A stretch of DNA of 64,000 nucleotides from Amoebophrya sp. A120 (Eukaryota > Protista > Dinoflagellata): contig CAJINV010000005.1 in NCBI GenBank assembly GCA_905178155.1, positions 2,296,054 through 2,360,053 on the forward strand, read 5' to 3'. Shown here piece by piece: positions 1 to 64,000 of this stretch. Every line of letters starts with the position of its first letter. Position 1 is the first letter of the stretch. The position numbers and the translations under genes were made by a program. The notes under the pieces were generated by a model. The model was not told the origin of the DNA. It made no database searches and saw only the letters and a list, made by a program, of their open reading frames with translations.

Positions 1-3000
1 ATCTCGCCGACGACGCTGGTATTCTCCAAGGAAAAGCAAGAGAAAAGGCGACCCGACTCCGCGGCAAATTGTCGGGACAGTCACACGAGCTTGCAGTTTC
101 CTTCGATGGGAGCATCGACTATGGAGAAACTGGACCTGGTAACCAGACCGGAAATGTCCGCCAGATCAAGGCCGAAGACGAAGAGAGCGGTTCCCTGCGA
201 CTAAAGCAGCCTCGACATCTCGATGGTGTCCGCATCTTTACCGCTCGTCATATCGACGATTTACCCGATCCTGTTCGTGCGATGGGATATCGGGTGCGAG
301 TGGACGAAGAGGCGGAGCTCGAACCAGTGCAGCTTCAGTTTCCGGATCTCGCGCGCGACATGACAGCCAAGAAAATCCGAACCGGATTCAGCGAAGAAGT
401 CCTTACAGCCATCGACGACAAGTACATCGCGAAATTGATCGGGATGTTACGAGAACACCCGAAGCGGCGAACTCTCCTTCTGGATGCCACCGGTGTAGGT
501 CTATCTGTTGCGGTCGGCGAACGAATCCGTCGAGCAGGACGATCCAACGTGGTGTTTCACGGGTCTGTAGCGAAAGAACTCTTCGTACACGAGTACACGC
601 TACTGAATGATGGAACTGCCATGCGGTACAGCGACGAGGAACGACTACGGGTCGACGCTGTGATTTCTTGTTTCCGTTTTGTCAAAAAGGAACATCGCGC
701 GAAGCTCCGTGCTGTTCAGGAAATCCTCTTCCTGACAGGGAAAGTAGCGAGTGAAAAAGAGTGCTATGACCTCTGCAAGAAACGCCTCTCTACCATCAAC
801 CTCCAAGAGTTGGAAGAACTTGTTGCTGTTGTTCGGCGGGACACGATGGCGGGCCTGAAATTCGGGCTCAGCAAGCGAAGCAAGTCGCTCACCGGATGGG
901 ACCCTTGCACAGCCGCCATGCGAGGTGGGGTAACGCTTCTCGACACCTGTTTCCTCACGGAAAACGGAGTGGTGTATGTGGTGATCTGCTGCATGTCTCT
1001 GCCGGATAAGCGCTCCGCGTGTTTCGTCTGCGGGACTAAGTTCAAACTGTCCGCGCTTGTCGCCAAGTCCAAGCTCACCACCGACGAAGCTAATTCCATC
1101 GAGGAAGGAATTCTGATGAACATGTACACAGAATTCGGCGAGAAACTGTTCCAGGGACACGCCTCTCCTACCAAAGTCGACGTTGTTCGCGCCCTGTGCT
1201 GCTTTCTCGACAAAAAGGTGCTGCGACGCAAGTGCTATGCAGACAGTGGCGTGGAAAGCATCGCGCTCGAGGACTGGCTTCCACTGCACAACAGCGGTAG
1301 AGAAATCTATCTTCTTCCTACCGGCACACCGGTCTATCCGATGGAAAGGCGAATCTTATCGCTCAAGACGATTGTGAAGCGTCTGCGCCGTCTCCCAAAT
1401 TTCAACCGGATGCCGCTCTTCATTCTCTTCAATGAAGCCTGCGAAGCTTTGGCTAACATCTCTTCGACAGGATCAAATGGAAGAAGTTCCAACGAGATGT
1501 GGTGGGGCGTAGAAGAATCCAACAACACGATGACTACGCACCCGGACGACAAGGCAGTCTGCAACTTCGCCGGCGGAAGTACGGAGTACACCATCCAGCA
1601 TCTGAGTGAGTGTCGTGCGAGAGTTTACGGCGAACTGATGACGATGCAGGGAGAAACTTCGTACATCGACGCGGTCGCCAAGATCATGGCAAACTGCAGA
1701 GCAAGATTACGTGCTGCAAACAAAGAAGGTCTCAGCATTGGGGAAACTGTAAATGTTCACAGCCCGCACATGCACGGCGTGGACACGGTCAATCCTGTTT
1801 TTGGCCGTCAGGTTAATAAAGGAGCCTCGGGCTTTGACTACACGATCAAAACGAAGAGAGGGCTTCAGGTTGTAAAAGAGAACATGATCAGTCCGCAACA
1901 CAATCTTGATGCGTTTTGTGATGTTCCAACTGACCTGCAACCATTGACGGAGTTGGATTTTAAGCGAGGTGGAAAACTCTACGAGGCACAACGGAGGAGC
2001 CAAATGTTGCGAGACGAATACGAGGACGAGCTTATTCATCGAGAAAAAGCGGCTACGCATGAGCGCGGACCTTTTTTCGTTCTTTCTGACCCCCGGGGAG
2101 TGGGTACCAGCAAAAAACGAAAATCTGTTGCTGCTGGTGATGATGAAATTAGCCTCGACCTCGATGATGATGACCTGAATGTGCTGAACAGGAACCAGCC
2201 CGAGCTGAGCGAAAGCCTCGAAATGGCACCAGAATTCCTTCAGGACGACAACGGAGAAGCAAACATCAACAAAGAGGATGATGTTCTGATGGACGAGGTA
2301 GAAGCAGTCGAGTCGGCCGGTTTTGTCAACGTCACTGAGTTCGTCAACGCGGTGCATGACGGTGACGCAGGACTGAAAGGAAGCACGCTTCACATCCTGA
2401 AAGAAGCCGAAAAGGAAAACGAAGCGCCTGAAGATCCTGCTGTTGATGAACCACCACCGGAACTCCAAGAGATGTTTGAGTTCATGTCCCTCCCGAAGAG
2501 AGGAAACCGCCGGGCTGTTGAGAAAGTCATCTCTCAGACTGCAGCTGGTGTGCTGAAGGAGGACGACATGCTTGGACAATTGATCACGCACACGATGTTC
2601 AACCGTGTCGAGGGAGTGCAGATTTGCCCTGCTTCTCTCGAAGTGCTTGACGGTTGGGTTCCTGACGAGAAGCGAACCCCACTCGACAAACCAGAACTAC
2701 AGAAGGAGTTCATTGTTGTGTGGAACAAGTCGAGGGTCAAGTTTGTCCACTCCGAAGGAGAACATCGTGCAGCGGGTGGTGGCAAGTGCGTCCGCATTGC
2801 AATGTGGTTTCTTCTGCCGAACATTTCGCACGACGGCCTCGGTTTGATTTCTATCTTCGATCCGAATACCAGTCGTCACCCTGAAGTCGTGCGGCGCTTG
2901 CTCGGGGCTTTGAAGTACCCGGACACGGACCACAGCTTCGTCGAGAGCAGCTCTGGCTTGGCTGCACCGAAATTGTTGGTCAAGGCCCACGTGAAAGAGT

Positions 3001-3571
3001 GGACGCAAATGCTCAATGACAAACTGGTGGAGGTGTGGTCGGAAGGAAAATTGTGCTCACCCGAGCGCATCCTTCCGGGACGAGCACTATGCGACTTAAA
3101 GATGGTGTCACCTTGGCACTACAAGGTCGCCATTAGGGTCGTACCCGGCGGGCACCGTTCCACCATCACCACCACGGCAGAATCACCGACCATGGGAGAG
3201 CATGGCCTGAACTTGATTCTGAACGCGCTGCGACATATCAGAAACAAGAGTAGACGCATCAAAAGTGGCGACGTCCCCCGGGCGTTTCTCAAGAACGTGA
3301 AGTTCAAAGCTGAGAACAGGCCACGACTCTACTTTCCTTCGAACGTCAACCAGCCGGACGCTTTGAAGGAGCTGAAGAGTCGATTCGGGATCGAGAGAGG
3401 AACCGTACTACTTATGAATATAAGTTTGTACGGCCTCAAAGAGGCAGCTCTGATGTGGTACAGAACCATATCCCAATACTTGATCAGTATAGGATTTAGG
3501 GTTTCTCCACATTCTCCATGCGTTTTCTGTCGGGGTAAAGACCGCATCGGACTACATGTCGATGATATTTT

Positions 3572-4192
3572 TCACTGAGAGCCGCCCCCGGCGCCAGGCT
3601 TTTTATTTTCCCGCTATTTTTCCTACAGTCGGCGCTCTTGCGGGGGCGTGTGTTTCCTGTTTCAGTTTTTGTCTAAGTTCGTGTCTAATTTCCTGTCTCA
3701 GTTTTTGTCTAACTTTTTGTCTATTTTCCTGTCTATTTTCCTGTCTATTTTTCTGTCTATTTTCCTGTCTATTTTTCTTTTTATTTTCCTGTCTAATTTC
3801 TGTCCAAAAAGCGGCCTTGGCAGCTTCGGATGCTGTCTATTTTTTGTCTAATTTGCCCAGCTTTGCAATTTGCGTGCGATTTTGCCTATGTCGGCCGTTG
3901 CTCTGAAATTTAGGCGCAAACTTAGAAAATTTCGGGACGTGGTCAAGAACGGTTGAAAGGGCCGGCGGCGCAATTGCTTCGTCACTGCGCCTTTCAGGCG
4001 GGTCGCCGGCGATGGGCTCAAGCGTCTGCGTTCTGCAAGTCGCCCGCGCCCCGCCTGTGTCCCCAGCAAAGGCGGCCCGCCTCGGCCTATTGCCCGGGGC
4101 GGGCTTGCTCGCCCAGGCTAGGGCTTGGGCGGTTCAAAAAATAGCGGGAACTTAGGCAGTCGCCCGCCGGGGCTGGCTCTCCGCGATATTTT
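3572..4192. mobile_element. 621-bp non-autonomous TIR element (MITE-like), including one copy of an 8-bp target duplication
   Basis: GATATTTT at 3564-3571 and 4185-4192. Imperfect TIR cactgagagccgcccccggcg vs reverse complement cgcggagagccagccccggcg. Subterminal IR ttcccgctattttt (~3608) / aaaaatagcgggaa (~4137). Confidence 0.85.
3650..3855. repeat. Degenerate 12-bp tandem repeat (TTTTCCTGTCTA-like) inside the TIR element
   Basis: Repeated ctattttcctgt / ctatttttctgt units; explains the FSCL-repeat ORF 3556-3906. Confidence 0.9.
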
Positions 4193-7091
4193 GTTCGCGG
4201 GCACGGTCGACGGCTTCGCTCGTTTCGAGAAAGAAATGAAAGAGAAGTTCGGCCTCAACGACTGGTCTTCTGCCGAAACCGGATTCGTCTATACCGGGAT
4301 TCATGTGCAGCACACGCCCGAGACTGAAACCATCGACACCCACATGATGCAGAAGGTGGAAGAACTGCAAGAAAGCGTGATCACCACCGACTACTCCGAA
4401 ACTTTGACACCTTCGCAAATAACAACGCTGAAAGCAGCCCGTGGCAGTCTGCTGTTCATTTCCCGTCGGCACGTCGAAGTCAAATTCCCGACTCGAGCCC
4501 TGGCGCTCGGAAACGACGAGGAGAAGGACGGACGATGGGTAGACGCGCACAACAACATCATCCGCAGGTTGAAATCCTCCACCGTCGGTGTTCGAATTGA
4601 CTTATCGTACGAACGGGAAGTTTTTGCTCTGTTTCCGGACGCGAGCTACCAGACGCCAGCTACGCCCGAAGAAAAGGTCAATGCAGTCGAGGAAGAGTTT
4701 GATGCACGCCCGATCTTTGTCCTCGATGACGAAGAACTCCGGAACCGTCGCGAAGAGTACGACCAGGCCACCGGAGCCCTCTTCTGCAGCAAGACCGACT
4801 TTGAGAAGGCCATGGTGCTGTCGCAGAAATCCGAAACAGAAAGACGGAAAAAGAAGCGGCACAGCAGCGTCACTGTCCCGACCGGCGTCGTGGACAACGT
4901 CGAGAAACTGGCCAAACAACTGCGACCAGTAATTGGACATATCCTGCTCTCCTTGTCCGAAGACGATCTTGAGATCTATCTCCAGAGGCAGAAAACAATT
5001 CAACGCGTCATGACGCTCCGTGAATATGACGACCTGGAGAAATTCAAGATTCGCTGCTCGTATCTCGGCAGTGATACTGTTTTCTTTGCCAGCGCGCGCA
5101 ACTCCAGCTACGCCGCCGAAATTGAAGCACTCGCTGAAGCCTGTCCAGTGCTTGAAATGTGCTTGGAGAAGTACAAAGCATGGGGACTACGAGCAGGCAG
5201 CGTGGTCTTCAGTGACTCCAAATCGGCAGTGGCGAGGATCATCAGCAAATCTGTGATTTCGGCACAGGATGCTGATGTCTTCAAACCTTTGGCGAAGTTG
5301 AAGGACATGTACATGAAGTCGGAGTGGGAAATCGGATCGTGCACCGATCGGGTGAATCCGGGCGATTCGTTCACCAAGATCTCCTCCGGTTTCAAGATGG
5401 ACGAGCTGCTGGAAGTCCTGCAGGGTACTTTCAATGTACCACTCGGCCAGCTGTTCATGTACAAGAGGGTGTACACATGGGAGCGACCGTTATGTCCCTC
5501 CACCAAGGAAATCTAGATCGATCCCGAAAATTTCCGAACGTTGTGATCGAGCTACGAATTCCAATCGAGAACTTGTTTTTGTTTCAACCACTTTTGCTTC
5601 CGACCGAAGAGCACGACCAGAGTCCTATTCCATCGGCGGATTCTATCCTACGAGAACTACTCTTTCTTCAAGAAGTTTTGTGCGATTGTTTTATGCGGAC
5701 CGTTCAAGTTTCTGCCTCTGCTCCAGTCCGAATCCACGTGTTTTACTCCACGACGATTACGGCTGGTTCTACAGATACGAATCCGCAGTTTCAAAATTTT
5801 GGTTTTAGAAATGAACACGCTTCTCCTGAACCGACGCGGGTGTTAGGATCGCACCATCACCAGGACAGAATTCCGAAAGGAGTGGTCTCCGTGGAGAGGA
5901 ACCTAGCCGGTGCCCCGTCAACCAAAAAAAATTCGTCCAGCAGTGTTGGCGAGCTTTTCGCGGTCGGAGATAAATCCTTTTCAGCGATGGAATTACGGAT
6001 TTGCTTTGTTAGCTAGCGGTACGTGAGGGAACTGCTGAGTCTTTTTCCGGAAAAGAACCGCGACGGAGAAAACGGAATGTTTACGAGTCGGGTCCTCAAT
6101 CACTTCTTCCACCCCCCGGGCACTGTTGATTTGTTCTCTAGAACGTAATCTTCGTGTCAAGGGTAAAAGTGATTGAGAGACTCGAGAGAAAAGATAAGCA
6201 AATCGGAAGTCGTTTATTTGACCACAAATCGGATTTCGTTTATTCGTGCCTTCATCTTTTCTGAGTGACAAGCTTCAAATCGTTTCTTAACTCTTTGCTT
6301 GTTTTGTCGCATCACAAATTGCTTTTGAACACTTGTTTTGTTTTCTTCCAAAAACAATCATGAATGGAATCTTTCCCAAACAATTCGTTTGCTCCGCCGC
6401 GGGCTCAAGGTCCTAAATGTGTATCGTAAACTGTTAACGAACCCAACCAAGAAATAAATAAATACTTCTGAAAGAACGACCAATGCTTTCTCCGCATTGA
6501 GACCTTCGCTGTTCATCCGACGCTACCATCGTAATTCCATTCCGACGATCAACACGAAGATCAGGAAGATCTGAGTTTTGGAGAGTGTCTACCCGCTTTT
6601 CGCAATAGGGTACTTATTCTGTTTGTCGTTTTTCATTTTCGTGCCATACTGTACACCACTTGTATTTTCACCGGAGCGGAGTTTTCTTATTTCCTGGCCG
6701 GCAAACTGAGTGCGGATTTTTTTTCAACAAAACCCTCCAAGATCTTCAGCCGGAGGAGGTGGATTTTTGTTTTCCACGGAGCAGGAAGGATCTTGACGAT
6801 TTGATTCCGAATTTTCGTCCCTCTTGTGTATGTCGGGGTCAGCGACTCATCTGCAAGAAACAAAACATTCTTCGAGCTCATCTCTGGTTCACATTCTTTT
6901 GCTTTCCGTCTCTACTTACTAAGTAAAGGTAGGATGAAACTTTGCGTGCCGTTTTTCAGGTCGCTTGGCAGCTCGTATTCTCACTAAAATTCACTTCGTT
7001 TTCATTCTAACAAAAATCCGGTCACCAAGAACATGTCTATGCTTGCGCTAATGGCTTGTTAGTCTTACCTCCTTCATACGATTTGAAAATA

Positions 7092-10000
7092 ATGGCATCG
7101 TGCAATCCTAGTTCCAGTGGGTGCGCACGCCATAGTACCAATGCCGTCTCGCGGGGGCACTCTGTTGGCTACAATGCAGGAATAAACCTGCATCATGCTG
7201 GCCAAAGAGGTCGCTCGGGCTCTGCACTTCCACTTTACTCCTCCAGGCGTTTCAGCGATGAATTTTCTCTGCCGTTCTACGACGCATCTTCAGAAGCTGC
7301 TTCAACCTCATCCTACGATGTTGGCCCACTGGTGCAGCCTCCGCGTGTTGTTGCCGAAGAGGACTTCCCGGGTGACAACCGATTTGGCACTCGACTAAGA
7401 AGCCCTCATGGCGAAAATGTGTTTGCTCGGAGCGAGGAGCAGCACAGCGGCAACTACACTGGCTCCGCACGACCGGTCAATATGTGTTTCCGAGAACGGC
7501 GGCGCGATGAATCTTGCTGTTCTTCCACTTCCACCAATGCGCATGATCGTGATCGCCATTCCGCGGCGTCTACAAGAACTTCTTCGAGGCAGTTGCCCAG
7601 TAAAAAAAGCTCCGCACCAGCGACGGTGATAAAGCTTCGTCGACGAAGGCTGGGTTGCGATCGCGGGAGTCGGAAGTTGGTCGTCTTTCTATTCCTCATG
7701 GGGCTGCTACTTGGTTACTTTGGCCTGAAAGTTTTCCGGGTTCTGCAAAAACGAGAAGCGGAGGACAGGGCTCTGGAAAAGGTGTGATAGTTCATAGTGG
7801 TATGACATCTATTGCATGAAAATCTTCACACCGGTTTGCAGGTCGAAATTGGACAGCATGTGAATGTCATTTAGTATGCCAATGTCATTTTCAACGATTA
7901 ATTTCAAAACAAACTTTATCTCCAGAAACGGGACGAAACCGTAGCGGCATGGCGGAGGAAGATATCCGAAATCAGAGAGAACTTGGAAGGAAGAAAGCAG
8001 AGGATTCTCGCCACAGCGGACGACAGTGTGTATCAAAGTGCTTGTAGGGCAAGACGGTCTAAATCTTTGAGATCGCTCCTGATTGTTCGTTGTACACGTC
8101 TAAATCAGATGCAGTTACGCGGCAACACAAGGGCAAGTGGAACTTCGCCATGGACACGACGTGTGGCTATAGTACCCAAGTAGCAAAATTATTTATATTT
8201 TTGGGTTGTACAGCAGGTCATACTCTTCAACCACCTTTGATAGGCAGTAACACTGCATCTAATAAACACACAGTCGCAAAGGGAGACAAGACCTCTCGCT
8301 CTGTTTCCACTTGCACAGCTGGACGCACGCGGAGGTAATGGCGGACGTGCACAAGACCCTGCAACAGCTGGACAGCATTTCAGGCGAAATCAACGGCCTT
8401 GCGGAGAAGGACCCCGCACCGGGATCCTTGGCCCACTTGGAACGCGCTTTAAAAGCCGCAAACGAACAAGACACGGATAGCTCTGGGCCGCCCGTGGAAA
8501 GGACAAAACCGGAGGGGATGAAAACTACAGCAGCGCCTCTGTCATCTTCCCATCCTCGTCCTCCCGTGCCACCGCCTTCGGGTCAAAGTAGATCGGGGGA
8601 CGGCGTACGAACAACAAGAGAAAGAGCTAGTGTCACAACAGAAAATAATTCTCCTCATGCACCGAGTGAAGCGGAACAAAGACAAACTCATACTACAGAC
8701 TCTCCGTCTACTTCTTCCTCAACCCCTTCGGAGACTCCTTCCCCTACTTCCCCCTCGTCGCACGAATCATCGGCATCTTCTACGTCACCCTCTTCCACAC
8801 GGAATTATGAAACCCAGCCAACGCCAACCGCAACAGGAAGCAGTGACGCGAAGAAGAAGACGACGAACACCAGTCAGGAAGAAGCCTTCGCTGAGCTGGA
8901 GGAAGCCGTCGGGGAGCTGGCGACGGCTCTGCTGAAGGGGTTCGGCGTTTTGTCCGACGACTATTCTTCTGAGTCATCGAGGACAGCGGGAAATCAGAAG
9001 AAAACCGGCACGAGGCCCGCTGCAGATAAGAAGGCCGGAGCTGCAAGTAGGTCGCAAGAACCTGCGTCGGGAAGTAGTAGTACACCAGACGATGAACATG
9101 AAGGCCGTGACGAGAAAGAGGATTCTACGGCCGGACAGACAGAAGAAAATCAAAATAGCGAATCTGAAAAGAAATCTGAGGACGATAAAGCCAAAGCTAA
9201 GGAGAAGCAACAGCAGTCTACTTCATCCACGACCGAAAATGCAAACAATCATGGGGATGAAAATAACCAGGACGAAACAGAAAATGCCGACCTGTACTCC
9301 ATCTTCATGAGGGAGTTCGAGAAGGGCTTCAAGGAAAGTTTCCAAAAGAATTTGAAGAAGAAGTTAGAAGAGAGCGTCAAGGAGAACGTGCAGAAGTACG
9401 TGAAGCGCGCATTTTCAGGGTCTTCGTCTTCCGCAACTACTGCTACTGCTTCGACTGCAGATAGTACTGGAAGCCGGACTACGGCAACGACTACGTTAAC
9501 GAGTGAAGATGAACGCGAGAGAACCTCCAGAACTTCGTCTTCCTCAAGAACTAAAAAAAGCGAAGACGACGATGAAACGTCAGAAGTGGACACCGACGAG
9601 CTGCGGACTACCGATGACGTGATGGAGATCAAATTTGCGGTTGACGAATTGGAGAAATACGTGGCGCAGGAGAAGGAGCGGATGAAGGTAGAAAGGGACC
9701 TGGAAGTAGTACCCGTGGTGAAGCAGCGCAGTGCGCCAGCTTCGACGCCCGGATGGCTCGGAGGGGGAATCGTATTTGCAGAGGCGGCAGAGGTATTGTA
9801 AAGTACTTGTGATTCACAGAACGCACACCGCTCCGGCTGCGTGTTTTTTCTTGCAGACAGCGATAATCGCGTTCGTGCGGCATGCGTGTACTAGCAGTAA
9901 ACTTCTGAGCAGCCGCACTTGTGTGTCCTCTGTGCGTCAATTATCGCCTTCGATTGAGAGCTCAGATCCGAAAAATCAACTCCTTTCACCAAGGTCCCCG

Positions 10001-12693
10001 CATCTGTGGTCGGCGGCGGGGAAAACGGGGAAGCGCTGGGCGACGGCGACGAGGTCTTTTTCGAGAACGGCATTGACAAGTCGCCGATCCGCGGCGATTC
10101 GAAGGGCGGCTTAGCCGACGACCAGAGCTTCGAGCCGCCGAAGTTCGCGGAAAAGTTCTACAACGACCCGGCGTGCGAGGAGGCGGGGGAAATGTGGACG
10201 GACTACCGGAAAGCGATGGCGGTGACCTACGATTCCGTCGAGGAAGACGAAGACCGGAAGGCGGAGACGAGCATGAATTTCCTGGTCGATAGCGGCATGA
10301 TGAACACGACGTTCATGGATGAGCAGGCGAACCGGTGCTTCATCGGCGTGTGCACCATGCTGTACCACTTGTCCCGGCACCGCATGATGGTGGAGGGGGT
10401 CTACACCTCCGCGGCGTATCTCTTTCGATCCTTGGACCACTACTTGTCTTCCTTGCACCCGGGGAAATTCGACGAGCAAAACGAAGTCCCTCCCGTGGTG
10501 CCGGAAGCTTTGGATTTTAAAGAAATCGACTCACCGTCTGTGGCAGAGAAGCGAAAGGAGCAGCGGGAGAGCGAAGACTACATCGAGCCGAGAGTTATCC
10601 CGAAGGACTCCAAACCTTTGTGGCCGATCTCGGATTATCTGGTGGGCTTATTGCGGGAAAATATCGCGAAGAGGTCGAGCGGCAGAGGCTGGGACCACGG
10701 GCCGAAGCAAAAGGACCAGAAGCCGTACCACGGCAATATGTACGGCGCAATGGCAAATGACATGATCGACCGGGACGCGAACAAGACTCTGGCGAACGCG
10801 TTCAAAATCTACGTCTACCCGCTGGACTCGCACAAGGAGTTCAAGGCGCTGGCGAGCGGAGCGTCGTTCTGCAAAGACAATCAGTGGGGGTTTGAGGTAA
10901 TAGTAGAGGCTATCTGGTGGACCATGAGTGCGCGTACTGTTGTGTATGGAGAAGTCTTGACGATATTTTCATGTCCAACAAAATGCTTAGTGCCGCTGCA
11001 TCACAGCATGAGGCCGGGTTAAATTTAAAAGGTTTGAGAAAAACCCAAACCCTTTTTCAAAAAGGTGCAACTCCACTACTGGTTTCTAGCCTGCGACTGC
11101 CGCACGGACGACCCGGAAGAAGCGGATTTTTTCTTCGTCCCACAGTACACCGCGTGTCACCTAAATTTAGAAACCTTCACCGAAGAGGAATCCAACGCGA
11201 TGTTTGTGAGTTTAGTTGACTCCCTCCCGCATTTCAAAAGAACGCAGGGCCGGGACCACGTGTTCATCTGGGGCGCGGGGTTCAGTGTGGACGGACCCTT
11301 CCGGCAGTGGAAGGAGTACGTGAAAGACAGCATCTTTCTGATGGCGGAGACAGAATATTGGAACCCCTACCACTGGCAAACGGAAAAGCCGTTTAACTTC
11401 GCAAAGGACATCGTTCTGCCGGGGCGGATCGCCATCAAGGAAATCGCGCAGCACCACGAGCACGCGGTATTTTTATTAGGACTCTGTTCTTCAGGAATGA
11501 TTTTCTTTTCCTTAGCCTCGCACGAGGGTTGTAGATCGGACTGTAGTACTAGCTATACGTGATCAAAATCAAAATTTAGAAGTCCGGTCAATTCATGATA
11601 TACCGCTCAGATGGCTATGCCCGACCGGCCGTGGGTAGGCGATTTCGTGGGGTGGAACCGGCCGCTGCACGCTGCGCAGGGAAACGAAACGACTTCGCCA
11701 AGGCAAGCACTCTTACGGTGGGCGAAGCGGTATCCATCGGAAATGCACATCCGGCAGGACGTTCCGTATTCGGAGGCGTTGCGAGGTATAGACACTAATC
11801 TAATGTCGGAGGTAGGATGTAGTTCTAGTTGCAGTCGCACAGACAACGCGCGACCGAAAGAAGAGCAAATTTGTCGTGGTTCGCGAAGAAATTTAGATAG
11901 CTTGTTCCACACTGGACGAGAAAGCCGCGACACAGGCCACGTTTTTTCTAAATTCAGGTTCTATCTCCTCTCGCTTCTGTTTCGTGCCACGAGGGAAATC
12001 CGCGTGGAGTAGTCGGCTGTTTCGGGTGCTCTACGGACAGTGCGTGCCGGTCATTCTAAATGACGACTACGAGGTATTGGATTTTTAAATCTGGAAGTGT
12101 AGTCGGCCAGAAGGACAACAAGAGATTGGCCGCTGTTTGTGATGCAGAATGAGCGATTGATGGTTTGGCTTTGGTTTTCGCATGAAAAGAATCATGCGGG
12201 TGGAAGTTCAGAGCTTAGGGATGGCGGTGACAATACAAACGCCAAAGTGTCGACAGACCAGTAGAGCAAAGTTCTAAAACCGAAAATCTAAACCCCGTCG
12301 TTATCGTTTGTCCAGGTTCCCTTCACGTCTCTCTTCGACAACAAAGATAACTGGTATGTCCGCTGGCCCATGCGGGAAGTCGGGAAGGAGCTGGCGCACT
12401 TCTTGATGAACTTTGATCTAAATCTAGTAGCCCAGATGCAAAAGAACGCGATCGAACCGAAGTGCTGGTACGTGTGGGTGCCGTCGACTTTAGATTCCGG
12501 CCACGTGGAACTGCAGGAGGGGGAGCTGAATCCGGTCTGCCCGCACTGGCGCACGCAAAACGCGTACTTGGCGACGCACACGTTGCTGTATTACAAAAAA
12601 CGGGTCACAAAATCAAGTTCGAAGACGTTCTTTATGCCGGACCCGGAAACCGGGGAGGTGATGTATCTGGATGAAAATTTCCAGCGAATTTAG
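7092..12693 (+). CDS. Multi-exon exostosin-family (GT47) glycosyltransferase, probably type II membrane with long Ser/Thr/Glu-rich stem
   Basis: GT47 motifs FKIYVYPL, RTDDPEEADFFFVPQY, GRDHVFIW, FCFVPRG...SSRLF...CVPVILND, VPF across ORFs 10006-12693. TM anchor KLVVFLFLMGLLLGYFGL near 7680. GT-AG introns (e.g. 7782-7925, ~9792-9965). Joining the 7092-9790 exons to the catalytic part is inferred. Confidence 0.7.
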
Positions 12694-13697
12694 AATGAGT
12701 GAAGGGTTTTTTTTTTTGTGGAGGTGTAGTACTACACATTGACATTGTCGTCGTTCCAGCATATCAAACTAAGTCCGTGTTAACTATTTGAATGATACGG
12801 CGAATCCAGTTCTTGGTCGGTTTCTGTTTTTCTATCCTTCGATGGATGAGCAAGAGAAGAAAATTCTCTCGCCGCAAACGAGGGAGTTCATGGATGAGTG
12901 ATGCCGCAGTATAAAAAGTATCTTTGGTGGAACAAGATAAGTCTGGAGCATCCAGAAATGAACGCAAGTCGTCTTAATTTTTGTGCTGTGTGTCGTTCCT
13001 TCCCCCATAAATCTTTCCAACTAAGTCGGTGCTATACTCGTGAGCTTTAAAATGTGTGTCACTTGTTCTCGGAGGTGCAAAGTGGATCAGCGAGCGCACC
13101 TTCTTAAGTTCTTGCGCCCCCACGGAAATCCAAAGATGACTCTAATGAGTTTGTCACATGATCTACAGAATGATGATCACACTGGATAGCTCTCTCTTGG
13201 AATCGAATTATGTGAGTTCCGAGAAAAACAAAAACAGAAGCATAGAAGCAATCTAAATCGATCAACAACTTCATCGCGGATTTTCAAGAGCAAGATCATC
13301 GCTTCTTTCAGTGCCTGAACCATTGATCGTGAAATCAACGAAGAGGAGCTTACAAAGATATTGAACGTGATGTGAAGGATAAATTGAAAGATCCCCTCGG
13401 TCGAGATCTTTTGAACGCATTCCTCTCGATCTGTTTCTGGTCCGAAGGGAGAGACTGAGATCCTGAAATGCACCTGATCTGAACCTCGATCTGCACGACG
13501 CCCAACCGACTTGACAAAATTGTCTTCTAAATGCTACCCCAAATCTATACGCTACATCGTGATTTTTGCGCTGACAACGCCTTCATTTATTTGCGCCATT
13601 TTAAAACACTCACAGGGGATCGTCTGACTCGATCAATCGTTGAGGGAAGATCGTCGTCTACTGTCATAGGTATTAGGCATTACAAAAAACCAAAAAA

Positions 13698-14605
13698 ATG
13701 GCTCCGAAATTCGACCCGAACGCAGTCACGTACGTGTACCTGCGTCAGTATGGTGGTGAGGCCGCCCCGTCCTCCGTGTTGGCGCCGAAAATCGGACCGC
13801 TCGGTACTTAACGCTTTTTGCATTTTTGCATTCCCGTCATTTTGGTTGTTGCATGGGCCAATTTTTGAGGAGTACTACGACGCAATCTAAAGCGCTGCTT
13901 TCGCGTAGAGAGCAGTTCCTTCTGTGCTTCTTCTCCACGCATGAAAACTCACAGAAATCTAAATCCCCTTCTCTGAAAAACAACAGGTATGTCCCCGAAG
14001 AAGATCGGTGATGACATCATCAAGAACTCCACCCAGTGGAAGGGCATCCGTATCACGGTGAAGCTGACCATTGCCAACCGTCAGGCCAAGGTCGACATCG
14101 AGCCGAATGCGTCGTCCTTGTTGATCAAGGAACTCAAGGAACCCATCCGCGACCGCAAGAAGACCAAGAACATCAAGCACTCTGGTATAGAAAGCGTCTT
14201 TGAATTTTTTTGGCATGCACTTTAGCTACAGCTACTGGATCTGCGACTTGGGAACATAATATGGAGTCTTTGAATTTCCCATGAGCATTGAACACTGCGC
14301 TCGTCGTTCTTCGTTGTACTTGGAACAATGAAATAGATAACTCGTCCCGCGGCTCTGATTCTGCCTAATATCCGACTTGAAGAAAATGCAAAAAATTCCT
14401 CCATCAAACAGGTAACATCTCCAAGGACCGTCTGTTCGCCGTCGCGCGCACCATGCGTTACAAGTCCCAGGCCCGTACCTTCAAGGGAACGGTCAAGGAG
14501 GTTTTGGGAACGGCTTTCTCCATCGGCTGCCAGGTCGACGGGTCCAACCCGAAGGACCTCCAGGAGGCCATCGACAACGACGAATGGGCCGTCCCGGAAG
14601 AGTAA
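13698..14605 (+). CDS. RPL12: 60S ribosomal protein L12 (uL11), exons 13698-13803, 13987-14184, 14412-14605
   Basis: Spliced product [21 protein letters not shown]...[19 protein letters not shown]...KNIKHSGNIS...[19 protein letters not shown]; canonical GT-AG introns. Confidence 0.97.
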
Positions 14606-15561
14606 ACTGGGCTGGATCTCTGTTCGTAATGCGCACCAGCTTTACAAGCCAGATAACGTGGGAGAGTGCTGCTGCTCTTCCACGTGTCGACTTATGACGT
14701 AATGTACCTAATTACCACTACATGATGTGTGAACAACAGAATGCACTACTACTTGCATACGCATTATTGTACGACATCGAGTGAAGCGGGAAAATCGTTG
14801 CTGAGTAGAGAGGAACACATGAAACTTCAAGACAAACATCAGAACAAAGCTCTGTAGGCACGATTTGCATCTCAACGAAACAAAAAAAAGTAGACGACGC
14901 TGCGTGTCCGCGAAGAAGTGGGGCTCTGGATTGGAGGATACAATGTGTTCGCTTTGGAAACGGAAATGAGAGCTCGTGGTTGTATCAACTTTTTCGCACA
15001 GCACGAATCATTGGCGTACTTTATCGTTCTCGCTATTTCTTTTCGAGCACAATGAAAGAAAATCTTTTGCCAGTGCCTGTGAGGATGAATACAGCCTGTG
15101 TGAGTCGTGAGAGAGTCCCGCGACAAAGCGGTCCCCATGGGACACGGGCGCTGCATCGGATATGTGCTGTACTTTGAAGAGAGACGGAGATTCCAGAACT
15201 CCGCTACTGAGTGTTGTGAGAATCTAGTTGTGTATGGTCGGTTGATTCGCCTTGTAGAAATGGGGAATAGCCCAATGTTGCGCCACATCGCATCTTTCGC
15301 TCTACAGGACCTCTCATCTTAAAGTGTGCTTGTTTTCTGCGACCTTTATGCTTGAGAATACAGTAGAAGATAGACAATATGCTCGAGAATACAGAAAGCT
15401 ATCTTCCGGCGGAGGGGCAACGAATCCTATTTTCGCTCGTACGACGTGTAGTCCTGCTCGTCTCGTTCGGGACGAGTCTGACATGACTTGACCTTCTACC
15501 CCGTTATTTTGCTCGTTCCTGCACGACTTCTGGTTCTGCCTGACCGTCCCAGCCCGCCACC

Positions 15562-18500
15562 ATGGTTCTAATCGAAGAGGACGAGAAGGCGGACAACGCC
15601 GACAAAACCTTCCGCTCCCATCTAGTAGAAAGGCTGTACCGGCTCCTCTGGACCAACGTCTTCTTCTCCATAGCGCTCGCCTTCCTCGGCTTCATCGCGA
15701 TGAACGCGTACCCGCCGAGCAACGGGGTGAGCTGCCGACACATTTTACCCTTTCTCCTCCACGTGCTCTTCATCAAGTTCGTGCACAAACTGCAGTATTC
15801 CCTCTACCGGAAGCACTACCGCCTGCGTCACTTCGAGGAAACGGGGATCGACTTGGATAAGCAGGAGGAGGAGCGGAGACAGAGGATGCATTTCGAACGG
15901 GAAAAGAGGAAAATTTCCATCCCGGGCTTGGGAACGACGAAAGCAACCGGGAAGTTCGCTGCGTTAGCGCAAAAAATTCCCGGCGCGGAAGCAAGGGGGA
16001 AGCTTTCCAAGCTTTTCGCGCGGTCTGCACACATGGTAAGTCAGCAGACGAGGTACTTCTTGCACTTCCTGTGGATCTACGAGGTGATTGCCATCCTCAT
16101 CCTAGCGTTCGCAACCTGGAGCCACTGCGGGGTATCCATTTACTTAAATGGTTTTGTGTTTTTTTGGAACTTGCGGGTTTTCAATGTTGCCGAGCTGATA
16201 TTACCTATCGACTCGTAAGCTGACACGTGCTCGTACTATCGCTGCCTCCGTGATGACAAACTTGAAATTCATTCGCTTCATACTGCTGAATTCAGATTGA
16301 AGACGAAAATTTTCACCCAATGCCTCTGAGTTGCGATACTTTTCTTGGGTAATACTTAGCAGTACGACCCACTCGTGATGAAAGCATACAAATTCATTCG
16401 CAAATCTTCTGGAGAAATTACTTTCTCTGAAGACATGTTTGTCTTTCCCAATGCCATCTGATCATTGCATCGTTTCGTCGGTAAGTAAAAACGTCGCTCC
16501 AGTCTACTTCTACACAAAACACAGCTATGGAAGTTGGCCTGCGATTTCTTTTTCATGATGAGCATCAATCTTATCGCTCAATCGGAGCGCAGGCGAGTGT
16601 TTGCGCTTTGACGAGTCAAATCTTATGCTACATGCTGACTTGCTATCATTTTCGCCTACTTCTTTCTTATCATATCGGGTTCGCGCACGTCGAAGATCCG
16701 AAATGAGGAAAAACCACAAATTCATTCGCATCTTCTGGAGGATCCGTTCCTTGAAGACGCTATTTGTCTCTACCCAATGCCATCTGATTTTTGCCCCACA
16801 ATTCTTGTGTATCGACAGACATACAGAATCTCGACGTTTATTTCTGTGATGAGAACCTTTTTTCATTCGCTTCAATTTCCTGAAACTACCAGGCTGAAGA
16901 CGAAATTTATTTCACCCAATGCCTCTGATAGAAAAACAAAATTGTTCTTTTGTGTATGGCACAGTATGGCAGGTCGAGATCATAGTGAACCCCCTCTTGT
17001 CGAAAGTTCCGAAAAATTATTGCAAGTGCAGCTCCCATTTCTCGCAAAAACTAGGTTTTCGGCCGTTCCGTGGTGCGCAACGAGGGCGAGGACGAAGATA
17101 TCTACGCGGGAATTTTCGGCACCGACCGTGGCCGGTTTGACAGCCAATCGAGCCAGTTTCCCCCGATCGGGAACCCGTACGACCCGGAGAAGGAACTTAC
17201 GTGCTGCGAGTGCCCGGGGGTGTACTGCCCCTACGTCTACGGACGGGAAAGCCTTGCGATCAACCCGAACTGCCCCTGTTACGAGTCGGAAATCCAGAAA
17301 CGCTACGACGCCGAGAAGCTCCGGTTGCAACAGGAGCGGGAAATCAGCCTCGCGGCGAAGAACGGCACCATTCTCTACTTCCGCGAGGACGGCTCCCGCG
17401 TGTTTGTGCAAAACGAAACCTTTCGGCTGGAGGCGCTCGCGCACCAGGCGGCGCTGGCAGCCGCCAGTGCATCGACCACCGCCGCGCCCTTCAACCCCGT
17501 GGACTTCCCGGCGCAGTGCTCGTTGCGCTACATGCGCCGGTCGTGTGTCGGCATGATCTGTTTCTACGGTTCGGAGGACGAGTACAATTCCCGCGTCCCG
17601 CCGGAGTGCCGGTCCGGGGTCGCAAACCCGGACCAGTGGCCCAGCGCGTCGACCGTCACGACGGATTTCTACGTGCCGCCCGTGACGATAGACACCAGCT
17701 CCGTCACCGCGGAGCCCAAGTACGAGCCGCCGGACTACACCGGGTGCTTGTTCGGCCCGTGGGGCGGCTGGGGGGCGTGCTCGGCCAAGTGCTGCTGCAA
17801 CGGACTGGAGTTTCGCGTGCGCAAGGCGGATCCGAGTGTGCCCTCCGGCACGTTCTGCGCGGCGGCGCAGGAAAACGAAATGCGACCCTGCAATCGGGAC
17901 GTGCCCTGCGTGGCCACGATAGAGAGGGTGTCGCTCGACTTGAGCTGCGAAGATAACCGAATGGAGTACCAGTGTGAGAGTGGTATTGATCGATTTGTGT
18001 GGAAATTATGGTGGTTGTTTGATATCAGAAATTGACACGTGGTGCTGCAAGATTGCTATGGAAATCTAGAAGTTTAGAACATGAATTTTGTCGTGATGAA
18101 ACCTTTTTTCGAAATTGCCGACAACGTTGCCAAGCGATTGGTATCGTGTGGTGGGGCTTTTTCAACACAACTTTAATATACTCTGAGACGAAATTCTAAA
18201 TTGAGTTGCTTGGAAATGCATCAAAATGATCCTTGATCGATCCCAAAGAAGATTACTAGCGCGATTTCGTATGCCTGGCAGACAACACTCTGTGCTCCGC
18301 GTTTCAACCCCTGTACCGGAGATGCAATTTCCATGTTTGCTATACCAAATCCAGCATTCGTTCCTATAAGCAACGTTTTCGCCTGCTTTTTTGCAAATGG
18401 TAGCGTTGTTTATTCCGAATGCTACAACACACCAGCATTTTTATTGCGTTGATTTCCTATTTTCGCAGGGTACGCCTGTCTCCGGCGTCTCCGCATCGGC

Positions 18501-21500
18501 CACACGGTCATGCTGGACGTGTATTCGGACGAGAAGGGGTTTCTCCTCCCGAACCAACGTGCAACCGTCGTGGGATTCCGCCTGCGCATGACGGAGCCGG
18601 GAAACTTCTGTCTCCGGTTTGTCGACATCGAGCGGAACGGGGTGAAGTGGACGTATTTGGAAGAATCTCTGGTCCACGTCACGCCGCACTTTGGCGAGTC
18701 CTGCCCGGTGGAATTCATGTTTCCGAATCAGATCATCGGACCGCAAACGGAACCGGACTGCCCCTTGAGTCGTGAGCCATACGTGAATTTCGCTGTCGCA
18801 GCGTACACGGCCACGACTACGGTGAATCCAGAGTATACTTGGTCATTTTTTCACTGCTGTCTTTATACAGTTTTGATGTTTCAGAACCTGTGCATGCATT
18901 TTGTTCCCTCGTGATAAAGTAGAACGAGATGTCGGAAGGGACGAGCAACATATGCTTCAAGTTCAACTCGGTCTGTTTCTTGCGAGGTTGGTTCCTTGGT
19001 GTACTCGCCTACCCCATGTGATCATGTGTCAACACGTGCATCGCCGTTTTAAAATTTTCTCAGGATCAAGTACCTCGGCCTGGAGGTACAGGTGTACGAT
19101 CCGCTGACCAAGCGGTACCGCCCAAAGTCCGAGGTGGACGCGGAGCGGGCAGAGATGCTGAAAGAAGACGAGACCGAAAAGGTAGGCTTTGCCCTGCTGG
19201 ACGACTGCTACCCGTACCTCTTCGTTCCCTACGTGGCTGGGCTATTAGAAACAGCCGTAAAAGCGCCCTGCCCCGACCAGGAGAGCTCCGGGCCGGTGTT
19301 CAAGCTCATTCTCGGTCTGGTCGCGATTCTGCAGGTCGTGATCCGGGCCTACTTCCTCTACGTGGAGCGGCTGCAGAAGCTGGAGATGGAGTCGGCGAAG
19401 GTGGTGCCACGGAAAACCGTGATCCACGCGGACATCCGCGACGGACAGGAGATCCTGCACTCCGGACACAAGTCGATCGCCATGATGACCACGGAGGAGA
19501 AGATGGTGGCGTTAGGGTACGGGGAGCAGGGGAAGCTGTTTTCCCAGTTAACCGATGAGGGATTCTCCGGGCACCTGCAAGTCTTATCCTCCTCCTCCGA
19601 AGAGTTCCATGAAGACGGGCACAAGGAGCGGCTTGGAAGGGTTTTAAACGAATCAGGGAAAAGGTACATGGAGGAGGAGGATTTGCCAGAGGAGTTTCAG
19701 AATCTGAGGAGCCAGCACGAGCGGTTTGCGAAGAAGCGGCACGAGGAGCGGATGCGGCGACGGGAGTACCTGGCCAGCATGAGTGAAGCGGACCGGGAGC
19801 GGCTGGACAGGATGTTGGAAGACCGGTTGCACAACAATCTGAAAGCGTCCTTCACGCAGGTGGACAGAAGGCGAAAATCCCAGGGGACCGCCCGGATGCA
19901 GCCGGCGCTGGAGCGCGACCTCGCGACGGGGACGTTCAAAATGGTCTTAGTGGACACGGCGCCCACGCCGCCCCCGGAGGAGGAGTTCCCGATCTACCGG
20001 CCAGGGGAGGACTATTTGCCGCCGGCGTTCCGCGAGTGGGAAGACGAAAAGGACTTTCCGGGGTCGACAAGCACGTTTAGTCCGACGAAGTCCTTTCTCG
20101 CATTGACGGATGCTGGTGGGAAGAGACGGAAGGTGTACCCCGAAGCAATAGAAGACGCATTTCCGGAGGATAGGCCGACCGCACGGTCGAGTAGATCTGG
20201 AAGGTCTGGCGGAGGCTTAGCGAGCCGGGCGATCGGGGACGGGCTGCTACCGGTGCTAACCGATGCGGATCTGGAGAAGTCCATTGGGTCGCGGAAATCA
20301 GGAGCAAGAAGTCAAGACAACCTCGACCAAAGCAGGTCCCAGTCGCAGAAATCGTCCCGAAAAGGTGGACCCCCCGGCTCCACCTCCGGCGCGGAACAGC
20401 AAGACCCTCTAGAGCTCTCCATCGTGCCCCCGATAAAAGAATTTGCCACCCCGAAGTCCATGATCCAGCCGCTCTCCCCCGGGCAGCAGGTCTCCGAAAC
20501 GCCCGCGGGCGGGGAGTTGTCCCGGCCGGCGCAATACCTCATGTCGCAGGTGGAAAAGGACGTGGCCGGGGATTTTGACTCCGCGATGATGGTGTATGAG
20601 GGCCCGCCCGGGTCTCAATTGCCATCTACAGGCCCGGTCCTTCCGCGGCCGCCGAAGGGGAGACCGCCAGATTTGAAACCGAAGGAGGCACCGGGGATAC
20701 GATTAGCGCCGGTAAGTCACATGCTGGATCGCCAGCGAGAAACGAAGGAAGCGCAGGAATCGATGGTAAGTTGTGTGATGCCTTTCGAAGAGCACAAAAC
20801 AGTTTATCGCGGCGACGTGCTTCTGCGCGTGCGCGTCTCAGTTAAACCTATGGTCGCTCCGTTCCGCTGGTTGTGTCTTCCGCATCACAACTAGCTTTTT
20901 ACGCAGACCAAAATTGAAACCCATCTCTCCGCCGACGTGATCTGTTGTGGTCACGCCGGATCGAATGAAGGGCACACTGTAGAAGCTAACTTTGGCCTGA
21001 AAGTGTGAGTATGCGGCGCATGCCTAAATATCTTAAGTCCTATCCTCTCCACCTCCACGCTTGCCGGACGAGTTGTACTAGCACCGACTACTTACACCGA
21101 TGGTTGCACGAAAACTACATTTTTTCTTAAATTCAAAACGAACGATTGCTACAGGCCCAGTCCTCACTCGACGCCTCCTTCGCAGACGGAGTTCCCCGCA
21201 CGCCCCACAGCTCCGTTGCCAGCGGGGTGATGCACGCGGGCAGACAGATCTTGATGACCGACAATCTGGGCAACGCTTTACTCACCGCCCGCGTCGACAA
21301 CCCGAGGCAGAGTGACAAAGTCTGCGTCAGCTGCAACACGGCGATCAGAACCAAGAAGGGTACGCGCGTGCAGGTATGCATATCGCCGGTCAACGACTAC
21401 ACGCTTTGCGCGCCCTGTGCCAAGCAGGTGGAGTCGCTGATGAGCTGCTGGCTCGGGAGAATCACGGAGGAGGACCAGTTGACCGCCGCGAAGATGCTCG

Positions 21501-22144
21501 CGAAAATTCAGGGCAAGCAGTACAAAGTCGAGAAAGAGCTGTACGTGATCCAAGGCGCCTCCGTCATTTTCAACGGGAAGGAGATTTTCAAACTCAAAGC
21601 GAAGATTTCGGTGGAAAAAACAAAGGCGAAAAAGCCCAGAGATCTCCTCTTCACGAAAGAGCAACAAGAAACCGCCGATACCCAGGTCGGCACCGAAAAC
21701 GCCGCGGAGAACTGGCAAACGCTGAAGGTTTTCCGCCCGATCATCGGCATCGTCGCCCCGGAGGGCGACTTGATCTGCATTGACGAGGTGAAAGTCGACG
21801 GGTCGATTGTCTGGTCAGACGGGGACGAGTGGGTGGTATTCGATGAAGAGGAGCAACAGAAAGAAAGGGAAGAGCGGGAGAAGCTTCGGTTGCAAAGGCT
21901 AGAAGAAGCGCGGTTGCAGGCAGAGTACGAGGAATTTCTCCGTCAACAGGAGATCGCGAGGATAGAAAAAGAGAAGAAAGAGGAGGAGGAGCGGCAGAGA
22001 CAGCTGGAGCAAGAGCGACTCGAGATGGAAAAGCAGTTGATGCGCGATAAGGGCTTCGATCCCGATGATATGGACGAAGAAGAGTTGGAGATGGCACGGA
22101 AAATCATTTACGGGAAAGGGGGAGACGATGACGACGACGATTGA
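15562..22144 (+). CDS. Large membrane protein with a thrombospondin type-1 repeat; exons 15562-16131, 17055-17982, 18469-18832, 19064-20765, 21155-22144
   Basis: Four phase-compatible GT-AG introns join ORFs 15562, 17070, 18510, 19092 and 21146. TSP1 motif CLFGPWGGWGACSAKC...EFRVRK...EMRPCN; N-terminal TM helices; C-terminal coiled coil. Confidence 0.7.
16245..16333 (+). ncRNA. Candidate C/D-box snoRNA (intronic cluster, copy 1)
   Basis: Box C GTGATGA 16250-16256, internal CTGA (D') and TGAAGA (C'), box D CTGA 16326-16329 preceded by CCCAATGCCT. Confidence 0.75.
16371..16465 (+). ncRNA. Candidate C/D-box snoRNA (cluster copy 2)
   Basis: Box C GTGATGA 16375-16381, C' TGAAGA, box D CTGA 16458-16461 preceded by CCCAATGCCAT; paralogous to copy 1. 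Confidence 0.7.
16550..16642 (+). ncRNA. Candidate C/D-box snoRNA (cluster member 3, unrelated guide)
   Basis: Box C ATGATGA 16555-16561, D'-like CGGA, internal hairpin, C' TGACGA, box D CTGA 16635-16638 preceded by CTTATGCTACATG. Confidence 0.65.
16699..16792 (+). ncRNA. Candidate C/D-box snoRNA (cluster copy 4)
   Basis: Variant box C ATGAGGA 16703-16709, C' TGAAGA, box D CTGA 16784-16787; closest to copy 2. Confidence 0.65.
16841..16934 (+). ncRNA. Candidate C/D-box snoRNA (cluster copy 5)
   Basis: Terminal stem TTTCTG/TAGAAA, box C GTGATGA 16846-16852, D' CTGA, C' TGAAGA, box D CTGA 16925-16928; closest to copy 1. Confidence 0.8.
18088..18192 (+). ncRNA. C/D-box snoRNA, snR47/U36-like 18S guide
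   Basis: Terminal stem TTTGTC/GACGAA, box C GTGATGA 18093-18099, box D CTGA 18183-18186 preceded by CAACTTTAATATAC, complementary to conserved 18S rRNA GTATATTAAAGTTG. Confidence 0.8.
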
Positions 22145-22662
22145 TGATTTGTCATGCTACAATTCGGATTCCATAGTGCCCGTTCTTCCCATTGACGTTG
22201 TTGAGAATACAGCCCGCCGCACTTGCGCTCTGCACACTGAGTTCTTAACGCGACTGTGTCCTGGTCATTCGACCCTGCGTTCGTGTGTCGAATCGTAGTG
22301 GCAAGACGAGTTGAAAAAACAACTACTTGCTGCTCTTCGATGCACGGTGCAGGTTCTGTGCAATGGAAAAAGATACAAAAGAGAATACAGAAAATAAAAA
22401 CAACCGCCAGAAGTCCCTTTTCTGTGGGGATGAAGCAGCGAATCGCCGCTTTTTGGTCCTCGGACATTCTTCATGGCTGTTCTGGAAAAGTTTGATTGCG
22501 AAACTTATTTTCATTTGTTTGACTTGGGTAGTTGCTATCGTAGTCGCACAAGAATCATGATACTTGGATGAACAAGGTTTTTCGGTAGCTTTCTTCAGAA
22601 GTTTTGGCGTTGTTACTAGCACGAGCACCACAATCTAGAAACCTTGTATTTGAAAAAGAAAA

Positions 22663-23661
22663 ATGATAGCTCGCAGCCCCTGCGGCCGAACTAGTTCGGC
22701 AATTTTCTTTTTTTGGCCGGTTGTTCTGTGGAAGCGTATCGGTGCAGCGCGCGCGGGAGCACAGCATCCCTTACCTGCTGTTTTTATTCGCGACCCTGGT
22801 GACCTGCGTGCTGGAAGTACAAGCAGTGCCTCCAGTAGCAAGTCGGATGCGAACCTCAAGACAGTTGAAGCAGGAGCCAATGCAGATGAAGATGCACCAG
22901 AAGGAGCGCGACACCGACCAGAAGCTCCTCCTTCCCCGCTTCCCACAAGAACCTCTCCGCAGGAGTGCTGGATCTGCTTGGGGCCATTTGGGGAAGCAGG
23001 CACCCCAAACGAAGCCTGCGGCCTTTTCCACTTAGCACCCACGGCGGAAGCACAAGGCCACGCCAACACCGCAACCCGGATGCACCTAGCCCACCAGTAT
23101 TGCTTGGAAGATTGGCGGATTAATGGAAGGAACCGTAGCTGGGAAAATCTCTGCACGCAATGTGGCAATCAAGGTTTTGCGATCGTTCCGGAACGGTATT
23201 ACTTCCCGCATAAAGAACTCAAACTAGGACGAGCGCGCCCTGATTCAGCTGGAGATGAGGATTTGAGCCTTTCCGCAGAAGCGTTGTCCTACCAACTCGA
23301 AGCGACCGAGCGGGAACTTTTAGCTGCGCGCTCGCTTTGTGTACCGCGAGATGATAATGTCGATGAAATAAACGAGCAAAGATGTAGTTGCTGTCAAAAG
23401 TGCCCCTCGCAGATAGTCCGCCGATACGTATGGGATAAGACTTCCTGTGCAGCTACAGCGGCGACATGTTTGACATCACTGGGCTGTCTGGCTGGGGTAG
23501 CTGGCATCGCGATCGCAGCGTCCGCGGAGTATGGTGCGGAGATTCAGACTGGTGCTGCCTCGTTTGGAAGCGGGGTGCTACTTGCGGCTTGCGGCTTGCG
23601 GGGTCGGGTTGCGTTGGTGCTGTGGTGTGGAAATCAATCCCGATGGAGAAGCTGCACTTGA
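22663..23661 (+). CDS. RING-variant (MARCH-like) zinc-finger membrane protein
   Basis: CWIC...C...HLAHQYCLEDW...CTQC followed by two hydrophobic segments. Start uncertain; overlapping ORF 23531-24022 may be a frameshifted continuation. Confidence 0.6.
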   Translation: MIARSPCGRTSSAIFFFWPVVLWKRIGAARAGAQHPLPAVFIRDPGDLRAGSTSSASSSKSDANLKTVEAGANADEDAPEGARHRPEAPPSPLPTRTSPQECWICLGPFGEAGTPNEACGLFHLAPTAEAQGHANTATRMHLAHQYCLEDWRINGRNRSWENLCTQCGNQGFAIVPERYYFPHKELKLGRARPDSAGDEDLSLSAEALSYQLEATERELLAARSLCVPRDDNVDEINEQRCSCCQKCPSQIVRRYVWDKTSCAATAATCLTSLGCLAGVAGIAIAASAEYGAEIQTGAASFGSGVLLAACGLRGRVALVLWCGNQSRWRSCT

Positions 23662-25089
23662 AGTGAGTCGTCACGATTCGCAGGCGCACCAAACGGAACA
23701 ATTCTGGAGGACACGTGCGGCGAAGCTGGAAAAGCAGTGTCAGGAACTCCGGAGGAGGCTCGAGGAGTGTCAGGCGCAACATCAGGGAGGGCGACCACAG
23801 GGCGTGCCATCGTTCCCTGTTGCTGATTCGCCACGAGAACTAGCAGCAGCTAGCTCGGAGTCGGACGCGACGCCGGGAGGAGGTCGCCCTCGCGCCTCGC
23901 TGCTTGCAACACTTTCACGGATGAACGCAGCAAGCTCGTCCGACACTGATCCTCGAGGGCATTTTCGCGATGACGAGTTTTTGTACCGCCTCGAAGCGGG
24001 TGCGGTGCATTCAATAGCATGACAAGTTGTCGATGTCGGTTTTGATCTTCGATGCTGTAGTGGTATTAATTTTGATTTATCCGTCCCCCTTCCACCCAAG
24101 AACCTGTGGTTATGTGAGTCTGATCCAATTTTCGTGTCGGTTAAGGAGGTAGTCGGTGCGCAAATGTACCTGTATATCTGTTTCTCCAGAGAACCTGAAG
24201 AATATTTACCGTCTGCTGGATTCAAAAAACGTCCTCGCAACGCAATCATGTACAATACAAAAGAGAGAAGAATATTTTTGACAAGGCCACACTCCACGAC
24301 GACGCTATGGTCTCTACCATCTGTACGATCGCAAGGTGAATACCTACTTCGGTTCTTGAGTGATGACAAACTTTTTCGACGAAGTGAGTTACGGTTGCAA
24401 GCATGTGCACTGGTCCGCTATTGCTCCCCAGAACGTGGTGATCCACGTACCTCGAAGCAACGATCAACTTTTCAAGCACCATGATCTGTGGACGAGATCT
24501 AGATGAAAAAAGTTCCTCGGTTGTAACAATGACGATCGATCCTTTGTTTTTGAGTTTTTACGAGATGCTATTTTTCATTCACGACCGAAGCATTATAGTG
24601 CATAGAACCGGAGCGAAGGTTTGAAATTGAATGGCATTTTTTTTTTTCGCACAGGACCGAGCATATTTTGGCACACACATTTTGAGTATGTATTTTACGC
24701 ATTTTATTTAGTTACGCGCTTTACTTTTTTAGGAATGCTGGTCTGAATTTGTCGTTTTGAAGTTACCTTTTACTGAGTTTCGCAAGCTGCGATCTGTACA
24801 TGATTTGGAAGTAGATCTTTTCTGATACTTTTGGCATTAGATCGTAACCCCTTTGCCTCCAAGAAGTTAGAGTAGTACCGCAGGATTTTTGCACAGCAGT
24901 TGTTGTCTTCCATACATAACTTTTTTCCACTGAGTAAGTACCTCGAGGCAGGCAAACAAGTATACTTCCTCGATATTGCGCTTTTAGTATGATCGTCATT
25001 TTCGTTTAAGAAAAACAATTCAAAGGTGGAGAACGAATCGGTTCAACCGACAGCACATCCGAAAAAAAACACACACACTCTATTCCATC

Positions 25090-27956
25090 ATGCCGGACGC
25101 CCGCGCGGGTAAAGTCGCTGCAGCCGGCGAGTATTTTGTCTCGGCCGGCCCGGAAAACGAGCCTACAGATTATGAAGATGAGAGGATCGAATTGCAAGCG
25201 GTGCAGCGAGTCACAAGTGCAGAAGCGACGAGAACTTCTTCCCGCTACAGAATAAGCGATTCCGTCGACGACCCCAGTTACGAGCTAACAAACGGCGCGA
25301 TCTTGGACTGCGACAAGAAACCGGTCCTGATCAAGGACGTGAAGTTCGGGAAATGCACCACCACCGGCGCGACCATGAATTACATAACCGCCGCGATCGG
25401 CGTGGGAATTTTCTTGCTGCCCACGGTCTTCGCCGATGTGGGCATCATCGCGGGCACGGCGCTGTTGATCGCCGCCTTTTTTTGCTCAATGATCATGTGC
25501 AAATTGGTCGGATCGGAAATGGATTTTGCGCGAAAATTTCGGATCCGCGACGCCGTGCTGAACCACGTGGACACCATGGACGGTGTCGCCGGGTGCGCGC
25601 TGCACGGCTTTCCGCACAAGGGCTACTTCGTGTGGTTCTGCATTTTGGTGGACAACGCAGATCTACTGATGACCTGCGTGCTGTTCCTGTGCGCCAGTTA
25701 CCCAATGCTGCAGAAGCTGCTCTACCAGTGCCAGTTCGGAATCATGCAGGGGGCCTACATGTACTTTTAAGTTGCTTTTCTGAGAAAAGCTATGTTGGAT
25801 TTGTTTCTGTAGCTCGTGCTCGATCTCGAGTAGAGGCGAACACAAAAAGTTTTCTTTGATGCTCTCATGATTTTTACTAAGTATTCGAGGATACCAATCG
25901 GTGTGCACGTACTTCATTTTTTTTTCGTGCAACTACCCTGGTTCGTGAAATAAAAAATTTCAAGTGAAGATGCCTGGAGGTGCTGAATTTAAAAGTGAAA
26001 AACCTTGAGCACATGATTTGAATAAGGAATCAATCCAACACCAACAGGTTGATGTTGCGCAGCATGAAGGACTCCGCCCAGGGTATCAACTTTTCTAACG
26101 AGTCCGACCCGGAGATTTTGCGGCACGGAACCAATGATCCGAGCAACATGTCCTTTTGCACGGACGTGCTGTTCAAGAAAACCGAGGTGAGCGGACTGAA
26201 AAACGAACTAACTTCTTGTTACCTGACGAAGCAAACGGACACCGCAACCGGCGCATTCAAAAAATACGTCGTGAACCTGGAATGGAACGATCCGCTTCTT
26301 CCCCCAGGACAACAAGCCATCCCGACAGGTGTGTCACAAAGGCTCGGCTGGGATTTGGAAACCGAATTTGAAACCGTGATGCGGTGTCAGTGGATAGCGC
26401 TGGGGATTGTCATTCTGTTGTTAATCTCCACGGCTTTCTTCAAGGACATGACGGCTCTCTCCAAACTGTCCGTCGTCGGGGTCGTCGGCTCCGCCGCCGC
26501 GGCCTTTTTCGTCGTGCTCGCCTCCTGCGTGGAAATAGCGTACAACGGGGGGCAGCTGGGCCCGAACATCTACTACGGGTACCCGGAAACGTCGAAACTG
26601 GAGCAAATCGCGACGGGGTTTAGCACCATCTGGTTCTCCTTCGCCGTGCCGGTCATCACGCCGACGGTCAAGTCGGACATGACAAAACAGTACAGGTTCG
26701 CGCGGGCCGCGGAATATTCGCACTATCTGATTTTTGTGATTTACTTGATCGTGGCGTTCTTCGGCTACTTGGCTTTCGGGAATACGAAGTTGGGCGAGGG
26801 GCTGCATCACGTGCTGGTACTACATCCAGTGTTTAGAATGACTTTTCTTTTCCAAACTAGCCCGGACATACCAAAATAATCCAAATATAAAAACATTTGC
26901 GGCCGCACGTGTCCTTTCCGTAAGTATTTTAGTTTTTTTGCGAGATTGATCATTGAAATACACTGCAATCAAGTATGAACAAACATTAAATTATCTCAGG
27001 TGCCCGCCTCTCTGCGTAGCGACCGCACTTTCCCGGGATCTAATTGGTGTTTGCAGACCAAAGCCATCTCCCAGGTGATTGTGGAAATCGGTATTCTTGC
27101 AAACGTGGTGGTCACTTACCCGCTGTTCCTGAACCCAGTCGCGATCACCATCGAGCACGGGATTGCGAAATTGGTACATAAATGTAAGAGCAACAGAAAC
27201 ACCAGCAGCCCGGCCACGCAGCCCCAGCCGACGTCAAACGCAGTGCAGCCTGAGTTTATCGCAGAAGGGGAAAATAAGGATGAGCAGGTTCGGCTCTTGG
27301 CCCCGACAACAACCAGCCCCGACAAAGATGACATCAATGGCGACCCAATAGAGCACGAAGCTTCATACGAATTGACTGGGTGCGCGGAGTTGTCCGTGCG
27401 AATTTTTATCCGCTCACTCTTGATTGGCGTGACCGTGATTCTGGGCGTGGCTTTTGAGTTGTCCACCTTCATGGGCCTAATCGGTGCGGTGACAGCAATG
27501 TACACTTGCGTGTACTTGCCTTTTATCATCCACTGCATCTTCTATGCGAGGTGGTGGACGCGATACCCGCAGAAGGTAAAAGGCTTTTTACAGCAGGCGG
27601 AGAGAATTGAGGAGCTAAGCTCGAGTTTGATGGAACAAAAGAGCAAAAATTCCTCGAGAAATAAAGCAAACGTCGTCGACGGTGAGAAGAGAATAGCGTC
27701 CACAGCAATTATTCATCTTCCGGGCGAAAAAGGTCAGGAAGACGTCGAGATTTTAGGCGAAACTGGGATGTTGGAAGAACTACCAGCAGGCGTAGATGAA
27801 AGAGATGAACTCGACGAGGAGGAAGCTTTCAAATTGGAGATGAAGCGCATTCTGATAAAAAACCAGTACACGTGGTGGCGCTGGGGAATTTACGGCTTCA
27901 CGGTCCTGATGGCCGTCATGTGTAGCGTCTTGACCCTGTACGCAGAGACCCAATAG
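25090..27956 (+). CDS. Amino acid transporter (Aa_trans/AAAP family), exons 25090-25760, 26048-26816, 27000-27956
   Basis: MNYITAAIGVGIFLLPTVFADVGIIAG, FSFAVPVITPTVKSDM, FFGYLAFG, TYPLFLNP, FMGLIGAV; phase-compatible GT-AG introns. Confidence 0.9.
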
Positions 27957-28253
27957 ACGTGTTGCTGGCCTCCGACAGACGAGTACTCCAAATGATAAAC
28001 CCGCAACTAGAAAGCACTCACGACCACCCACCCTGAGCCGCCGGTCTAGATTGGTCCAGCTTTTTTTAAGCCCACGACGACGCCGCGCATGTAGCTCTAG
28101 ATAAGATTTTAGCGACATGACTCCCCCTTTTGAGAATATCAACTCCAATTTTGGTTCTTACGCAGCACTTTGTCACGGATGTTGGCACACAAGTGCAAAA
28201 GCGACAATTAATGCAAAATCCTGATTTTTCAGTACTGCTTCTACTCCTGTAGC

Positions 28254-31200
28254 TGTTGATTCACAACTTACACGATGTTCGCGTTCTCGTTTTTCTTTCT
28301 TTTTCTTCCGGCACCCGTGTTTCTTCTGCTTGGACCTGTTCTCTCTTCTTCCGCGGTTTCGTCAATTCCTGTTGCCAGACGCTATGATGGATGCGAACGA
28401 AATTACGATAAAGCTTCATGCGGTGGCGAAAGACAAGAAGGGCAGGACCACCATGGCGTGGGGGAATGTGCAGCAGCAACAGACGTTTTCCGAGTATTGC
28501 GCCGCGAAGAATGTGGACAAGAGCTCCAAATTAGCAATGGAGGCAGCGGCTGTTGCGTACGAGGGCCCGGACATCTACGCCCACACATTTCAGTGCGAAG
28601 GAATGCGCCACATGGAGTGGTCTACGGGTTACGTGATCAGCGGCCGCCGATACGAAGACCAGCCTAAGGATGGCAAGCAGCGACTGCGGTTGCTCTTCGC
28701 GCGGGTCATTGAGCAGCCACGCGGGTCAGCGAACTCTAGCTGCGAGCGGGTCATCAAGCGTTTAACACTACGGTGCTCCCACAGATGACTACGCACGTCG
28801 AGGCCTTAGGCAAAGGGGCGGCCAGCAAGGGGCGATCGGGCAGCTTCGACCTGTTCCTCCAGCAATCCAGACCGGGGCCATACGCTTCCGGGCCGAATAG
28901 CAGCAAGAGTGTAGACGTGAACAGCAGCAAGAGTGTCGGCGTGACTGGAAGCGGTAGCGAGTCAGTCAATGGCGCCGGCGGCAGTGTATCGTCAACATCG
29001 GGGATGCAGATCGGATGTATTACCTCGCGCACCCATATTGCTGATGCTGCATCTGTTACCCCTGTTGTTGTTCCTGATCTCGCTACAACCGCCACAGCTG
29101 TTGATGTGAAAGTAGTTGCTTCTTCTGGAGATTCGGTCCTCAAGCCAACTCATCTTCTCATCCCACCATCACTACAGAAGCGTCTTTCGTTTTTCGTTTT
29201 TCGTTTTTTTTAGTGATTCACAACTTACACGATGTTCGCGTTGATTCACTTTATGTCGCCTCTGTCCTGAGACCTTCTCGCCCGCCATCGACCTCGCTTT
29301 CGATCTCGTGTGAGGATCGATTTTCGTTTTCGCAAATTGGCCCTCCGTTGAGGTGTACCTCCGGAATGAGAGTCGCTTTTTTGTTTTAGTGAGGAATTTG
29401 CGTCCACATCAGACGCAATTCCTGCCTTGCTCGTGCGCATACGTACGTAGATCTCTTGACATCCGTCTCGAGGTTTAGGGTCGGAGCGCTCTCAGCACTG
29501 CTGAAGCTTTAGAACCAGATGGGAGTGCACGCCCGGACGGATCAGAGCACAAGGCTTTTTGATAGCGCCTTTTTCCAAATGGCTTCATAATTCGCTTACT
29601 CTGCTGCCCCCCTTTTTTCCTTTCCCCGGGCCCAACTGGCACCAAGCAGTTTTTCTTTTTGCGTGTCCCCATCCGGACACATCGATCTCGGTCGAGGTTT
29701 AGGTTTAGGTATAGATCCATCATATGTCGTCCGCCGCGGCCGCTGTCCCGACCACCCACCGCTCCTGCGACGAGTCATCTTCTTCCCGCCTACCGTCCCG
29801 GAACGCGGCGACGATGGGTTTCAGGGTTTCAGGGATTTAGGGTTCTAGTCAAAAAAAATAAAAAAATTTACACGATGTTCGCGTTGATTCACTTTATGTC
29901 ATCATCTCATGACTTTTTTGGATATAAAGTCTCTCTTGCTCCGCGCCCTGGATCTCTTCGTGTTGTTCTTTGTTATGTGTTGTTCTGTGATATGTTTTTA
30001 CATGCCCCTACTTCGGTTTTCTATTATTGCATGTGCACCTGATATCGCTTTCGTATTCTTCCTCGTTCGGTTTTCACTTCATGAGTCGGTCTTTCTTCTC
30101 CTCCTCTGTCGAGCGATTTATCATGTCTATGTCTTTTTCTGTATGTCGTCATGCTATCCTCGGTTTCATGTCATAAATCGTAATTATTTTTGTTTTTGTA
30201 TTTCTGCTGTAGAATTTCGTATTTTTTGCTCGTTAATGCTCCTCTCGATCTCGTCTGACTCGATCTTTTGCTATCGATTTTTCTCGATCTCGACGTCCTC
30301 GATGCTCTCGATTTGGTGTATGTCGATCATTCTGTATTGCTCGTTCGTATCGTATCGATCTCTGGGCCCCGAGCGATCTTTTTTCCTTCCGATCCCTTCA
30401 TGCTTCTTCATTTCATTTCTTGCTTTCAAGCACGTTGTTATCGTGGTTTTGTGGTCGGTGAACCGGTACCCCTGTCCGCCATAAAAATCGGTGACACGCA
30501 TAACAAGCGAGCACTCCCTTACACTTTCTCTTTCATCTGCTTCACAGGGCAGCGAGTCAGTGTTCGGTGAGACGGCAGGGGCTGTAGTGCTTTCCTCTCC
30601 TCCCTCGGTCCCGAGAGAGTTCGGTGCGTATTTTGTTGTTGCGAGTGAATCCGAGCTGTCCAAATTTCTGCCTCTGTTCTCATGCAAAAAGGTCATTTGC
30701 ATGCTCGACAAAATTCAAATTTACACGATGTTCGCGCTCTCGTTTTTCTTCCGGCCGTATTTGCTCTCGCCAGGTGCCCCTCCTCCGTGCAATATTGAAT
30801 GCTGCGAACGTATTAAGGCGCCGAAAAATGAATCTGACTGCCGCGCTCTATCTAGGTTGCCGCCGGCTTTGGCCTTGCGCGGTGCTGCAGATGAAGCGCT
30901 CCTAGAAGGTGTCTCAACAGGTGGTGCGCGAACCTTTTTACCGGCGCAGCTGCTTGGGAGGTTGAGGCGACACACCTCCGCCGAGGCACGCCAACTGTGT
31001 TTCTCAAGGAGCTGGCAGCTGGAGGCGCGCCAACGTTTGCTAACACTCGAAAATCCTCTGCGCAGAGACCGCGCCGCCAAGTCTGCCGCAAAACAACTCC
31101 AGAAAGCACCCGCGCGAAATAGCTTCTTGAGAGTGTCCAGGATCATCTCCGGACGCAATACAGATCGCATCCGCATGTGGGAAGACGCTTATCCTGGACA

Positions 31201-32097
31201 GGGGCTCACGCCGATCACGGAGCTTGCGCGACACATTGGAGCCGACATTTCTCGTCTCCTATCCTTCTTCGCCGAATGCCGCTCGATGAGAAGAAACTTC
31301 TGACTTTGGGGATTTTTTTGCCGGATTTTGCCAAAACTTCGCCAAAAACCCGGATTTTGGCGAAGTTTTGGCAAAATCCGGCAAAAAAATCGCCAGAGTG
31401 AGGAGATTCTTCTCATTGAGCGGCATTCGGCGAACGGGGAAGGGAGAGGTGAGACCTCTGCTACATCGTGTCGGGCAAGCTCCAGGATGTCCGAACCCCG
31501 GGCCAGGATTAACCCTTTTCCGCATGTGGATGCACTCTGGCTCGCGTCCGAGAATAGCTCTGGACATTTCCCGGGCGACCCACGGAGCAACTCCGCAAGG
31601 GAGCTCGCTGGAGTTGCTTTGCGGTAGATTGGGCTGGCCGGTCTCTGCGAGAGGGCGCTTCGAACATCAGATCAGGAGGCTGATGCAACTGCAGCGGCCG
31701 TCACGCTTGACTTGCTTGAGAGGCAAAGCTGGCGCGCCACGAGTGGGATGCGTCATCCCAACCGCCCAGCGAGTTGCGTCTTTAAGTTCCCGCATCACAC
31801 GCAGATGCGCGCTGCAGGATCGCGCCAGCTGTGGCACTGCGCAAGGCCTGCGACCACCTCTAGCACGACAGTCAGTCTTGTTTTTGCGCAACCTAACGCG
31901 CGCAACTCGATCCAATATCGCGCGGAGAAGGGGCAGCTGGTGCCGGCAAATGCGCCCGAAAATGAAAAGTTTTTTTGCCCAAACAACGAAAAAACTTCTC
32001 TGTTTGGGTTGACCCCTTTTGCATTTTGCACGTTCATATCCTCTGGTTGTTGATTCACAACTTACACGATGTTCGCGCTCTCGTTTTTCTTCCGGCA
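28254..32097. mobile_element. Stack of four insertions (U1 28314-29213, U2 29258-29867, U3 29884-30720, U4 30756-32047) at one duplicated ~50-bp target
   Basis: Core TTACACGATGTTCGCG at 28268, 29225, 29868, 30721 and 32062. Full site TGTTGATTCACAACTTACACGATGTTCGCG(C/T)TCTCGTTTTTC...TTCCGGCA at both ends. 33-bp duplication 29225-29257/29868-29900. Confidence 0.8.
30742..31968. repeat. ~1.2-kb imperfect palindrome with perfect 37-bp central arms (31311-31347 / 31355-31391, 7-nt loop)
   Basis: Central arms are exact reverse complements. Outer arms align throughout; opposite-strand ORFs read RICSRQVPLLRAIL vs RICRHQLPLLRAIL and FAECRSMRR on both strands. Confidence 0.92.
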
Positions 32098-32263
32098 TCA
32101 AAGCCCAAACTGTGTCGGTGTAGCAGCAGCCTTTCTGAGAAAGGAACCATCCATGTGCTGCTGCTGGCAGATTCAAATGTAAGGAATGGTCGACCTGAGA
32201 AGTATGTAAAAAGTTGAATAGTGCCCGCCCTGCATAGAAGACGTTCCTAAAGTGGAAGAAAAG

Positions 32264-33616
32264 ATGGTGGCCACGTCGGTAGTTTTGTCTTCGCTTGCCA
32301 GACTTTTCCGTCTGTTTTCGCCCACTCTGATTCTCGTTTCCGCAACCGGCTATTACCCCAATCCGGGGGAAGCATTCTATTGTGGGGAAAATATGGACTG
32401 CTACGCCATCCTCAGCACTACAAAGACTGAAGTCGACGAGTTGGCGTTGCAAGCTGCGACGGAGATTAACAAAGAATCGCATGTGTTGCGGAAGTTTTTG
32501 AGGAGGAAATTCCGGGCCGCGAGTTTGCAAGCGCATCCAGACACTGCGGCTGCTACTAGTAGAGGTGCTTCATCAAACAAGGAGCGAACTAGTACATCAA
32601 GACACGAAACATCAGAACAAGAAGGAACTGGTCAACATGAAGAACAGCACAAAAATTTCCACGTTCTGAAATCCGCGTTTCAGGTCCTCACCACGCCGAA
32701 AGTGCGCATGGCCTACGATTACTTTCAAGCGAACCCGGACGATGAGCAGGTCTTCCTCGAAGCCTACTACGTCGACCGAAGTTTCGCCAGGGAGCACGCG
32801 AGGTTTTACCAGTACAAAACGAGTACTAGCACGGGAGCTGATATTGAAGATGACACAGACGATGCGGAAGGCGACTTCAGTTCAGCATTTTATTCCCACC
32901 CTGACGCGACCTGGGACCAGCGGGTGGCGCTGTGGGTGTTCGCGCACTTGCAGCAGTCATGGCTGGCGAAACTGTCGGAGACACAGTTTGCGTGTCTTGG
33001 CTTCTGTTTACTGCTTGTACTAATCTCTGCCGTGCAGTACATTCACCGTGTCGGAAGATACCAGCGCGCGATACGGCAGGTGGTCGGAAGTCAGGCGTTC
33101 CAGGCCCGGGTGTACAACGAGATGAAAAGGAGCAAGGATTATAATGCTGGATCAAACGCAAATGACCTTGCACTTGCCGGTAGCAGCTCCCTGAACCAGG
33201 AAAGCACAAGGGATCATGGGAGCAGGGAGAATGTAGTTGCACCAGCGGCCGTTGCAAAAAAGCGGAACAACAATAGAAAAGCCGCGAATGATCGGATCAG
33301 AGACAAGGAAGTGAAGCAAAAACGGCTGGAAGACGCTGCGATGGAGGTTTTTACGAATCAGGTCGAAATGGAGGAGGAAATGCCGAACTGCGCGGATCTG
33401 TTTCTCTGCTGGTGTCTAGCATTACCCTGGAAATTTTGTTTGAAAGGGATTCTGCACAAAAAAACCTTTGACAAAGCGATCACTCCTGGCATGTTTGAAG
33501 AAAGCAATCTTTCTGGTGTGACTACATCCGATCTTTATCCCGTCCCTTCCAAAGAGCCAGCTGCCTCGGTCGCTTGTTGGTCTGGGCTCGTCGCGCTTTC
33601 TCCATTAGTAAACTAA
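32264..33616 (+). CDS. DnaJ-domain membrane protein, DNAJC25-like
   Basis: Signal peptide, FYCGENMDCYAIL, J-domain HPD (KFRAASLQAHPD...FQVLTTPKVRMAYDY), TM segment ending ISAVQY. Confidence 0.8.
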   Translation: MVATSVVLSSLARLFRLFSPTLILVSATGYYPNPGEAFYCGENMDCYAILSTTKTEVDELALQAATEINKESHVLRKFLRRKFRAASLQAHPDTAAATSRGASSNKERTSTSRHETSEQEGTGQHEEQHKNFHVLKSAFQVLTTPKVRMAYDYFQANPDDEQVFLEAYYVDRSFAREHARFYQYKTSTSTGADIEDDTDDAEGDFSSAFYSHPDATWDQRVALWVFAHLQQSWLAKLSETQFACLGFCLLLVLISAVQYIHRVGRYQRAIRQVVGSQAFQARVYNEMKRSKDYNAGSNANDLALAGSSSLNQESTRDHGSRENVVAPAAVAKKRNNNRKAANDRIRDKEVKQKRLEDAAMEVFTNQVEMEEEMPNCADLFLCWCLALPWKFCLKGILHKKTFDKAITPGMFEESNLSGVTTSDLYPVPSKEPAASVACWSGLVALSPLVN

Positions 33617-34014
33617 AACTCGTTATTTGTTTCGTTCGAATCGCGTCTACTTCTCTCGATCTCGTTTTTCGCTCGAGAAAAAAGTTTCGGTCTCACATAC
33701 ATAGAACGCACAACTGCAGAAGGTGCCGGAGTGAAGAAGCGCATGATTCCGCCTCGATTCCCGGTGTGTGATGAGAAGATCAGTACGGTATTCTCTTGTG
33801 GTGTTTGCTCCGACGCGGACGCACATCGATATACTGTATGCGCATCGGCAAGGAGCGTTGAATTTAGAATTACAATTAGGAAATAAAGTTTTCACCTGCG
33901 TGGAAAGAAGCGAGAGCCCACCAATTGCTTTGAGCGCAGTTCTACCAGGAGGATACTGGAACACAAACAGTTACTGCAGCTCTACAGGCAAGCACCAAGT
34001 AGGACTCTATTAAG

Positions 34015-35162
34015 ATGACCGCCGCAGTGACAGCGGGCACAATGGCTGCCTCCTCATCCAGCTCGATGCCGGCGGGCCCGGGGTACAAAGACGTGACCTA
34101 CAACATCCAGTACCACCCCATTGACAACCACACCACCGTCTCCCGCTTAAATGTCGACCGCATTGTCGCGAATAAACACCTCCCGCCCGCCGGTGCGCCC
34201 AGTTACCCCGGCGTGTACCCGGACAGGCAAGCGTCGGTCGTGCCGATAGACTACGACCCGAGCTTCAATGCAAGGTACACAAAGAACGACTACAAAGATT
34301 GATTTTTTTTCTGGTGCTGCTGTGTGTCTGGTGTCAGTACTCTACTGTCACGACGACGTCATAATAGTTGCATACACGTCGAGCAGCACAACAAAGAACG
34401 TGCTCAGTTCTAACTGACGACATGAAAAGCGAGTGGTCGCACAATTGTCAACATTCTTCACGACCCAGGTTTCCCCCGACCGGTTGGTCTAGCCACCCTG
34501 AGTGGGCGGGGTCCGTGCCCGATAAGTGGATGGACCGCAACACCGGACGCAACAACAGTCGACACATCGTCCTCACCGCGGCCCGGAACGGGCCCGTGGA
34601 CAGCTTGGCGCGGAATGGGTGGAGCTACTCGTGTCTGCCGTACGTCAACGGGGAAAGCAGGAAAATGATAGGATCCTGGGTGCCCGACGGGGTGGAGGGC
34701 GAGTGGAAACGGTGTCGGAAGACGGTATTTGTTAGCATCGTGCTGATTCTGTTCCTGTGACTTGTCGTGAGTTGAGTCTGCAGGCCGATTGAATACTAAG
34801 TTGATCTTGATTCATTTCATCGCACACTTGGATTGATTACATCCTCTAACGCGTACGCCGCGCATCCATGATCAAACATTTTATCAGGTAAAACCTCCGC
34901 ACATAATAAAGAAGGAGCTTCTAGAAGGCGTGAAATGGACAAAAAAACCGGGTTTCGTCGGGCCGACCGGATACGGGCCAGACCGGAAACTCGTGAAAAT
35001 GGCGCGGACACAGTAAAACGATTTTTACAGGCATTGTTTATGTGTGCGATTTGGATTACACCCTGATCCTGATGAAATTGATTGTCATATGAATTTGGCA
35101 TGCATGGTCAAAGAAAATGAATATGAAATTGTCAGGTCCGAAACGGTTCTTCCGCTGAGTGA
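34015..35162 (+). CDS. Small hypothetical protein, exons 34015-34274, 34469-34724, 35136-35162
   Basis: GC-rich exons joined by phase-compatible GT-AG introns; no recognised family; last exon uncertain. Confidence 0.5.
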
Positions 35163-35823
35163 GCGGACGATGCCGGGTGACAGGTGGAGCAAAACACTGG
35201 TGCGAGATTTGGAAAATTGGGAAACGCAAAAACTCGGCTCTGCACATCCGCATCGGGGATAAGAAAGAGGGCTACAATTCAAAATGCACACGACAGTTAA
35301 ATAGCTGTCTTGACTATTCTTCATCTACTTCGAACACAAATGCACCTAAGGGTGAAGTTCACTTGTTCAGTAGCTTCACAACCTTCTCTTGACTTTTTAC
35401 TTTATCATCAAATGCAAGATAAGAAAGTTGTCCTCACTTGGAGCAAGCGCACGCCCGGTAGCACGCAATGCAAGACGACACTTGTTTCATTTTTCACGAC
35501 TTGGCGTCACAAGTGGAGGGGGGTACTTAATTGTTGTATCTTGATCGGAGATGGCTGTATGATACTGATTGTCAGATGAGCATGAGCGCTCGAGTATTCA
35601 TTGCAAATAAACCCTCGCGCTGTACTGCGCAGCTGGTGGACTAGCTTGTTGAATGGTGGAAGGATAATCGGACGAGCCGTTGTTTGTTCTGCTCCGCTGA
35701 TTTTTTTCCTTTTTTTGAAGCGCCGCTCGACGCAACGTTTGGGGAAGCGGCTGTATTGTCACACACAAACACAAAATCACATGACATAGGACAAACCTAC
35801 CCATTCGCAAAAACATAGGAAAG

Positions 35824-38355
35824 ATGGGCGATTATTCGTCTTGCACTAGTGCTGATCTGCACGAAGCTACACCTACCATGAGAAAAAGCCTTTTTTATCT
35901 TTACGACGATGGGAGTTTTTGCCCATACACCGTCGAGCGCGTTTTATCCCCACTGCCCTACAGGGAGACCGCAGGAATGGCATTTAGTTCGCACACCAAT
36001 GCGCGCACTTATCACGATAATCTTCCGGAGCAAGTGCGGACCCTCATCCGCCAGGCCGCAAAACACCAAGATACCACTCACTTCGCAGGCGGCTTGCTGC
36101 TTTGCCACATCGTACTCCGGATACTCGAATACGCGAAGACTGGTAAGGTTGGTACCAGTGTGATGTTCAAAAGAACAAGAGCTACTGACGAAAACCGTTC
36201 TCCTGGTGGACAAAATCATTGCTCGTCGACTCTGCGACTCCGGGCGGAAACCGAAGAAGAACATTTAGGCGTTCTGCCGCATGACAGACCGGCGAATAAT
36301 TGGACCGCGGTTGCGCTTCTCTCGGAGGCTTGTGAGAAGATTTCACAGGCTTTTTCATCAAGAAAATCTTCGTCACTGCCGGCTTTGCTCGAAAATAAAC
36401 CCCCTCGTGCTCCTCATTGGAGTAGTTCCACTAGACAGCGGCCACTTTTCGAGGTCGCCACATCCGACATTTCTGCAGAGACTGACTTCGCAGAATTGAG
36501 GAAGATGGTGCTGGAAGAGCTGCAACGGGCTGAGATGGACGTGATTTTTTCACCTGTGTTACTTGAAGGAGGTTCGGGCAGTACGACACTGCACAGGAGA
36601 TCAGTAGACCACACCTGTAGCTCGCAGCAATACGTCGAACACGACCCGCTCGAAACTATCGCGGATGCTGCAGTGGAAGTTTGGAAAATGATGATTGACG
36701 AGTGCGAGGACGAAGCCCAGATGGCACTTCTAGTCGACCGGGTCAAGGTGAAAGTGCTGCCGCAGTACAGTCGCTTGACGAGAGTAATCTTGGAAACGCT
36801 GCGGGTTGACGTCGCCGGGGGAGGAACAAGCGCATCAGACGAAGCCACGGAAGGACGTGAAGTGCCGGATCCGGTTGGCAGAAGCTCTTGCCCGAAGAGT
36901 TCTGCAACAGCTCGCGAAGTTCGTTCGCAAGGGAGGAGCAATTCTTGCTTTTCCCTAGTCCGCTCGGGTTGGCTGATTCCCTACTTCCTACAGGACAGCC
37001 TCGTGGAGGATCTGGAGGGGACGCTGGACGACGGCAATTCCTGTATTTGCGCCCGGATGGAAGTAGCGGTTCCCGACCTTGAGAATTGGAAAATGCCGAG
37101 TATTAGTCTGTCCGTGCTAGTCCTCGACTCCCTGTTCTACGCCGACGGGCAATGCGAAAAGTGGAAGCAGAAGTGTGAGAAGTTCCTAGCTGCCATTGAC
37201 AAGCTTCTGCCGCCTCGCAGGCTGCAAACTAGTCCTGGAAACGCGCTGCTGCTCTGTTGCCAGAAGACCATCGAACAAACTCTCCGAACCGCGTTGCGGG
37301 AACGGGTGCAAAGGGGAAAATCGCAGTTCGCTTTTCTGGATTGTCTTGGTGAGAAGCACACAGATGCCATTGCGAGGCTTGCCAGCTGCAGGAAAGAGAC
37401 TTTTACCGACGAGCTGTGTGCGAGGATGTGCTTGGAAGCAGAGGACCTTTGTCCTCCTCAACACATGGGCACCAGAACCAGAAGGTCTTGTGTAAGGAAT
37501 GACAGTGTCTTGGGCGCACTCTCCTCGTTTTTCTTTTTTGGATGCGAAAGCGAGAATCAGGCGTACTTGTGGCTCGGAGTCCCAGAAGATGAAACCGTGG
37601 AAGTGGGACAGAACGAAGACCAAGGCAAGGAGTTCTACTGGACCAGAACCTGGCTCCTTGCCCCGAGAAGTTTTCTGTCTGACACGCGTCACGTAGAGCA
37701 GTGCTGCCTCCGGGTGCTGCGCTTACTCGCCGCGGAAACGAGGCAGGAGCTGAAAAAAGTCTCAATAAGAGTTTCTAGCTTGTGCAGGGACAACAAACTC
37801 GGCACACCGGCCACCAGAGAAACCGGGGAGAATTTAGCCTCGAGCGACTCGAAAGATTGTACGCGGAAAAGAAACGACGTTTTTTCTTTGGTAATAGACT
37901 GCCTTTTGCACGAAGCTAATCGGGGCTTTCACCAGGTGGACAAGGACCGTGCACTACACTGCAGTGATGGACCTGGAACACCAAATCAAGCTGGAAATAA
38001 CTCGGAAGAAAAACATGAAAATGCAAAAAGTGCAATCCTTTCTAGTTCCTCAGAGACGGCTACAACAATTTCTCTCTTCGACTCTTCAATCCGCACGACC
38101 ATCTGCAGCGCACTGGAATTGGCCAGTGACCTGCTCAGAATTGCCGATGTCGTTGGAACCACTGGTAGCGGAACAGTTTCAAAGTATGCGAGTGAAGACT
38201 ACAACACCAGTAGAGATCATCTTTTCCAAACAAAAAAAGTTGTTGAAAGTTACGCCGGAGCATTTCAGGAAGGTGCAGCGCGGTTTGCAGCACGCCGGAG
38301 GTTCTACATGGGAACGAACAGCGGAGGGGCGAAGAAATTCATCAAACTCTATTGA
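35824..38355 (+). CDS. Divergent chaperonin-like protein, MKKS/BBS6-like
   Basis: 843-aa ORF. Segments LIRQAAKHQ...GGLLLCHIVLRILE, LLLCCQKTIEQTLR...AFLDCLG...IARLAS and ICSALELASDLLRIADVV resemble TCP-1-fold/MKKS motifs in the right order (from memory, not aligned). Confidence 0.5.
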   Translation: MGDYSSCTSADLHEATPTMRKSLFYLYDDGSFCPYTVERVLSPLPYRETAGMAFSSHTNARTYHDNLPEQVRTLIRQAAKHQDTTHFAGGLLLCHIVLRILEYAKTGKVGTSVMFKRTRATDENRSPGGQNHCSSTLRLRAETEEEHLGVLPHDRPANNWTAVALLSEACEKISQAFSSRKSSSLPALLENKPPRAPHWSSSTRQRPLFEVATSDISAETDFAELRKMVLEELQRAEMDVIFSPVLLEGGSGSTTLHRRSVDHTCSSQQYVEHDPLETIADAAVEVWKMMIDECEDEAQMALLVDRVKVKVLPQYSRLTRVILETLRVDVAGGGTSASDEATEGREVPDPVGRSSCPKSSATAREVRSQGRSNSCFSLVRSGWLIPYFLQDSLVEDLEGTLDDGNSCICARMEVAVPDLENWKMPSISLSVLVLDSLFYADGQCEKWKQKCEKFLAAIDKLLPPRRLQTSPGNALLLCCQKTIEQTLRTALRERVQRGKSQFAFLDCLGEKHTDAIARLASCRKETFTDELCARMCLEAEDLCPPQHMGTRTRRSCVRNDSVLGALSSFFFFGCESENQAYLWLGVPEDETVEVGQNEDQGKEFYWTRTWLLAPRSFLSDTRHVEQCCLRVLRLLAAETRQELKKVSIRVSSLCRDNKLGTPATRETGENLASSDSKDCTRKRNDVFSLVIDCLLHEANRGFHQVDKDRALHCSDGPGTPNQAGNNSEEKHENAKSAILSSSSETATTISLFDSSIRTTICSALELASDLLRIADVVGTTGSGTVSKYASEDYNTSRDHLFQTKKVVESYAGAFQEGAARFAARRRFYMGTNSGGAKKFIKLY

Positions 38356-39109
38356 TTGTTCACAACCGAAGGAGGTGCAGCGCGATGTTTGAGAACGTGC
38401 TACGATCATGGATCCGACCAGACCAAAAGGTGACCACACCCAGAAGTAGATCTGCGTGCTCAACAGTGATTGTGATCAAATAGAAGTAGAGGATCGCCGA
38501 GGCAACGTTAGCAGACAAGCAGTGCCTTGCGAGTTTTAAGTAATAGAAAGATCACTGCAAATAGCGACAAAGAAGAAACTAAGACTGCGCTGGATATAAC
38601 AGCTGGCTCCACTTCCGATCTTCGATGATCTAGTACCGCAGCTCCACTGATAACGAATTTGAAAGCTTTACTGGCATGCACTGGTACAAGACCCTGATCG
38701 CCGAAGGATCTGCACAGTTATGGATTGAAGATCGACTTCGTGGTTCCGCCGATCTTCTTCTGCTTAAATTAGATCTGCTGGATAAATAAGAACCGTGGTC
38801 CTTTATAATACTGTACTTGGATAGTTTCTGTGATCATGGAATCGCAAGCGTCATCGCTCTTTCTTCCTTGTTATTACAGGCTCTACAGTGTACTAGTTTC
38901 ACCTTGACTCATTTAGATGTCCAGTCGTGGTACAGTATGCAAAGCCGTCGTCTGCTGAGATTCGGCTAGCACGACGTAGATTTTTTAGCACTTTATACCC
39001 GTGAAGACATCGCCAATGTCGTCCGTGGTTTTCCTCTGCCTGTACCACTCGTGGAGCTAGCATAAAACTACAGGAGTCAAAGTTTGGTAAATTTCAGCGA
39101 CATCAAACC

Positions 39110-42100
39110 ATGAGCGACGGCGCATTTATTTCCCCGAGAACTGCAGCGGAGCGGCAGCGGTCGCTTTTCCGAGCGGGTTTGCAGCAGAATAACGGAGCAG
39201 GACCCAGCAACGCCAAAAAGCAGCCGAATATGGTTCCCGGGACCTCCGCAGGTGTAGGCAACAAGATGATGCTGAAGGAGCAGATCGGTGGGTCCTCAAG
39301 CTCCACCGCGACGCGGATAAATCACAACTTCTCCAACCACAAGGACCCCAATTATAACTCGAGTTCTGCTACCCGGCGGAACTACCTCTTGGGCGACAGC
39401 GAGCGGAACCAGCCGCACTACGTCGGGTACAACAAAAATTTCAAGCACTACGACCACCTGATGGAGCTGGAGCGGACCAAGCCCTCCCCCAACTGGCACG
39501 AGCTGTCGTCCTACAAAAAGCGGTTTTTCGTCGGCCAGAAGCTGCACGAATCGCCCCCGGACGAGTGGAAAAGGTTGGACCCAAGGGTCACGAAACGGGT
39601 GCCGGAAATGAGCGAGAAGTGGCGTTTTATCCTATTTAAAAACGTCCCCACCCCATAGTTGTAATGCAAATCTGCATGCTGAAAATGTTTCTCATGCGGA
39701 GCCCGATGAGCAGTTTCTAGTCGTGTTTTGCAATTTGTCATGCTCCAATCAGCATCGTATGCTAGGTCTGTTATGCTGCTGAGCTAGCTCAAACAGCACT
39801 ACACTACGAATCCAAATTTGTGATGCAAAACAGCCAAAACTTGTGGATTTATCTAGCCGATTCCCCATCTTGACTATGGTGTGGGGACATTTTTACTCAG
39901 GATACGTTTAGTCGGTTCCTTTCTAGAAGCTCGGGGGCTGATCAGCTGCCAACTGGAGTCCTTCAACAGCTTCGTCAACCAGGGCATTAAAGACATCGTC
40001 ATGTCTCGGTCTAACGTGGAAATTCGGTGCGACGTGGACCCAAACTGGTACGTGCGCTTCACCGACATCCAGATCGGCCGGCCCCAGATGATGGACGAGC
40101 GGTCGCTACAGGATCTGGACTATCAAATGCAAAAGTGTCTGGGTCTGGAAACTTGTAATGCTAAAATGTGACTGGTGGGCGCACTCCAATACGCAGCCAA
40201 GCATGACAAATTTTTGAGCTGCTCTGGTGTTTCGTTTTCCGCATGGCAAACTGCGTTTCTGCATGACAGACAAGAGGTCCTTTTCCTGCTCCTGCATCGC
40301 AGATTTATGAGTCATGCCAGACAAGCATGACAAACTTGCATTCTTCCAGACCCAGACACTTTTGCAATGTATATGGACGTGTACCCGCAGCAGTGCCGAT
40401 TACGGGACCTGACGTACTCCGCGCCGATTTACGTCTCCTATTACTATTACGCGGGAAAGACCGCGACCAACCCGACGGTGTCCCCGCAACCGCTGCTGCT
40501 TGGCTATTTGCCGATCATGCTGCGGTCGGACAGGTGTCACTTGAGCAAGAAAACCGAGCACGACCTGATGAAGATGGGGGAGTGTCCTTTAGATCCCGGG
40601 GGGTATTTTATCATCGACGGGACAGAAAAAGTGCTGATGATGCAGGAGAACATGAGCAACAACAGAATCATCGTGGAAAAAGCGGACAAGAAGACGCACC
40701 GGCTGCAAGCGGCGGTGACTTCCTCCACGAATGACAACAAATCTCGCGTCATCGTCTGCTACAACGCGCGGAACTGCCTGCACATGAAGCATTCGAAGTT
40801 TCAGTCGTCGGTGAACATTGTGTGTTTGATCAAAGCGATGGGCGTAACCGATGAGCAGGAGATCGTGCAAATGATCGGGAGCGGCGGCATGAGCCGGTTC
40901 GGTAGCAGTGGTGGAGCTGCAAGTTGTGCTAGCAGCGGCGGCTCCGGAGGAGGAGGCGGGAATTCAGGGAAGCGAAGTAACGCGGACCAAAACAACTCAG
41001 GTGGAAAGGATCACGGGCGAACGGAGAGCCAGGCGAGAAGTCGGATTCTCGGGGCACTGCTGCCGACCTTCCAGGAGGCAAAGGATTTGGGCGTATTCAC
41101 CAAGCGGGAAGCGCTTGAGTATCTCGGGAGGCACATGAAGGACAGGTAGAGATGTAAAAAGCTTCAATGAGATTTTCCTCGTGCTGTTCATGTTCATCAA
41201 TGCAACGGTTGCATTTTTGATGCGGCCAAATGCGAAGCGTATGCATGAATTGTCCAAAAGTGAATTTTATCAATACGGTAGTTGCAAATTGTTGACGTGC
41301 CCTTCCCATAAACTCCAAACAGGTTCGTCTCCTCCCGGAGCGCACAGAACCAGCAGCAGAACTCCGGCAACCCCAATACCCCGCACCCCTCGAACAAGGC
41401 CTTGCAAGCCTTCCAGGCCCTGGAAATCGTCCTGTCCCACGTCGCCATGGAGCCCCGGTCCGAGCACACGCCCTTCCTGGCGAAGGTGCGGTATCTTTGT
41501 GTGATGATCCGGCGGATTTTCGACGCGGAGGACAACCCCATGCTGGTGGACGACAAGGATTACTACGGGAACAAGCGCATCGAGCAGGCCAGTTCCATGA
41601 TGTCCATGCTTTTCGAGGACGTGTTCAAAACCCTGAACTCCGAGGTGCGCAAGCGCGCGGACGGGGAGATCGGCAAGCTGGTCCAGAAGCAGAACTACAC
41701 CGACTGCGACGTCTTGAAACGCACGGTGCTGGAGTCGGGGAAGGTGACGCAGACCTTCAAGTACGCGCTGAAGAGCGGAAACTGGAAGATTCAGCGGTTC
41801 CGCGTGGATATGCATTGCAAATATGTCTGGGTCTGGAAGGTGGTAAGTTGTCATGCTGTTTTTGGACTCGAAAAAAAATTGTGTTGCATGACCAGCAAGA
41901 GTGGTGCGATTTGTGCTACACGGACAGGGCATTTCTCATGCGGAAGGTGCATCTGGAAGCCCTCTAAAAGTATGCGATGCTAGGTCATGCATTACAGGCA
42001 TCATGGGTCATGCGAAATATGCATGACAGATCTTGCATTCTCCCAGACCCAGACATTTTTGCATTTGATAGTGGACCGGAGTGGGGTGTCGCAGGTCTTG

Positions 42101-45100
42101 TCCCGGTTCTCGTACATGATCTATGCAATGCAAAAGCATCGTACTAGTATGAATTGCATGACAGATTTTTCCTAGAAGAAAAATGAAATTTGTCATGCAG
42201 TTTTTAGTAAGAAAGCAGATCTGTAATGCTAGACTCGCATTTATTATACGAGTGCGATACTTTTGCAATGCATATGATCGCGCTAGGGTCGATGACCAAA
42301 GTGAAGTCCAACGTGGAGAAGTCGCACAAGATCGCGGGGCCCCGCGCGCTGCAGCCCTCGCAGTGGGGCATGCTGTGTCCGGCGGACACCCCGGAGGGGG
42401 AGCAGTGTGGGTTGATAAAAAACCTGTCCCTCATGGCGACGGTGACTACTGGTCTAGGAGACACGGCCCTGGCAGAAATGAAGGCGTTGATCGAGTTATT
42501 GATAGGAAAAATCCCCCTCCCCATATCGAAAAGGTAGGTTTCCAAAAATTTGTGTTGCGGATTTGAGGTCACAAATCACATCTGTCCTGCAAGAAGGCAA
42601 ACCCAAAGAATCCGCCGCCTTATGGAGGTGATTTGTAATGCTGTTTCACCTACATGGCAGGCCTCTCTTATGCCAAGAGCCTACAACAGAACACCCCTAT
42701 GCAGGCTGAGGCTTTGCCTGTAGTGCCTCGCTGCAAGACAGGGCTGATTTGTGTACACAAATCCTGCAGCAGAAGTTTTCGTTTCAATATGGGGAGAGGG
42801 GATTTCTCATTTTGATACGAGTCCAAGGGTGTCACCATGCCCGACGAGTCGTCCGCAAGCGATCAGCTCTCACCCGACTCGCCGGATACATTATTAGTTT
42901 TCTTCAACGGGCTTCTCCTCGGGTCCTGCCGCGACCCCAACACGTTGATGACGCACATCAAGGAGCTATCCCGTGTAAAAACATCCCCAACCCAGAGTTG
43001 TCATGCAATTCTGCATGCCAAAAAAGTTTCTCATGCGGAGCCCTATGAGAAGCACAAGCATTTTCTGTTCGTGTTTTGGGATTTGTGATGCTAGGATCAG
43101 CATGCTGTGCTAGATCTGTGATGCTTTTGAGCTAGCTAAACAGGATCACACTACGAGGACAAACTTGTCATGCCAAACAACCAAAGCTGTGTGATTTGTC
43201 TAGCAGATTTCCCATCTTGACTCTGGTGTGGGGACGTTTTTGATCAGGATAGGAGCTTCGGCGGCGGGGCGTGATTTTCCAGTTCACCTCGATCTACCAC
43301 CACGAGAACACGAAAACCATCAACATCGCCTGCGACGAGGGCCGGCTCTGCCGCCCGCTGTTGATCGTGGAGAACGGGAAATGCCTCTTCGATCCGAAGA
43401 AGCACGTGCCGTTGCTGACTGGGCGGCACCCGGACGGGACCCGAGCGAAGCGGTGGACCTTCACGGACTTTTTGAACAATGGGGTGGTGGAATTCGTCGA
43501 TGTGAACGAGGAGAACAACCTCCTTATCGCCATGAAGCACGAGGAGCTGACGAAAGACCACACCCATTTGGAGATCGAACCCTTGACGCTCCTCGGGGTG
43601 ATTTCGGGTTTAGTCGCGTACCCGAACCACAACCAGTCCCCGCGGAACACCTACACGTGCGCGATGGGGAAGCAGGCCATGGGCTGCATCGGCTACAACC
43701 AGTTCCAAAGAAGCGACAACGTGTTGTACCTGTTGCACTACCCGCAGAAACCGCTGTGCAAGTCGAAAACGTTAGATTTCGCACAGTACGACCGGTTTGG
43801 CGCGGGCATCAACGCCAGCGTCGCGGTCATTTCCTACAGCGGGTACGACATTGAAGACGCCATCGTGATGAATAAGGCCAGCATCGACCGCGGGTTCGGG
43901 AGGTAAATTTTCACTATAAGCAGCTTCACTACATGAGTAAGAAGTTCTTGTTGCAGGAGGTGACACTTTGAATTCGCTTTAGGTTTTTAGTACTATGCCG
44001 ACGCTGTTTTTAGGTACTTACTATAACAACTTATCTAATTCAAATTCTTTCAACTCCAATGATCTGCATTTTAGGTGTATCGTCATGAAGCGGCACGTTG
44101 GAGTTTGTGACCAAGTCGGCAGCCACAGCGAGGTGGTTGCGCCGCTCCCAAAGGCGTTACTGCAAGACAAGCGAAAAAAACGCGAGAAGCACCGGGTCCG
44201 AAATTTGGACCCGGATGACGGCGTCGTGTGGCCAGGGAGCGTAGTGGGAGATGGTATTTCTAAATAATGCTGAACTTCTTTTTGTCGATTCTTTTTCGAT
44301 GTTATGGGTGCTGCAGATGTGTACTAGCTTGTTTTCCGAGAAGGAAAAAGAGAGGAAGTTGTAGGGTCATCACAAAAATAAATCAAAACAAAAACTGTAT
44401 CACCCCAGGCGACATCATTCTGAACAAGCAGACCCCCGACATGAAAGCGACCACCCCCTTCAATGCCAGTTCCATTACCAACCCGGAGCAGGCGGTGATG
44501 CGCGACAACCCGGTGTGTCACAAGATGCCGGTGGACAGCAAGGACATCATCGACCGCGTTTTGATCACCCACAACGACTATCAAATGTAAAAATGTCTGG
44601 GTCTGGAAGAGTGTAAACTTGTCATGCAGGTTTTCCATGACCCATGAGGTCTGGCATGCGGGACCTAGCATGACAGAGTCTGTGAGGTCTCTGTCATGCC
44701 TATCCTGCATGAGAAACTCCCTCCCAACTTGGCCGAAAGTGGGCAGCTTTTGGCAGTCATGCAACACAGATTTTTGCATGATTCGGCTTTAGCATGACAA
44801 GTTGCAACCTTCCAGATCCAGACACTTTTGCATTCCATAACGACCAGCACCTGCGGATTTTCAAGATGATGTACCGCGACGTATCCTGCCTAAAAACGTA
44901 CCCACACCAGAGTCAGGATGGGGATTTTGCAACACAAACCTAGGAGTTTTGTGAGTCACGCATGACAAGTTGCAGGATGTATTGTAGTGCAGTTTAGCAA
45001 GGGAAGCCGCATAACAAATCCACCTCCTCATCCTGTTCACAGCATCACAAATTCCAAAACACAATGGGAAATGGCTCTCATGGGGATGCGCATTACAAGT

Positions 45101-46195
45101 CTTCCTGTCTTTGCAAGTCTGCATTACAACTCTGGTGTGGGTACGTTTTTACTCAGGATACGACACCCGCCGCCCCGAGCTGGGCGACAAGTTTGCGTCG
45201 CGGCACGGGCAGAAGGGCGTGATCGGGCTCATCGTGCCCCAGCAGGACATGCCCTTCTCCGAAACCGGGTGGTGCCCGGACCTGATCATGAACCCGCACG
45301 GGTTCCCCAGTCGCATGACGGTGGGGAAGATGCTGGAGTGTGTGGGCTCGAAAGCCGCGGCGCTGGAGGGCACGTTCTGCGACGGATCCGCGTTCGGCGG
45401 GACGCCGCCGCAGAAAATCTACTCCACGCTGATCCAGCACGGGTTCGCGCCGAACGGGAAGGAGTTTCTCACCAGCGGAATCACGGGCGAGCCCATGGAG
45501 TGCTACGTCTTCGTCGGACCGATCTTTTACCAAAAATTGAAGCACATGGTGGCGGACAAAGTTCAGGTACAGCAGTTCTTTTCGATCATAAAAACTAAAA
45601 CCATAATTGTCGAAGACGTTTCTTTTCGTTGTCCTCTTCGTTCTTCAGCGACTGGACAACGAACTGGAGAACAAGTTTCAGTTCCGCCATACTTTTCGCA
45701 CGACTTAGGATTATTTTGATATCGGTGTGCTCCGGTGAGCATTTGTTAGGCGGAATCAATGCAACCAATCGGAGGACCGACGAGAAAGATTGGCATCTTC
45801 ACAAGAACTCTTGATATACCGATGATATCACCAAACCTTACTCTCCACAGGCCCGCGCCCGCGGCAAGCTCAACGTGTTAACCCGGCAGCCCACCGAGGG
45901 CCGCGCGAAGCAGGGCGGCTTGCGCATGGGGGAGATGGAGCGCGATTGCTTGATCGCCTACGGGGCGTCGAACTTGCTGCTGGAACGGTTGAACTTTTCC
46001 TCCGACGTGACGGACGTGAAGATCTGCCGCGACTGCGGCCTCTTCGCCGACGCCAACTTCTGCCGCTACTGCGACGAATCCGGGGACAGCAAGGGACGAC
46101 TCTTGGACTGCCGCGTGCCCTACGCCTGCAAACTGCTGTTTCAGGAAATGCAGTGCATGAACGTGGTGGCCAGGATCGGGTTTGAGGAGGTGTAA
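39110..46195 (+). CDS. RPC2: RNA polymerase III second-largest subunit; 8 introner introns plus 4 GT-AG introns (41146-41322, 43903-44074, 44254-44408, 45567-45850)
   Basis: Reconstructed [135 protein letters not shown]. Confidence 0.96.
39628..39904. mobile_element. Introner, family 2 (TATCCT..AAAAACGTCCCCAC TIR)
   Basis: Direct repeat CGTTT; removal gives KWRLVGSF. Confidence 0.93.
40121..40373. mobile_element. Introner, family 1 (TATCAAATGCAAAA.TGTCTGGGTCTGGAA TIR)
   Basis: Direct repeat TGGAC; removal gives [10 protein letters not shown]. Confidence 0.93.
41809..42070. mobile_element. Introner, family 1
   Basis: Direct repeat GTGGA; removal gives [15 protein letters not shown]. Confidence 0.93.
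42122..42274. mobile_element. Introner, family 4 (TATGCA.TGCAAAAG.ATCG.ACT.GTAT TIR)
   Basis: Direct repeat TGATC; removal gives SYMIALG. Confidence 0.93.
42497..42817. mobile_element. Introner, family 3 (TAT..AAATCCCCCTCCCCATAT TIR)
   Basis: Direct repeat CGAGT; removal gives LIESKGVT; same length (321 bp) as 48251-48571. Confidence 0.93.
42967..43251. mobile_element. Introner, family 2
   Basis: Direct repeat GGAGC; removal gives IKELRRRG. Confidence 0.93.
44579..44839. mobile_element. Introner, family 1
   Basis: Direct repeat ACGAC; removal gives [11 protein letters not shown]. Confidence 0.93.
44882..45160. mobile_element. Introner, family 2, opposite orientation to 39628
   Basis: Imperfect direct repeat CGACG/CGACA; removal gives [13 protein letters not shown]. 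Confidence 0.93.
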
Positions 46196-47015
46196 GCTTT
46201 TTGGTGCACAAAGCTGTCGGAGTAAACTTCACTTCCACAAGGGGATCCTGCCAGCGGCAACGCGAAAACGACTTGAAGGCTTTTTTTTCGAGTTCCATCT
46301 ACATCGTTCCAGGTGCGACCTCTTATAGAGGCCCTGAGCTGCGATCTAAATCAGACGACCATCTTCAATCATCATGCAACACGCCGTCAGTTGTGCAGGG
46401 GCGCGACGAATTTTTGTTTCCGCAGCCTTCCACGAGGAAGCGGAACTTCTTGTGTTCTGGATCTAAGTACAACTTTCCGCGCATGATCCTGGTTTGGTAT
46501 ACAACAAGCAAGCAAGGGCGCTGGGCGAAGATTAAGTACCGTAGGAGGACATGGACCACAAGGATCTTCAACATTTCATTGCTGAGGGCTCGTTCCTCGT
46601 CCTCTGTGAATGCAGTTTATTTGATCATTTCACTGACTTTTGTACTATTTACATCGTTACAACTCTCAACTCGTCCACCAGTCTGTGTACAACTCGCCCG
46701 GACTCTTCTTCAGTCGTGAATTAATCTTCAGATTCTGTTGTGCTGTTATTTCTTCATTTCCAGTCCGCTTGTTTGTTGAAGATGAAGTAGCATATCTACT
46801 TAACTCAGATTGATGTAGTGTCCTTTGTGCTTTTTCAGTTACGTCAACCGTGATTTTTTCTTTCTGCCGACTTGATGTTTAGAGCTAGAGCAGTCATGTG
46901 ACTGTAGTAACCTCTTGACAAAAAATAACAAGGGACGAAACAACTTTTCCGTACTTCTGTCACCACTAAGTCCCAGAACCCACAATCTATCTGGAAGAAA
47001 AACTCTCAGAACACC

Positions 47016-50000
47016 ATGTCGTCTTCCGCTTCTACTCTGAAACCCCCCATTGTCATCGACACCGGCACGGGCGGCGTGAAAGCGGGGATTGCAGGCGACA
47101 AATTTCCCGCGCTCTATTTCCCGACTTGCGTCGCGCGGGCGAAAACACGGCTGGATCAGAACCACAACGGGGGCCCTCAAGGTCCTGGTGCGACGTCTCA
47201 ACTACCTCGGGTTGGGACAACGACGAGTGGCGGCTCCTCGTCTTCCAGTTCTTCGCCCGATTATGTGATGTACGAGAGCAAGACGGCCCTTTTCGCAAAG
47301 CTGCAGGCCTGTCCATGGATCAACCAGGAATTTTTGGAAGAGTTGAAGAAGTCGCATAGTGCCGATGATGAGGACGACAATTTGATGCCGCTAGAAGACC
47401 ACGAGGACGCGCCTGGTCGTCCTGGGGGACCGAGGAACAACGATGCCGTCTTTGGTGGAGCAGGGCCAGAACGTCCATCAGCACCCATGCCGATGAATGT
47501 CGACGGAAGTAGCGGAACATCACACAACTACTACACTGAGCAAAGCGACCCGCGCGTGGCACCCGGGCAGAAAATAAGGAACACGTCAAATAACCCTGCG
47601 TCGGTGTCTCATTTGATGAATCGACTGAGTTTGAAGACGCCCGATTCCGAGCTGAACGACCCACAGAATATGCTGGTGCATGTGGGCAGCGGCGGCGGTA
47701 CTATGACTTCGAGCGGTGCAGCGGGTGGACGCGAAGACGGCGGACGCGATGATGAGCAGGAAGATCTTCGTAGCCGCGAGGACCACATGGACGTGGAGCA
47801 TCAGAACGAGCAAGAGGAAAATAACGCTGGACCACAATTACAGGCTGCTGCGGACGAGGAAACAAGCAAGATCATCATTGGTCCGCGGCTGTGGTCGTCC
47901 CGGTGGCACTCGTTGAACACGCACGACTTGAGCTACCCGATGAAGTATCAAATGCAAAAATGTCTGGGTCTGGAAGATTTCTAGATTTGTCATGCATATT
48001 TTCCATGAGCCTTGATGTCTGTGATGCATGCCGTAGCATCACAGATTTTGAAGGGGCTTTGCGATACCTCTACCGCATGAGAAATGCCCTCTCCACGTAG
48101 GACACACAAACCCGACCCCTCTTGCTGGTCATGCAATACAAATTTTTTTAGAATCCACAAACAGGATCACAAGTTACGACCTTCCAGACCCAGACATATT
48201 TTCATATGATATGAAGGAGGGCCAGGTGGACAACTGGGACGACCTGGAGATATCGTAAAGAAAAATCCCCCCTCCCCATATTGAAAACGCATCCGTCTGA
48301 TAATTTGTGATGCACATTTGTGGCCTCAAATCTTGTCTGTCTTGCAAGAAGGCAAGTCCAGAGAGCCCCCTGCATTTTGCAGGCGGTTTGTGATGCTGTT
48401 GGGCTTAGAGCATACACCTGTGTCATGCTAGGCGCCTACGCCAAAACCTCTCGGCCGAGGCTTGACATATGCCTGCAGTCCTCTACTGCAAGACAGATCT
48501 GATTTGTGTACGGAAATCCAGCATCAGAAACTTCGTTTCGATATGGGGAGGGGGGATTTTTCCTTCTGATAGGAGAAGCTCTGGGACTACTGCTTCCACG
48601 AGCTGGGCATCGACCCCAGCGAGCACACCATCGTCCTCACGGAGCCGGTGCTGAACAACCACAAAAAGCGCGAAACCTATCAAGTGCAAAAGTGTCTGGG
48701 TCTGGAAGGTTACCAGGTTTGCGTTTGTCATGCATATTTTGCATGACCCAGGATTGTTTGTGATGTATGCCCTACCATCACAGATTTTCAGAACCCTTCC
48801 TGATGCCTATCCCGCATGACAAACGCCCTCGTCCCCGCGTAGCACAAACTGGGCTCCTCTTGCTGGTCATGCAATACAGATTGCTTTAGATTCCAAAGTT
48901 TGCATCACAAGTTCCAACCTTCCAGACATCCAGGGATATTTGCAATGCATAAAACCATGGTGGAGATGATGTTCGAGCGGTACGGGTTTAAATATCCTGA
49001 GTAAAAACGTCCCCACACCAGAGTTGTCATGCAGATGCGCAATGACAGGAACATTTGTAATGCGCAGCTCCATGAGAGGAATTTCCAGTCGTGTTTTGGA
49101 ATTTGTAATGCTGTAAACAGGATGTGAGAATGGCTTTCTCATGCAGCTTATCTTGCCAATCAGCACTACACTGCAGAGGGAAACTTGTCATGCACAGCTC
49201 CCAAAACTTGGAGGTTTGTGTTGCTAGATTCCCATCTTGACTATGGGGTGGGGACGTTTTTGCTTAGGATACTAAAGCTGTGAACATCAGCGTCCAAGGG
49301 GTCCTGTCGCTCTACAGCGAGGGCATGCGGACCGGGGTGGTCGTAGACAGCGGGGACGGGTGCACGCACATTGTCCCGGTCTACGACGGCTTCGTGCAGC
49401 CGGCACTGGTCTATCCAAGAAAAAAAACGTTGTTAATAGTGTAAACTTGTGATGCGCAACATTCAAGCTGATTGCGTCTGTCATGCTTGGCATGCATCGC
49501 AGGGCTCATTCAATGGCGTTTTCGCGTAGTATCTGCGCATGACAGGTTTTTGCTGTCATGCGAGAGATATTTGTCATGCTAATCTTCCAAGAAAGTTACA
49601 CAATGTTTTTTCTTGGATATGGTCCAGCGCATGAACATTGGTGGGCGGCACGTGACGCAGCAGCTCCAGCAGCTACTAACCCGGAACAACCTGGACGTGT
49701 TTGGCGCGTTCTCCAGCCCGGTGCTGCAGGAGCTGAAGGAAAACAGCTGTTACATGGCGTACGACCTCGAGAAGGAAATGCAACTGCACCAGAACACCAC
49801 CGCCATCGAGCAGGTCGTCGCGTTGTATGACCACCGGACCAGCAACGCGCTCATATGTTGGGACGCTCAAACGTTACAATGATTGATCGTTGTCGCATTA
49901 TTTTGTATTGTGCAAGAAGACTAGCAAAAGCGAAATGGGAGAGCTTGGGCGTGGTTTATCGCTGTTTAGCGGGTCGAGCGCAACTTGTCATGCGAAGCAG

Positions 50001-50999
50001 CTTGATTGGGTTGGGGGCTGAACCTGATGCTGATTCTGCGTGACAAATCATATAAGAACAGCGACCAATGTAGTAACGTTTGACTATGCCATAGCTCACC
50101 CGGGTGCGCGTAGGCGAGGAAAGGTTTCTGGCGCCGGAGATTTTGATGAATCCACGGATGTATCAGGTATGAAGATTGTGTGTGGTTTTTGTATTCCGTG
50201 TTATGCACGCACCCTCCCGGAGCAGGACAGATCAGCATCAGTGTATTTATATATAGTAAGTAGATGCATTACACTAGCAGCCTGATATTGGGTACTGTGC
50301 ATGACAATTCGCAATATCCAGGAAATGAACTTCGATTACGGGCACCAAAACGCGGGCGTCGCGGAGTTTTTGTACCAAACGGTGATGGACGCCGACGTGG
50401 ACCTTCGCCGGACGTACTTCAGCGCCATTCTCTATCCTAGGAAAAAACGGCTTCACTGTAGTAAACTTGTTGAGAAAGATGAAGATGAACAGGAAAGAAC
50501 TACAGCAGGGAGAAGGCCACGACAGCACACGAGGACTTGTTGTCTTGCTACAAATTATCCATCAAAACAGCGCAGCTGTTTTTCTGCCCCTGTATTTCCC
50601 CATTGGTAGGGAGGCATGCTGGCAGTTTTTTTTTTCTATAAATCACGAAAAACAAACTAACTTGGCATGCGAGAAGTGGTGTTGCAGCAAATCTATCATC
50701 GCAGTGAAGAAACTGTTTTTTCGTGCGATATCTTTTTGTCCGGGGGCAATACGCTCTTCCCAGGGTTCAAGTCCCGCCTGGACCGGGAATTGCGGCAGCT
50801 CTACAAGGACCGCGTTGGCGGCCGCATGGTGTTCAAGGTCGAGGATCCGGCGCGGCGGAAATTTGCGGTCTTTCTAGGCGCCAGTTTCCTGGCGGAAACT
50901 GCCTACTGTGGAAACGACTACAGTAGGTTTTTGAATCAGGCCGAGTACGAAGAAGGCGGCGCCGCGGGCATTCACAGCTACTGCATGCCGCAATCGTGA
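47016..50999 (+). CDS. ARP2: Actin-related protein 2-like; 7 introner introns plus one GT-AG intron (50167-50321)
   Basis: [109 protein letters not shown]; the last two resemble Arp2 more than actin or Arp1. Confidence 0.85.
47946..48211. mobile_element. Introner, family 1, opposite orientation to 41809
   Basis: Direct repeat TGAAG; removal gives [11 protein letters not shown]. Confidence 0.93.
48251..48571. mobile_element. Introner, family 3
   Basis: Direct repeat GGAGA; removal gives DDLEKLWDY. Confidence 0.93.
48678..48951. mobile_element. Introner, family 1
   Basis: Direct repeat AAACC; removal gives [11 protein letters not shown]. Confidence 0.93.
48993..49271. mobile_element. Introner, family 2
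   Basis: Imperfect direct repeat TTAAA/CTAAA; removal gives [11 protein letters not shown]. Confidence 0.93.
49412..49619. mobile_element. Introner, family 5 (TATCCAAGAAAAAA TIR)
   Basis: Direct repeat TGGTC; removal gives [11 protein letters not shown]. Confidence 0.92.
49854..50093. mobile_element. Introner, family 6 (TATG..TCAAACGTTAC TIR, decayed)
   Basis: Direct repeat GCTCA; removal gives [13 protein letters not shown]. Confidence 0.88.
50433..50730. mobile_element. Introner, family 5-like, decayed direct repeat
   Basis: TIR TATCCTAGGAAAAAACGGCTTCACTG vs CAGTGAAGAAACTGTTTTTTCGTGCGATA; flanks TTCTC/TCTTT; removal gives SAI(L/F)LSGG. Confidence 0.85.
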
Positions 51000-51700
51000 A
51001 GACGTGACTCGCTCATGTACTTACATCGATGAATAATAGAGGGCGACGCGCACGCACTTTGTTTTTTGTCAATCAAGGACCTAGTTTATTCCTCTGGTCG
51101 CCAATCCACCACAAGGCAACAATGGCGACGCAGCTGTCCAAATAAAGTGCCTCTTCTCGTATTAATTCTACGTGCAGCACTTTTTCGGCGCAAATACGTA
51201 CAACAGTGAAGACGTAAGTCCGCTCATTGCGCCGGCCGTGTGTTCTCTCTAAGCAGTGCGTACTAAAAGCAACTTGGACATATACAATAAACTGAGATAG
51301 AAATAAATCAGGAACAGCTCATCTTCGTGGACCAGATCGCCATCGCTATAGATCGTGCGTAGGGTCGTGGTCAGCACCAACAGTTACAGTTTCAGCGAGG
51401 CCAAGACGCAGGTCATCAAGTTCCGATAAAATGTAAGGGTCATCGTGAGTGGGGGGTTTTCGTGTTTCGTCGGTATCCAAGAACTTCGAAATCGTCATCG
51501 TCTTCATCTTGATACTGTCGCTGGGAATTTTTATCGTTGAACGACAAGGAGAGTCGTACTCGTATGTTTCAACGTATTCTGATCCTTTCGTCGTGGGCGA
51601 CCTTGTTTGTCAATTTGGAATAAGTTTTAGATTTAGTATTTGCTTGTGTAAAACTACCTGACACCAGTCCCCTTTCCCTCACGAGACGTGTGCGAAGAGC

Positions 51701-53374
51701 ATGGGCGGCGTCTGCAACGATTTTCCGTTTTCGCAGCGACGCGGTCGCGTTTTTCCTCACCCCGCTTCCAGCTCGATGGTCCACTTTCGAAACAAGGTTG
51801 ATGTCTTGCGCAGTCCACCGCACCACGTCCTTGTTGGCCTGCTGCTCCTAGGTGCTACAACTACGAGCAACACGACACCAGGGACGATCCAGGTCGCAAG
51901 TGCGCTAAATGTTGTGATGGATCTGTCGGAAGCCAAGGGCACGGCGTCGATGTTGGCCACGAAAGAGGAGAAGGAGGTTGTGCAGCACACACTGCAGGAA
52001 GAAGAGCGAGAGGAGGTCGTGGAGAACAAACATGCGCAGGAAAACGAGAAGGAACTGGCGACGCAATCCGAATCGACGAAGCCGGATCAACATGACAGCA
52101 GTGCGGTGGCTCCTTCACAACCAGGACCCGTCGCGGCGACCACTGACGCCGTCGTGAGCTCGGGAAGGTTGTTCGGAGAGGGCGGCGAAACGACGCTGGA
52201 GCCAAGCAAGTTGCAGTCCTACCTCCCAGACCCGACGAAGCGACGGAAGTTTGAAATGCGGCGGACGAAGAATTGGTCACCGAGTACGAGCATCAACGAT
52301 TACACCCTGTACGAGGCTGATTGTCTCGCTGAGCTGGCGGATCACTCACATTCTCCATCGGCCGAAGACGAAGCGACCTGCGAATGGTTGCGGATTCGGT
52401 CGGACGCCATCGGTGGTATCGATCCCACAAAGCTCAACTTTCACGTGATCATTCCCGCGCTCGCGTCCGAACAAAATCCGACTGCCGGCATCGTGATGTT
52501 CGTAATGCGTACGTTCGTTGCGCTCGACCTCGCTGTTGAGGAAAGGCTAAAACTACAACCACCGGAACAGAGCGCGGCCGCTTTTACTACCACCACGAAC
52601 CCGACAGCGACACAGAACGCCGAAACTCTGACCAGCGGGGATACGGCCCGCGCAAGTACTCCCTCGTCTTCTCCTACTCAGCCGCAGGTGCAACAACCTG
52701 CCCAGGCTACTGCTGACCTGGGGGTGCAACTGTTTGCACAGAGCATGCCCGTTTACGACTTTTGGTCGCTTCACCCGTCATTTGCGGGGCAGAAAGGAGC
52801 CCGCTCTGCGGACGCTATCGCCAGTAACAATCTGCTGGAGGACCTGCGCCCGCCCGGGGCCAGTACGTTTTACCGATTTGGTTTCCAGACCATTTCAGGC
52901 TGGCGATTGGGACAGCATGAGCTTACCGCCGACGAAGGTCTTTTTGTGCCCTACACCGCCAAAATGAATGCGCGCACGCTCGAGGGAGCAGAAGAGAAGG
53001 GCATTCGGGTCGAGCAGCAAATGCGGATGCACAACCCGGGAATGGCGAACCCGAACCTGCGCGGCGCGACGCCGCCGGGTGGCGACCAGACGCACCTGGG
53101 GGGCAAGCAGTTGGACTGGCGCTATCGTGTCCGCGTCGCCGGGCGCCTGGCGGACAGGAGAAAGCTGTCGAAGAGGTTCAGCGGGCTCGACCGTCCCACG
53201 TACGAGATCAAGGGACGGAAGAGGGCGTCCGACGGCCAGGAATCCGAAGGCGAGCTAGATGAGGAGGTCACGGCCGCGAAGATGGAGTACGTCGGCGGCC
53301 AAGACTGGACGAAGAATGTCGGATATCAAAGAGTGCTGAAAAAAGCCCCGGCTCCAGAATCGATGAAAATATAA
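51701..53374 (+). CDS. Hypothetical protein with N-terminal hydrophobic segment
   Basis: 557-aa ORF with GC-rich codon usage; VLVGLLLLG near the N-terminus; no recognised family. Confidence 0.6.
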   Translation: MGGVCNDFPFSQRRGRVFPHPASSSMVHFRNKVDVLRSPPHHVLVGLLLLGATTTSNTTPGTIQVASALNVVMDLSEAKGTASMLATKEEKEVVQHTLQEEEREEVVENKHAQENEKELATQSESTKPDQHDSSAVAPSQPGPVAATTDAVVSSGRLFGEGGETTLEPSKLQSYLPDPTKRRKFEMRRTKNWSPSTSINDYTLYEADCLAELADHSHSPSAEDEATCEWLRIRSDAIGGIDPTKLNFHVIIPALASEQNPTAGIVMFVMRTFVALDLAVEERLKLQPPEQSAAAFTTTTNPTATQNAETLTSGDTARASTPSSSPTQPQVQQPAQATADLGVQLFAQSMPVYDFWSLHPSFAGQKGARSADAIASNNLLEDLRPPGASTFYRFGFQTISGWRLGQHELTADEGLFVPYTAKMNARTLEGAEEKGIRVEQQMRMHNPGMANPNLRGATPPGGDQTHLGGKQLDWRYRVRVAGRLADRRKLSKRFSGLDRPTYEIKGRKRASDGQESEGELDEEVTAAKMEYVGGQDWTKNVGYQRVLKKAPAPESMKI

Positions 53375-53472
53375 ATAGTGAGACTTTGCAGTGCGAAATA
53401 ACGGAAATAGACTATACTTCTGAAAAGAGGTACTGCGATGGCAGGACTTCCACTTCTTATGCGAATTTCATT

Positions 53473-53856
53473 ATCGATCCTTGTATGTCGCTATCGATAT
53501 CGTCTTTCGTGCCCCGAGTGAGCTTCTCCTTGCCTTCTCCCTCCTATTCCCATTTTCCTTTCTTTAAGCACGTTGTTTTCGTGGTTTTATGGTCGGTGAA
53601 CCGGTACCCCTGTCCGCCATAAATTTCTATGTCACGTTAAACAAGCGAGCACTCCCTTACACTTTCTCTTCCTTCTGCTTCATAGGGCAGCGAGACTGTG
53701 TTCGGTGAGACGGCAGGGGCTGTAGTGCTATCCTCTTTTTCAATCCCGAGTGATTTTCGGTGCGCGGTTTTGTTGTTGCGAGTGAACCTGAGCTGTCCAA
53801 ATTCCTGTTTCTGTTCTCATGCAAAAAAGGCCATTTGCATGCTTCAAAAACTTCAA
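53473..53856 (+). mobile_element. Left-truncated copy of stack unit U3 (non-LTR/SINE-like) with 18-bp target duplication
   Basis: TCTTATGCGAATTTCATT at 53455-53472 and 53857-53874. 53565-53856 aligns with 30425-30718 and has the same right end (CATGCAAA..TTTGCATG hairpin, then TTCAA). Confidence 0.85.
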
Positions 53857-53989
53857 TCTTATGCGAATTTCATTCATGAGCCATAGTCACATAGTATGAT
53901 TGGTATGATTCATCTAATACAACAAGCGTTGTGCCAGTGCCACGGGCTCTTCTCAGCTTGATAGCGAAGAATGGCACTTTGGAGGCTGG

Positions 53990-54266
53990 TATGCAGTGCA
54001 AATATGCCTGGGTGTGGAAAGTTGTAGTTATGCAAATTTTATGATACAACAGTACAGCAACACAAGATCAAGAGCCTCCAATTCCAACACACGCATAACA
54101 AGTTTTTGAGTTACGCCAGATGCCGATCGCGTTTTGGCATGAGAAACAAGTACAATAGAACTGTTGCACTGTTGCGCCGTACACTGGACAGATATTTCGG
54201 TCCTCTTATCAGCCAAGCTTGACAAGGCTGGCAAGTTTCCAAACCCAGATGTGCTTGCAGTGAATA
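53990..54266. mobile_element. Introner, diverged family 1-like
   Basis: Direct repeat GCTGG; TIR TATGCAGTGCAAATATGCCTGGGTGTGGAAA / TTTCCAAACCCAGATGTGCTTGCAGTGAATA. Confidence 0.85.
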
Positions 54267-54316
54267 GCTGGAAGCAGATCATCACTATCGAGCCCGGACA
54301 CGACCCGGTAACCATT

Positions 54317-54863
54317 TATCTTGGGTGAAAGCGTACCCACCACCCTTAGTCAATCTGAAATTTGGGACGCGCGCATGACAAAGTTGTATGGTCCATTGCG
54401 CAGTCGTGATCGCATCGATCAGAAATCCGTTGTCTTATGCTTTCCAAATTCCAATAGAATTTAGAAAATGCCTTCGATGGGGAGCCGCGTGAGACATGTC
54501 CGAAACATGCTACATTTGCATGTTTAGGGAGTTAGGTAATTTCCAGTAGAAGTGCTAGTAGATTTGCATTTTGACAGATTTGCATGTGTACAAATAAAGG
54601 CTTCCCTGGGTGGCCGCCATCTGCGGCCGTTCGTACATGGGGAGGCAGAGGGCGCCGCACTTCTGTTTATCAATCAATCAATCGTTCTCATCTAAAGGAT
54701 CTTGGGAGGCGATGAGAGCAGGTTCTGCGCCTCTGCTCTAAGCTTGTTTCCTTCACTTGCCACAGAAGGGGGACTTCTTAACTTATGAAGAAACCTAGAA
54801 CAAAGTAACTAGTAAAGCTCGATTAAATTTTGGGCGGTGGGTTCTATGCTTTTACTCCGGATA
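54317..54863. mobile_element. Introner, diverged family 2-like, enlarged to 547 bp
   Basis: Direct repeat CCATT; ends TATCTTGGGTGAAAGCGTACCCACC / GGTGGGTTCTATGCTTTTACTCCGGATA. Confidence 0.8.
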
Positions 54864-56403
54864 CCATTGCCGCTATGTGCGCGCTGAAAGAAAACGAGAA
54901 CGTCAGGGCCAACTGGATCCAGTTATCGCATAGCGAAGTATGATGTAGCATATCATACATGTGATGCGATCGCAATAAAGAATGAATAAAATAAATACAA
55001 GTGCATGTACGGTCGTTTCCTCCATATGCGGGACACCAAAAGTTCATGTTTGAGGCTGAGTGGTGTTGAATTGAATGCTGACTGATTTTGTTGAGGTTAG
55101 AAAGTGTTGTGTATCGTGGCGCTTCGCCGTCGTTTCAGTGTTCAGGGAACGGTGCATTTTTACTCATCATGATATGTTACTTGCTCTTTGTTGTGTCATA
55201 TCGGCGAAACGAAAACGGTGTCCTTGGTTTTGCTGCTGGGTATGCCACCCTTCCGGTTGTGGCGGTACCAATTGTCACGTGTTTCCACCTCAACATGTCG
55301 ATGTGAGCCAATTTATTGAGCATTGTTCGACACCAGCATCTCGTGATTTCAGCTGCGTGACAGAGCAATATCATGAGCATGACCGCTGCGGCGCAGAGAG
55401 CGCATGTGCCTAGAATGAAAGATGATGATGATAGTTTTCATTTTGTGGTGGGGACTCTTTTCATCATGATCAAGCATTGCGGCGACGGCGGCGTTGTCTC
55501 GCTGAAATGCATGCCACGAACCCCTCCCTTTTGATCCCTGAATGTCGTTGCGGGTGGAGTACGTATGTTTTGTTTCTGTCTTTATGAAAATAAATGCAAT
55601 GTCAAGATAAAGATCAACTTTGCGAGATTTAGCCGCGCTGGTGGTCCGCTGCATGTGACAGAAGTGTAAGACTGTTCTTTGTACTTCAACACTCATCTGA
55701 CAAATTACGCGTAGAAAGAACTGTACTAAAGCATTTCATTGCGATGTACCTTGCTCATATCTGTCTTTCAACATCGCAGCGTGTTTTTCCTGAAGTTTCT
55801 ATGGTTTCTCTTTGCAACCGTCGTTTCATCATCGAGAAGATTTTACAGAAAAAAATCGTTGCTTTTGATTATTTTATCAGTTACAGCTTCTGTGCGATTG
55901 TCATTGTGATTCGAATTTCAGTTGTCCTATTTGGTTGTTGTGCTTCTACTTCGCGTAGAATGTAAAATTAAGATTAACTTTAAAACTTCTCAACTGTTGG
56001 TCATGGAAATCGATCCCGCACACACGTAACACGATCGCCCCAAATGAAGCCTGTTCCATGATGAAAATGACTGAAGGTTCTGACTCAAATCGACCCCGTG
56101 ACATGCTGATGAAATAGCTAACTACGAAGCGGATCTAGACTCTGGAATGTGTTGACATCTGGTGAGAATGATGCGAGAATCTTGATGAACCTGATTGAAC
56201 CAAACCTACAGGATGTAACGCAGCAAGAGACTTGCGTCACTTGCTTGCTTACTTGCAATTGAGAGAACTCATTGAAAAGCTGTTGATAACGAGCTCAGTG
56301 GAGCAAGCGTGTGTAAGTGTGTGTGAGTGTTCTCAAGTCCACTAACACTACGCTACGCCTTGAGACTCAAACTGGCTCTTCTAGTCAGATAAGTACTCAC
56401 AAA

Positions 56404-57589
56404 ATGGGCCAAGAGGCAAAGCTGGTTGAGAAGCTGCCCAGTGCGCAGGACTGGCGCATCTGGTATCGCGGAGTCACGAACGAGGTCTCGCGCCTCGGAC
56501 TCCAGGAGTACTGGGATAATCGTCTTGCTGGTAATCCTCCGGGGATTCCGCAGGCGAATATCGCTGGCAACAACGCGATCCGGGAGAAGTGGCGCGACCT
56601 GAAGGATGCCATCTACAAGTCGTGCACCGGGTCCGTGTCCACGTGGGTCAACACTCAGCACTACATCAACGACGACGCTGCGCAGCTGTTCATGCGTATT
56701 CGGGATGTTGGTCGCTTCAATGTTGCCTCCCGTGACCAGCAGCACATCAAGATAGACCTCCTCGATCGACGCCATGCATTTCGACAACCGCGACGCGCCG
56801 AAGGATGCTCCGACGTTCCTGGCCCAGATCCACGAGCTGACGGAGATGGCGCCGAGTGTCTACGTCCCGGAGCCCGGGCGTCCGGTCGAAGATCGTCATG
56901 TCAAGAACATTCTGGACAAGCTGCCCAAGATGTTCGCGTCGGCCTTCCGCCAGACCATCGACCGCTGCGTGGACGAGTCCGATCACATCACCCTCCAGGA
57001 GATCGGGAACCGTCTCGAGAAGAAGCTCGCGCAGTTGGTCAAGGAAGGTTCCTACAAGATCGAGAGTCCGTCCTTTGGCAAGGCCTTTCCGGTCATCGAG
57101 GAGAAGTCGAAGAAGAAGAAGGGAAACAAACGTCAGAGAGACGATGATGATGAGGAGCCGGACTCCGCTGATGATGGTCAAAATGCTGCTTCTGGCAAGG
57201 TGTTCTCGGCGAAAGCCTTGAAACGCATGAAAGCCAAATTACGCAAGCAGACCGAAGCGAGTGTCCTGGCTGCCCATGGCCTGCCCCCGAAGTCTAACGC
57301 TAAGGGTGGAAGTGGCCAGAAAGGTGGCGGCAAGACTGGTCGGAACCAGAGCACTCCCTACAACACTGTGACCAAACCCAAATGTTGGATCTGTGGCAAG
57401 GAAAACCATAAGGCTGACCGTTGCCGCTGGAATCCTAACAATCAAGGGAAAGGTCAGTGGGGTGGTGTCTGGGGAAACCAGCAGCCGCAGTTTTGTCCGC
57501 CGGTGAACCAGAACCAGATGAACATGCAGAATCAAGGGCCGGGAGCCGGTGGAAAGCAGGGTGGTTGGGTCTGGCAAGGTCCAGCCTGA
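56404..57589 (+). CDS. gag: Copia gag, split across two frames near 56755-56770
   Basis: ORF from MGQEAKL continues in the +1 frame (56774-57589), ending with zinc knuckle CWICGKENHKADRC. Confidence 0.8.
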
Positions 57590-57716
57590 CTAGATGAAGG
57601 AGATGTTTATATCTCGGAGTATGGTCGTTGTTTTCTGAACTTCGAGAATTTAGAAGAATTTGACTCAAATTATTCTAGCTGTTTTATTGCACAGACCAAG
57701 GACGAAGTGAGCTTCC

Positions 57717-60700
57717 TTGGTCGATTCATGTGCAAACAAGTATTTATCTAGACACAAGTCGGATTTTATTGACATCTCGAGCAACGTCTGTCGCATCAAC
57801 GGCACGGCCGGGGCTCGTGATGGTTTTGTCGGAAAACTGAAGGAAAACGCTTTAGGTTTACCCTACGGCGTCTACTTTAAGCATCTTCCTAGAGATATTG
57901 ATCGTATTCTTCCGTGGCTCGGTGAGGACAATCTCAGTGATCGCGGGTGGGATCTGAACTACAACAGCTCTGGCGGTTCTCTCGTCAACAGGGAATCCGG
58001 TCAGATGCTACCAATCAAGAACCACGAGAGGTTGACCCTCCCAGTCCTTGGGTGTGATCTTTTCGTGGTGGGCCTACGGGGTCAGGCGACTAGAGACACC
58101 ACGGAAGACATTGCATGCATTACAATAGAGGAAAGTATTGCTAGTTGTCATCTTACGCGTCTAGAACAACATAGAAGATTCGGACACTTTCATGTAGATG
58201 GTCTTGATGTCCAGTGTCCTGAATGCGACAAAGCGAAAGGCGCAAGAAGCTCTCACGCCAAGGAGCGAGACACTAGTAATTACAAGCCTCAGCCATTGAA
58301 ACTACTTGCGATGGATTTCGCGGTAGGTATTAAACCTGTATCGATTCGGTCACGCACCTGCGTGCTTGTGGTCATCTGTGAAGCCATCAAGAAGTGTTTC
58401 TGTGTCCCTCTTAAGCTGAAAAGTGACTGCGTTGAGGTTTTGGAAGAATTGATCAAAGGCATTCGCCAGAACTACGCTTTGACCCTCGAGGACAAGGTGG
58501 TATGGTTCGTCCGTAGGGACAGTGAGCCAGTTCTGGGCAGTGACTCCATGACCAAGGTCATGCAATCGCTGCGGGTCGGTGATGCTCCTGCGGTTCCCTA
58601 CAACCCAGAGCAGAACGGAACCTGCGAGCGCTTTATGCGGACCATATTCGGCGCTGTGCGTGCGATGTTGGTGAACGTGGACAAGCGTCTGTGGTGCTAC
58701 TCGGTCGAGTACGCTGCAGCATGCTGGGACCGCCTTCCGCATAAGTATAGCAAAATGCCTGAGTACGACGGGAAGACTCCTGCAGAGATTCTAGATGAGA
58801 GAACTGGAAGAAACAGCTCAAAAGTTGGCACAAGGATGCTAAGGCGTTTTGGTTGTCTCGTTTATTTTCGTGAACAAGTCAAGAAAGGCGAAGTTCATGA
58901 AGCTCCTGAGGGGGGAGTAAATGTGGTAGCTCCAAAGCTGTCCGCGCCATTTCGTCGTGGTGTATTTCTCGGCCTTTGTCCAAAGTCTTCGGGCTGGCGG
59001 GTTGGGACGTATGTCACGGATGGCCGGGCCGCCGCGGGACATCGATGGATGGAGTATTCTACCATCGACGTCAAGTTCCGTGAGGAGTACCTCGTGAAGA
59101 ATATTGAAGACCTAGTTCCTAACTCGAAAGGTATTTATGTCGAGTGTGACGCAATCGAGGCCCTACCTAGTGGAGCGCCGTGTGCGCCATCTCTCCCGTG
59201 TGTCGGTCTGATAAAAAGGGCTGAGCACCGGCTGGGGGTGGATGTCTCGGAGCACACTGGTAGGCAGCCTGACGGTCCAGAAGAGACGTTGGTGGTTAAA
59301 AGTCTGGATAGGGAAGATGATCCGGGCCAGATACATCCCGAGCCTGAAGGTGTTAAACCTGAGGAGGGGAATCTGGACGATCACCCCACTCACAGCAGCT
59401 TATCTAGTCCAAGAAAGGCGAGCCCGTCTCCGGCAAGGATTGTGGCTGGCAACCGCAACTCCAAGCCGCGAGGTCGTGGTCGTCCCAAAGGGAGAAAGGA
59501 CAAGAAAAAGCGCGCGAGACGTGCTAAGAAAGAGCTCGCAGAATTGAGAAAAGACGCGAGTGCGTTTGCCGCAGCAATAGCCGCACAGGATGATCGAGAG
59601 GAAGGTGAGGAATTCCTTGACGTCCAGTGTTATTTGACTACATCGGCCAAGTTGGATCCTGCTCGTTGCAAAGACTCAGTCGAATGGAACGCAGCAACCA
59701 ACAAGGAAGATTGTAGACTTGAAGCCTATAAAGTGTGGGAGCCAGCTACTGACGAGGAGCTAGCGACCGCAAAACAGGTTTTGCCTATTGCTATCCTTCT
59801 TACCGAGAAGCGTGACGGTACGAAGAAAGCGCGGGCAGTAGTTCTCGGTAATCTAGATCGTTCGGGCGAGCTGGACACTTTCGCTCCTGTTGTGTCCCAT
59901 GCCGCTAACAGGTTACTTCTAGCCGCTGCAGCCGCAGACGGTGATGATGTGATCCCGTTCGACCTTGATAGTGCGTTTCTCAATGCCTTACTTGATCGCG
60001 ACGTCTTCTGCCGCTTGCCACCCATCTGGGCGAAGAAGCACGGCGCGGAGATCGTCAAGCTCAAGAAAGCGCTTTACGGCTTGAAAGACGCCCCCAGGCT
60101 CTGGTATAAGAAGTATGAGGAAGTACTGACCAAGCTAGGTTGGGAACCCTGTCCCTCTGCGCCAGGTCTGTGGAAGAAGCCGGGCTTGGAATTCCCTGGG
60201 AAGTTTCTGAAGTTGGCAGTGTATGTCGACGATAATCTTATCACAGGTCCTCCGACTGGGTCCGAGTTGGCTGGAGAACTTGCGGAGATCTTGCACCACG
60301 TCAAGGGGCGCATGATCGACGTCGAGCTTGTTCCGGAGTTTAACTCTGTGTCCAAGAAGTTCGACTTCCTAGGGTCAGTAGTGTACTACAACTGGAATCT
60401 ACGAACCGTTAGGATCGTGATGTCAGAGTACATATCCAAGATTTGTAAGAAATTCCACGTCTCAGAAGCGGGCAAGCCGGTCCACTCGCCAAACTTCGAT
60501 GAGTCTGAACTCGCTAAAGAAGTTGAAGGAGCTAAAGTTATTGAAGGTTTTCCCCTTCGAGAGGTCGTTGGCTCTCTGCAGTGGGCTGCAACCACCTGCA
60601 GGGTAGACATTGTTGTCCCGGTTGCCACTGTCGCCAGATATGTGGGCAAGCCGGCGACTCGGCCTGTCGTAAACGCCTGTAAGAAGATTCTGAAGTATCT

Positions 60701-61412
60701 ACTGACAACGAAGGAGCAGGGTCTGTCGTATAGTCCGGAGATTGAGGAAGAATTCAACAGAATCTACAGCAAGCTACTGCCCGAAGGGAGAGACTTGCCT
60801 GATGTGAGTCTGTTTTCGGATGCTAGTTTTGCGAACTGTTGCAAGACCATGCGAAGCACTAGTGGTAGCATTATGTACTTCCGCGGTTTCCCGATCTGTT
60901 GGCGTAGCAACCGGCAGACCGTGAGGGCGTACTCCACGGCGGAGGCGGAGTATATAGCTGCTTCCGACACTATTGTGCTGAGCGAGCAGAATGACTTTAC
61001 AGAGTTCTTCAAACCTCTACCCACTGTCATGGTGGAGAAGCAGAATGGCTTATCTCCCTCCCTGGATGATGCCATATTGTGGATCGACAACCAGTCCGCG
61101 ATAACTACAGCTAAGAGCACAGACAACAAACCGAAATCGAGGCACTACGCACTGCGATATCTCCGCGTGAGAGACGCAGCGAGCCAGATCATGTTCTGCC
61201 CGACCTACCTAATGAAGGCAGACGGTCTCACGAAGCTCGAGTGTAGTGTGCCGCAGAGACGCTTACTCTTGCACCATATTGATAACCCCGACCCTAAGTC
61301 TTTTATTTGTGACTCCTCTGACGATGAGGATGATTTAGACACGTTTATAGAGGGGAATCACAAGGGCAAGGCTAAAGTAGGCTATACTTATTCGATTTAT
61401 TTTGGTTTCTAG
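57717..61412 (+). CDS. pol: Copia pol (protease-integrase-RT-RNase H)
   Basis: LVDSCA, HRRFGH..CPEC, MDFA..RRDSE..NGTCERF, LYGLKDAPRLWY, YVDDNL, FSDASFA..STAEAEY..IDNQSA..ADGLTK. Confidence 0.95.
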   Translation: MVDSCANKYLSRHKSDFIDISSNVCRINGTAGARDGFVGKLKENALGLPYGVYFKHLPRDIDRILPWLGEDNLSDRGWDLNYNSSGGSLVNRESGQMLPIKNHERLTLPVLGCDLFVVGLRGQATRDTTEDIACITIEESIASCHLTRLEQHRRFGHFHVDGLDVQCPECDKAKGARSSHAKERDTSNYKPQPLKLLAMDFAVGIKPVSIRSRTCVLVVICEAIKKCFCVPLKLKSDCVEVLEELIKGIRQNYALTLEDKVVWFVRRDSEPVLGSDSMTKVMQSLRVGDAPAVPYNPEQNGTCERFMRTIFGAVRAMLVNVDKRLWCYSVEYAAACWDRLPHKYSKMPEYDGKTPAEILDERTGRNSSKVGTRMLRRFGCLVYFREQVKKGEVHEAPEGGVNVVAPKLSAPFRRGVFLGLCPKSSGWRVGTYVTDGRAAAGHRWMEYSTIDVKFREEYLVKNIEDLVPNSKGIYVECDAIEALPSGAPCAPSLPCVGLIKRAEHRLGVDVSEHTGRQPDGPEETLVVKSLDREDDPGQIHPEPEGVKPEEGNLDDHPTHSSLSSPRKASPSPARIVAGNRNSKPRGRGRPKGRKDKKKRARRAKKELAELRKDASAFAAAIAAQDDREEGEEFLDVQCYLTTSAKLDPARCKDSVEWNAATNKEDCRLEAYKVWEPATDEELATAKQVLPIAILLTEKRDGTKKARAVVLGNLDRSGELDTFAPVVSHAANRLLLAAAAADGDDVIPFDLDSAFLNALLDRDVFCRLPPIWAKKHGAEIVKLKKALYGLKDAPRLWYKKYEEVLTKLGWEPCPSAPGLWKKPGLEFPGKFLKLAVYVDDNLITGPPTGSELAGELAEILHHVKGRMIDVELVPEFNSVSKKFDFLGSVVYYNWNLRTVRIVMSEYISKICKKFHVSEAGKPVHSPNFDESELAKEVEGAKVIEGFPLREVVGSLQWAATTCRVDIVVPVATVARYVGKPATRPVVNACKKILKYLLTTKEQGLSYSPEIEEEFNRIYSKLLPEGRDLPDVSLFSDASFANCCKTMRSTSGSIMYFRGFPICWRSNRQTVRAYSTAEAEYIAASDTIVLSEQNDFTEFFKPLPTVMVEKQNGLSPSLDDAILWIDNQSAITTAKSTDNKPKSRHYALRYLRVRDAASQIMFCPTYLMKADGLTKLECSVPQRRLLLHHIDNPDPKSFICDSSDDEDDLDTFIEGNHKGKAKVGYTYSIYFGF

Positions 61413-62539
61413 AGGGGATAGCTAGTTCACCACAGCGCGCTCAGGAGGGGAGTGTGGTAGGACGCTATCCAGATTAGCACCACCGCCGCAGCGATTGAGG
61501 AGGGGTGTTGGTCATGGAAATCGATCCCGCACACACGTAACACGATCGCCCCAAATGAAGCCTGTTCCATGATGAAAATGACTGAAGGTTCTGACTCAAA
61601 TCGACCCCGTGACATGCTGATGAAATAGCTAACTACGAAGCGGATCTAGACTCTGGAATGTGTTGACATCTGGTGAGAATGATGCGAGAATCTTGATGAA
61701 CCTGATTGAACCAAACCTACAGGATGTAACGCAGCAAGAGACTTGCGTCACTTGCTTGCTTACTTGCAATTGAGAGAACTCACTGAAAAGCTGTTGAAAA
61801 CGAGCTCAGTGGAGCAAGCGTGTGTAAGTGTGTGCGAGTGTTCTCAAGTCCACTAACATCAACAGAAATGATACACAAGAAGTAATTCCTTTGGGATTTA
61901 TGTACACCACAAAAATTTGAAAATTTAATGGCATCAAGATCACCAGATGAGACAAGAGGACACTGCTTTGCGGTAAACAAAAAGGTGGCAAGCGAGAGCA
62001 GGAGGCCCTTCATTTTACAGCTCAAGAAAAGTTTTCCTGTTCTCGGTGCTCTTGGCCTTTTCTCATGTTTTCTCTCGGGTGTTGTGTGCAGCTTCTTGAC
62101 GGGTCTACCAACCAAGGATACAACGCAGGTAGATGGATAATTAAGTGGGGCTTTGTGGATGATCCTTTCACCGCCGGGTGCGGGACAGCTACGTGGTCGC
62201 GCAAGATCTGGCTTGGATTTCGTGCGCGGAACAAGTGAATATGCTGGATCAGTGTTTGTATTTGAATTTGTTTCAGAGTATGACTACAAAGCGGACAACC
62301 GCGCAAAAATTCTCAACGAACAAGTTGGCGGCCAGATCTTTCTATTAATCGACATGATCAGCTCTGCTTATCTGCAGGCACTATCGGTGGACGAAACACT
62401 CTTCGATCTTCGGGAGTGGTCCAGGAAAAGCGAATTGTTAGAGTTGTGCCGATGCAAAGTACGAAGCACTTTTTACTCTGGTTGCTTGTATGAAATGAAA
62501 ACAAAAGAAAATTAGTACTAGATCATACCGACGAAGACG

Positions 62540-64000
62540 ATGTCCGCAACTCCTGTGTCGTCCCCAGGCTACGCCGACGAGATCCTGGCCCAGGAGCCCT
62601 CGTTTTTCTCGAAGTTTTGCCTCGACGGGCTGCTGGCCCTCGCGGATTGTGTCGTGTTGCTCGGGCTGCTGGCGTATCAACTGTAAAAATGTCTGGGTCT
62701 GGAAGATTCAGACACTTGTCATGCACGTTTTGCATGGGGATGGGCCCTGATGTCTGTGATGCATGCCCTAGCATCACAGATTTTTTGAGAGCTTCTTGAT
62801 GCCTATTTCGCATGACAAATGCCCTCTCCGCGTAGCAAGAATTACACTGCCTTTGGTACTCATGCAATACAGATTTTTTTGGAATCCAAATGCAGCATCA
62901 CAAGTTGAATTCTTCCAGACCCAGACATTTTTACATTTGATATGGCGCTGATCTCCCAGCTCCGCCGCACCAAGTCGTTGCTGGGACTGTCTCTGCAGAC
63001 GATCGTGGCGCTGACGGTCACTATCAACTGCAAAGCTGTCTGGCTCTGGAAGGATGCGAGCTTGTGATGCGTGTTGCGGATCATACAAAAATCTGTGTTG
63101 CGTGACTTGCAAAAGGTGTCCATTTCTGGCCATGCTGAGAGGGCATTTCTCATGCAGTATAGGCATCACCTTCTCCTTCACCAAGGGGCTGCAGAACCTG
63201 TTATGCTAGGCCCTACATTCCAGACTTGGTGGAACTTGGAGAAACTGCATGACAAATCTCGGAAGACTTACCGTTTGTAGCTTTTATAAAGAAATGGGAC
63301 GCCCTGCCCTTAGCCTTCCAACATGACAAATCGAAATCTCGGAATCTTCCAGACCCAGATTTATTTGCACTCGATAGTCACGCGGGTGCTGCATTTTGCC
63401 TCCTGTGTTCTCGGTTTCCACTTTGACGCCACCCGGTTTTTGCTGCTGGACTTGGCGTATGAACTGCAAAAGTATCGTACTAGTATAAATTGCAATACAA
63501 ATTTCCTCAGCATGAGAAATAAAACTTGTCATGCGGATCCACCTTAACAATAGAATTTGTAATGCATAAACGCGATTAGTACGAGTACGATGCTTTTGCA
63601 CAGGATATGGCGATCGTGGTGGCCCTGGTATTTGTCTGCCTCCAGGTGTTCGAGTTTTTCCCGACCTACCAGGGACTATCAAATGTAAAAATGTCTGGGT
63701 CTGGAAGGTTGGAACTTGTCATGCTGAATCTGAATCATGCAAGAAATCTGTGTTGCGTGATTACCAACAGCCGTCGTTTTTTACCAAGTTGAGAGGCAAT
63801 TTCTCATGCAGGATCGGCATGCTAGAGATCTCACAGAGTTTGTCATGCTAGGCGCTGCATTCCAGTCCTCATGAGTCATAGAAAACCTGCATGACAAACC
63901 TGGTAACCTTCCAGACCCAGACATTTTTACATTTGATAGGGACTCGCGGTGGACAAATTCGGCCGGTTTTTGCACCCCAACGACCATGCGCAGTGTGCCT
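62540..64000 (+). CDS. ER lumen protein-retaining receptor (ERD2/KDEL receptor)-like, 3'-incomplete, 4 introner introns
   Basis: Reconstructed LADCVVLLGLLALISQLRRTKSLLGLSLQTIVALTVTRVLH...FFPTYQGLAVDKFG matches the ERD2-family pattern KS..GLS..T.....R.L / TY....D.F. Confidence 0.75.
62675..62942. mobile_element. Introner, family 1
   Basis: Direct repeat TGGCG; removal gives GLLALISQ. Confidence 0.93.
63022..63376. mobile_element. Introner, family 1 (longer variant)
   Basis: Direct repeat GTCAC; removal gives LTVTRVLH. Confidence 0.9.
63458..63607. mobile_element. Introner, family 4
   Basis: Direct repeat TGGCG; homologous to 42122-42274; removal gives LDLAIVVA. Confidence 0.93.
63677..63938. 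mobile_element. Introner, family 1
   Basis: Direct repeat GGGAC; removal gives TYQGLAVDKF. Confidence 0.93.

Follow-up and report, generated by a model that had tools for sequence, protein, structure and literature searches.

Introners with inverted ends in conserved genes of Amoebophrya sp. A120 are likely removed at a fixed register

The window, a 64-kb stretch of genomic DNA, carries an RPC2 gene, an Arp2-like gene, a fourth gene, and the 5′ part of an ERD2-like gene, all interrupted by short elements (Table 1). An exon in the window was 100% identical to the A120 protein P0001 and the ERD2 exon likewise matched a deposited protein, indicating that the DNA comes from strain A120 itself. 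After removal of each element plus 5 nt in silico, the RPC2 product was identical to P0001, and the in-window part of the ERD2-like product was identical to the start of the deposited protein P0121. The same operation left an intact ORF in the Arp2-like gene. Its last exon had Arp2 as the best PDB match, and another exon tied between actin and Arp2. The initial annotation had claimed that removal rebuilds conserved motifs of all three genes, which proved correct. A single retained element introduced a premature stop in 8/8 cases in RPC2, 7/7 in the Arp gene, and 4/4 in the ERD2 gene. The spliced RPC2 was 71% identical to an Amoebophrya AT5 protein over 933 columns and was collinear with it across the six junctions that the AT5 protein covers; the introns of strain AT5 are predicted to be canonical. 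The best 120 matches contained one A120 RPC2 and no intact paralogue besides. In the fourth gene, whose exons were joined by one RNA-like contig, the first exon had no Pfam match. The elements at 53990 and 54317, previously placed outside genes, both lie within this Pfam-less gene. Its joint 53323>54267 includes a 16-nt micro-exon between the elements at 53324 and 53990 (one contig).

Table 1. Genes, introners, and one ordinary intron discussed in the text (k, bases of the left repeat removed)
Feature	Position	Strand	Remarks
RPC2 gene (RNA polymerase III second subunit)	39110..46195	+	1388 aa; 8 introners, 4 GT-AG introns; Rpb2 Pfam domains
Introner, family A	39628..39904		CGTTT/CGTTT; removal matches P0001; no RNA joint displayed
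Introner, family B-like	40121..40373		TGGAC; removal matches P0001; no RNA joint displayed
Introner, family B, reverse orientation to 47946	41809..42070		GTGGA; RNA contig offsets
Introner, family C	42122..42274		TGATC; RNA contig offsets
Introner, family D	42497..42817		CGAGT; RNA contig offsets
Introner, family A	42967..43251		GGAGC; RNA contig offsets
Introner, family B	44579..44839		ACGAC; RNA contig offset 384 expected, 384 seen
Introner, family A reversed	44882..45160		Mismatched repeat CGACG/CGACA; joint 44876>45161, 4/4 runs
Arp2-like actin-related gene	47016..50999	+	635 aa; 7 introners, 1 GT-AG intron; PF00022
Introner, family B	47946..48211		TGAAG; RNA joint skips 271 (element + 5), 4/4 runs
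Introner, family D	48251..48571		GGAGA; RNA joint skips 326, 4/4 runs
Introner, family B	48678..48951		AAACC; RNA joint skips 279, 4/4 runs
Introner, family A	48993..49271		Mismatched repeat TTAAA/CTAAA (k at most 4); RNA joint skips 284, 4/4 runs
Introner, single in window	49412..49619		TGGTC; RNA joint skips 213, 3/4 runs
Introner, out-of-register TIR	49854..50093		GCTCA; joint in 2/4 runs, read-through contigs in 3/4
GT-AG intron	50167..50321	+	G|TAT start, sub-terminal TGACAA, ATA one base out of register; RNA joint
Introner	50433..50730		TTCTC/TCTTT (2/5); k = 1 or 2; joint 50430>50734, 4/4 runs
Fourth gene	51662..55501	+	About 611 aa; 3′ part with five elements
Degenerate 640-bp introner	53324..53963		TCGGA/GCGAA; k = 0 or 1; new to the list
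Introner, diverged family B	53990..54266		GCTGG; strict scan and RNA-like contig
547-bp introner, family A-like ends	54317..54863		CCATT; joint skips 552, 1 contig
Degenerate introner	54924..55200		CCAGT/TCGGC (2/5); k = 1 or 2; joint 54921>55204, 1 contig; new to the list
Highly degenerate element	55266..55471		TAC...ATC, repeat 0/5; joint 55264>55476, unambiguous, 1 contig
ERD2-like gene, 5′ part (PF00810)	62540..64000	+	4 introners; runs off window
Introner, family B	62675..62942		TGGCG; strict scan and P0121 agreement
Introner, family B with internal insertion	63022..63376		GTCAC; strict scan and P0121 agreement
Introner, family C	63458..63607		TGGCG; strict scan and P0121 agreement
Introner, family B reversed	63677..63938		TIR 30/30; GGGAC; strict scan and P0121 agreement

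The window was scanned for TAT..ATA elements with an exact 5-bp repeat and a terminal inverted repeat (TIR) of at least 60% over 25 nt. This strict scan found 17 elements, all within 39628-63938, and none in each of 20 shuffles. Four further elements, 44882-45160 (repeat 4/5), 48993-49271 (4/5), 50433-50730 (2/5), and 49854-50093 (5/5, weak TIR), complete the 21 that had been listed, so the earlier count stands. All 21 begin with TAT and finish with ATA, and their ends are inverted. Three additional elements of more degenerate form, 53324-53963, 54924-55200, and 55266-55471, bring the number examined to 24. The direct repeats were perfect in 18 of the 21. TGGCG occurs twice, so the claim that the repeats share no sequence is nearly but not strictly true. 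The length of element + 5 was not a multiple of three in 10/21, in line with the annotation's "many". The multi-copy families in the window were A (4), B (about 9), C (2), and D (2), plus singletons, for which "about six" families was a fair estimate. As had been stated, GT-AG was absent: none of the 24 elements showed it at any of six sliding registers, nor did they have the GT-AG (or GC-AG) ends of U2 introns. To the left, at 1-39627, a relaxed scan gave 2 hits, within the 0-2 range of shuffles, and a generic TIR scan with any termini (run without a shuffle control) gave no second element class beyond scattered hits. Rfam had no match in the window.

The same anatomy was found at other loci. 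Inverted ends of the form TAT, seven variable bases, AAA were seen in a termini table and in a logo over 416 further elements; singletons fitted more loosely. The corresponding termini in A25 are TTA. Among these 416, found by TIR alone, an exact 5-bp repeat flanked 313, a 4-bp repeat 1, and a 6-bp repeat none. The repeat bases showed no bias, and GT-AG was reachable in 4/163. Family B elements lay 25 sense and 24 antisense, and the element at 49412 had 18 matches in the other loci examined. Depth in the DNA run rose to about 1e5 over elements vs about 27 on exons, which is not a copy number. Of the 4 elements over 500 bp, two with perfect repeats were inspected, and neither contained an ORF of 90 codons. 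Elements up to 1200 bp at 134 loci revealed no transposase, and viral contigs yielded 0 matches to the TIR pattern. With TIRs, a target-site duplication (TSD) of constant length, and no coding capacity, as in MITEs, the elements are short non-autonomous TIR elements between 5-bp target duplications.

They are also the A120 introner elements of Farhat et al. 2021 (PMC7789003), a class already published. The strain, inverted ends, direct repeats of 3-5 nt, non-canonical sites, dispersed families, and removal from transcripts all agree, and the initial annotation was right to link them to Amoebophrya introners. That paper describes RNA-validated A120 introners of many families that begin with TAT + 7 variable bases + AAA, have 3-5-nt direct repeats (the Fig. 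S19 legend gives 5 bp), and lack a dinucleotide consensus. Among the differences, the TIRs in the window are ~25-30 nt long, and the hosts here include RPC2 and Arp2, whereas non-canonical introns were reported to favor poorly conserved genes. Gozashti et al. 2025 (PMC12130899) assign most of the A120 families considered here (20 of the 58 A120 rows of dataset sd07) to TIR DNA elements; the superfamily is given as unknown, and the ends are mostly non-canonical. Their TSD calls are 2-5 bp and boundary modes vary by family, whereas the duplication here is 5 bp (313/416 exact).

Removal was analyzed with RNA-like contigs from four runs, which represent one sample of one study; their RNA status is presumed, and they show the majority form only. 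The contigs also skipped the GT-AG introns and were thin or absent between genes, indicating that they behave as mRNA. At 15 of the 21 sites, contigs lacked exactly element + 5 nt, as seen in joints or offsets, and the evidence for the remaining 6 removals is agreement with deposited proteins. RNA joints skipped exactly element + 5 at 11/11 tabulated sites. Contig offsets matched for five more RPC2 elements (891 = 891, 384 = 384), and they skipped 1041 nt, the summed element + 5 of the introners at 41809, 42122, 42497, and 42967. The host genes are thus expressed and spliced, as had been assumed in calling them functional, and retention was seen for one element. This element, at 49854, occurred in both spliced and retained forms, and none of the 21 had weaker predicted end pairing; this is a single case among the pieces listed. 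In two raw-read RNA runs, the 8 and 82 reads obtained were all partial and matched nothing but elements.

Since the RNA evidence is presumably all from cDNA, and direct repeats with hairpins are a known setting for reverse-transcriptase template switching (PMC4176328), the junctions could be such switches, with true transcripts keeping the elements or being handled otherwise. We consider this very improbable. Junctions were exact where the repeats matched at only 2/5, 2/5, and 0/5 positions, any retained element would truncate RPC2 or Arp2, and the collinearity with the AT5 protein also speaks against it. If, as with ciliate IES, excision took place in the DNA of certain nuclei or stages and RNA were made from repaired templates, this would suit the transposon anatomy and the single repeat copy left behind. 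The DNA evidence consists of the joints listed, so a minor excised form is conceivable. However, DNA contigs (depth 22-32) ran unbroken from exons into elements without branching, one element was both retained and removed in RNA-like contigs, and the asymmetric 1/4 register described below follows the gene strand, whereas the element is symmetric. DNA excision is hence most unlikely.

The position of the cut can be read only where the two repeats differ, and k is the number of left-repeat bases removed. Six RNA junctions allowed k = 1-5, 0-4, 1-2, 0-1, 1-2, and 1, and the homologue P0127 at locus L040 allowed 0-1. The intersection over the seven sites was k = 1, which places the cut 1 nt ahead of TAT and 4 nt past ATA. 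At 44882, the last base of the left repeat was dropped in RNA (k at least 1), at the conserved T1141. At 55266, the cut was exactly at k = 1, so that the intron reads GT...GC. The chance that random cuts share any common register was 0.006 for the seven sites, 0.035 without 55266, 0.021 for the RNA sites, and 0.125 for the RNA sites without 55266. For three of the seven sites, the evidence is one contig from one run. These results, new in this analysis, suggested that the register is likely fixed. It is improbable that the cut instead slides inside the repeat, differing between elements, and that the agreement at k = 1 is a coincidence of a small sample. This alternative gains from the small number of informative sites, from the P of 0.125 on the most conservative set, and from Farhat et al. 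(PMC7789003), who describe the splice position as varying with respect to the hairpin, at 1-5 nt from the repeat. On the other side, k = 1 was allowed by 7/7 sites, four of which bracket it from both sides, and the 3′ end at 55266 had been placed independently, by family alignment D9, before RNA was looked at. Farhat et al. (PMC7789003) left the cut position open ("variable", "remains unknown"); at the seven sites here it maps to one register.

Further sources were examined for the register. A codon-usage and GC test with 37 mismatched repeats (207/405 flanked elements passed the strand filter) had no power and gave no signal either way. At locus L028, the search for a deposited protein across the locus gave only one protein, which covered one exon. 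A Pfam scan of 84/96 flanking exons yielded a single clear family, enoyl-CoA hydratase (L018); the position there is, in our judgment, too variable to place a cut. In Table S4 of Farhat et al. (PMC7789003), 9/9 predominant A120 motifs start N-T, which fits k = 1, and 8/9 also end A-N. In annotated A120 families, AG ends made up 24-34% in the six largest rows among those listed, vs 11/163 expected at k = 1. We treated these published boundary counts as dependent on how the aligner slides within the repeat and rejected them as register support; they neither confirm nor refute it. A fixed register is not stated in the parts of PMC12130899 covered here. No paper stating one was found in the literature search, and figures of Farhat et al. 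(Fig. 3, S19-S25) may show it implicitly.

The host genes also carry five ordinary GT-AG introns, and 5/5 begin GTA. If k = 1, a value drawn from the seven sites, U is at +2 and A at +3 in 24/24 elements. Every introner would then begin N-U-A, half of the organism's GUA donor; the element would supply the +2 U and the +3 A whichever way it inserted, and the distance from the element end would set the 3′ cut without any requirement for AG. Recognition of the ends may depend on an RNA stem or on sequence motifs (TAT-N7-AAA and a sub-terminal TGTVATGC). We give somewhat better than even odds (about 0.55) to the reading that TIR introners are cut out at this fixed register, one base before TAT and four after ATA, likely by a relaxed spliceosome, which is our best guess for the catalyst. 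In favor of this reading, A120 is reported to have nearly all spliceosomal proteins and U2/U4/U5/U6, although U1 was not found (PMC7789003). The annotation's proposal that removal is guided by the element rather than by terminal dinucleotides was supported, with one refinement. Elements in both orientations were removed, targets were unbiased, and matching repeats were not needed. Terminal sequence is not irrelevant, because the likely cut keeps U+2 and A+3 of the GUA donor from the element's TAT.

A doubtful alternative is removal from RNA without the spliceosome, by a structure-specific endonuclease and ligase or by machinery of its own, as has been suggested for the nonconventional introns of euglenids, the TIR stem being cut with a 1-nt and a 4-nt overhang. 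Strong end-to-end pairing was predicted in 22/24 elements vs under 1 pair in 4/5 ordinary introns, and both AG and G+1 are absent, which favors this alternative. So do the report that U1 was not found in A120 (PMC7789003) and the full-length circles yielded by euglenid introns (PMC11282704). However, cuts at this register leave U+2 and A+3 of the GUA donor in place, and the same repeat layout occurs in 15% of canonical A120 introns (PMC7789003). TIR mismatches on the sense strand showed no G-U excess (226 G-U vs 215 A-C, 211 elements), giving no sign of selection for RNA pairing. The 55266 element was removed at the same register without end pairing, and the GT-AG intron at 50167..50321 looks, from its sequence, like an old introner turned GT-AG; the two suggest one continuum.

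At this register, 1 + 4 = 5, so any insertion making a 5-bp duplication would be removed scar-free, which would explain why essential genes tolerate so many. The general form of this idea is probably right: a universal splice code N + TAT...ATA + NNNN, in which a spliceosome apparently without U1 reads only U+2/A+3 and a 4-nt acceptor ruler from the element end, ignores G+1 and AG, and removes any insertion scar-free in either orientation and at any target sequence. If so, the transposon family would be splice-invisible, and "consensus-free" introns, which number tens of thousands, would come under one rule. For A120, the elements and their unusual ends have been in print since 2021. With a fixed N|TAT...ATA-NNNN register, "no consensus" would give way to a precise rule, and about 30,000 gene-model junctions could be placed correctly. 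From such a register it would follow which contacts of U6, U5, or Prp8 should be altered, and it speaks against the common objection that such introns are template-switch products.

Other systems share parts of this anatomy. In euglenid nonconventional introns, the two ends pair through TIRs, TSD-like repeats are present, the junctions are non-canonical, and an origin from MITEs has been proposed (PMC11282704). Their junctions follow a pyrimidine|purine consensus, which was not evident in the A120 elements, and they also have CAG/CTG pairing and yield circles. The non-canonical introns of Fritillaria borealis are transposon-derived, with TIR and TSD, and are reportedly spliced by an adapted spliceosome (cited in PMC11282704). 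They have dominant AG-AC / AG-AT ends and a preferred target, whereas the A120 target site is unbiased. IS3EU / GingerRoot transposons have TA..TA termini (PMC10045372), as do the A120 elements. Their TSD is usually 6 bp, vs 0/416 with 6 bp and 313 with 5 bp here, so the TSD length does not fit. Their transposase is integrase-related (PMC10045372), which recalls a report of integrase-like ORFs in one family of A120 TIR elements.

The window was scanned for elements that run TAT...ATA, have inverted ends and are flanked by an exact 5-bp repeat. Seventeen were found, all within 39628-63938, and the same strict scan on 20 shuffles found none. A relaxed scan plus inspection added 44882, 48993, 49854 and 50433 (elements are named by start coordinate), for a total of 21. 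Three further, degenerate elements were exposed by RNA-like contigs in a fourth gene, which also contains 53990 and 54317. GT-AG was looked for in every sliding register and was found in 0/24 elements. The initial annotation had listed 21 TAT...ATA elements without GT-AG, and this was confirmed; the 5-bp direct repeats it described were perfect in 18 and mismatched in three. The elements formed four multi-copy families plus several singletons, and families A and B used both orientations inside plus-strand genes. The window has a sharp domain boundary: introner elements were absent from 1-39627 (39.6 kb), whereas 39628-64000, not counting a retrotransposon, contained about 1.3 per kb. Most long ORFs in the introner-free stretch had no Pfam match, an arrangement opposite to the published trend of these introns toward poorly conserved genes.

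An RPC2 exon and the first ERD2 exon were both 100% identical to proteins of Amoebophrya sp. A120. Farhat et al. 2021 (PMC7789003) describes A120 introners, 29,850 copies in all, whose inverted repeats open with TAT and, after seven variable bases, AAA, whose direct repeats are 3-5 nt long and which lack a dinucleotide signature; it also reports that no U1 snRNA turned up in A120. The elements are therefore real and belong to a class already described, here seen in its type genome, as the proposed link to Amoebophrya introners had anticipated. According to PMC10045372, IS3EU/GingerRoot transposons share the TA..TA ends but usually have 6-bp duplications, whereas those of A120 are 5 bp; membership was rejected on this point.

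Removing each element plus 5 nt, together with four GT-AG introns, gave exactly the deposited 1388-aa RPC2, which was 71% identical to the protein of Amoebophrya strain AT5 and collinear over the six junctions that the AT5 protein covers. The ERD2 part in the window became the start of the deposited A120 protein P0121. The actin-related gene became a 635-aa open frame; Arp2 was the closest PDB match of its last exon, and actin and Arp2 tied for another. The claim that removal rebuilds conserved motifs of all three genes held against deposited proteins for RPC2 and ERD2, and as an intact frame with exon-wise Arp2/actin matches for the third. Keeping any one of 19 elements truncated the protein. 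Frame alone also permits the element plus 2 or 8 nt, and the value of 5 was fixed by RNA and the deposited proteins.

RNA evidence came from contigs of four runs from one sample of one study, whose RNA status was guessed. These contigs lacked GT-AG introns and elements alike and were sparse between genes; DNA-run contigs continued from exon into element. Two raw-read runs gave no coverage of these genes. Eleven tabulated joints removed exactly the element plus 5 nt, a further joint spanned 53324 and 53990 with a 16-nt micro-exon between, and contig offsets explained five more RPC2 elements. Precise removal from transcripts, claimed for all 21 elements, was thereby supported for 15; among the joints displayed, none covered 39628, 40121 or four ERD2 elements. 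Template switching can produce artefactual junctions, as described in PMC4176328, but junctions were exact where the repeats matched at 2/5, 2/5 and 0/5 positions, indicating that repeat-repeat homology was not needed, which counts against this artefact.

The cut can be placed only where the two repeats differ. Seven sites were informative (see table), and the sole number of left-repeat bases removed (k) common to all was 1. The chance of a common register under random cuts was 0.006 (0.021 with RNA sites only), with three of the seven sites depending on one contig; without 55266, whose 5' end was set after the RNA was seen, it was 0.035 (RNA only, 0.125). A test of k by codon usage, using 37 mismatched repeats from the metagenomic loci, lacked power. 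With k = 1, every intron begins N-T-A; ordinary introns here begin GTA (5/5). A fixed register is a modestly supported addition to the known class, and the rule is cheaply testable. It was not found in the literature searched, which covered text outside figures and subscription papers. PMC7789003 calls positions relative to the hairpin variable or unknown; its Table S4 and the family table of PMC12130899 (20/58 A120 rows) hinge on aligner choice inside the repeat.

Coordinates and register of the features (k, left-repeat bases removed with the element)
Feature	Position	k	Basis or observation
Element 44882	44882-45160	1-5	RNA
Element 48993		0-4	RNA
Element 50433		1-2	RNA
Element 53324		0-1	RNA
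Element 54924		1-2	RNA
Element 55266		1 exactly	RNA
Element of metagenomic locus L040		0-1	homologue fit
Element 49854	49854-50093		frame-shifting, Arp2-like gene; spliced and retained forms at similar contig depth
GT-AG intron	50167-50321		introner traces; ATA one base out of register
Micro-exon	53969-53984		about 21 nt counting one repeat; between two elements, present in RNA-like contig
RPC2 N-terminal extension	39110-39620		about 150 aa
Arp2-like protein insertion	47016-47940		about 240 aa after first motifs; acidic, low-complexity
Amino-acid transporter gene	24988-27956		PF01490; introns look ordinary
Weak DnaJ match	32222-33616
Copia-type LTR retrotransposon	55995-61858		353-bp LTRs with 3 differences; duplication TCAAC (5 bp); RVT_2 domain; frame breaks
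Long family B element	L027:3862-4492		631 bp; perfect repeats, non-coding internal insertion; a stretch recurs in window element 63022
Long family B element	L042:6001-6972		972 bp; perfect repeats, non-coding internal insertion

Most likely, a relaxed spliceosome removes the elements at this fixed register. It would tolerate loss of G+1 and of the 3' AG, U+2 and A+3 of the donor, supplied by the element's TAT, would still be used, and the acceptor would be set four bases past the element end. The 1 + 4 flanking bases removed add up to the 5-bp duplication, so that an insertion at any site and in whichever orientation would leave no scar. The donor likeness, the reported spliceosome inventory and apparent intermediates point to the spliceosomal step. 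The 55266 intron, which reads GT...GC, is one apparent intermediate; the intron at 50167 is apparently an element that inserted at a CAG/G site and later became canonical GT-AG. The main rival, by analogy with what PMC11282704 suggests for euglenids, is that a non-spliceosomal nuclease and ligase may remove the elements. Element ends were predicted to pair in 22/24 cases, and those of ordinary introns were not. Sense-strand G-U pairs were not commoner than A-C mismatches (226 vs 215), and 55266 was removed without a stem, which together disfavor an RNA-stem model. The weakest predicted pairing of the 21 was that of 49854, the one element seen retained as well as spliced among the pieces listed (paired contig depths, 19.4 vs 11.3 and 5.9 vs 7.1).

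When metagenomes were scanned for the family B terminus, 136 stretches in 134 loci matched, and the window's orthologous region was absent from them. By TIR alone, 416 distinct elements were identified, with exact repeats of 5 bp in 313, 4 bp in one and 6 bp in none. Target bases were without bias among the 207 elements with a confident coding strand, and GT-AG was reachable in 4/163 of these with perfect repeats. Family B was sense in 25 cases and antisense in 24.

The sub-terminal motif TGTVATGC and its complement occurred 37 and 22 times in about 7 kb of elements, and 3 and 10 times in the remaining 57 kb of the window. It could be a putative transposase site or, as GCAUGAC, a branch-point mimic. 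In the Copia element, the gag-like frame stops at TGA with CTAG next to it, a context associated with read-through, and the downstream frame is open for about 54 codons, hinting from sequence at possible gag-pol stop read-through.

Follow-up and report, generated by a model that had tools for sequence, protein, structure and literature searches.

The introners of the marine parasite Amoebophrya sp. A120 are removed from RNA with a single copy of their flanking 5-bp direct repeat left behind, and in one element the cut falls after repeat base 3 or 4. The cut is likely always to follow repeat base 4, every intron thus reading N-TAT...ATA-NNNN. With the cut placed inside the repeat, likely after base 4, the transposon end is itself likely the splice donor. 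On balance we favour a model in which copies of a terminal inverted repeat (TIR) transposon are excised inside their target duplication at this fixed 4|1 position, by a U2-type spliceosome that reads the terminal TA(T) as donor.

In the window (the whole 64,000-nt stretch analysed), introners are TAT...ATA inverted-repeat elements with 5-bp direct repeats (Table 1). A finder for TIR plus repeat returned 19 matches in the window; each of 20 trinucleotide-block shuffles gave 0-2. The repeats are perfect for 18 of the 21 window elements and mismatched in 71 of 377 elements overall, so that mismatched cases probably number thousands across the genome. The profile of 321 oriented elements has A at TIR positions 11-13 at frequencies of 0.87, 0.91 and 0.96. 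Identity within element families is 68-83%, and families are spliced in both orientations (counts 37/45, 14/15, 9/10, 19/7 and 5/3); introner 1 lies antisense to family members at 39628, 42967 and 48993. Introners 1 and 2 are each 279 nt long, with terminal bases complementary at 18 of 20 positions. Folding predicts a terminal stem that joins the element ends, with overhangs of 1 nt at the 5' and 4 nt at the 3' side. Searches of viral and prokaryote collections, and of the window against Rfam, gave no matches.

Table 1. Introners, direct repeats, host genes and canonical introns in the window.
Feature	Position	Strand	Basis or remark
Left direct repeat CGACG, introner 1	44877..44881	+	Last base intronic
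Introner 1, TAT...ATA	44882..45160	+	Terminal hairpin predicted
Right direct repeat CGACA, introner 1	45161..45165	+	A45165 in mRNA; cut after base 4 at the latest
Left direct repeat TTAAA, introner 2	48988..48992	+	T48988 in mRNA; cut after at least base 1
Introner 2, TAT...ATA	48993..49271	+	TIR and family comparison
Right direct repeat CTAAA, introner 2	49272..49276	+	First base intronic
Third mismatched element	50428..50735	+	RNA joint
Introner 49854-50093, perfect repeat GCTCA	49849..50098	+	Partly retained in RNA
Seven perfect-repeat introners in RPC2 (39628, 40121, 41809, 42122, 42497, 42967, 44579)	39623..44844	+	RNA
Four perfect-repeat introners in actin-related gene (47946, 48251, 48678, 49412)	47941..49624	+	RNA pieces
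Two perfect-repeat elements (53990, 54317)	53985..54868	+	X1 without RNA cover here
Four perfect-repeat elements (62675, 63022, 63458, 63677)	62670..63943	+	Repeat and TIR only
RNA polymerase III second-largest subunit (RPC2) gene	39110..46195	+	8 introners, 4 GT-AG introns
Actin-related protein gene	47016..51000	+	7 introners, 1 GT-AG intron
Five RNA-supported GT-AG introns	41146..50321	+	Four RNA joints; 45563 to 45848 by offsets
Their donors: 41146 GTAG, 43903 GTAA, 44254 GTAT, 45567 GTAC, 50167 GTAT		+	RNA

Two genes host the introners for which the junction could be read. The RPC2 gene is covered by a 4574-nt RNA contig and has a spliced frame of 1388 aa without internal stop (Pfam RNA_pol_Rpb2_4/5/6; best PDB match RPC2, E 9e-58). 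The actin-related gene, likewise represented by RNA contigs, has a spliced frame of 635 aa (Pfam Actin). The RNA evidence consists of contigs from X1, X2 and X3, three libraries of one sample. X1-X4 were taken as RNA by guess, not being so recorded; their contigs skip GT-AG introns. X5 is a DNA-like run. Of the 15 elements within 39628-50730, 14 are absent from the RNA contigs. The remaining one, introner 49854-50093, has the weakest TIR in the window (score 14) and is carried by retained contigs at 49824-50123 in X1 and X2. Removal of the perfect-repeat introners of RPC2 was read from RNA joints for six and from record offsets for the seventh. The raw-read runs X9-X11 gave stray repeat matches only, with no exon cover.

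The first-pass annotation had noted the mismatched repeats of introners 1 and 2, whose letters and coordinates are as it gave them. It placed the junction inside the repeat, arguing that the T of a TRRPE motif needs the last right-repeat base and the F of YGF the first left-repeat base. Both bases are present in RNA, and the observation is confirmed. The exon piece 45161-45563 begins at 45161 in X1, X2 and X3 and has 0 other letters, which places A45165 in the mRNA. The next exon piece begins at 49273, and record offsets of 173 nt (35+101+37) include T48988; both junctions were read from piece coordinates. The right repeat at 45161 is also borne out by X5, whose piece 45135-47968 has 0 other letters. 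No difference from G44881 or C49272 appears among the matches listed, which do not include the pieces covering these bases. The appeal to protein conservation was too strong for the T of TRRPE: human RPC2 has T at this position, yeast RPC2 has N and an archaeal enzyme has L.

Taken alone, these two elements permit a cut after base 1, 2, 3 or 4. A third mismatched element, which the annotation had missed, narrows this range. Here the left repeat TTCTC (50428-32) and right repeat TCTTT (50731-35) flank an element at 50433-50730, and an RNA joint connects 50430 with 50734 (one base being ambiguous), the downstream piece beginning at 50734 in all three libraries; the cut is after base 3 or 4. The X5 piece 49555-50900 confirms both repeats with 0 other letters and carries the element unspliced. 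RNA separates cuts 3-4 from 2 and 5 in this element only, and 3 from 4 in none.

Coding likelihood was read alongside the RNA, using 70 mismatched elements with 106 sites in a second assembly. Relative log-likelihoods for cuts 0 to 5 were -22, -21, -15, -7, 0 and -2 at order 2, and -47, -40, -25, -10, -2 and 0 at order 4. Cuts 4 and 5 are thus favoured without being separated, repeat base 5 going each way at 8-9 sites (n=17); cuts 0-1 are excluded by one stop codon. The 4|1 register is the only one that fits both the RNA bracket (3-4) and the coding likelihood (4-5). Only under cut 4 do all 321 elements have T at +2, TAT having been a search condition for element finding that was relaxed in later searches. 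Where end-pairs have a poor or no repeat, the frame is best restored at element+5 nt in 18 of 26. In Table S4 of PMC7789003, all nine predominant A120 classes are NT-NN and all nine A25 classes TT-NN. The annotation's 4|1 register is accordingly now well supported, by the third element, the statistics against cut 3 and these classes, although the pair on which it was based allows 1-4.

In the small set from the window, G at repeat base 2 and acceptor-like ATAG ends had pointed to a 1|4 register. The joint from 50430 to 50734 refutes it, and the bias behind it is gone in 262 elements. Repeat composition offered no guide to the register: there was no dinucleotide signal, and G at base 1 and base 4 reached z +2.1 and +1.8 among 20 cells tested.

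The target itself appears indifferent. Perfect repeats showed no sign of being selected for G at base 5 (74 observed, 74 expected) or for AG at bases 3-4 (20 observed, 19.3 expected), which supports the annotation's proposal of relaxation at +1 and at the acceptor AG. GT-AG termini occur in at most 5 of 321 elements in any register, so these are not introns with canonical U2 termini. Mismatched sites hinted at a gain of G at +1 (left 7, right 3, n=19), but not convincingly.

The TIR shows a weak, post hoc tendency for the donor-side T (+2) to change seldom and +4 freely. Across 26 elements with terminal-triplet changes, TIR bases 1, 2 and 3 are altered 2, 2 and 10 times on the donor side and 7, 3 and 4 times on the acceptor side. 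The contrast of base 1 with base 3 gives Fisher p 0.036 (post hoc, weak), bases 1+2 against base 3 p 0.057, and base 1, donor against acceptor side (2 vs 7), p 0.18. By hand count, T to C on the donor side occurs 0 times at base 1 and 7 times at base 3. A first donor/acceptor tally of 0 vs 7 became 2 vs 9 once unoriented cases were oriented. The donor exceptions are L020 TTT (confident frame), L112 AAT (poor coding score) and L001:318 ATT (doubtful start). A U-G wobble remains in four of the seven acceptor-side base-1 changes, as would also be expected from a stem model. Apart from this, left and right TIR profiles are symmetric, and deviation between them at positions 4-22 showed no clear pattern near the ends. 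The idea of the TIR as donor fits +2 and probably +3, which look constrained on the donor side, but neither +4, which does not, nor +5, which is unlike canonical donors.

Comparison with canonical introns is similarly mixed. GTAT is the commonest canonical donor (13 of 39, against 5% background) and T occupies +4 in 13 of 27 GTA donors (p 0.014), as predicted by our own noisy gene finder without RNA. All seven GTAT donors adduced by the annotation, and 44881, do read GTAT; RNA confirms only 44254 and 50167. Of the others, 14185, 16132 and 18833 were called by the gene finder; near 17983 it put its donor 9 nt upstream of that position, and 34725 was not called. At +5, 65% of elements have C, which none of the 27 canonical GTA donors has. 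The 3' ends of elements are U-rich (47% T) where those of canonical introns are A-rich (47% A). Both differences count against a simple mimic of canonical introns. A reading of intron 50167-50321 as a decayed introner turned canonical found no support (TIR-library matches 12 and 15 of 26, control donors 15-16). Taken as a whole, the annotation's interpretation is partly supported.

In the model we favour, the elements would be non-autonomous TIR transposon copies. Their removal would involve a cut within the 5-bp target duplication, always at position 4|1 as measured from the inverted repeat, and a U2-type spliceosome would treat their terminal TA(T) as +2/+3(+4) of the donor. Position +1 and the last two intron bases would go unread. 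U+2/A+3 of the TIR would set the 5' cut; U+4 would suit an unmethylated U6 ACAGA box without being required. Distance would set the 3' cut, four bases past the base of the TIR hairpin, independently of AG and of the A-rich tract of canonical introns. Because the same TIR stands at both ends, either orientation would be a working intron and any target sequence would be tolerated, which would explain the scale of invasion. In the literature as accessible, snRNP27 is undetected and U1 snRNA not found in A25 and A120; snRNP27 loss accompanies +4 U in yeasts (PMC10581693). More tentatively, and with somewhat less confidence than doubt, we suggest that a U2-type spliceosome that may lack U1 snRNA and SNRNP27K defines the intron by the TIR hairpin plus U+2/A+3 alone, cutting one base before the stem and ligating four after it with any terminal dinucleotides. 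TAT-ended transposons with 5-bp target duplications would then be ready-made, orientation-free introns.

That the spliceosome does the cutting is our inference, and a spliceosome-independent nuclease that measures the hairpin, acting with a ligase, might make the same fixed 4|1 cut, the likeness of N-TAT to GTAT being incidental. Such a process has been proposed for non-canonical introns of euglenids and diplonemids and is discussed in PMC12621601. It would suit the predicted hairpin with its uneven overhangs, the complete indifference at +1 and AG, the symmetric TIR profiles, the partial retention of the weakest-TIR element, the 3' ends unlike canonical ones and the failure to find U1. We nonetheless think it rather unlikely, since all ten donor-side base-3 changes and three of seven acceptor-side base-1 changes break the terminal pair yet persist, donor-side T to C at TIR base 1 is absent, and T-A stands at +2/+3 in both strains despite different TIRs. 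In addition, a near-complete set of spliceosome proteins is reported, and Fritillaria is a precedent for a U2 spliceosome acting on TIR-derived non-canonical introns.

The register might also lie elsewhere. A cut fixed at 3|2 (NN-TAT...ATA-NNN), or wobbling between 3 and 4, would no longer put TAT at +2 to +4. The single discriminating RNA case allows it, bootstrapping puts cut 3 best in 25-319 of 2000 resamples (up to 16%, at order 5), and the Fig. 3 legend of PMC7789003 describes sites as variable relative to the hairpin. But under each of the four models repeat base 4 sides with the left copy (sum +4.6 to +9.1; 16 of 24 sites at orders 2-4, 13 of 24 at order 5), the published classes are NT-NN, and there is no minor joint at 50430, though contigs drop rare forms; we give this reading only a small chance. 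Smaller still is the probability that the register is not fixed and that homology between repeat copies guides the junction, through template switching or excision at the DNA level. The perfect repeats of 306 of 377 elements would agree with this already disfavoured reading. Against it, elements without recognisable repeat still fit element+5, all three libraries have the identical junction, the 50433 element is carried unspliced by DNA-like X5, and reading frames require precise removal.

The elements themselves are already known; the register evidence and the donor model we did not find in print. In the available text of Farhat et al. (2021, PMC7789003), A120 introner elements have inverted repeats of TAT, seven variable bases and an A run, 3-5 nt direct repeats over their borders, and repeated families of RNA-supported non-canonical introns of about 240 nt. 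We find the same inverted repeat, family structure, removal and non-canonical ends, with 5-bp repeats and the junction inside them. According to the same text the border is 'unknown' and variable, the mechanism may be separate from the usual machinery, and A120 has no reported cognate transposase. Unlike the present analysis, it does not, in the part available, draw on mismatched repeats, assign the donor role to the TIR or connect +4 U with the loss of snRNP27. Class 12 introner-like elements of Polarella glacialis (bioRxiv 10.1101/2020.10.14.339549) also have a 5-nt target duplication, and in their NNAGG form the donor consists of its last base followed by the first base of the element, which is again a 4|1 geometry. 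There the target supplies G and AG (NAGGH or NNAGG), whereas here it is unconstrained, with no G or AG enrichment and GT-AG in 5 of 321 elements at 4|1. Fritillaria borealis likewise has genome-scale, MITE-derived non-GT/AG introns based on TIRs and target duplications, which require the U2 spliceosome, with U6 m6A reduced (via PMC13326754 and PMC11282704). Its AG-AC/AG-AT termini, G-rich donors, conserved U1 and duplicated U2AF differ from the A120 elements, whose termini are free except for T+2. Non-conventional introns of euglenids and diplonemids (PMC11282704, PMC12621601) share an end-joining hairpin, here supported by predicted folds, a longer 3' overhang, variable termini and repeats like target duplications. 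They carry CAG/CTG at +4..6/-8..-6 and yield reported circular products; the TIR profile here lacks that pairing and has TAT/ATA at +2..4/-7..-5.

In A120, about 65% of introns lack GT-AG yet are removed. A fixed, TIR-anchored register would reduce hundreds of apparent splice-site classes to one rule, N-TA(T)...ATA-NNNN, correct gene models at mismatched repeats and give exact ends for lariat sequencing. G+1 and a terminal AG are usually regarded as near-obligatory; if the spliceosome is responsible, both would be dispensable once a hairpin positions the ends. Such a register would also explain how the genome tolerates invasion, as no proto-splice site would be required.

The window carries 21 introners, transposon-derived introns that start with TAT, end with ATA, bear terminal inverted repeats (TIRs) and are flanked by 5-bp direct repeats, perfect in 18 cases and mismatched in three. 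A simple finder recovered 19 pairs here, against 0-2 across 20 shuffles. Identity within the families is 68-83%. Fifteen of the 21 sit within two genes, RPC2 and an actin-related gene, whose frames are stop-free after deletion of every element plus one repeat copy. The elements themselves have already been published, and their TIR signature is that reported for Amoebophrya A120 (PMC7789003), which makes this strain the putative host. In a DNA-like contig run (X5), summed contig depth exceeded 100,000 at two TIR-bearing bins versus ~25 on unique DNA, a rough measure that points to thousands of TIR copies.

Features of the window and of loci L039, L043 and L076 from a second public assembly
Feature	Coordinates	Description
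RPC2 gene	39110..46195	
Actin-related gene	47016..51000	
First mismatched element	repeats at 44877 / 45161	CGACG / CGACA
Second mismatched element	repeats at 48988 / 49272	TTAAA / CTAAA
Third mismatched element	repeats 50428-32 / 50731-35	TTCTC / TCTTT; absent from the first-pass annotation
Partly retained element	49854-50093	weakest TIR in window
RNA-confirmed GT-AG intron	50167-50321	TAT at +2, ATA near 3' end
TIR-bearing bins, X5	44400-44616; 47872-48088	
Insertion	3572-4186	6-bp direct repeat and inverted ends, within retroelement-like frame
Palindrome	31268-31434	167 nt, near-perfect
Diverged duplicate, by eye	~30420-30700 / 53565-53850	~280 nt; with the short motif, possibly another repeat family
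Recurring short motif	near 28260, 29215, 29870, 30720, 32055	
LTR retrotransposon, by eye	~55995-61858	two near-identical TG...CA repeats of ~350 nt flank a polymerase-like frame
Element in open frame	L039:4323-4602	exact 8-bp direct repeat
Near 8-bp repeat	L076:2085	
Long element	L043:3995-4966	972 nt, perfect TIRs and repeat (median element 262 nt); candidate nested or partly autonomous copy

Mismatched repeats allow the cut to be located through k, the number of left-repeat bases retained in RNA. Four of the sequence runs were contig runs, putatively RNA from one sample, four were unclassified and three were raw RNA, the last without cover of the exons of interest. X1, X2 and X3, three of the putative RNA libraries, represent one sample and hence no independent strains, and their contigs hide rare junctions. 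At the first element all three share a piece, 45161-45563, with zero other letters, and the 38 nt preceding it are 44839-44876; because A45165 is retained, k is at most 4. At the second, the piece begins at 49273 in all three libraries and a 173-nt offset takes in T48988, so that k is at least 1. These two elements, on which the first-pass annotation had relied, jointly bracket k only to 1-4. At the third, the joint links 50430 to 50734 and leaves a single base ambiguous; its piece begins at 50734 in X1, X2 and X3, and therefore k = 3 or 4. X5 holds unchanged copies of both third-element repeats and of the right repeat at 45161. Among the joints listed, X1 contigs also skip at least six perfect-repeat elements (5-7 ambiguous bases) and at least three GT-AG introns. 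The proposal that the junction lies within the direct repeat is thus confirmed by RNA contigs.

A TIR pattern search of one public assembly returned at least 138 stretches, stored as 136 loci (479 kb) and assessed by coding model rather than RNA. Among the matches listed, none overlaps the window's genes and identity to window elements reaches 95%, which argues for the same or a close species. Window and listed matches together comprise 377 distinct elements (repeats perfect in 306, with a single mismatch in 55 and with several in 16), of which a codon model oriented 321, with neighbours concordant in 125/131.

Coding likelihood was computed for 70 mismatched elements from outside the window (52 main-set elements with clear frame and 18 added by hand). 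Models of order 2 and 3 put its maximum at k = 4, those of order 4 and 5 at k = 5, and k ≤ 2 was worse by 15-47 log units; in the main set alone, none of the positions was significant in a per-position register test. A register of 3, or a wobbling one, would accommodate the third element's joint and was best (k = 3) in 25, 61, 108 and 319 of 2000 bootstraps, but it costs 7-10 log units, and we regard it as improbable. Since RNA rules out 5 at two elements and likelihood prefers 4 or 5, only k = 4 fits both lines; it is also the sole value that places T at +2 in 321/321 oriented elements. A fixed 4|1 register, as originally suggested, is accordingly well supported and quite probable. At this register, introner phases in loci and window divide 106/73/73, with phase 0 over-represented despite splice sites that draw no exon bases.

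The target sequence goes unread: the fifth repeat base was G in 74 of 252 elements (74 expected), bases 3-4 were AG in 20 of 262 (19.3 expected), and GT-AG termini occur in 5/321, bearing out the suggested relaxation at +1 and at the acceptor. The direct repeat itself seems dispensable: in 26 extra end-pairs, mostly with poor or no repeat, frame (modulo 3) was best restored by removing the element plus 5 bases in 18, plus 4 in five and plus 6 in three. Joining guided by the repeats is thus very hard to credit. None of these pairs has a 6- or 7-bp repeat, an absence that a TIR-anchored cut predicts.

Five families occur in both orientations, so any splice signal would reside in the symmetric TIR. 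Across 26 elements with an altered terminal triplet, changes at bases 1, 2 and 3 number 2, 2 and 10 on the donor side and 7, 3 and 4 on the acceptor side (Fisher p = 0.036 for base 1 vs 3, 0.057 for 1+2 vs 3, 0.18 for base 1 directly; 0.024, 0.008 and 0.07 with the doubtful L001:318 excluded). This asymmetry, post hoc and modest, supports donor reading at +2 and perhaps +3; the first-pass annotation had extended it to +4, where the ten changes speak against it.

We slightly favour a relaxed U2-type spliceosome, which would cut one base 5' of the hairpin, reading U+2/A+3, and ligate four bases beyond it. A hairpin-guided nuclease and ligase could instead remove the elements. Wobble pairs are preserved in 4/7 acceptor-side base-1 changes, which such a stem model would also allow, and pairing is broken in 10/10 donor-side base-3 changes; we consider this route rather unlikely. 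Predicted folds leave about one base unpaired 5' and three or four 3'. The element with the weakest TIR persists in retained-intron contigs in X1, X2 and X3, and X1 contigs that break exactly at its repeat ends imply a spliced form.

The GTAT donors of canonical introns named in the first-pass annotation lie at the positions given. GTAT accounts for 2/5 of the window's canonical donors with RNA support. A gene finder with a GT-only donor model gave 271 noisy calls, reduced to 39 by strand, GC, length, posterior and non-TIR filters; GTAT occurs in 13/39, compared with 5% of non-coding GT sites. The +4 base of 27 predicted GTA donors is T in 13, C in six, A in four and G in four. In yeasts, a +4 pattern of this kind is tied to METTL16 or SNRNP27K loss (PMC10581693), and PMC7789003 reports snRNP27 as undetected in either Amoebophrya strain. 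Beyond +4 the likeness stops. In 65% of elements the +5 base is C, compared with 0/27 canonical donors, and the 16-base stretch ahead of the final four bases is 47% T in elements and 47% A in canonical introns. Because of this departure the introner 3' end is probably set differently, by distance to the stem base. Predicted canonical introns in the second-assembly loci have A-rich rather than pyrimidine-rich 3' tracts, ending in CAG (22/27) or AAG (5/27). The intron at 50167-50321 was considered as a decayed introner turned canonical, but this reading is not supported, its TIR-library match being no better than controls.

Table S4 of PMC7789003 lists nine of nine predominant A120 splice classes as NT-NN, so the published annotation seems to apply 4|1 implicitly; its Fig. 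3 legend describes the border as unknown, and its figures (Fig. 3, S19-S25, snRNA alignments) may show the register more explicitly. In literature that largely leaves out subscription journals, we found neither a register fixed through mismatched repeats nor the TIR named as donor; these are known elements with a splicing rule for which that literature yielded no description. The nearest geometry is that of Polarella class 12, where the layout is also 4|1 but G and AG must come from the target (bioRxiv 10.1101/2020.10.14.339549); introners of the window's type make no such demand. For these introners the putative spliceosomal donor role of the TIR is plausible and testable.
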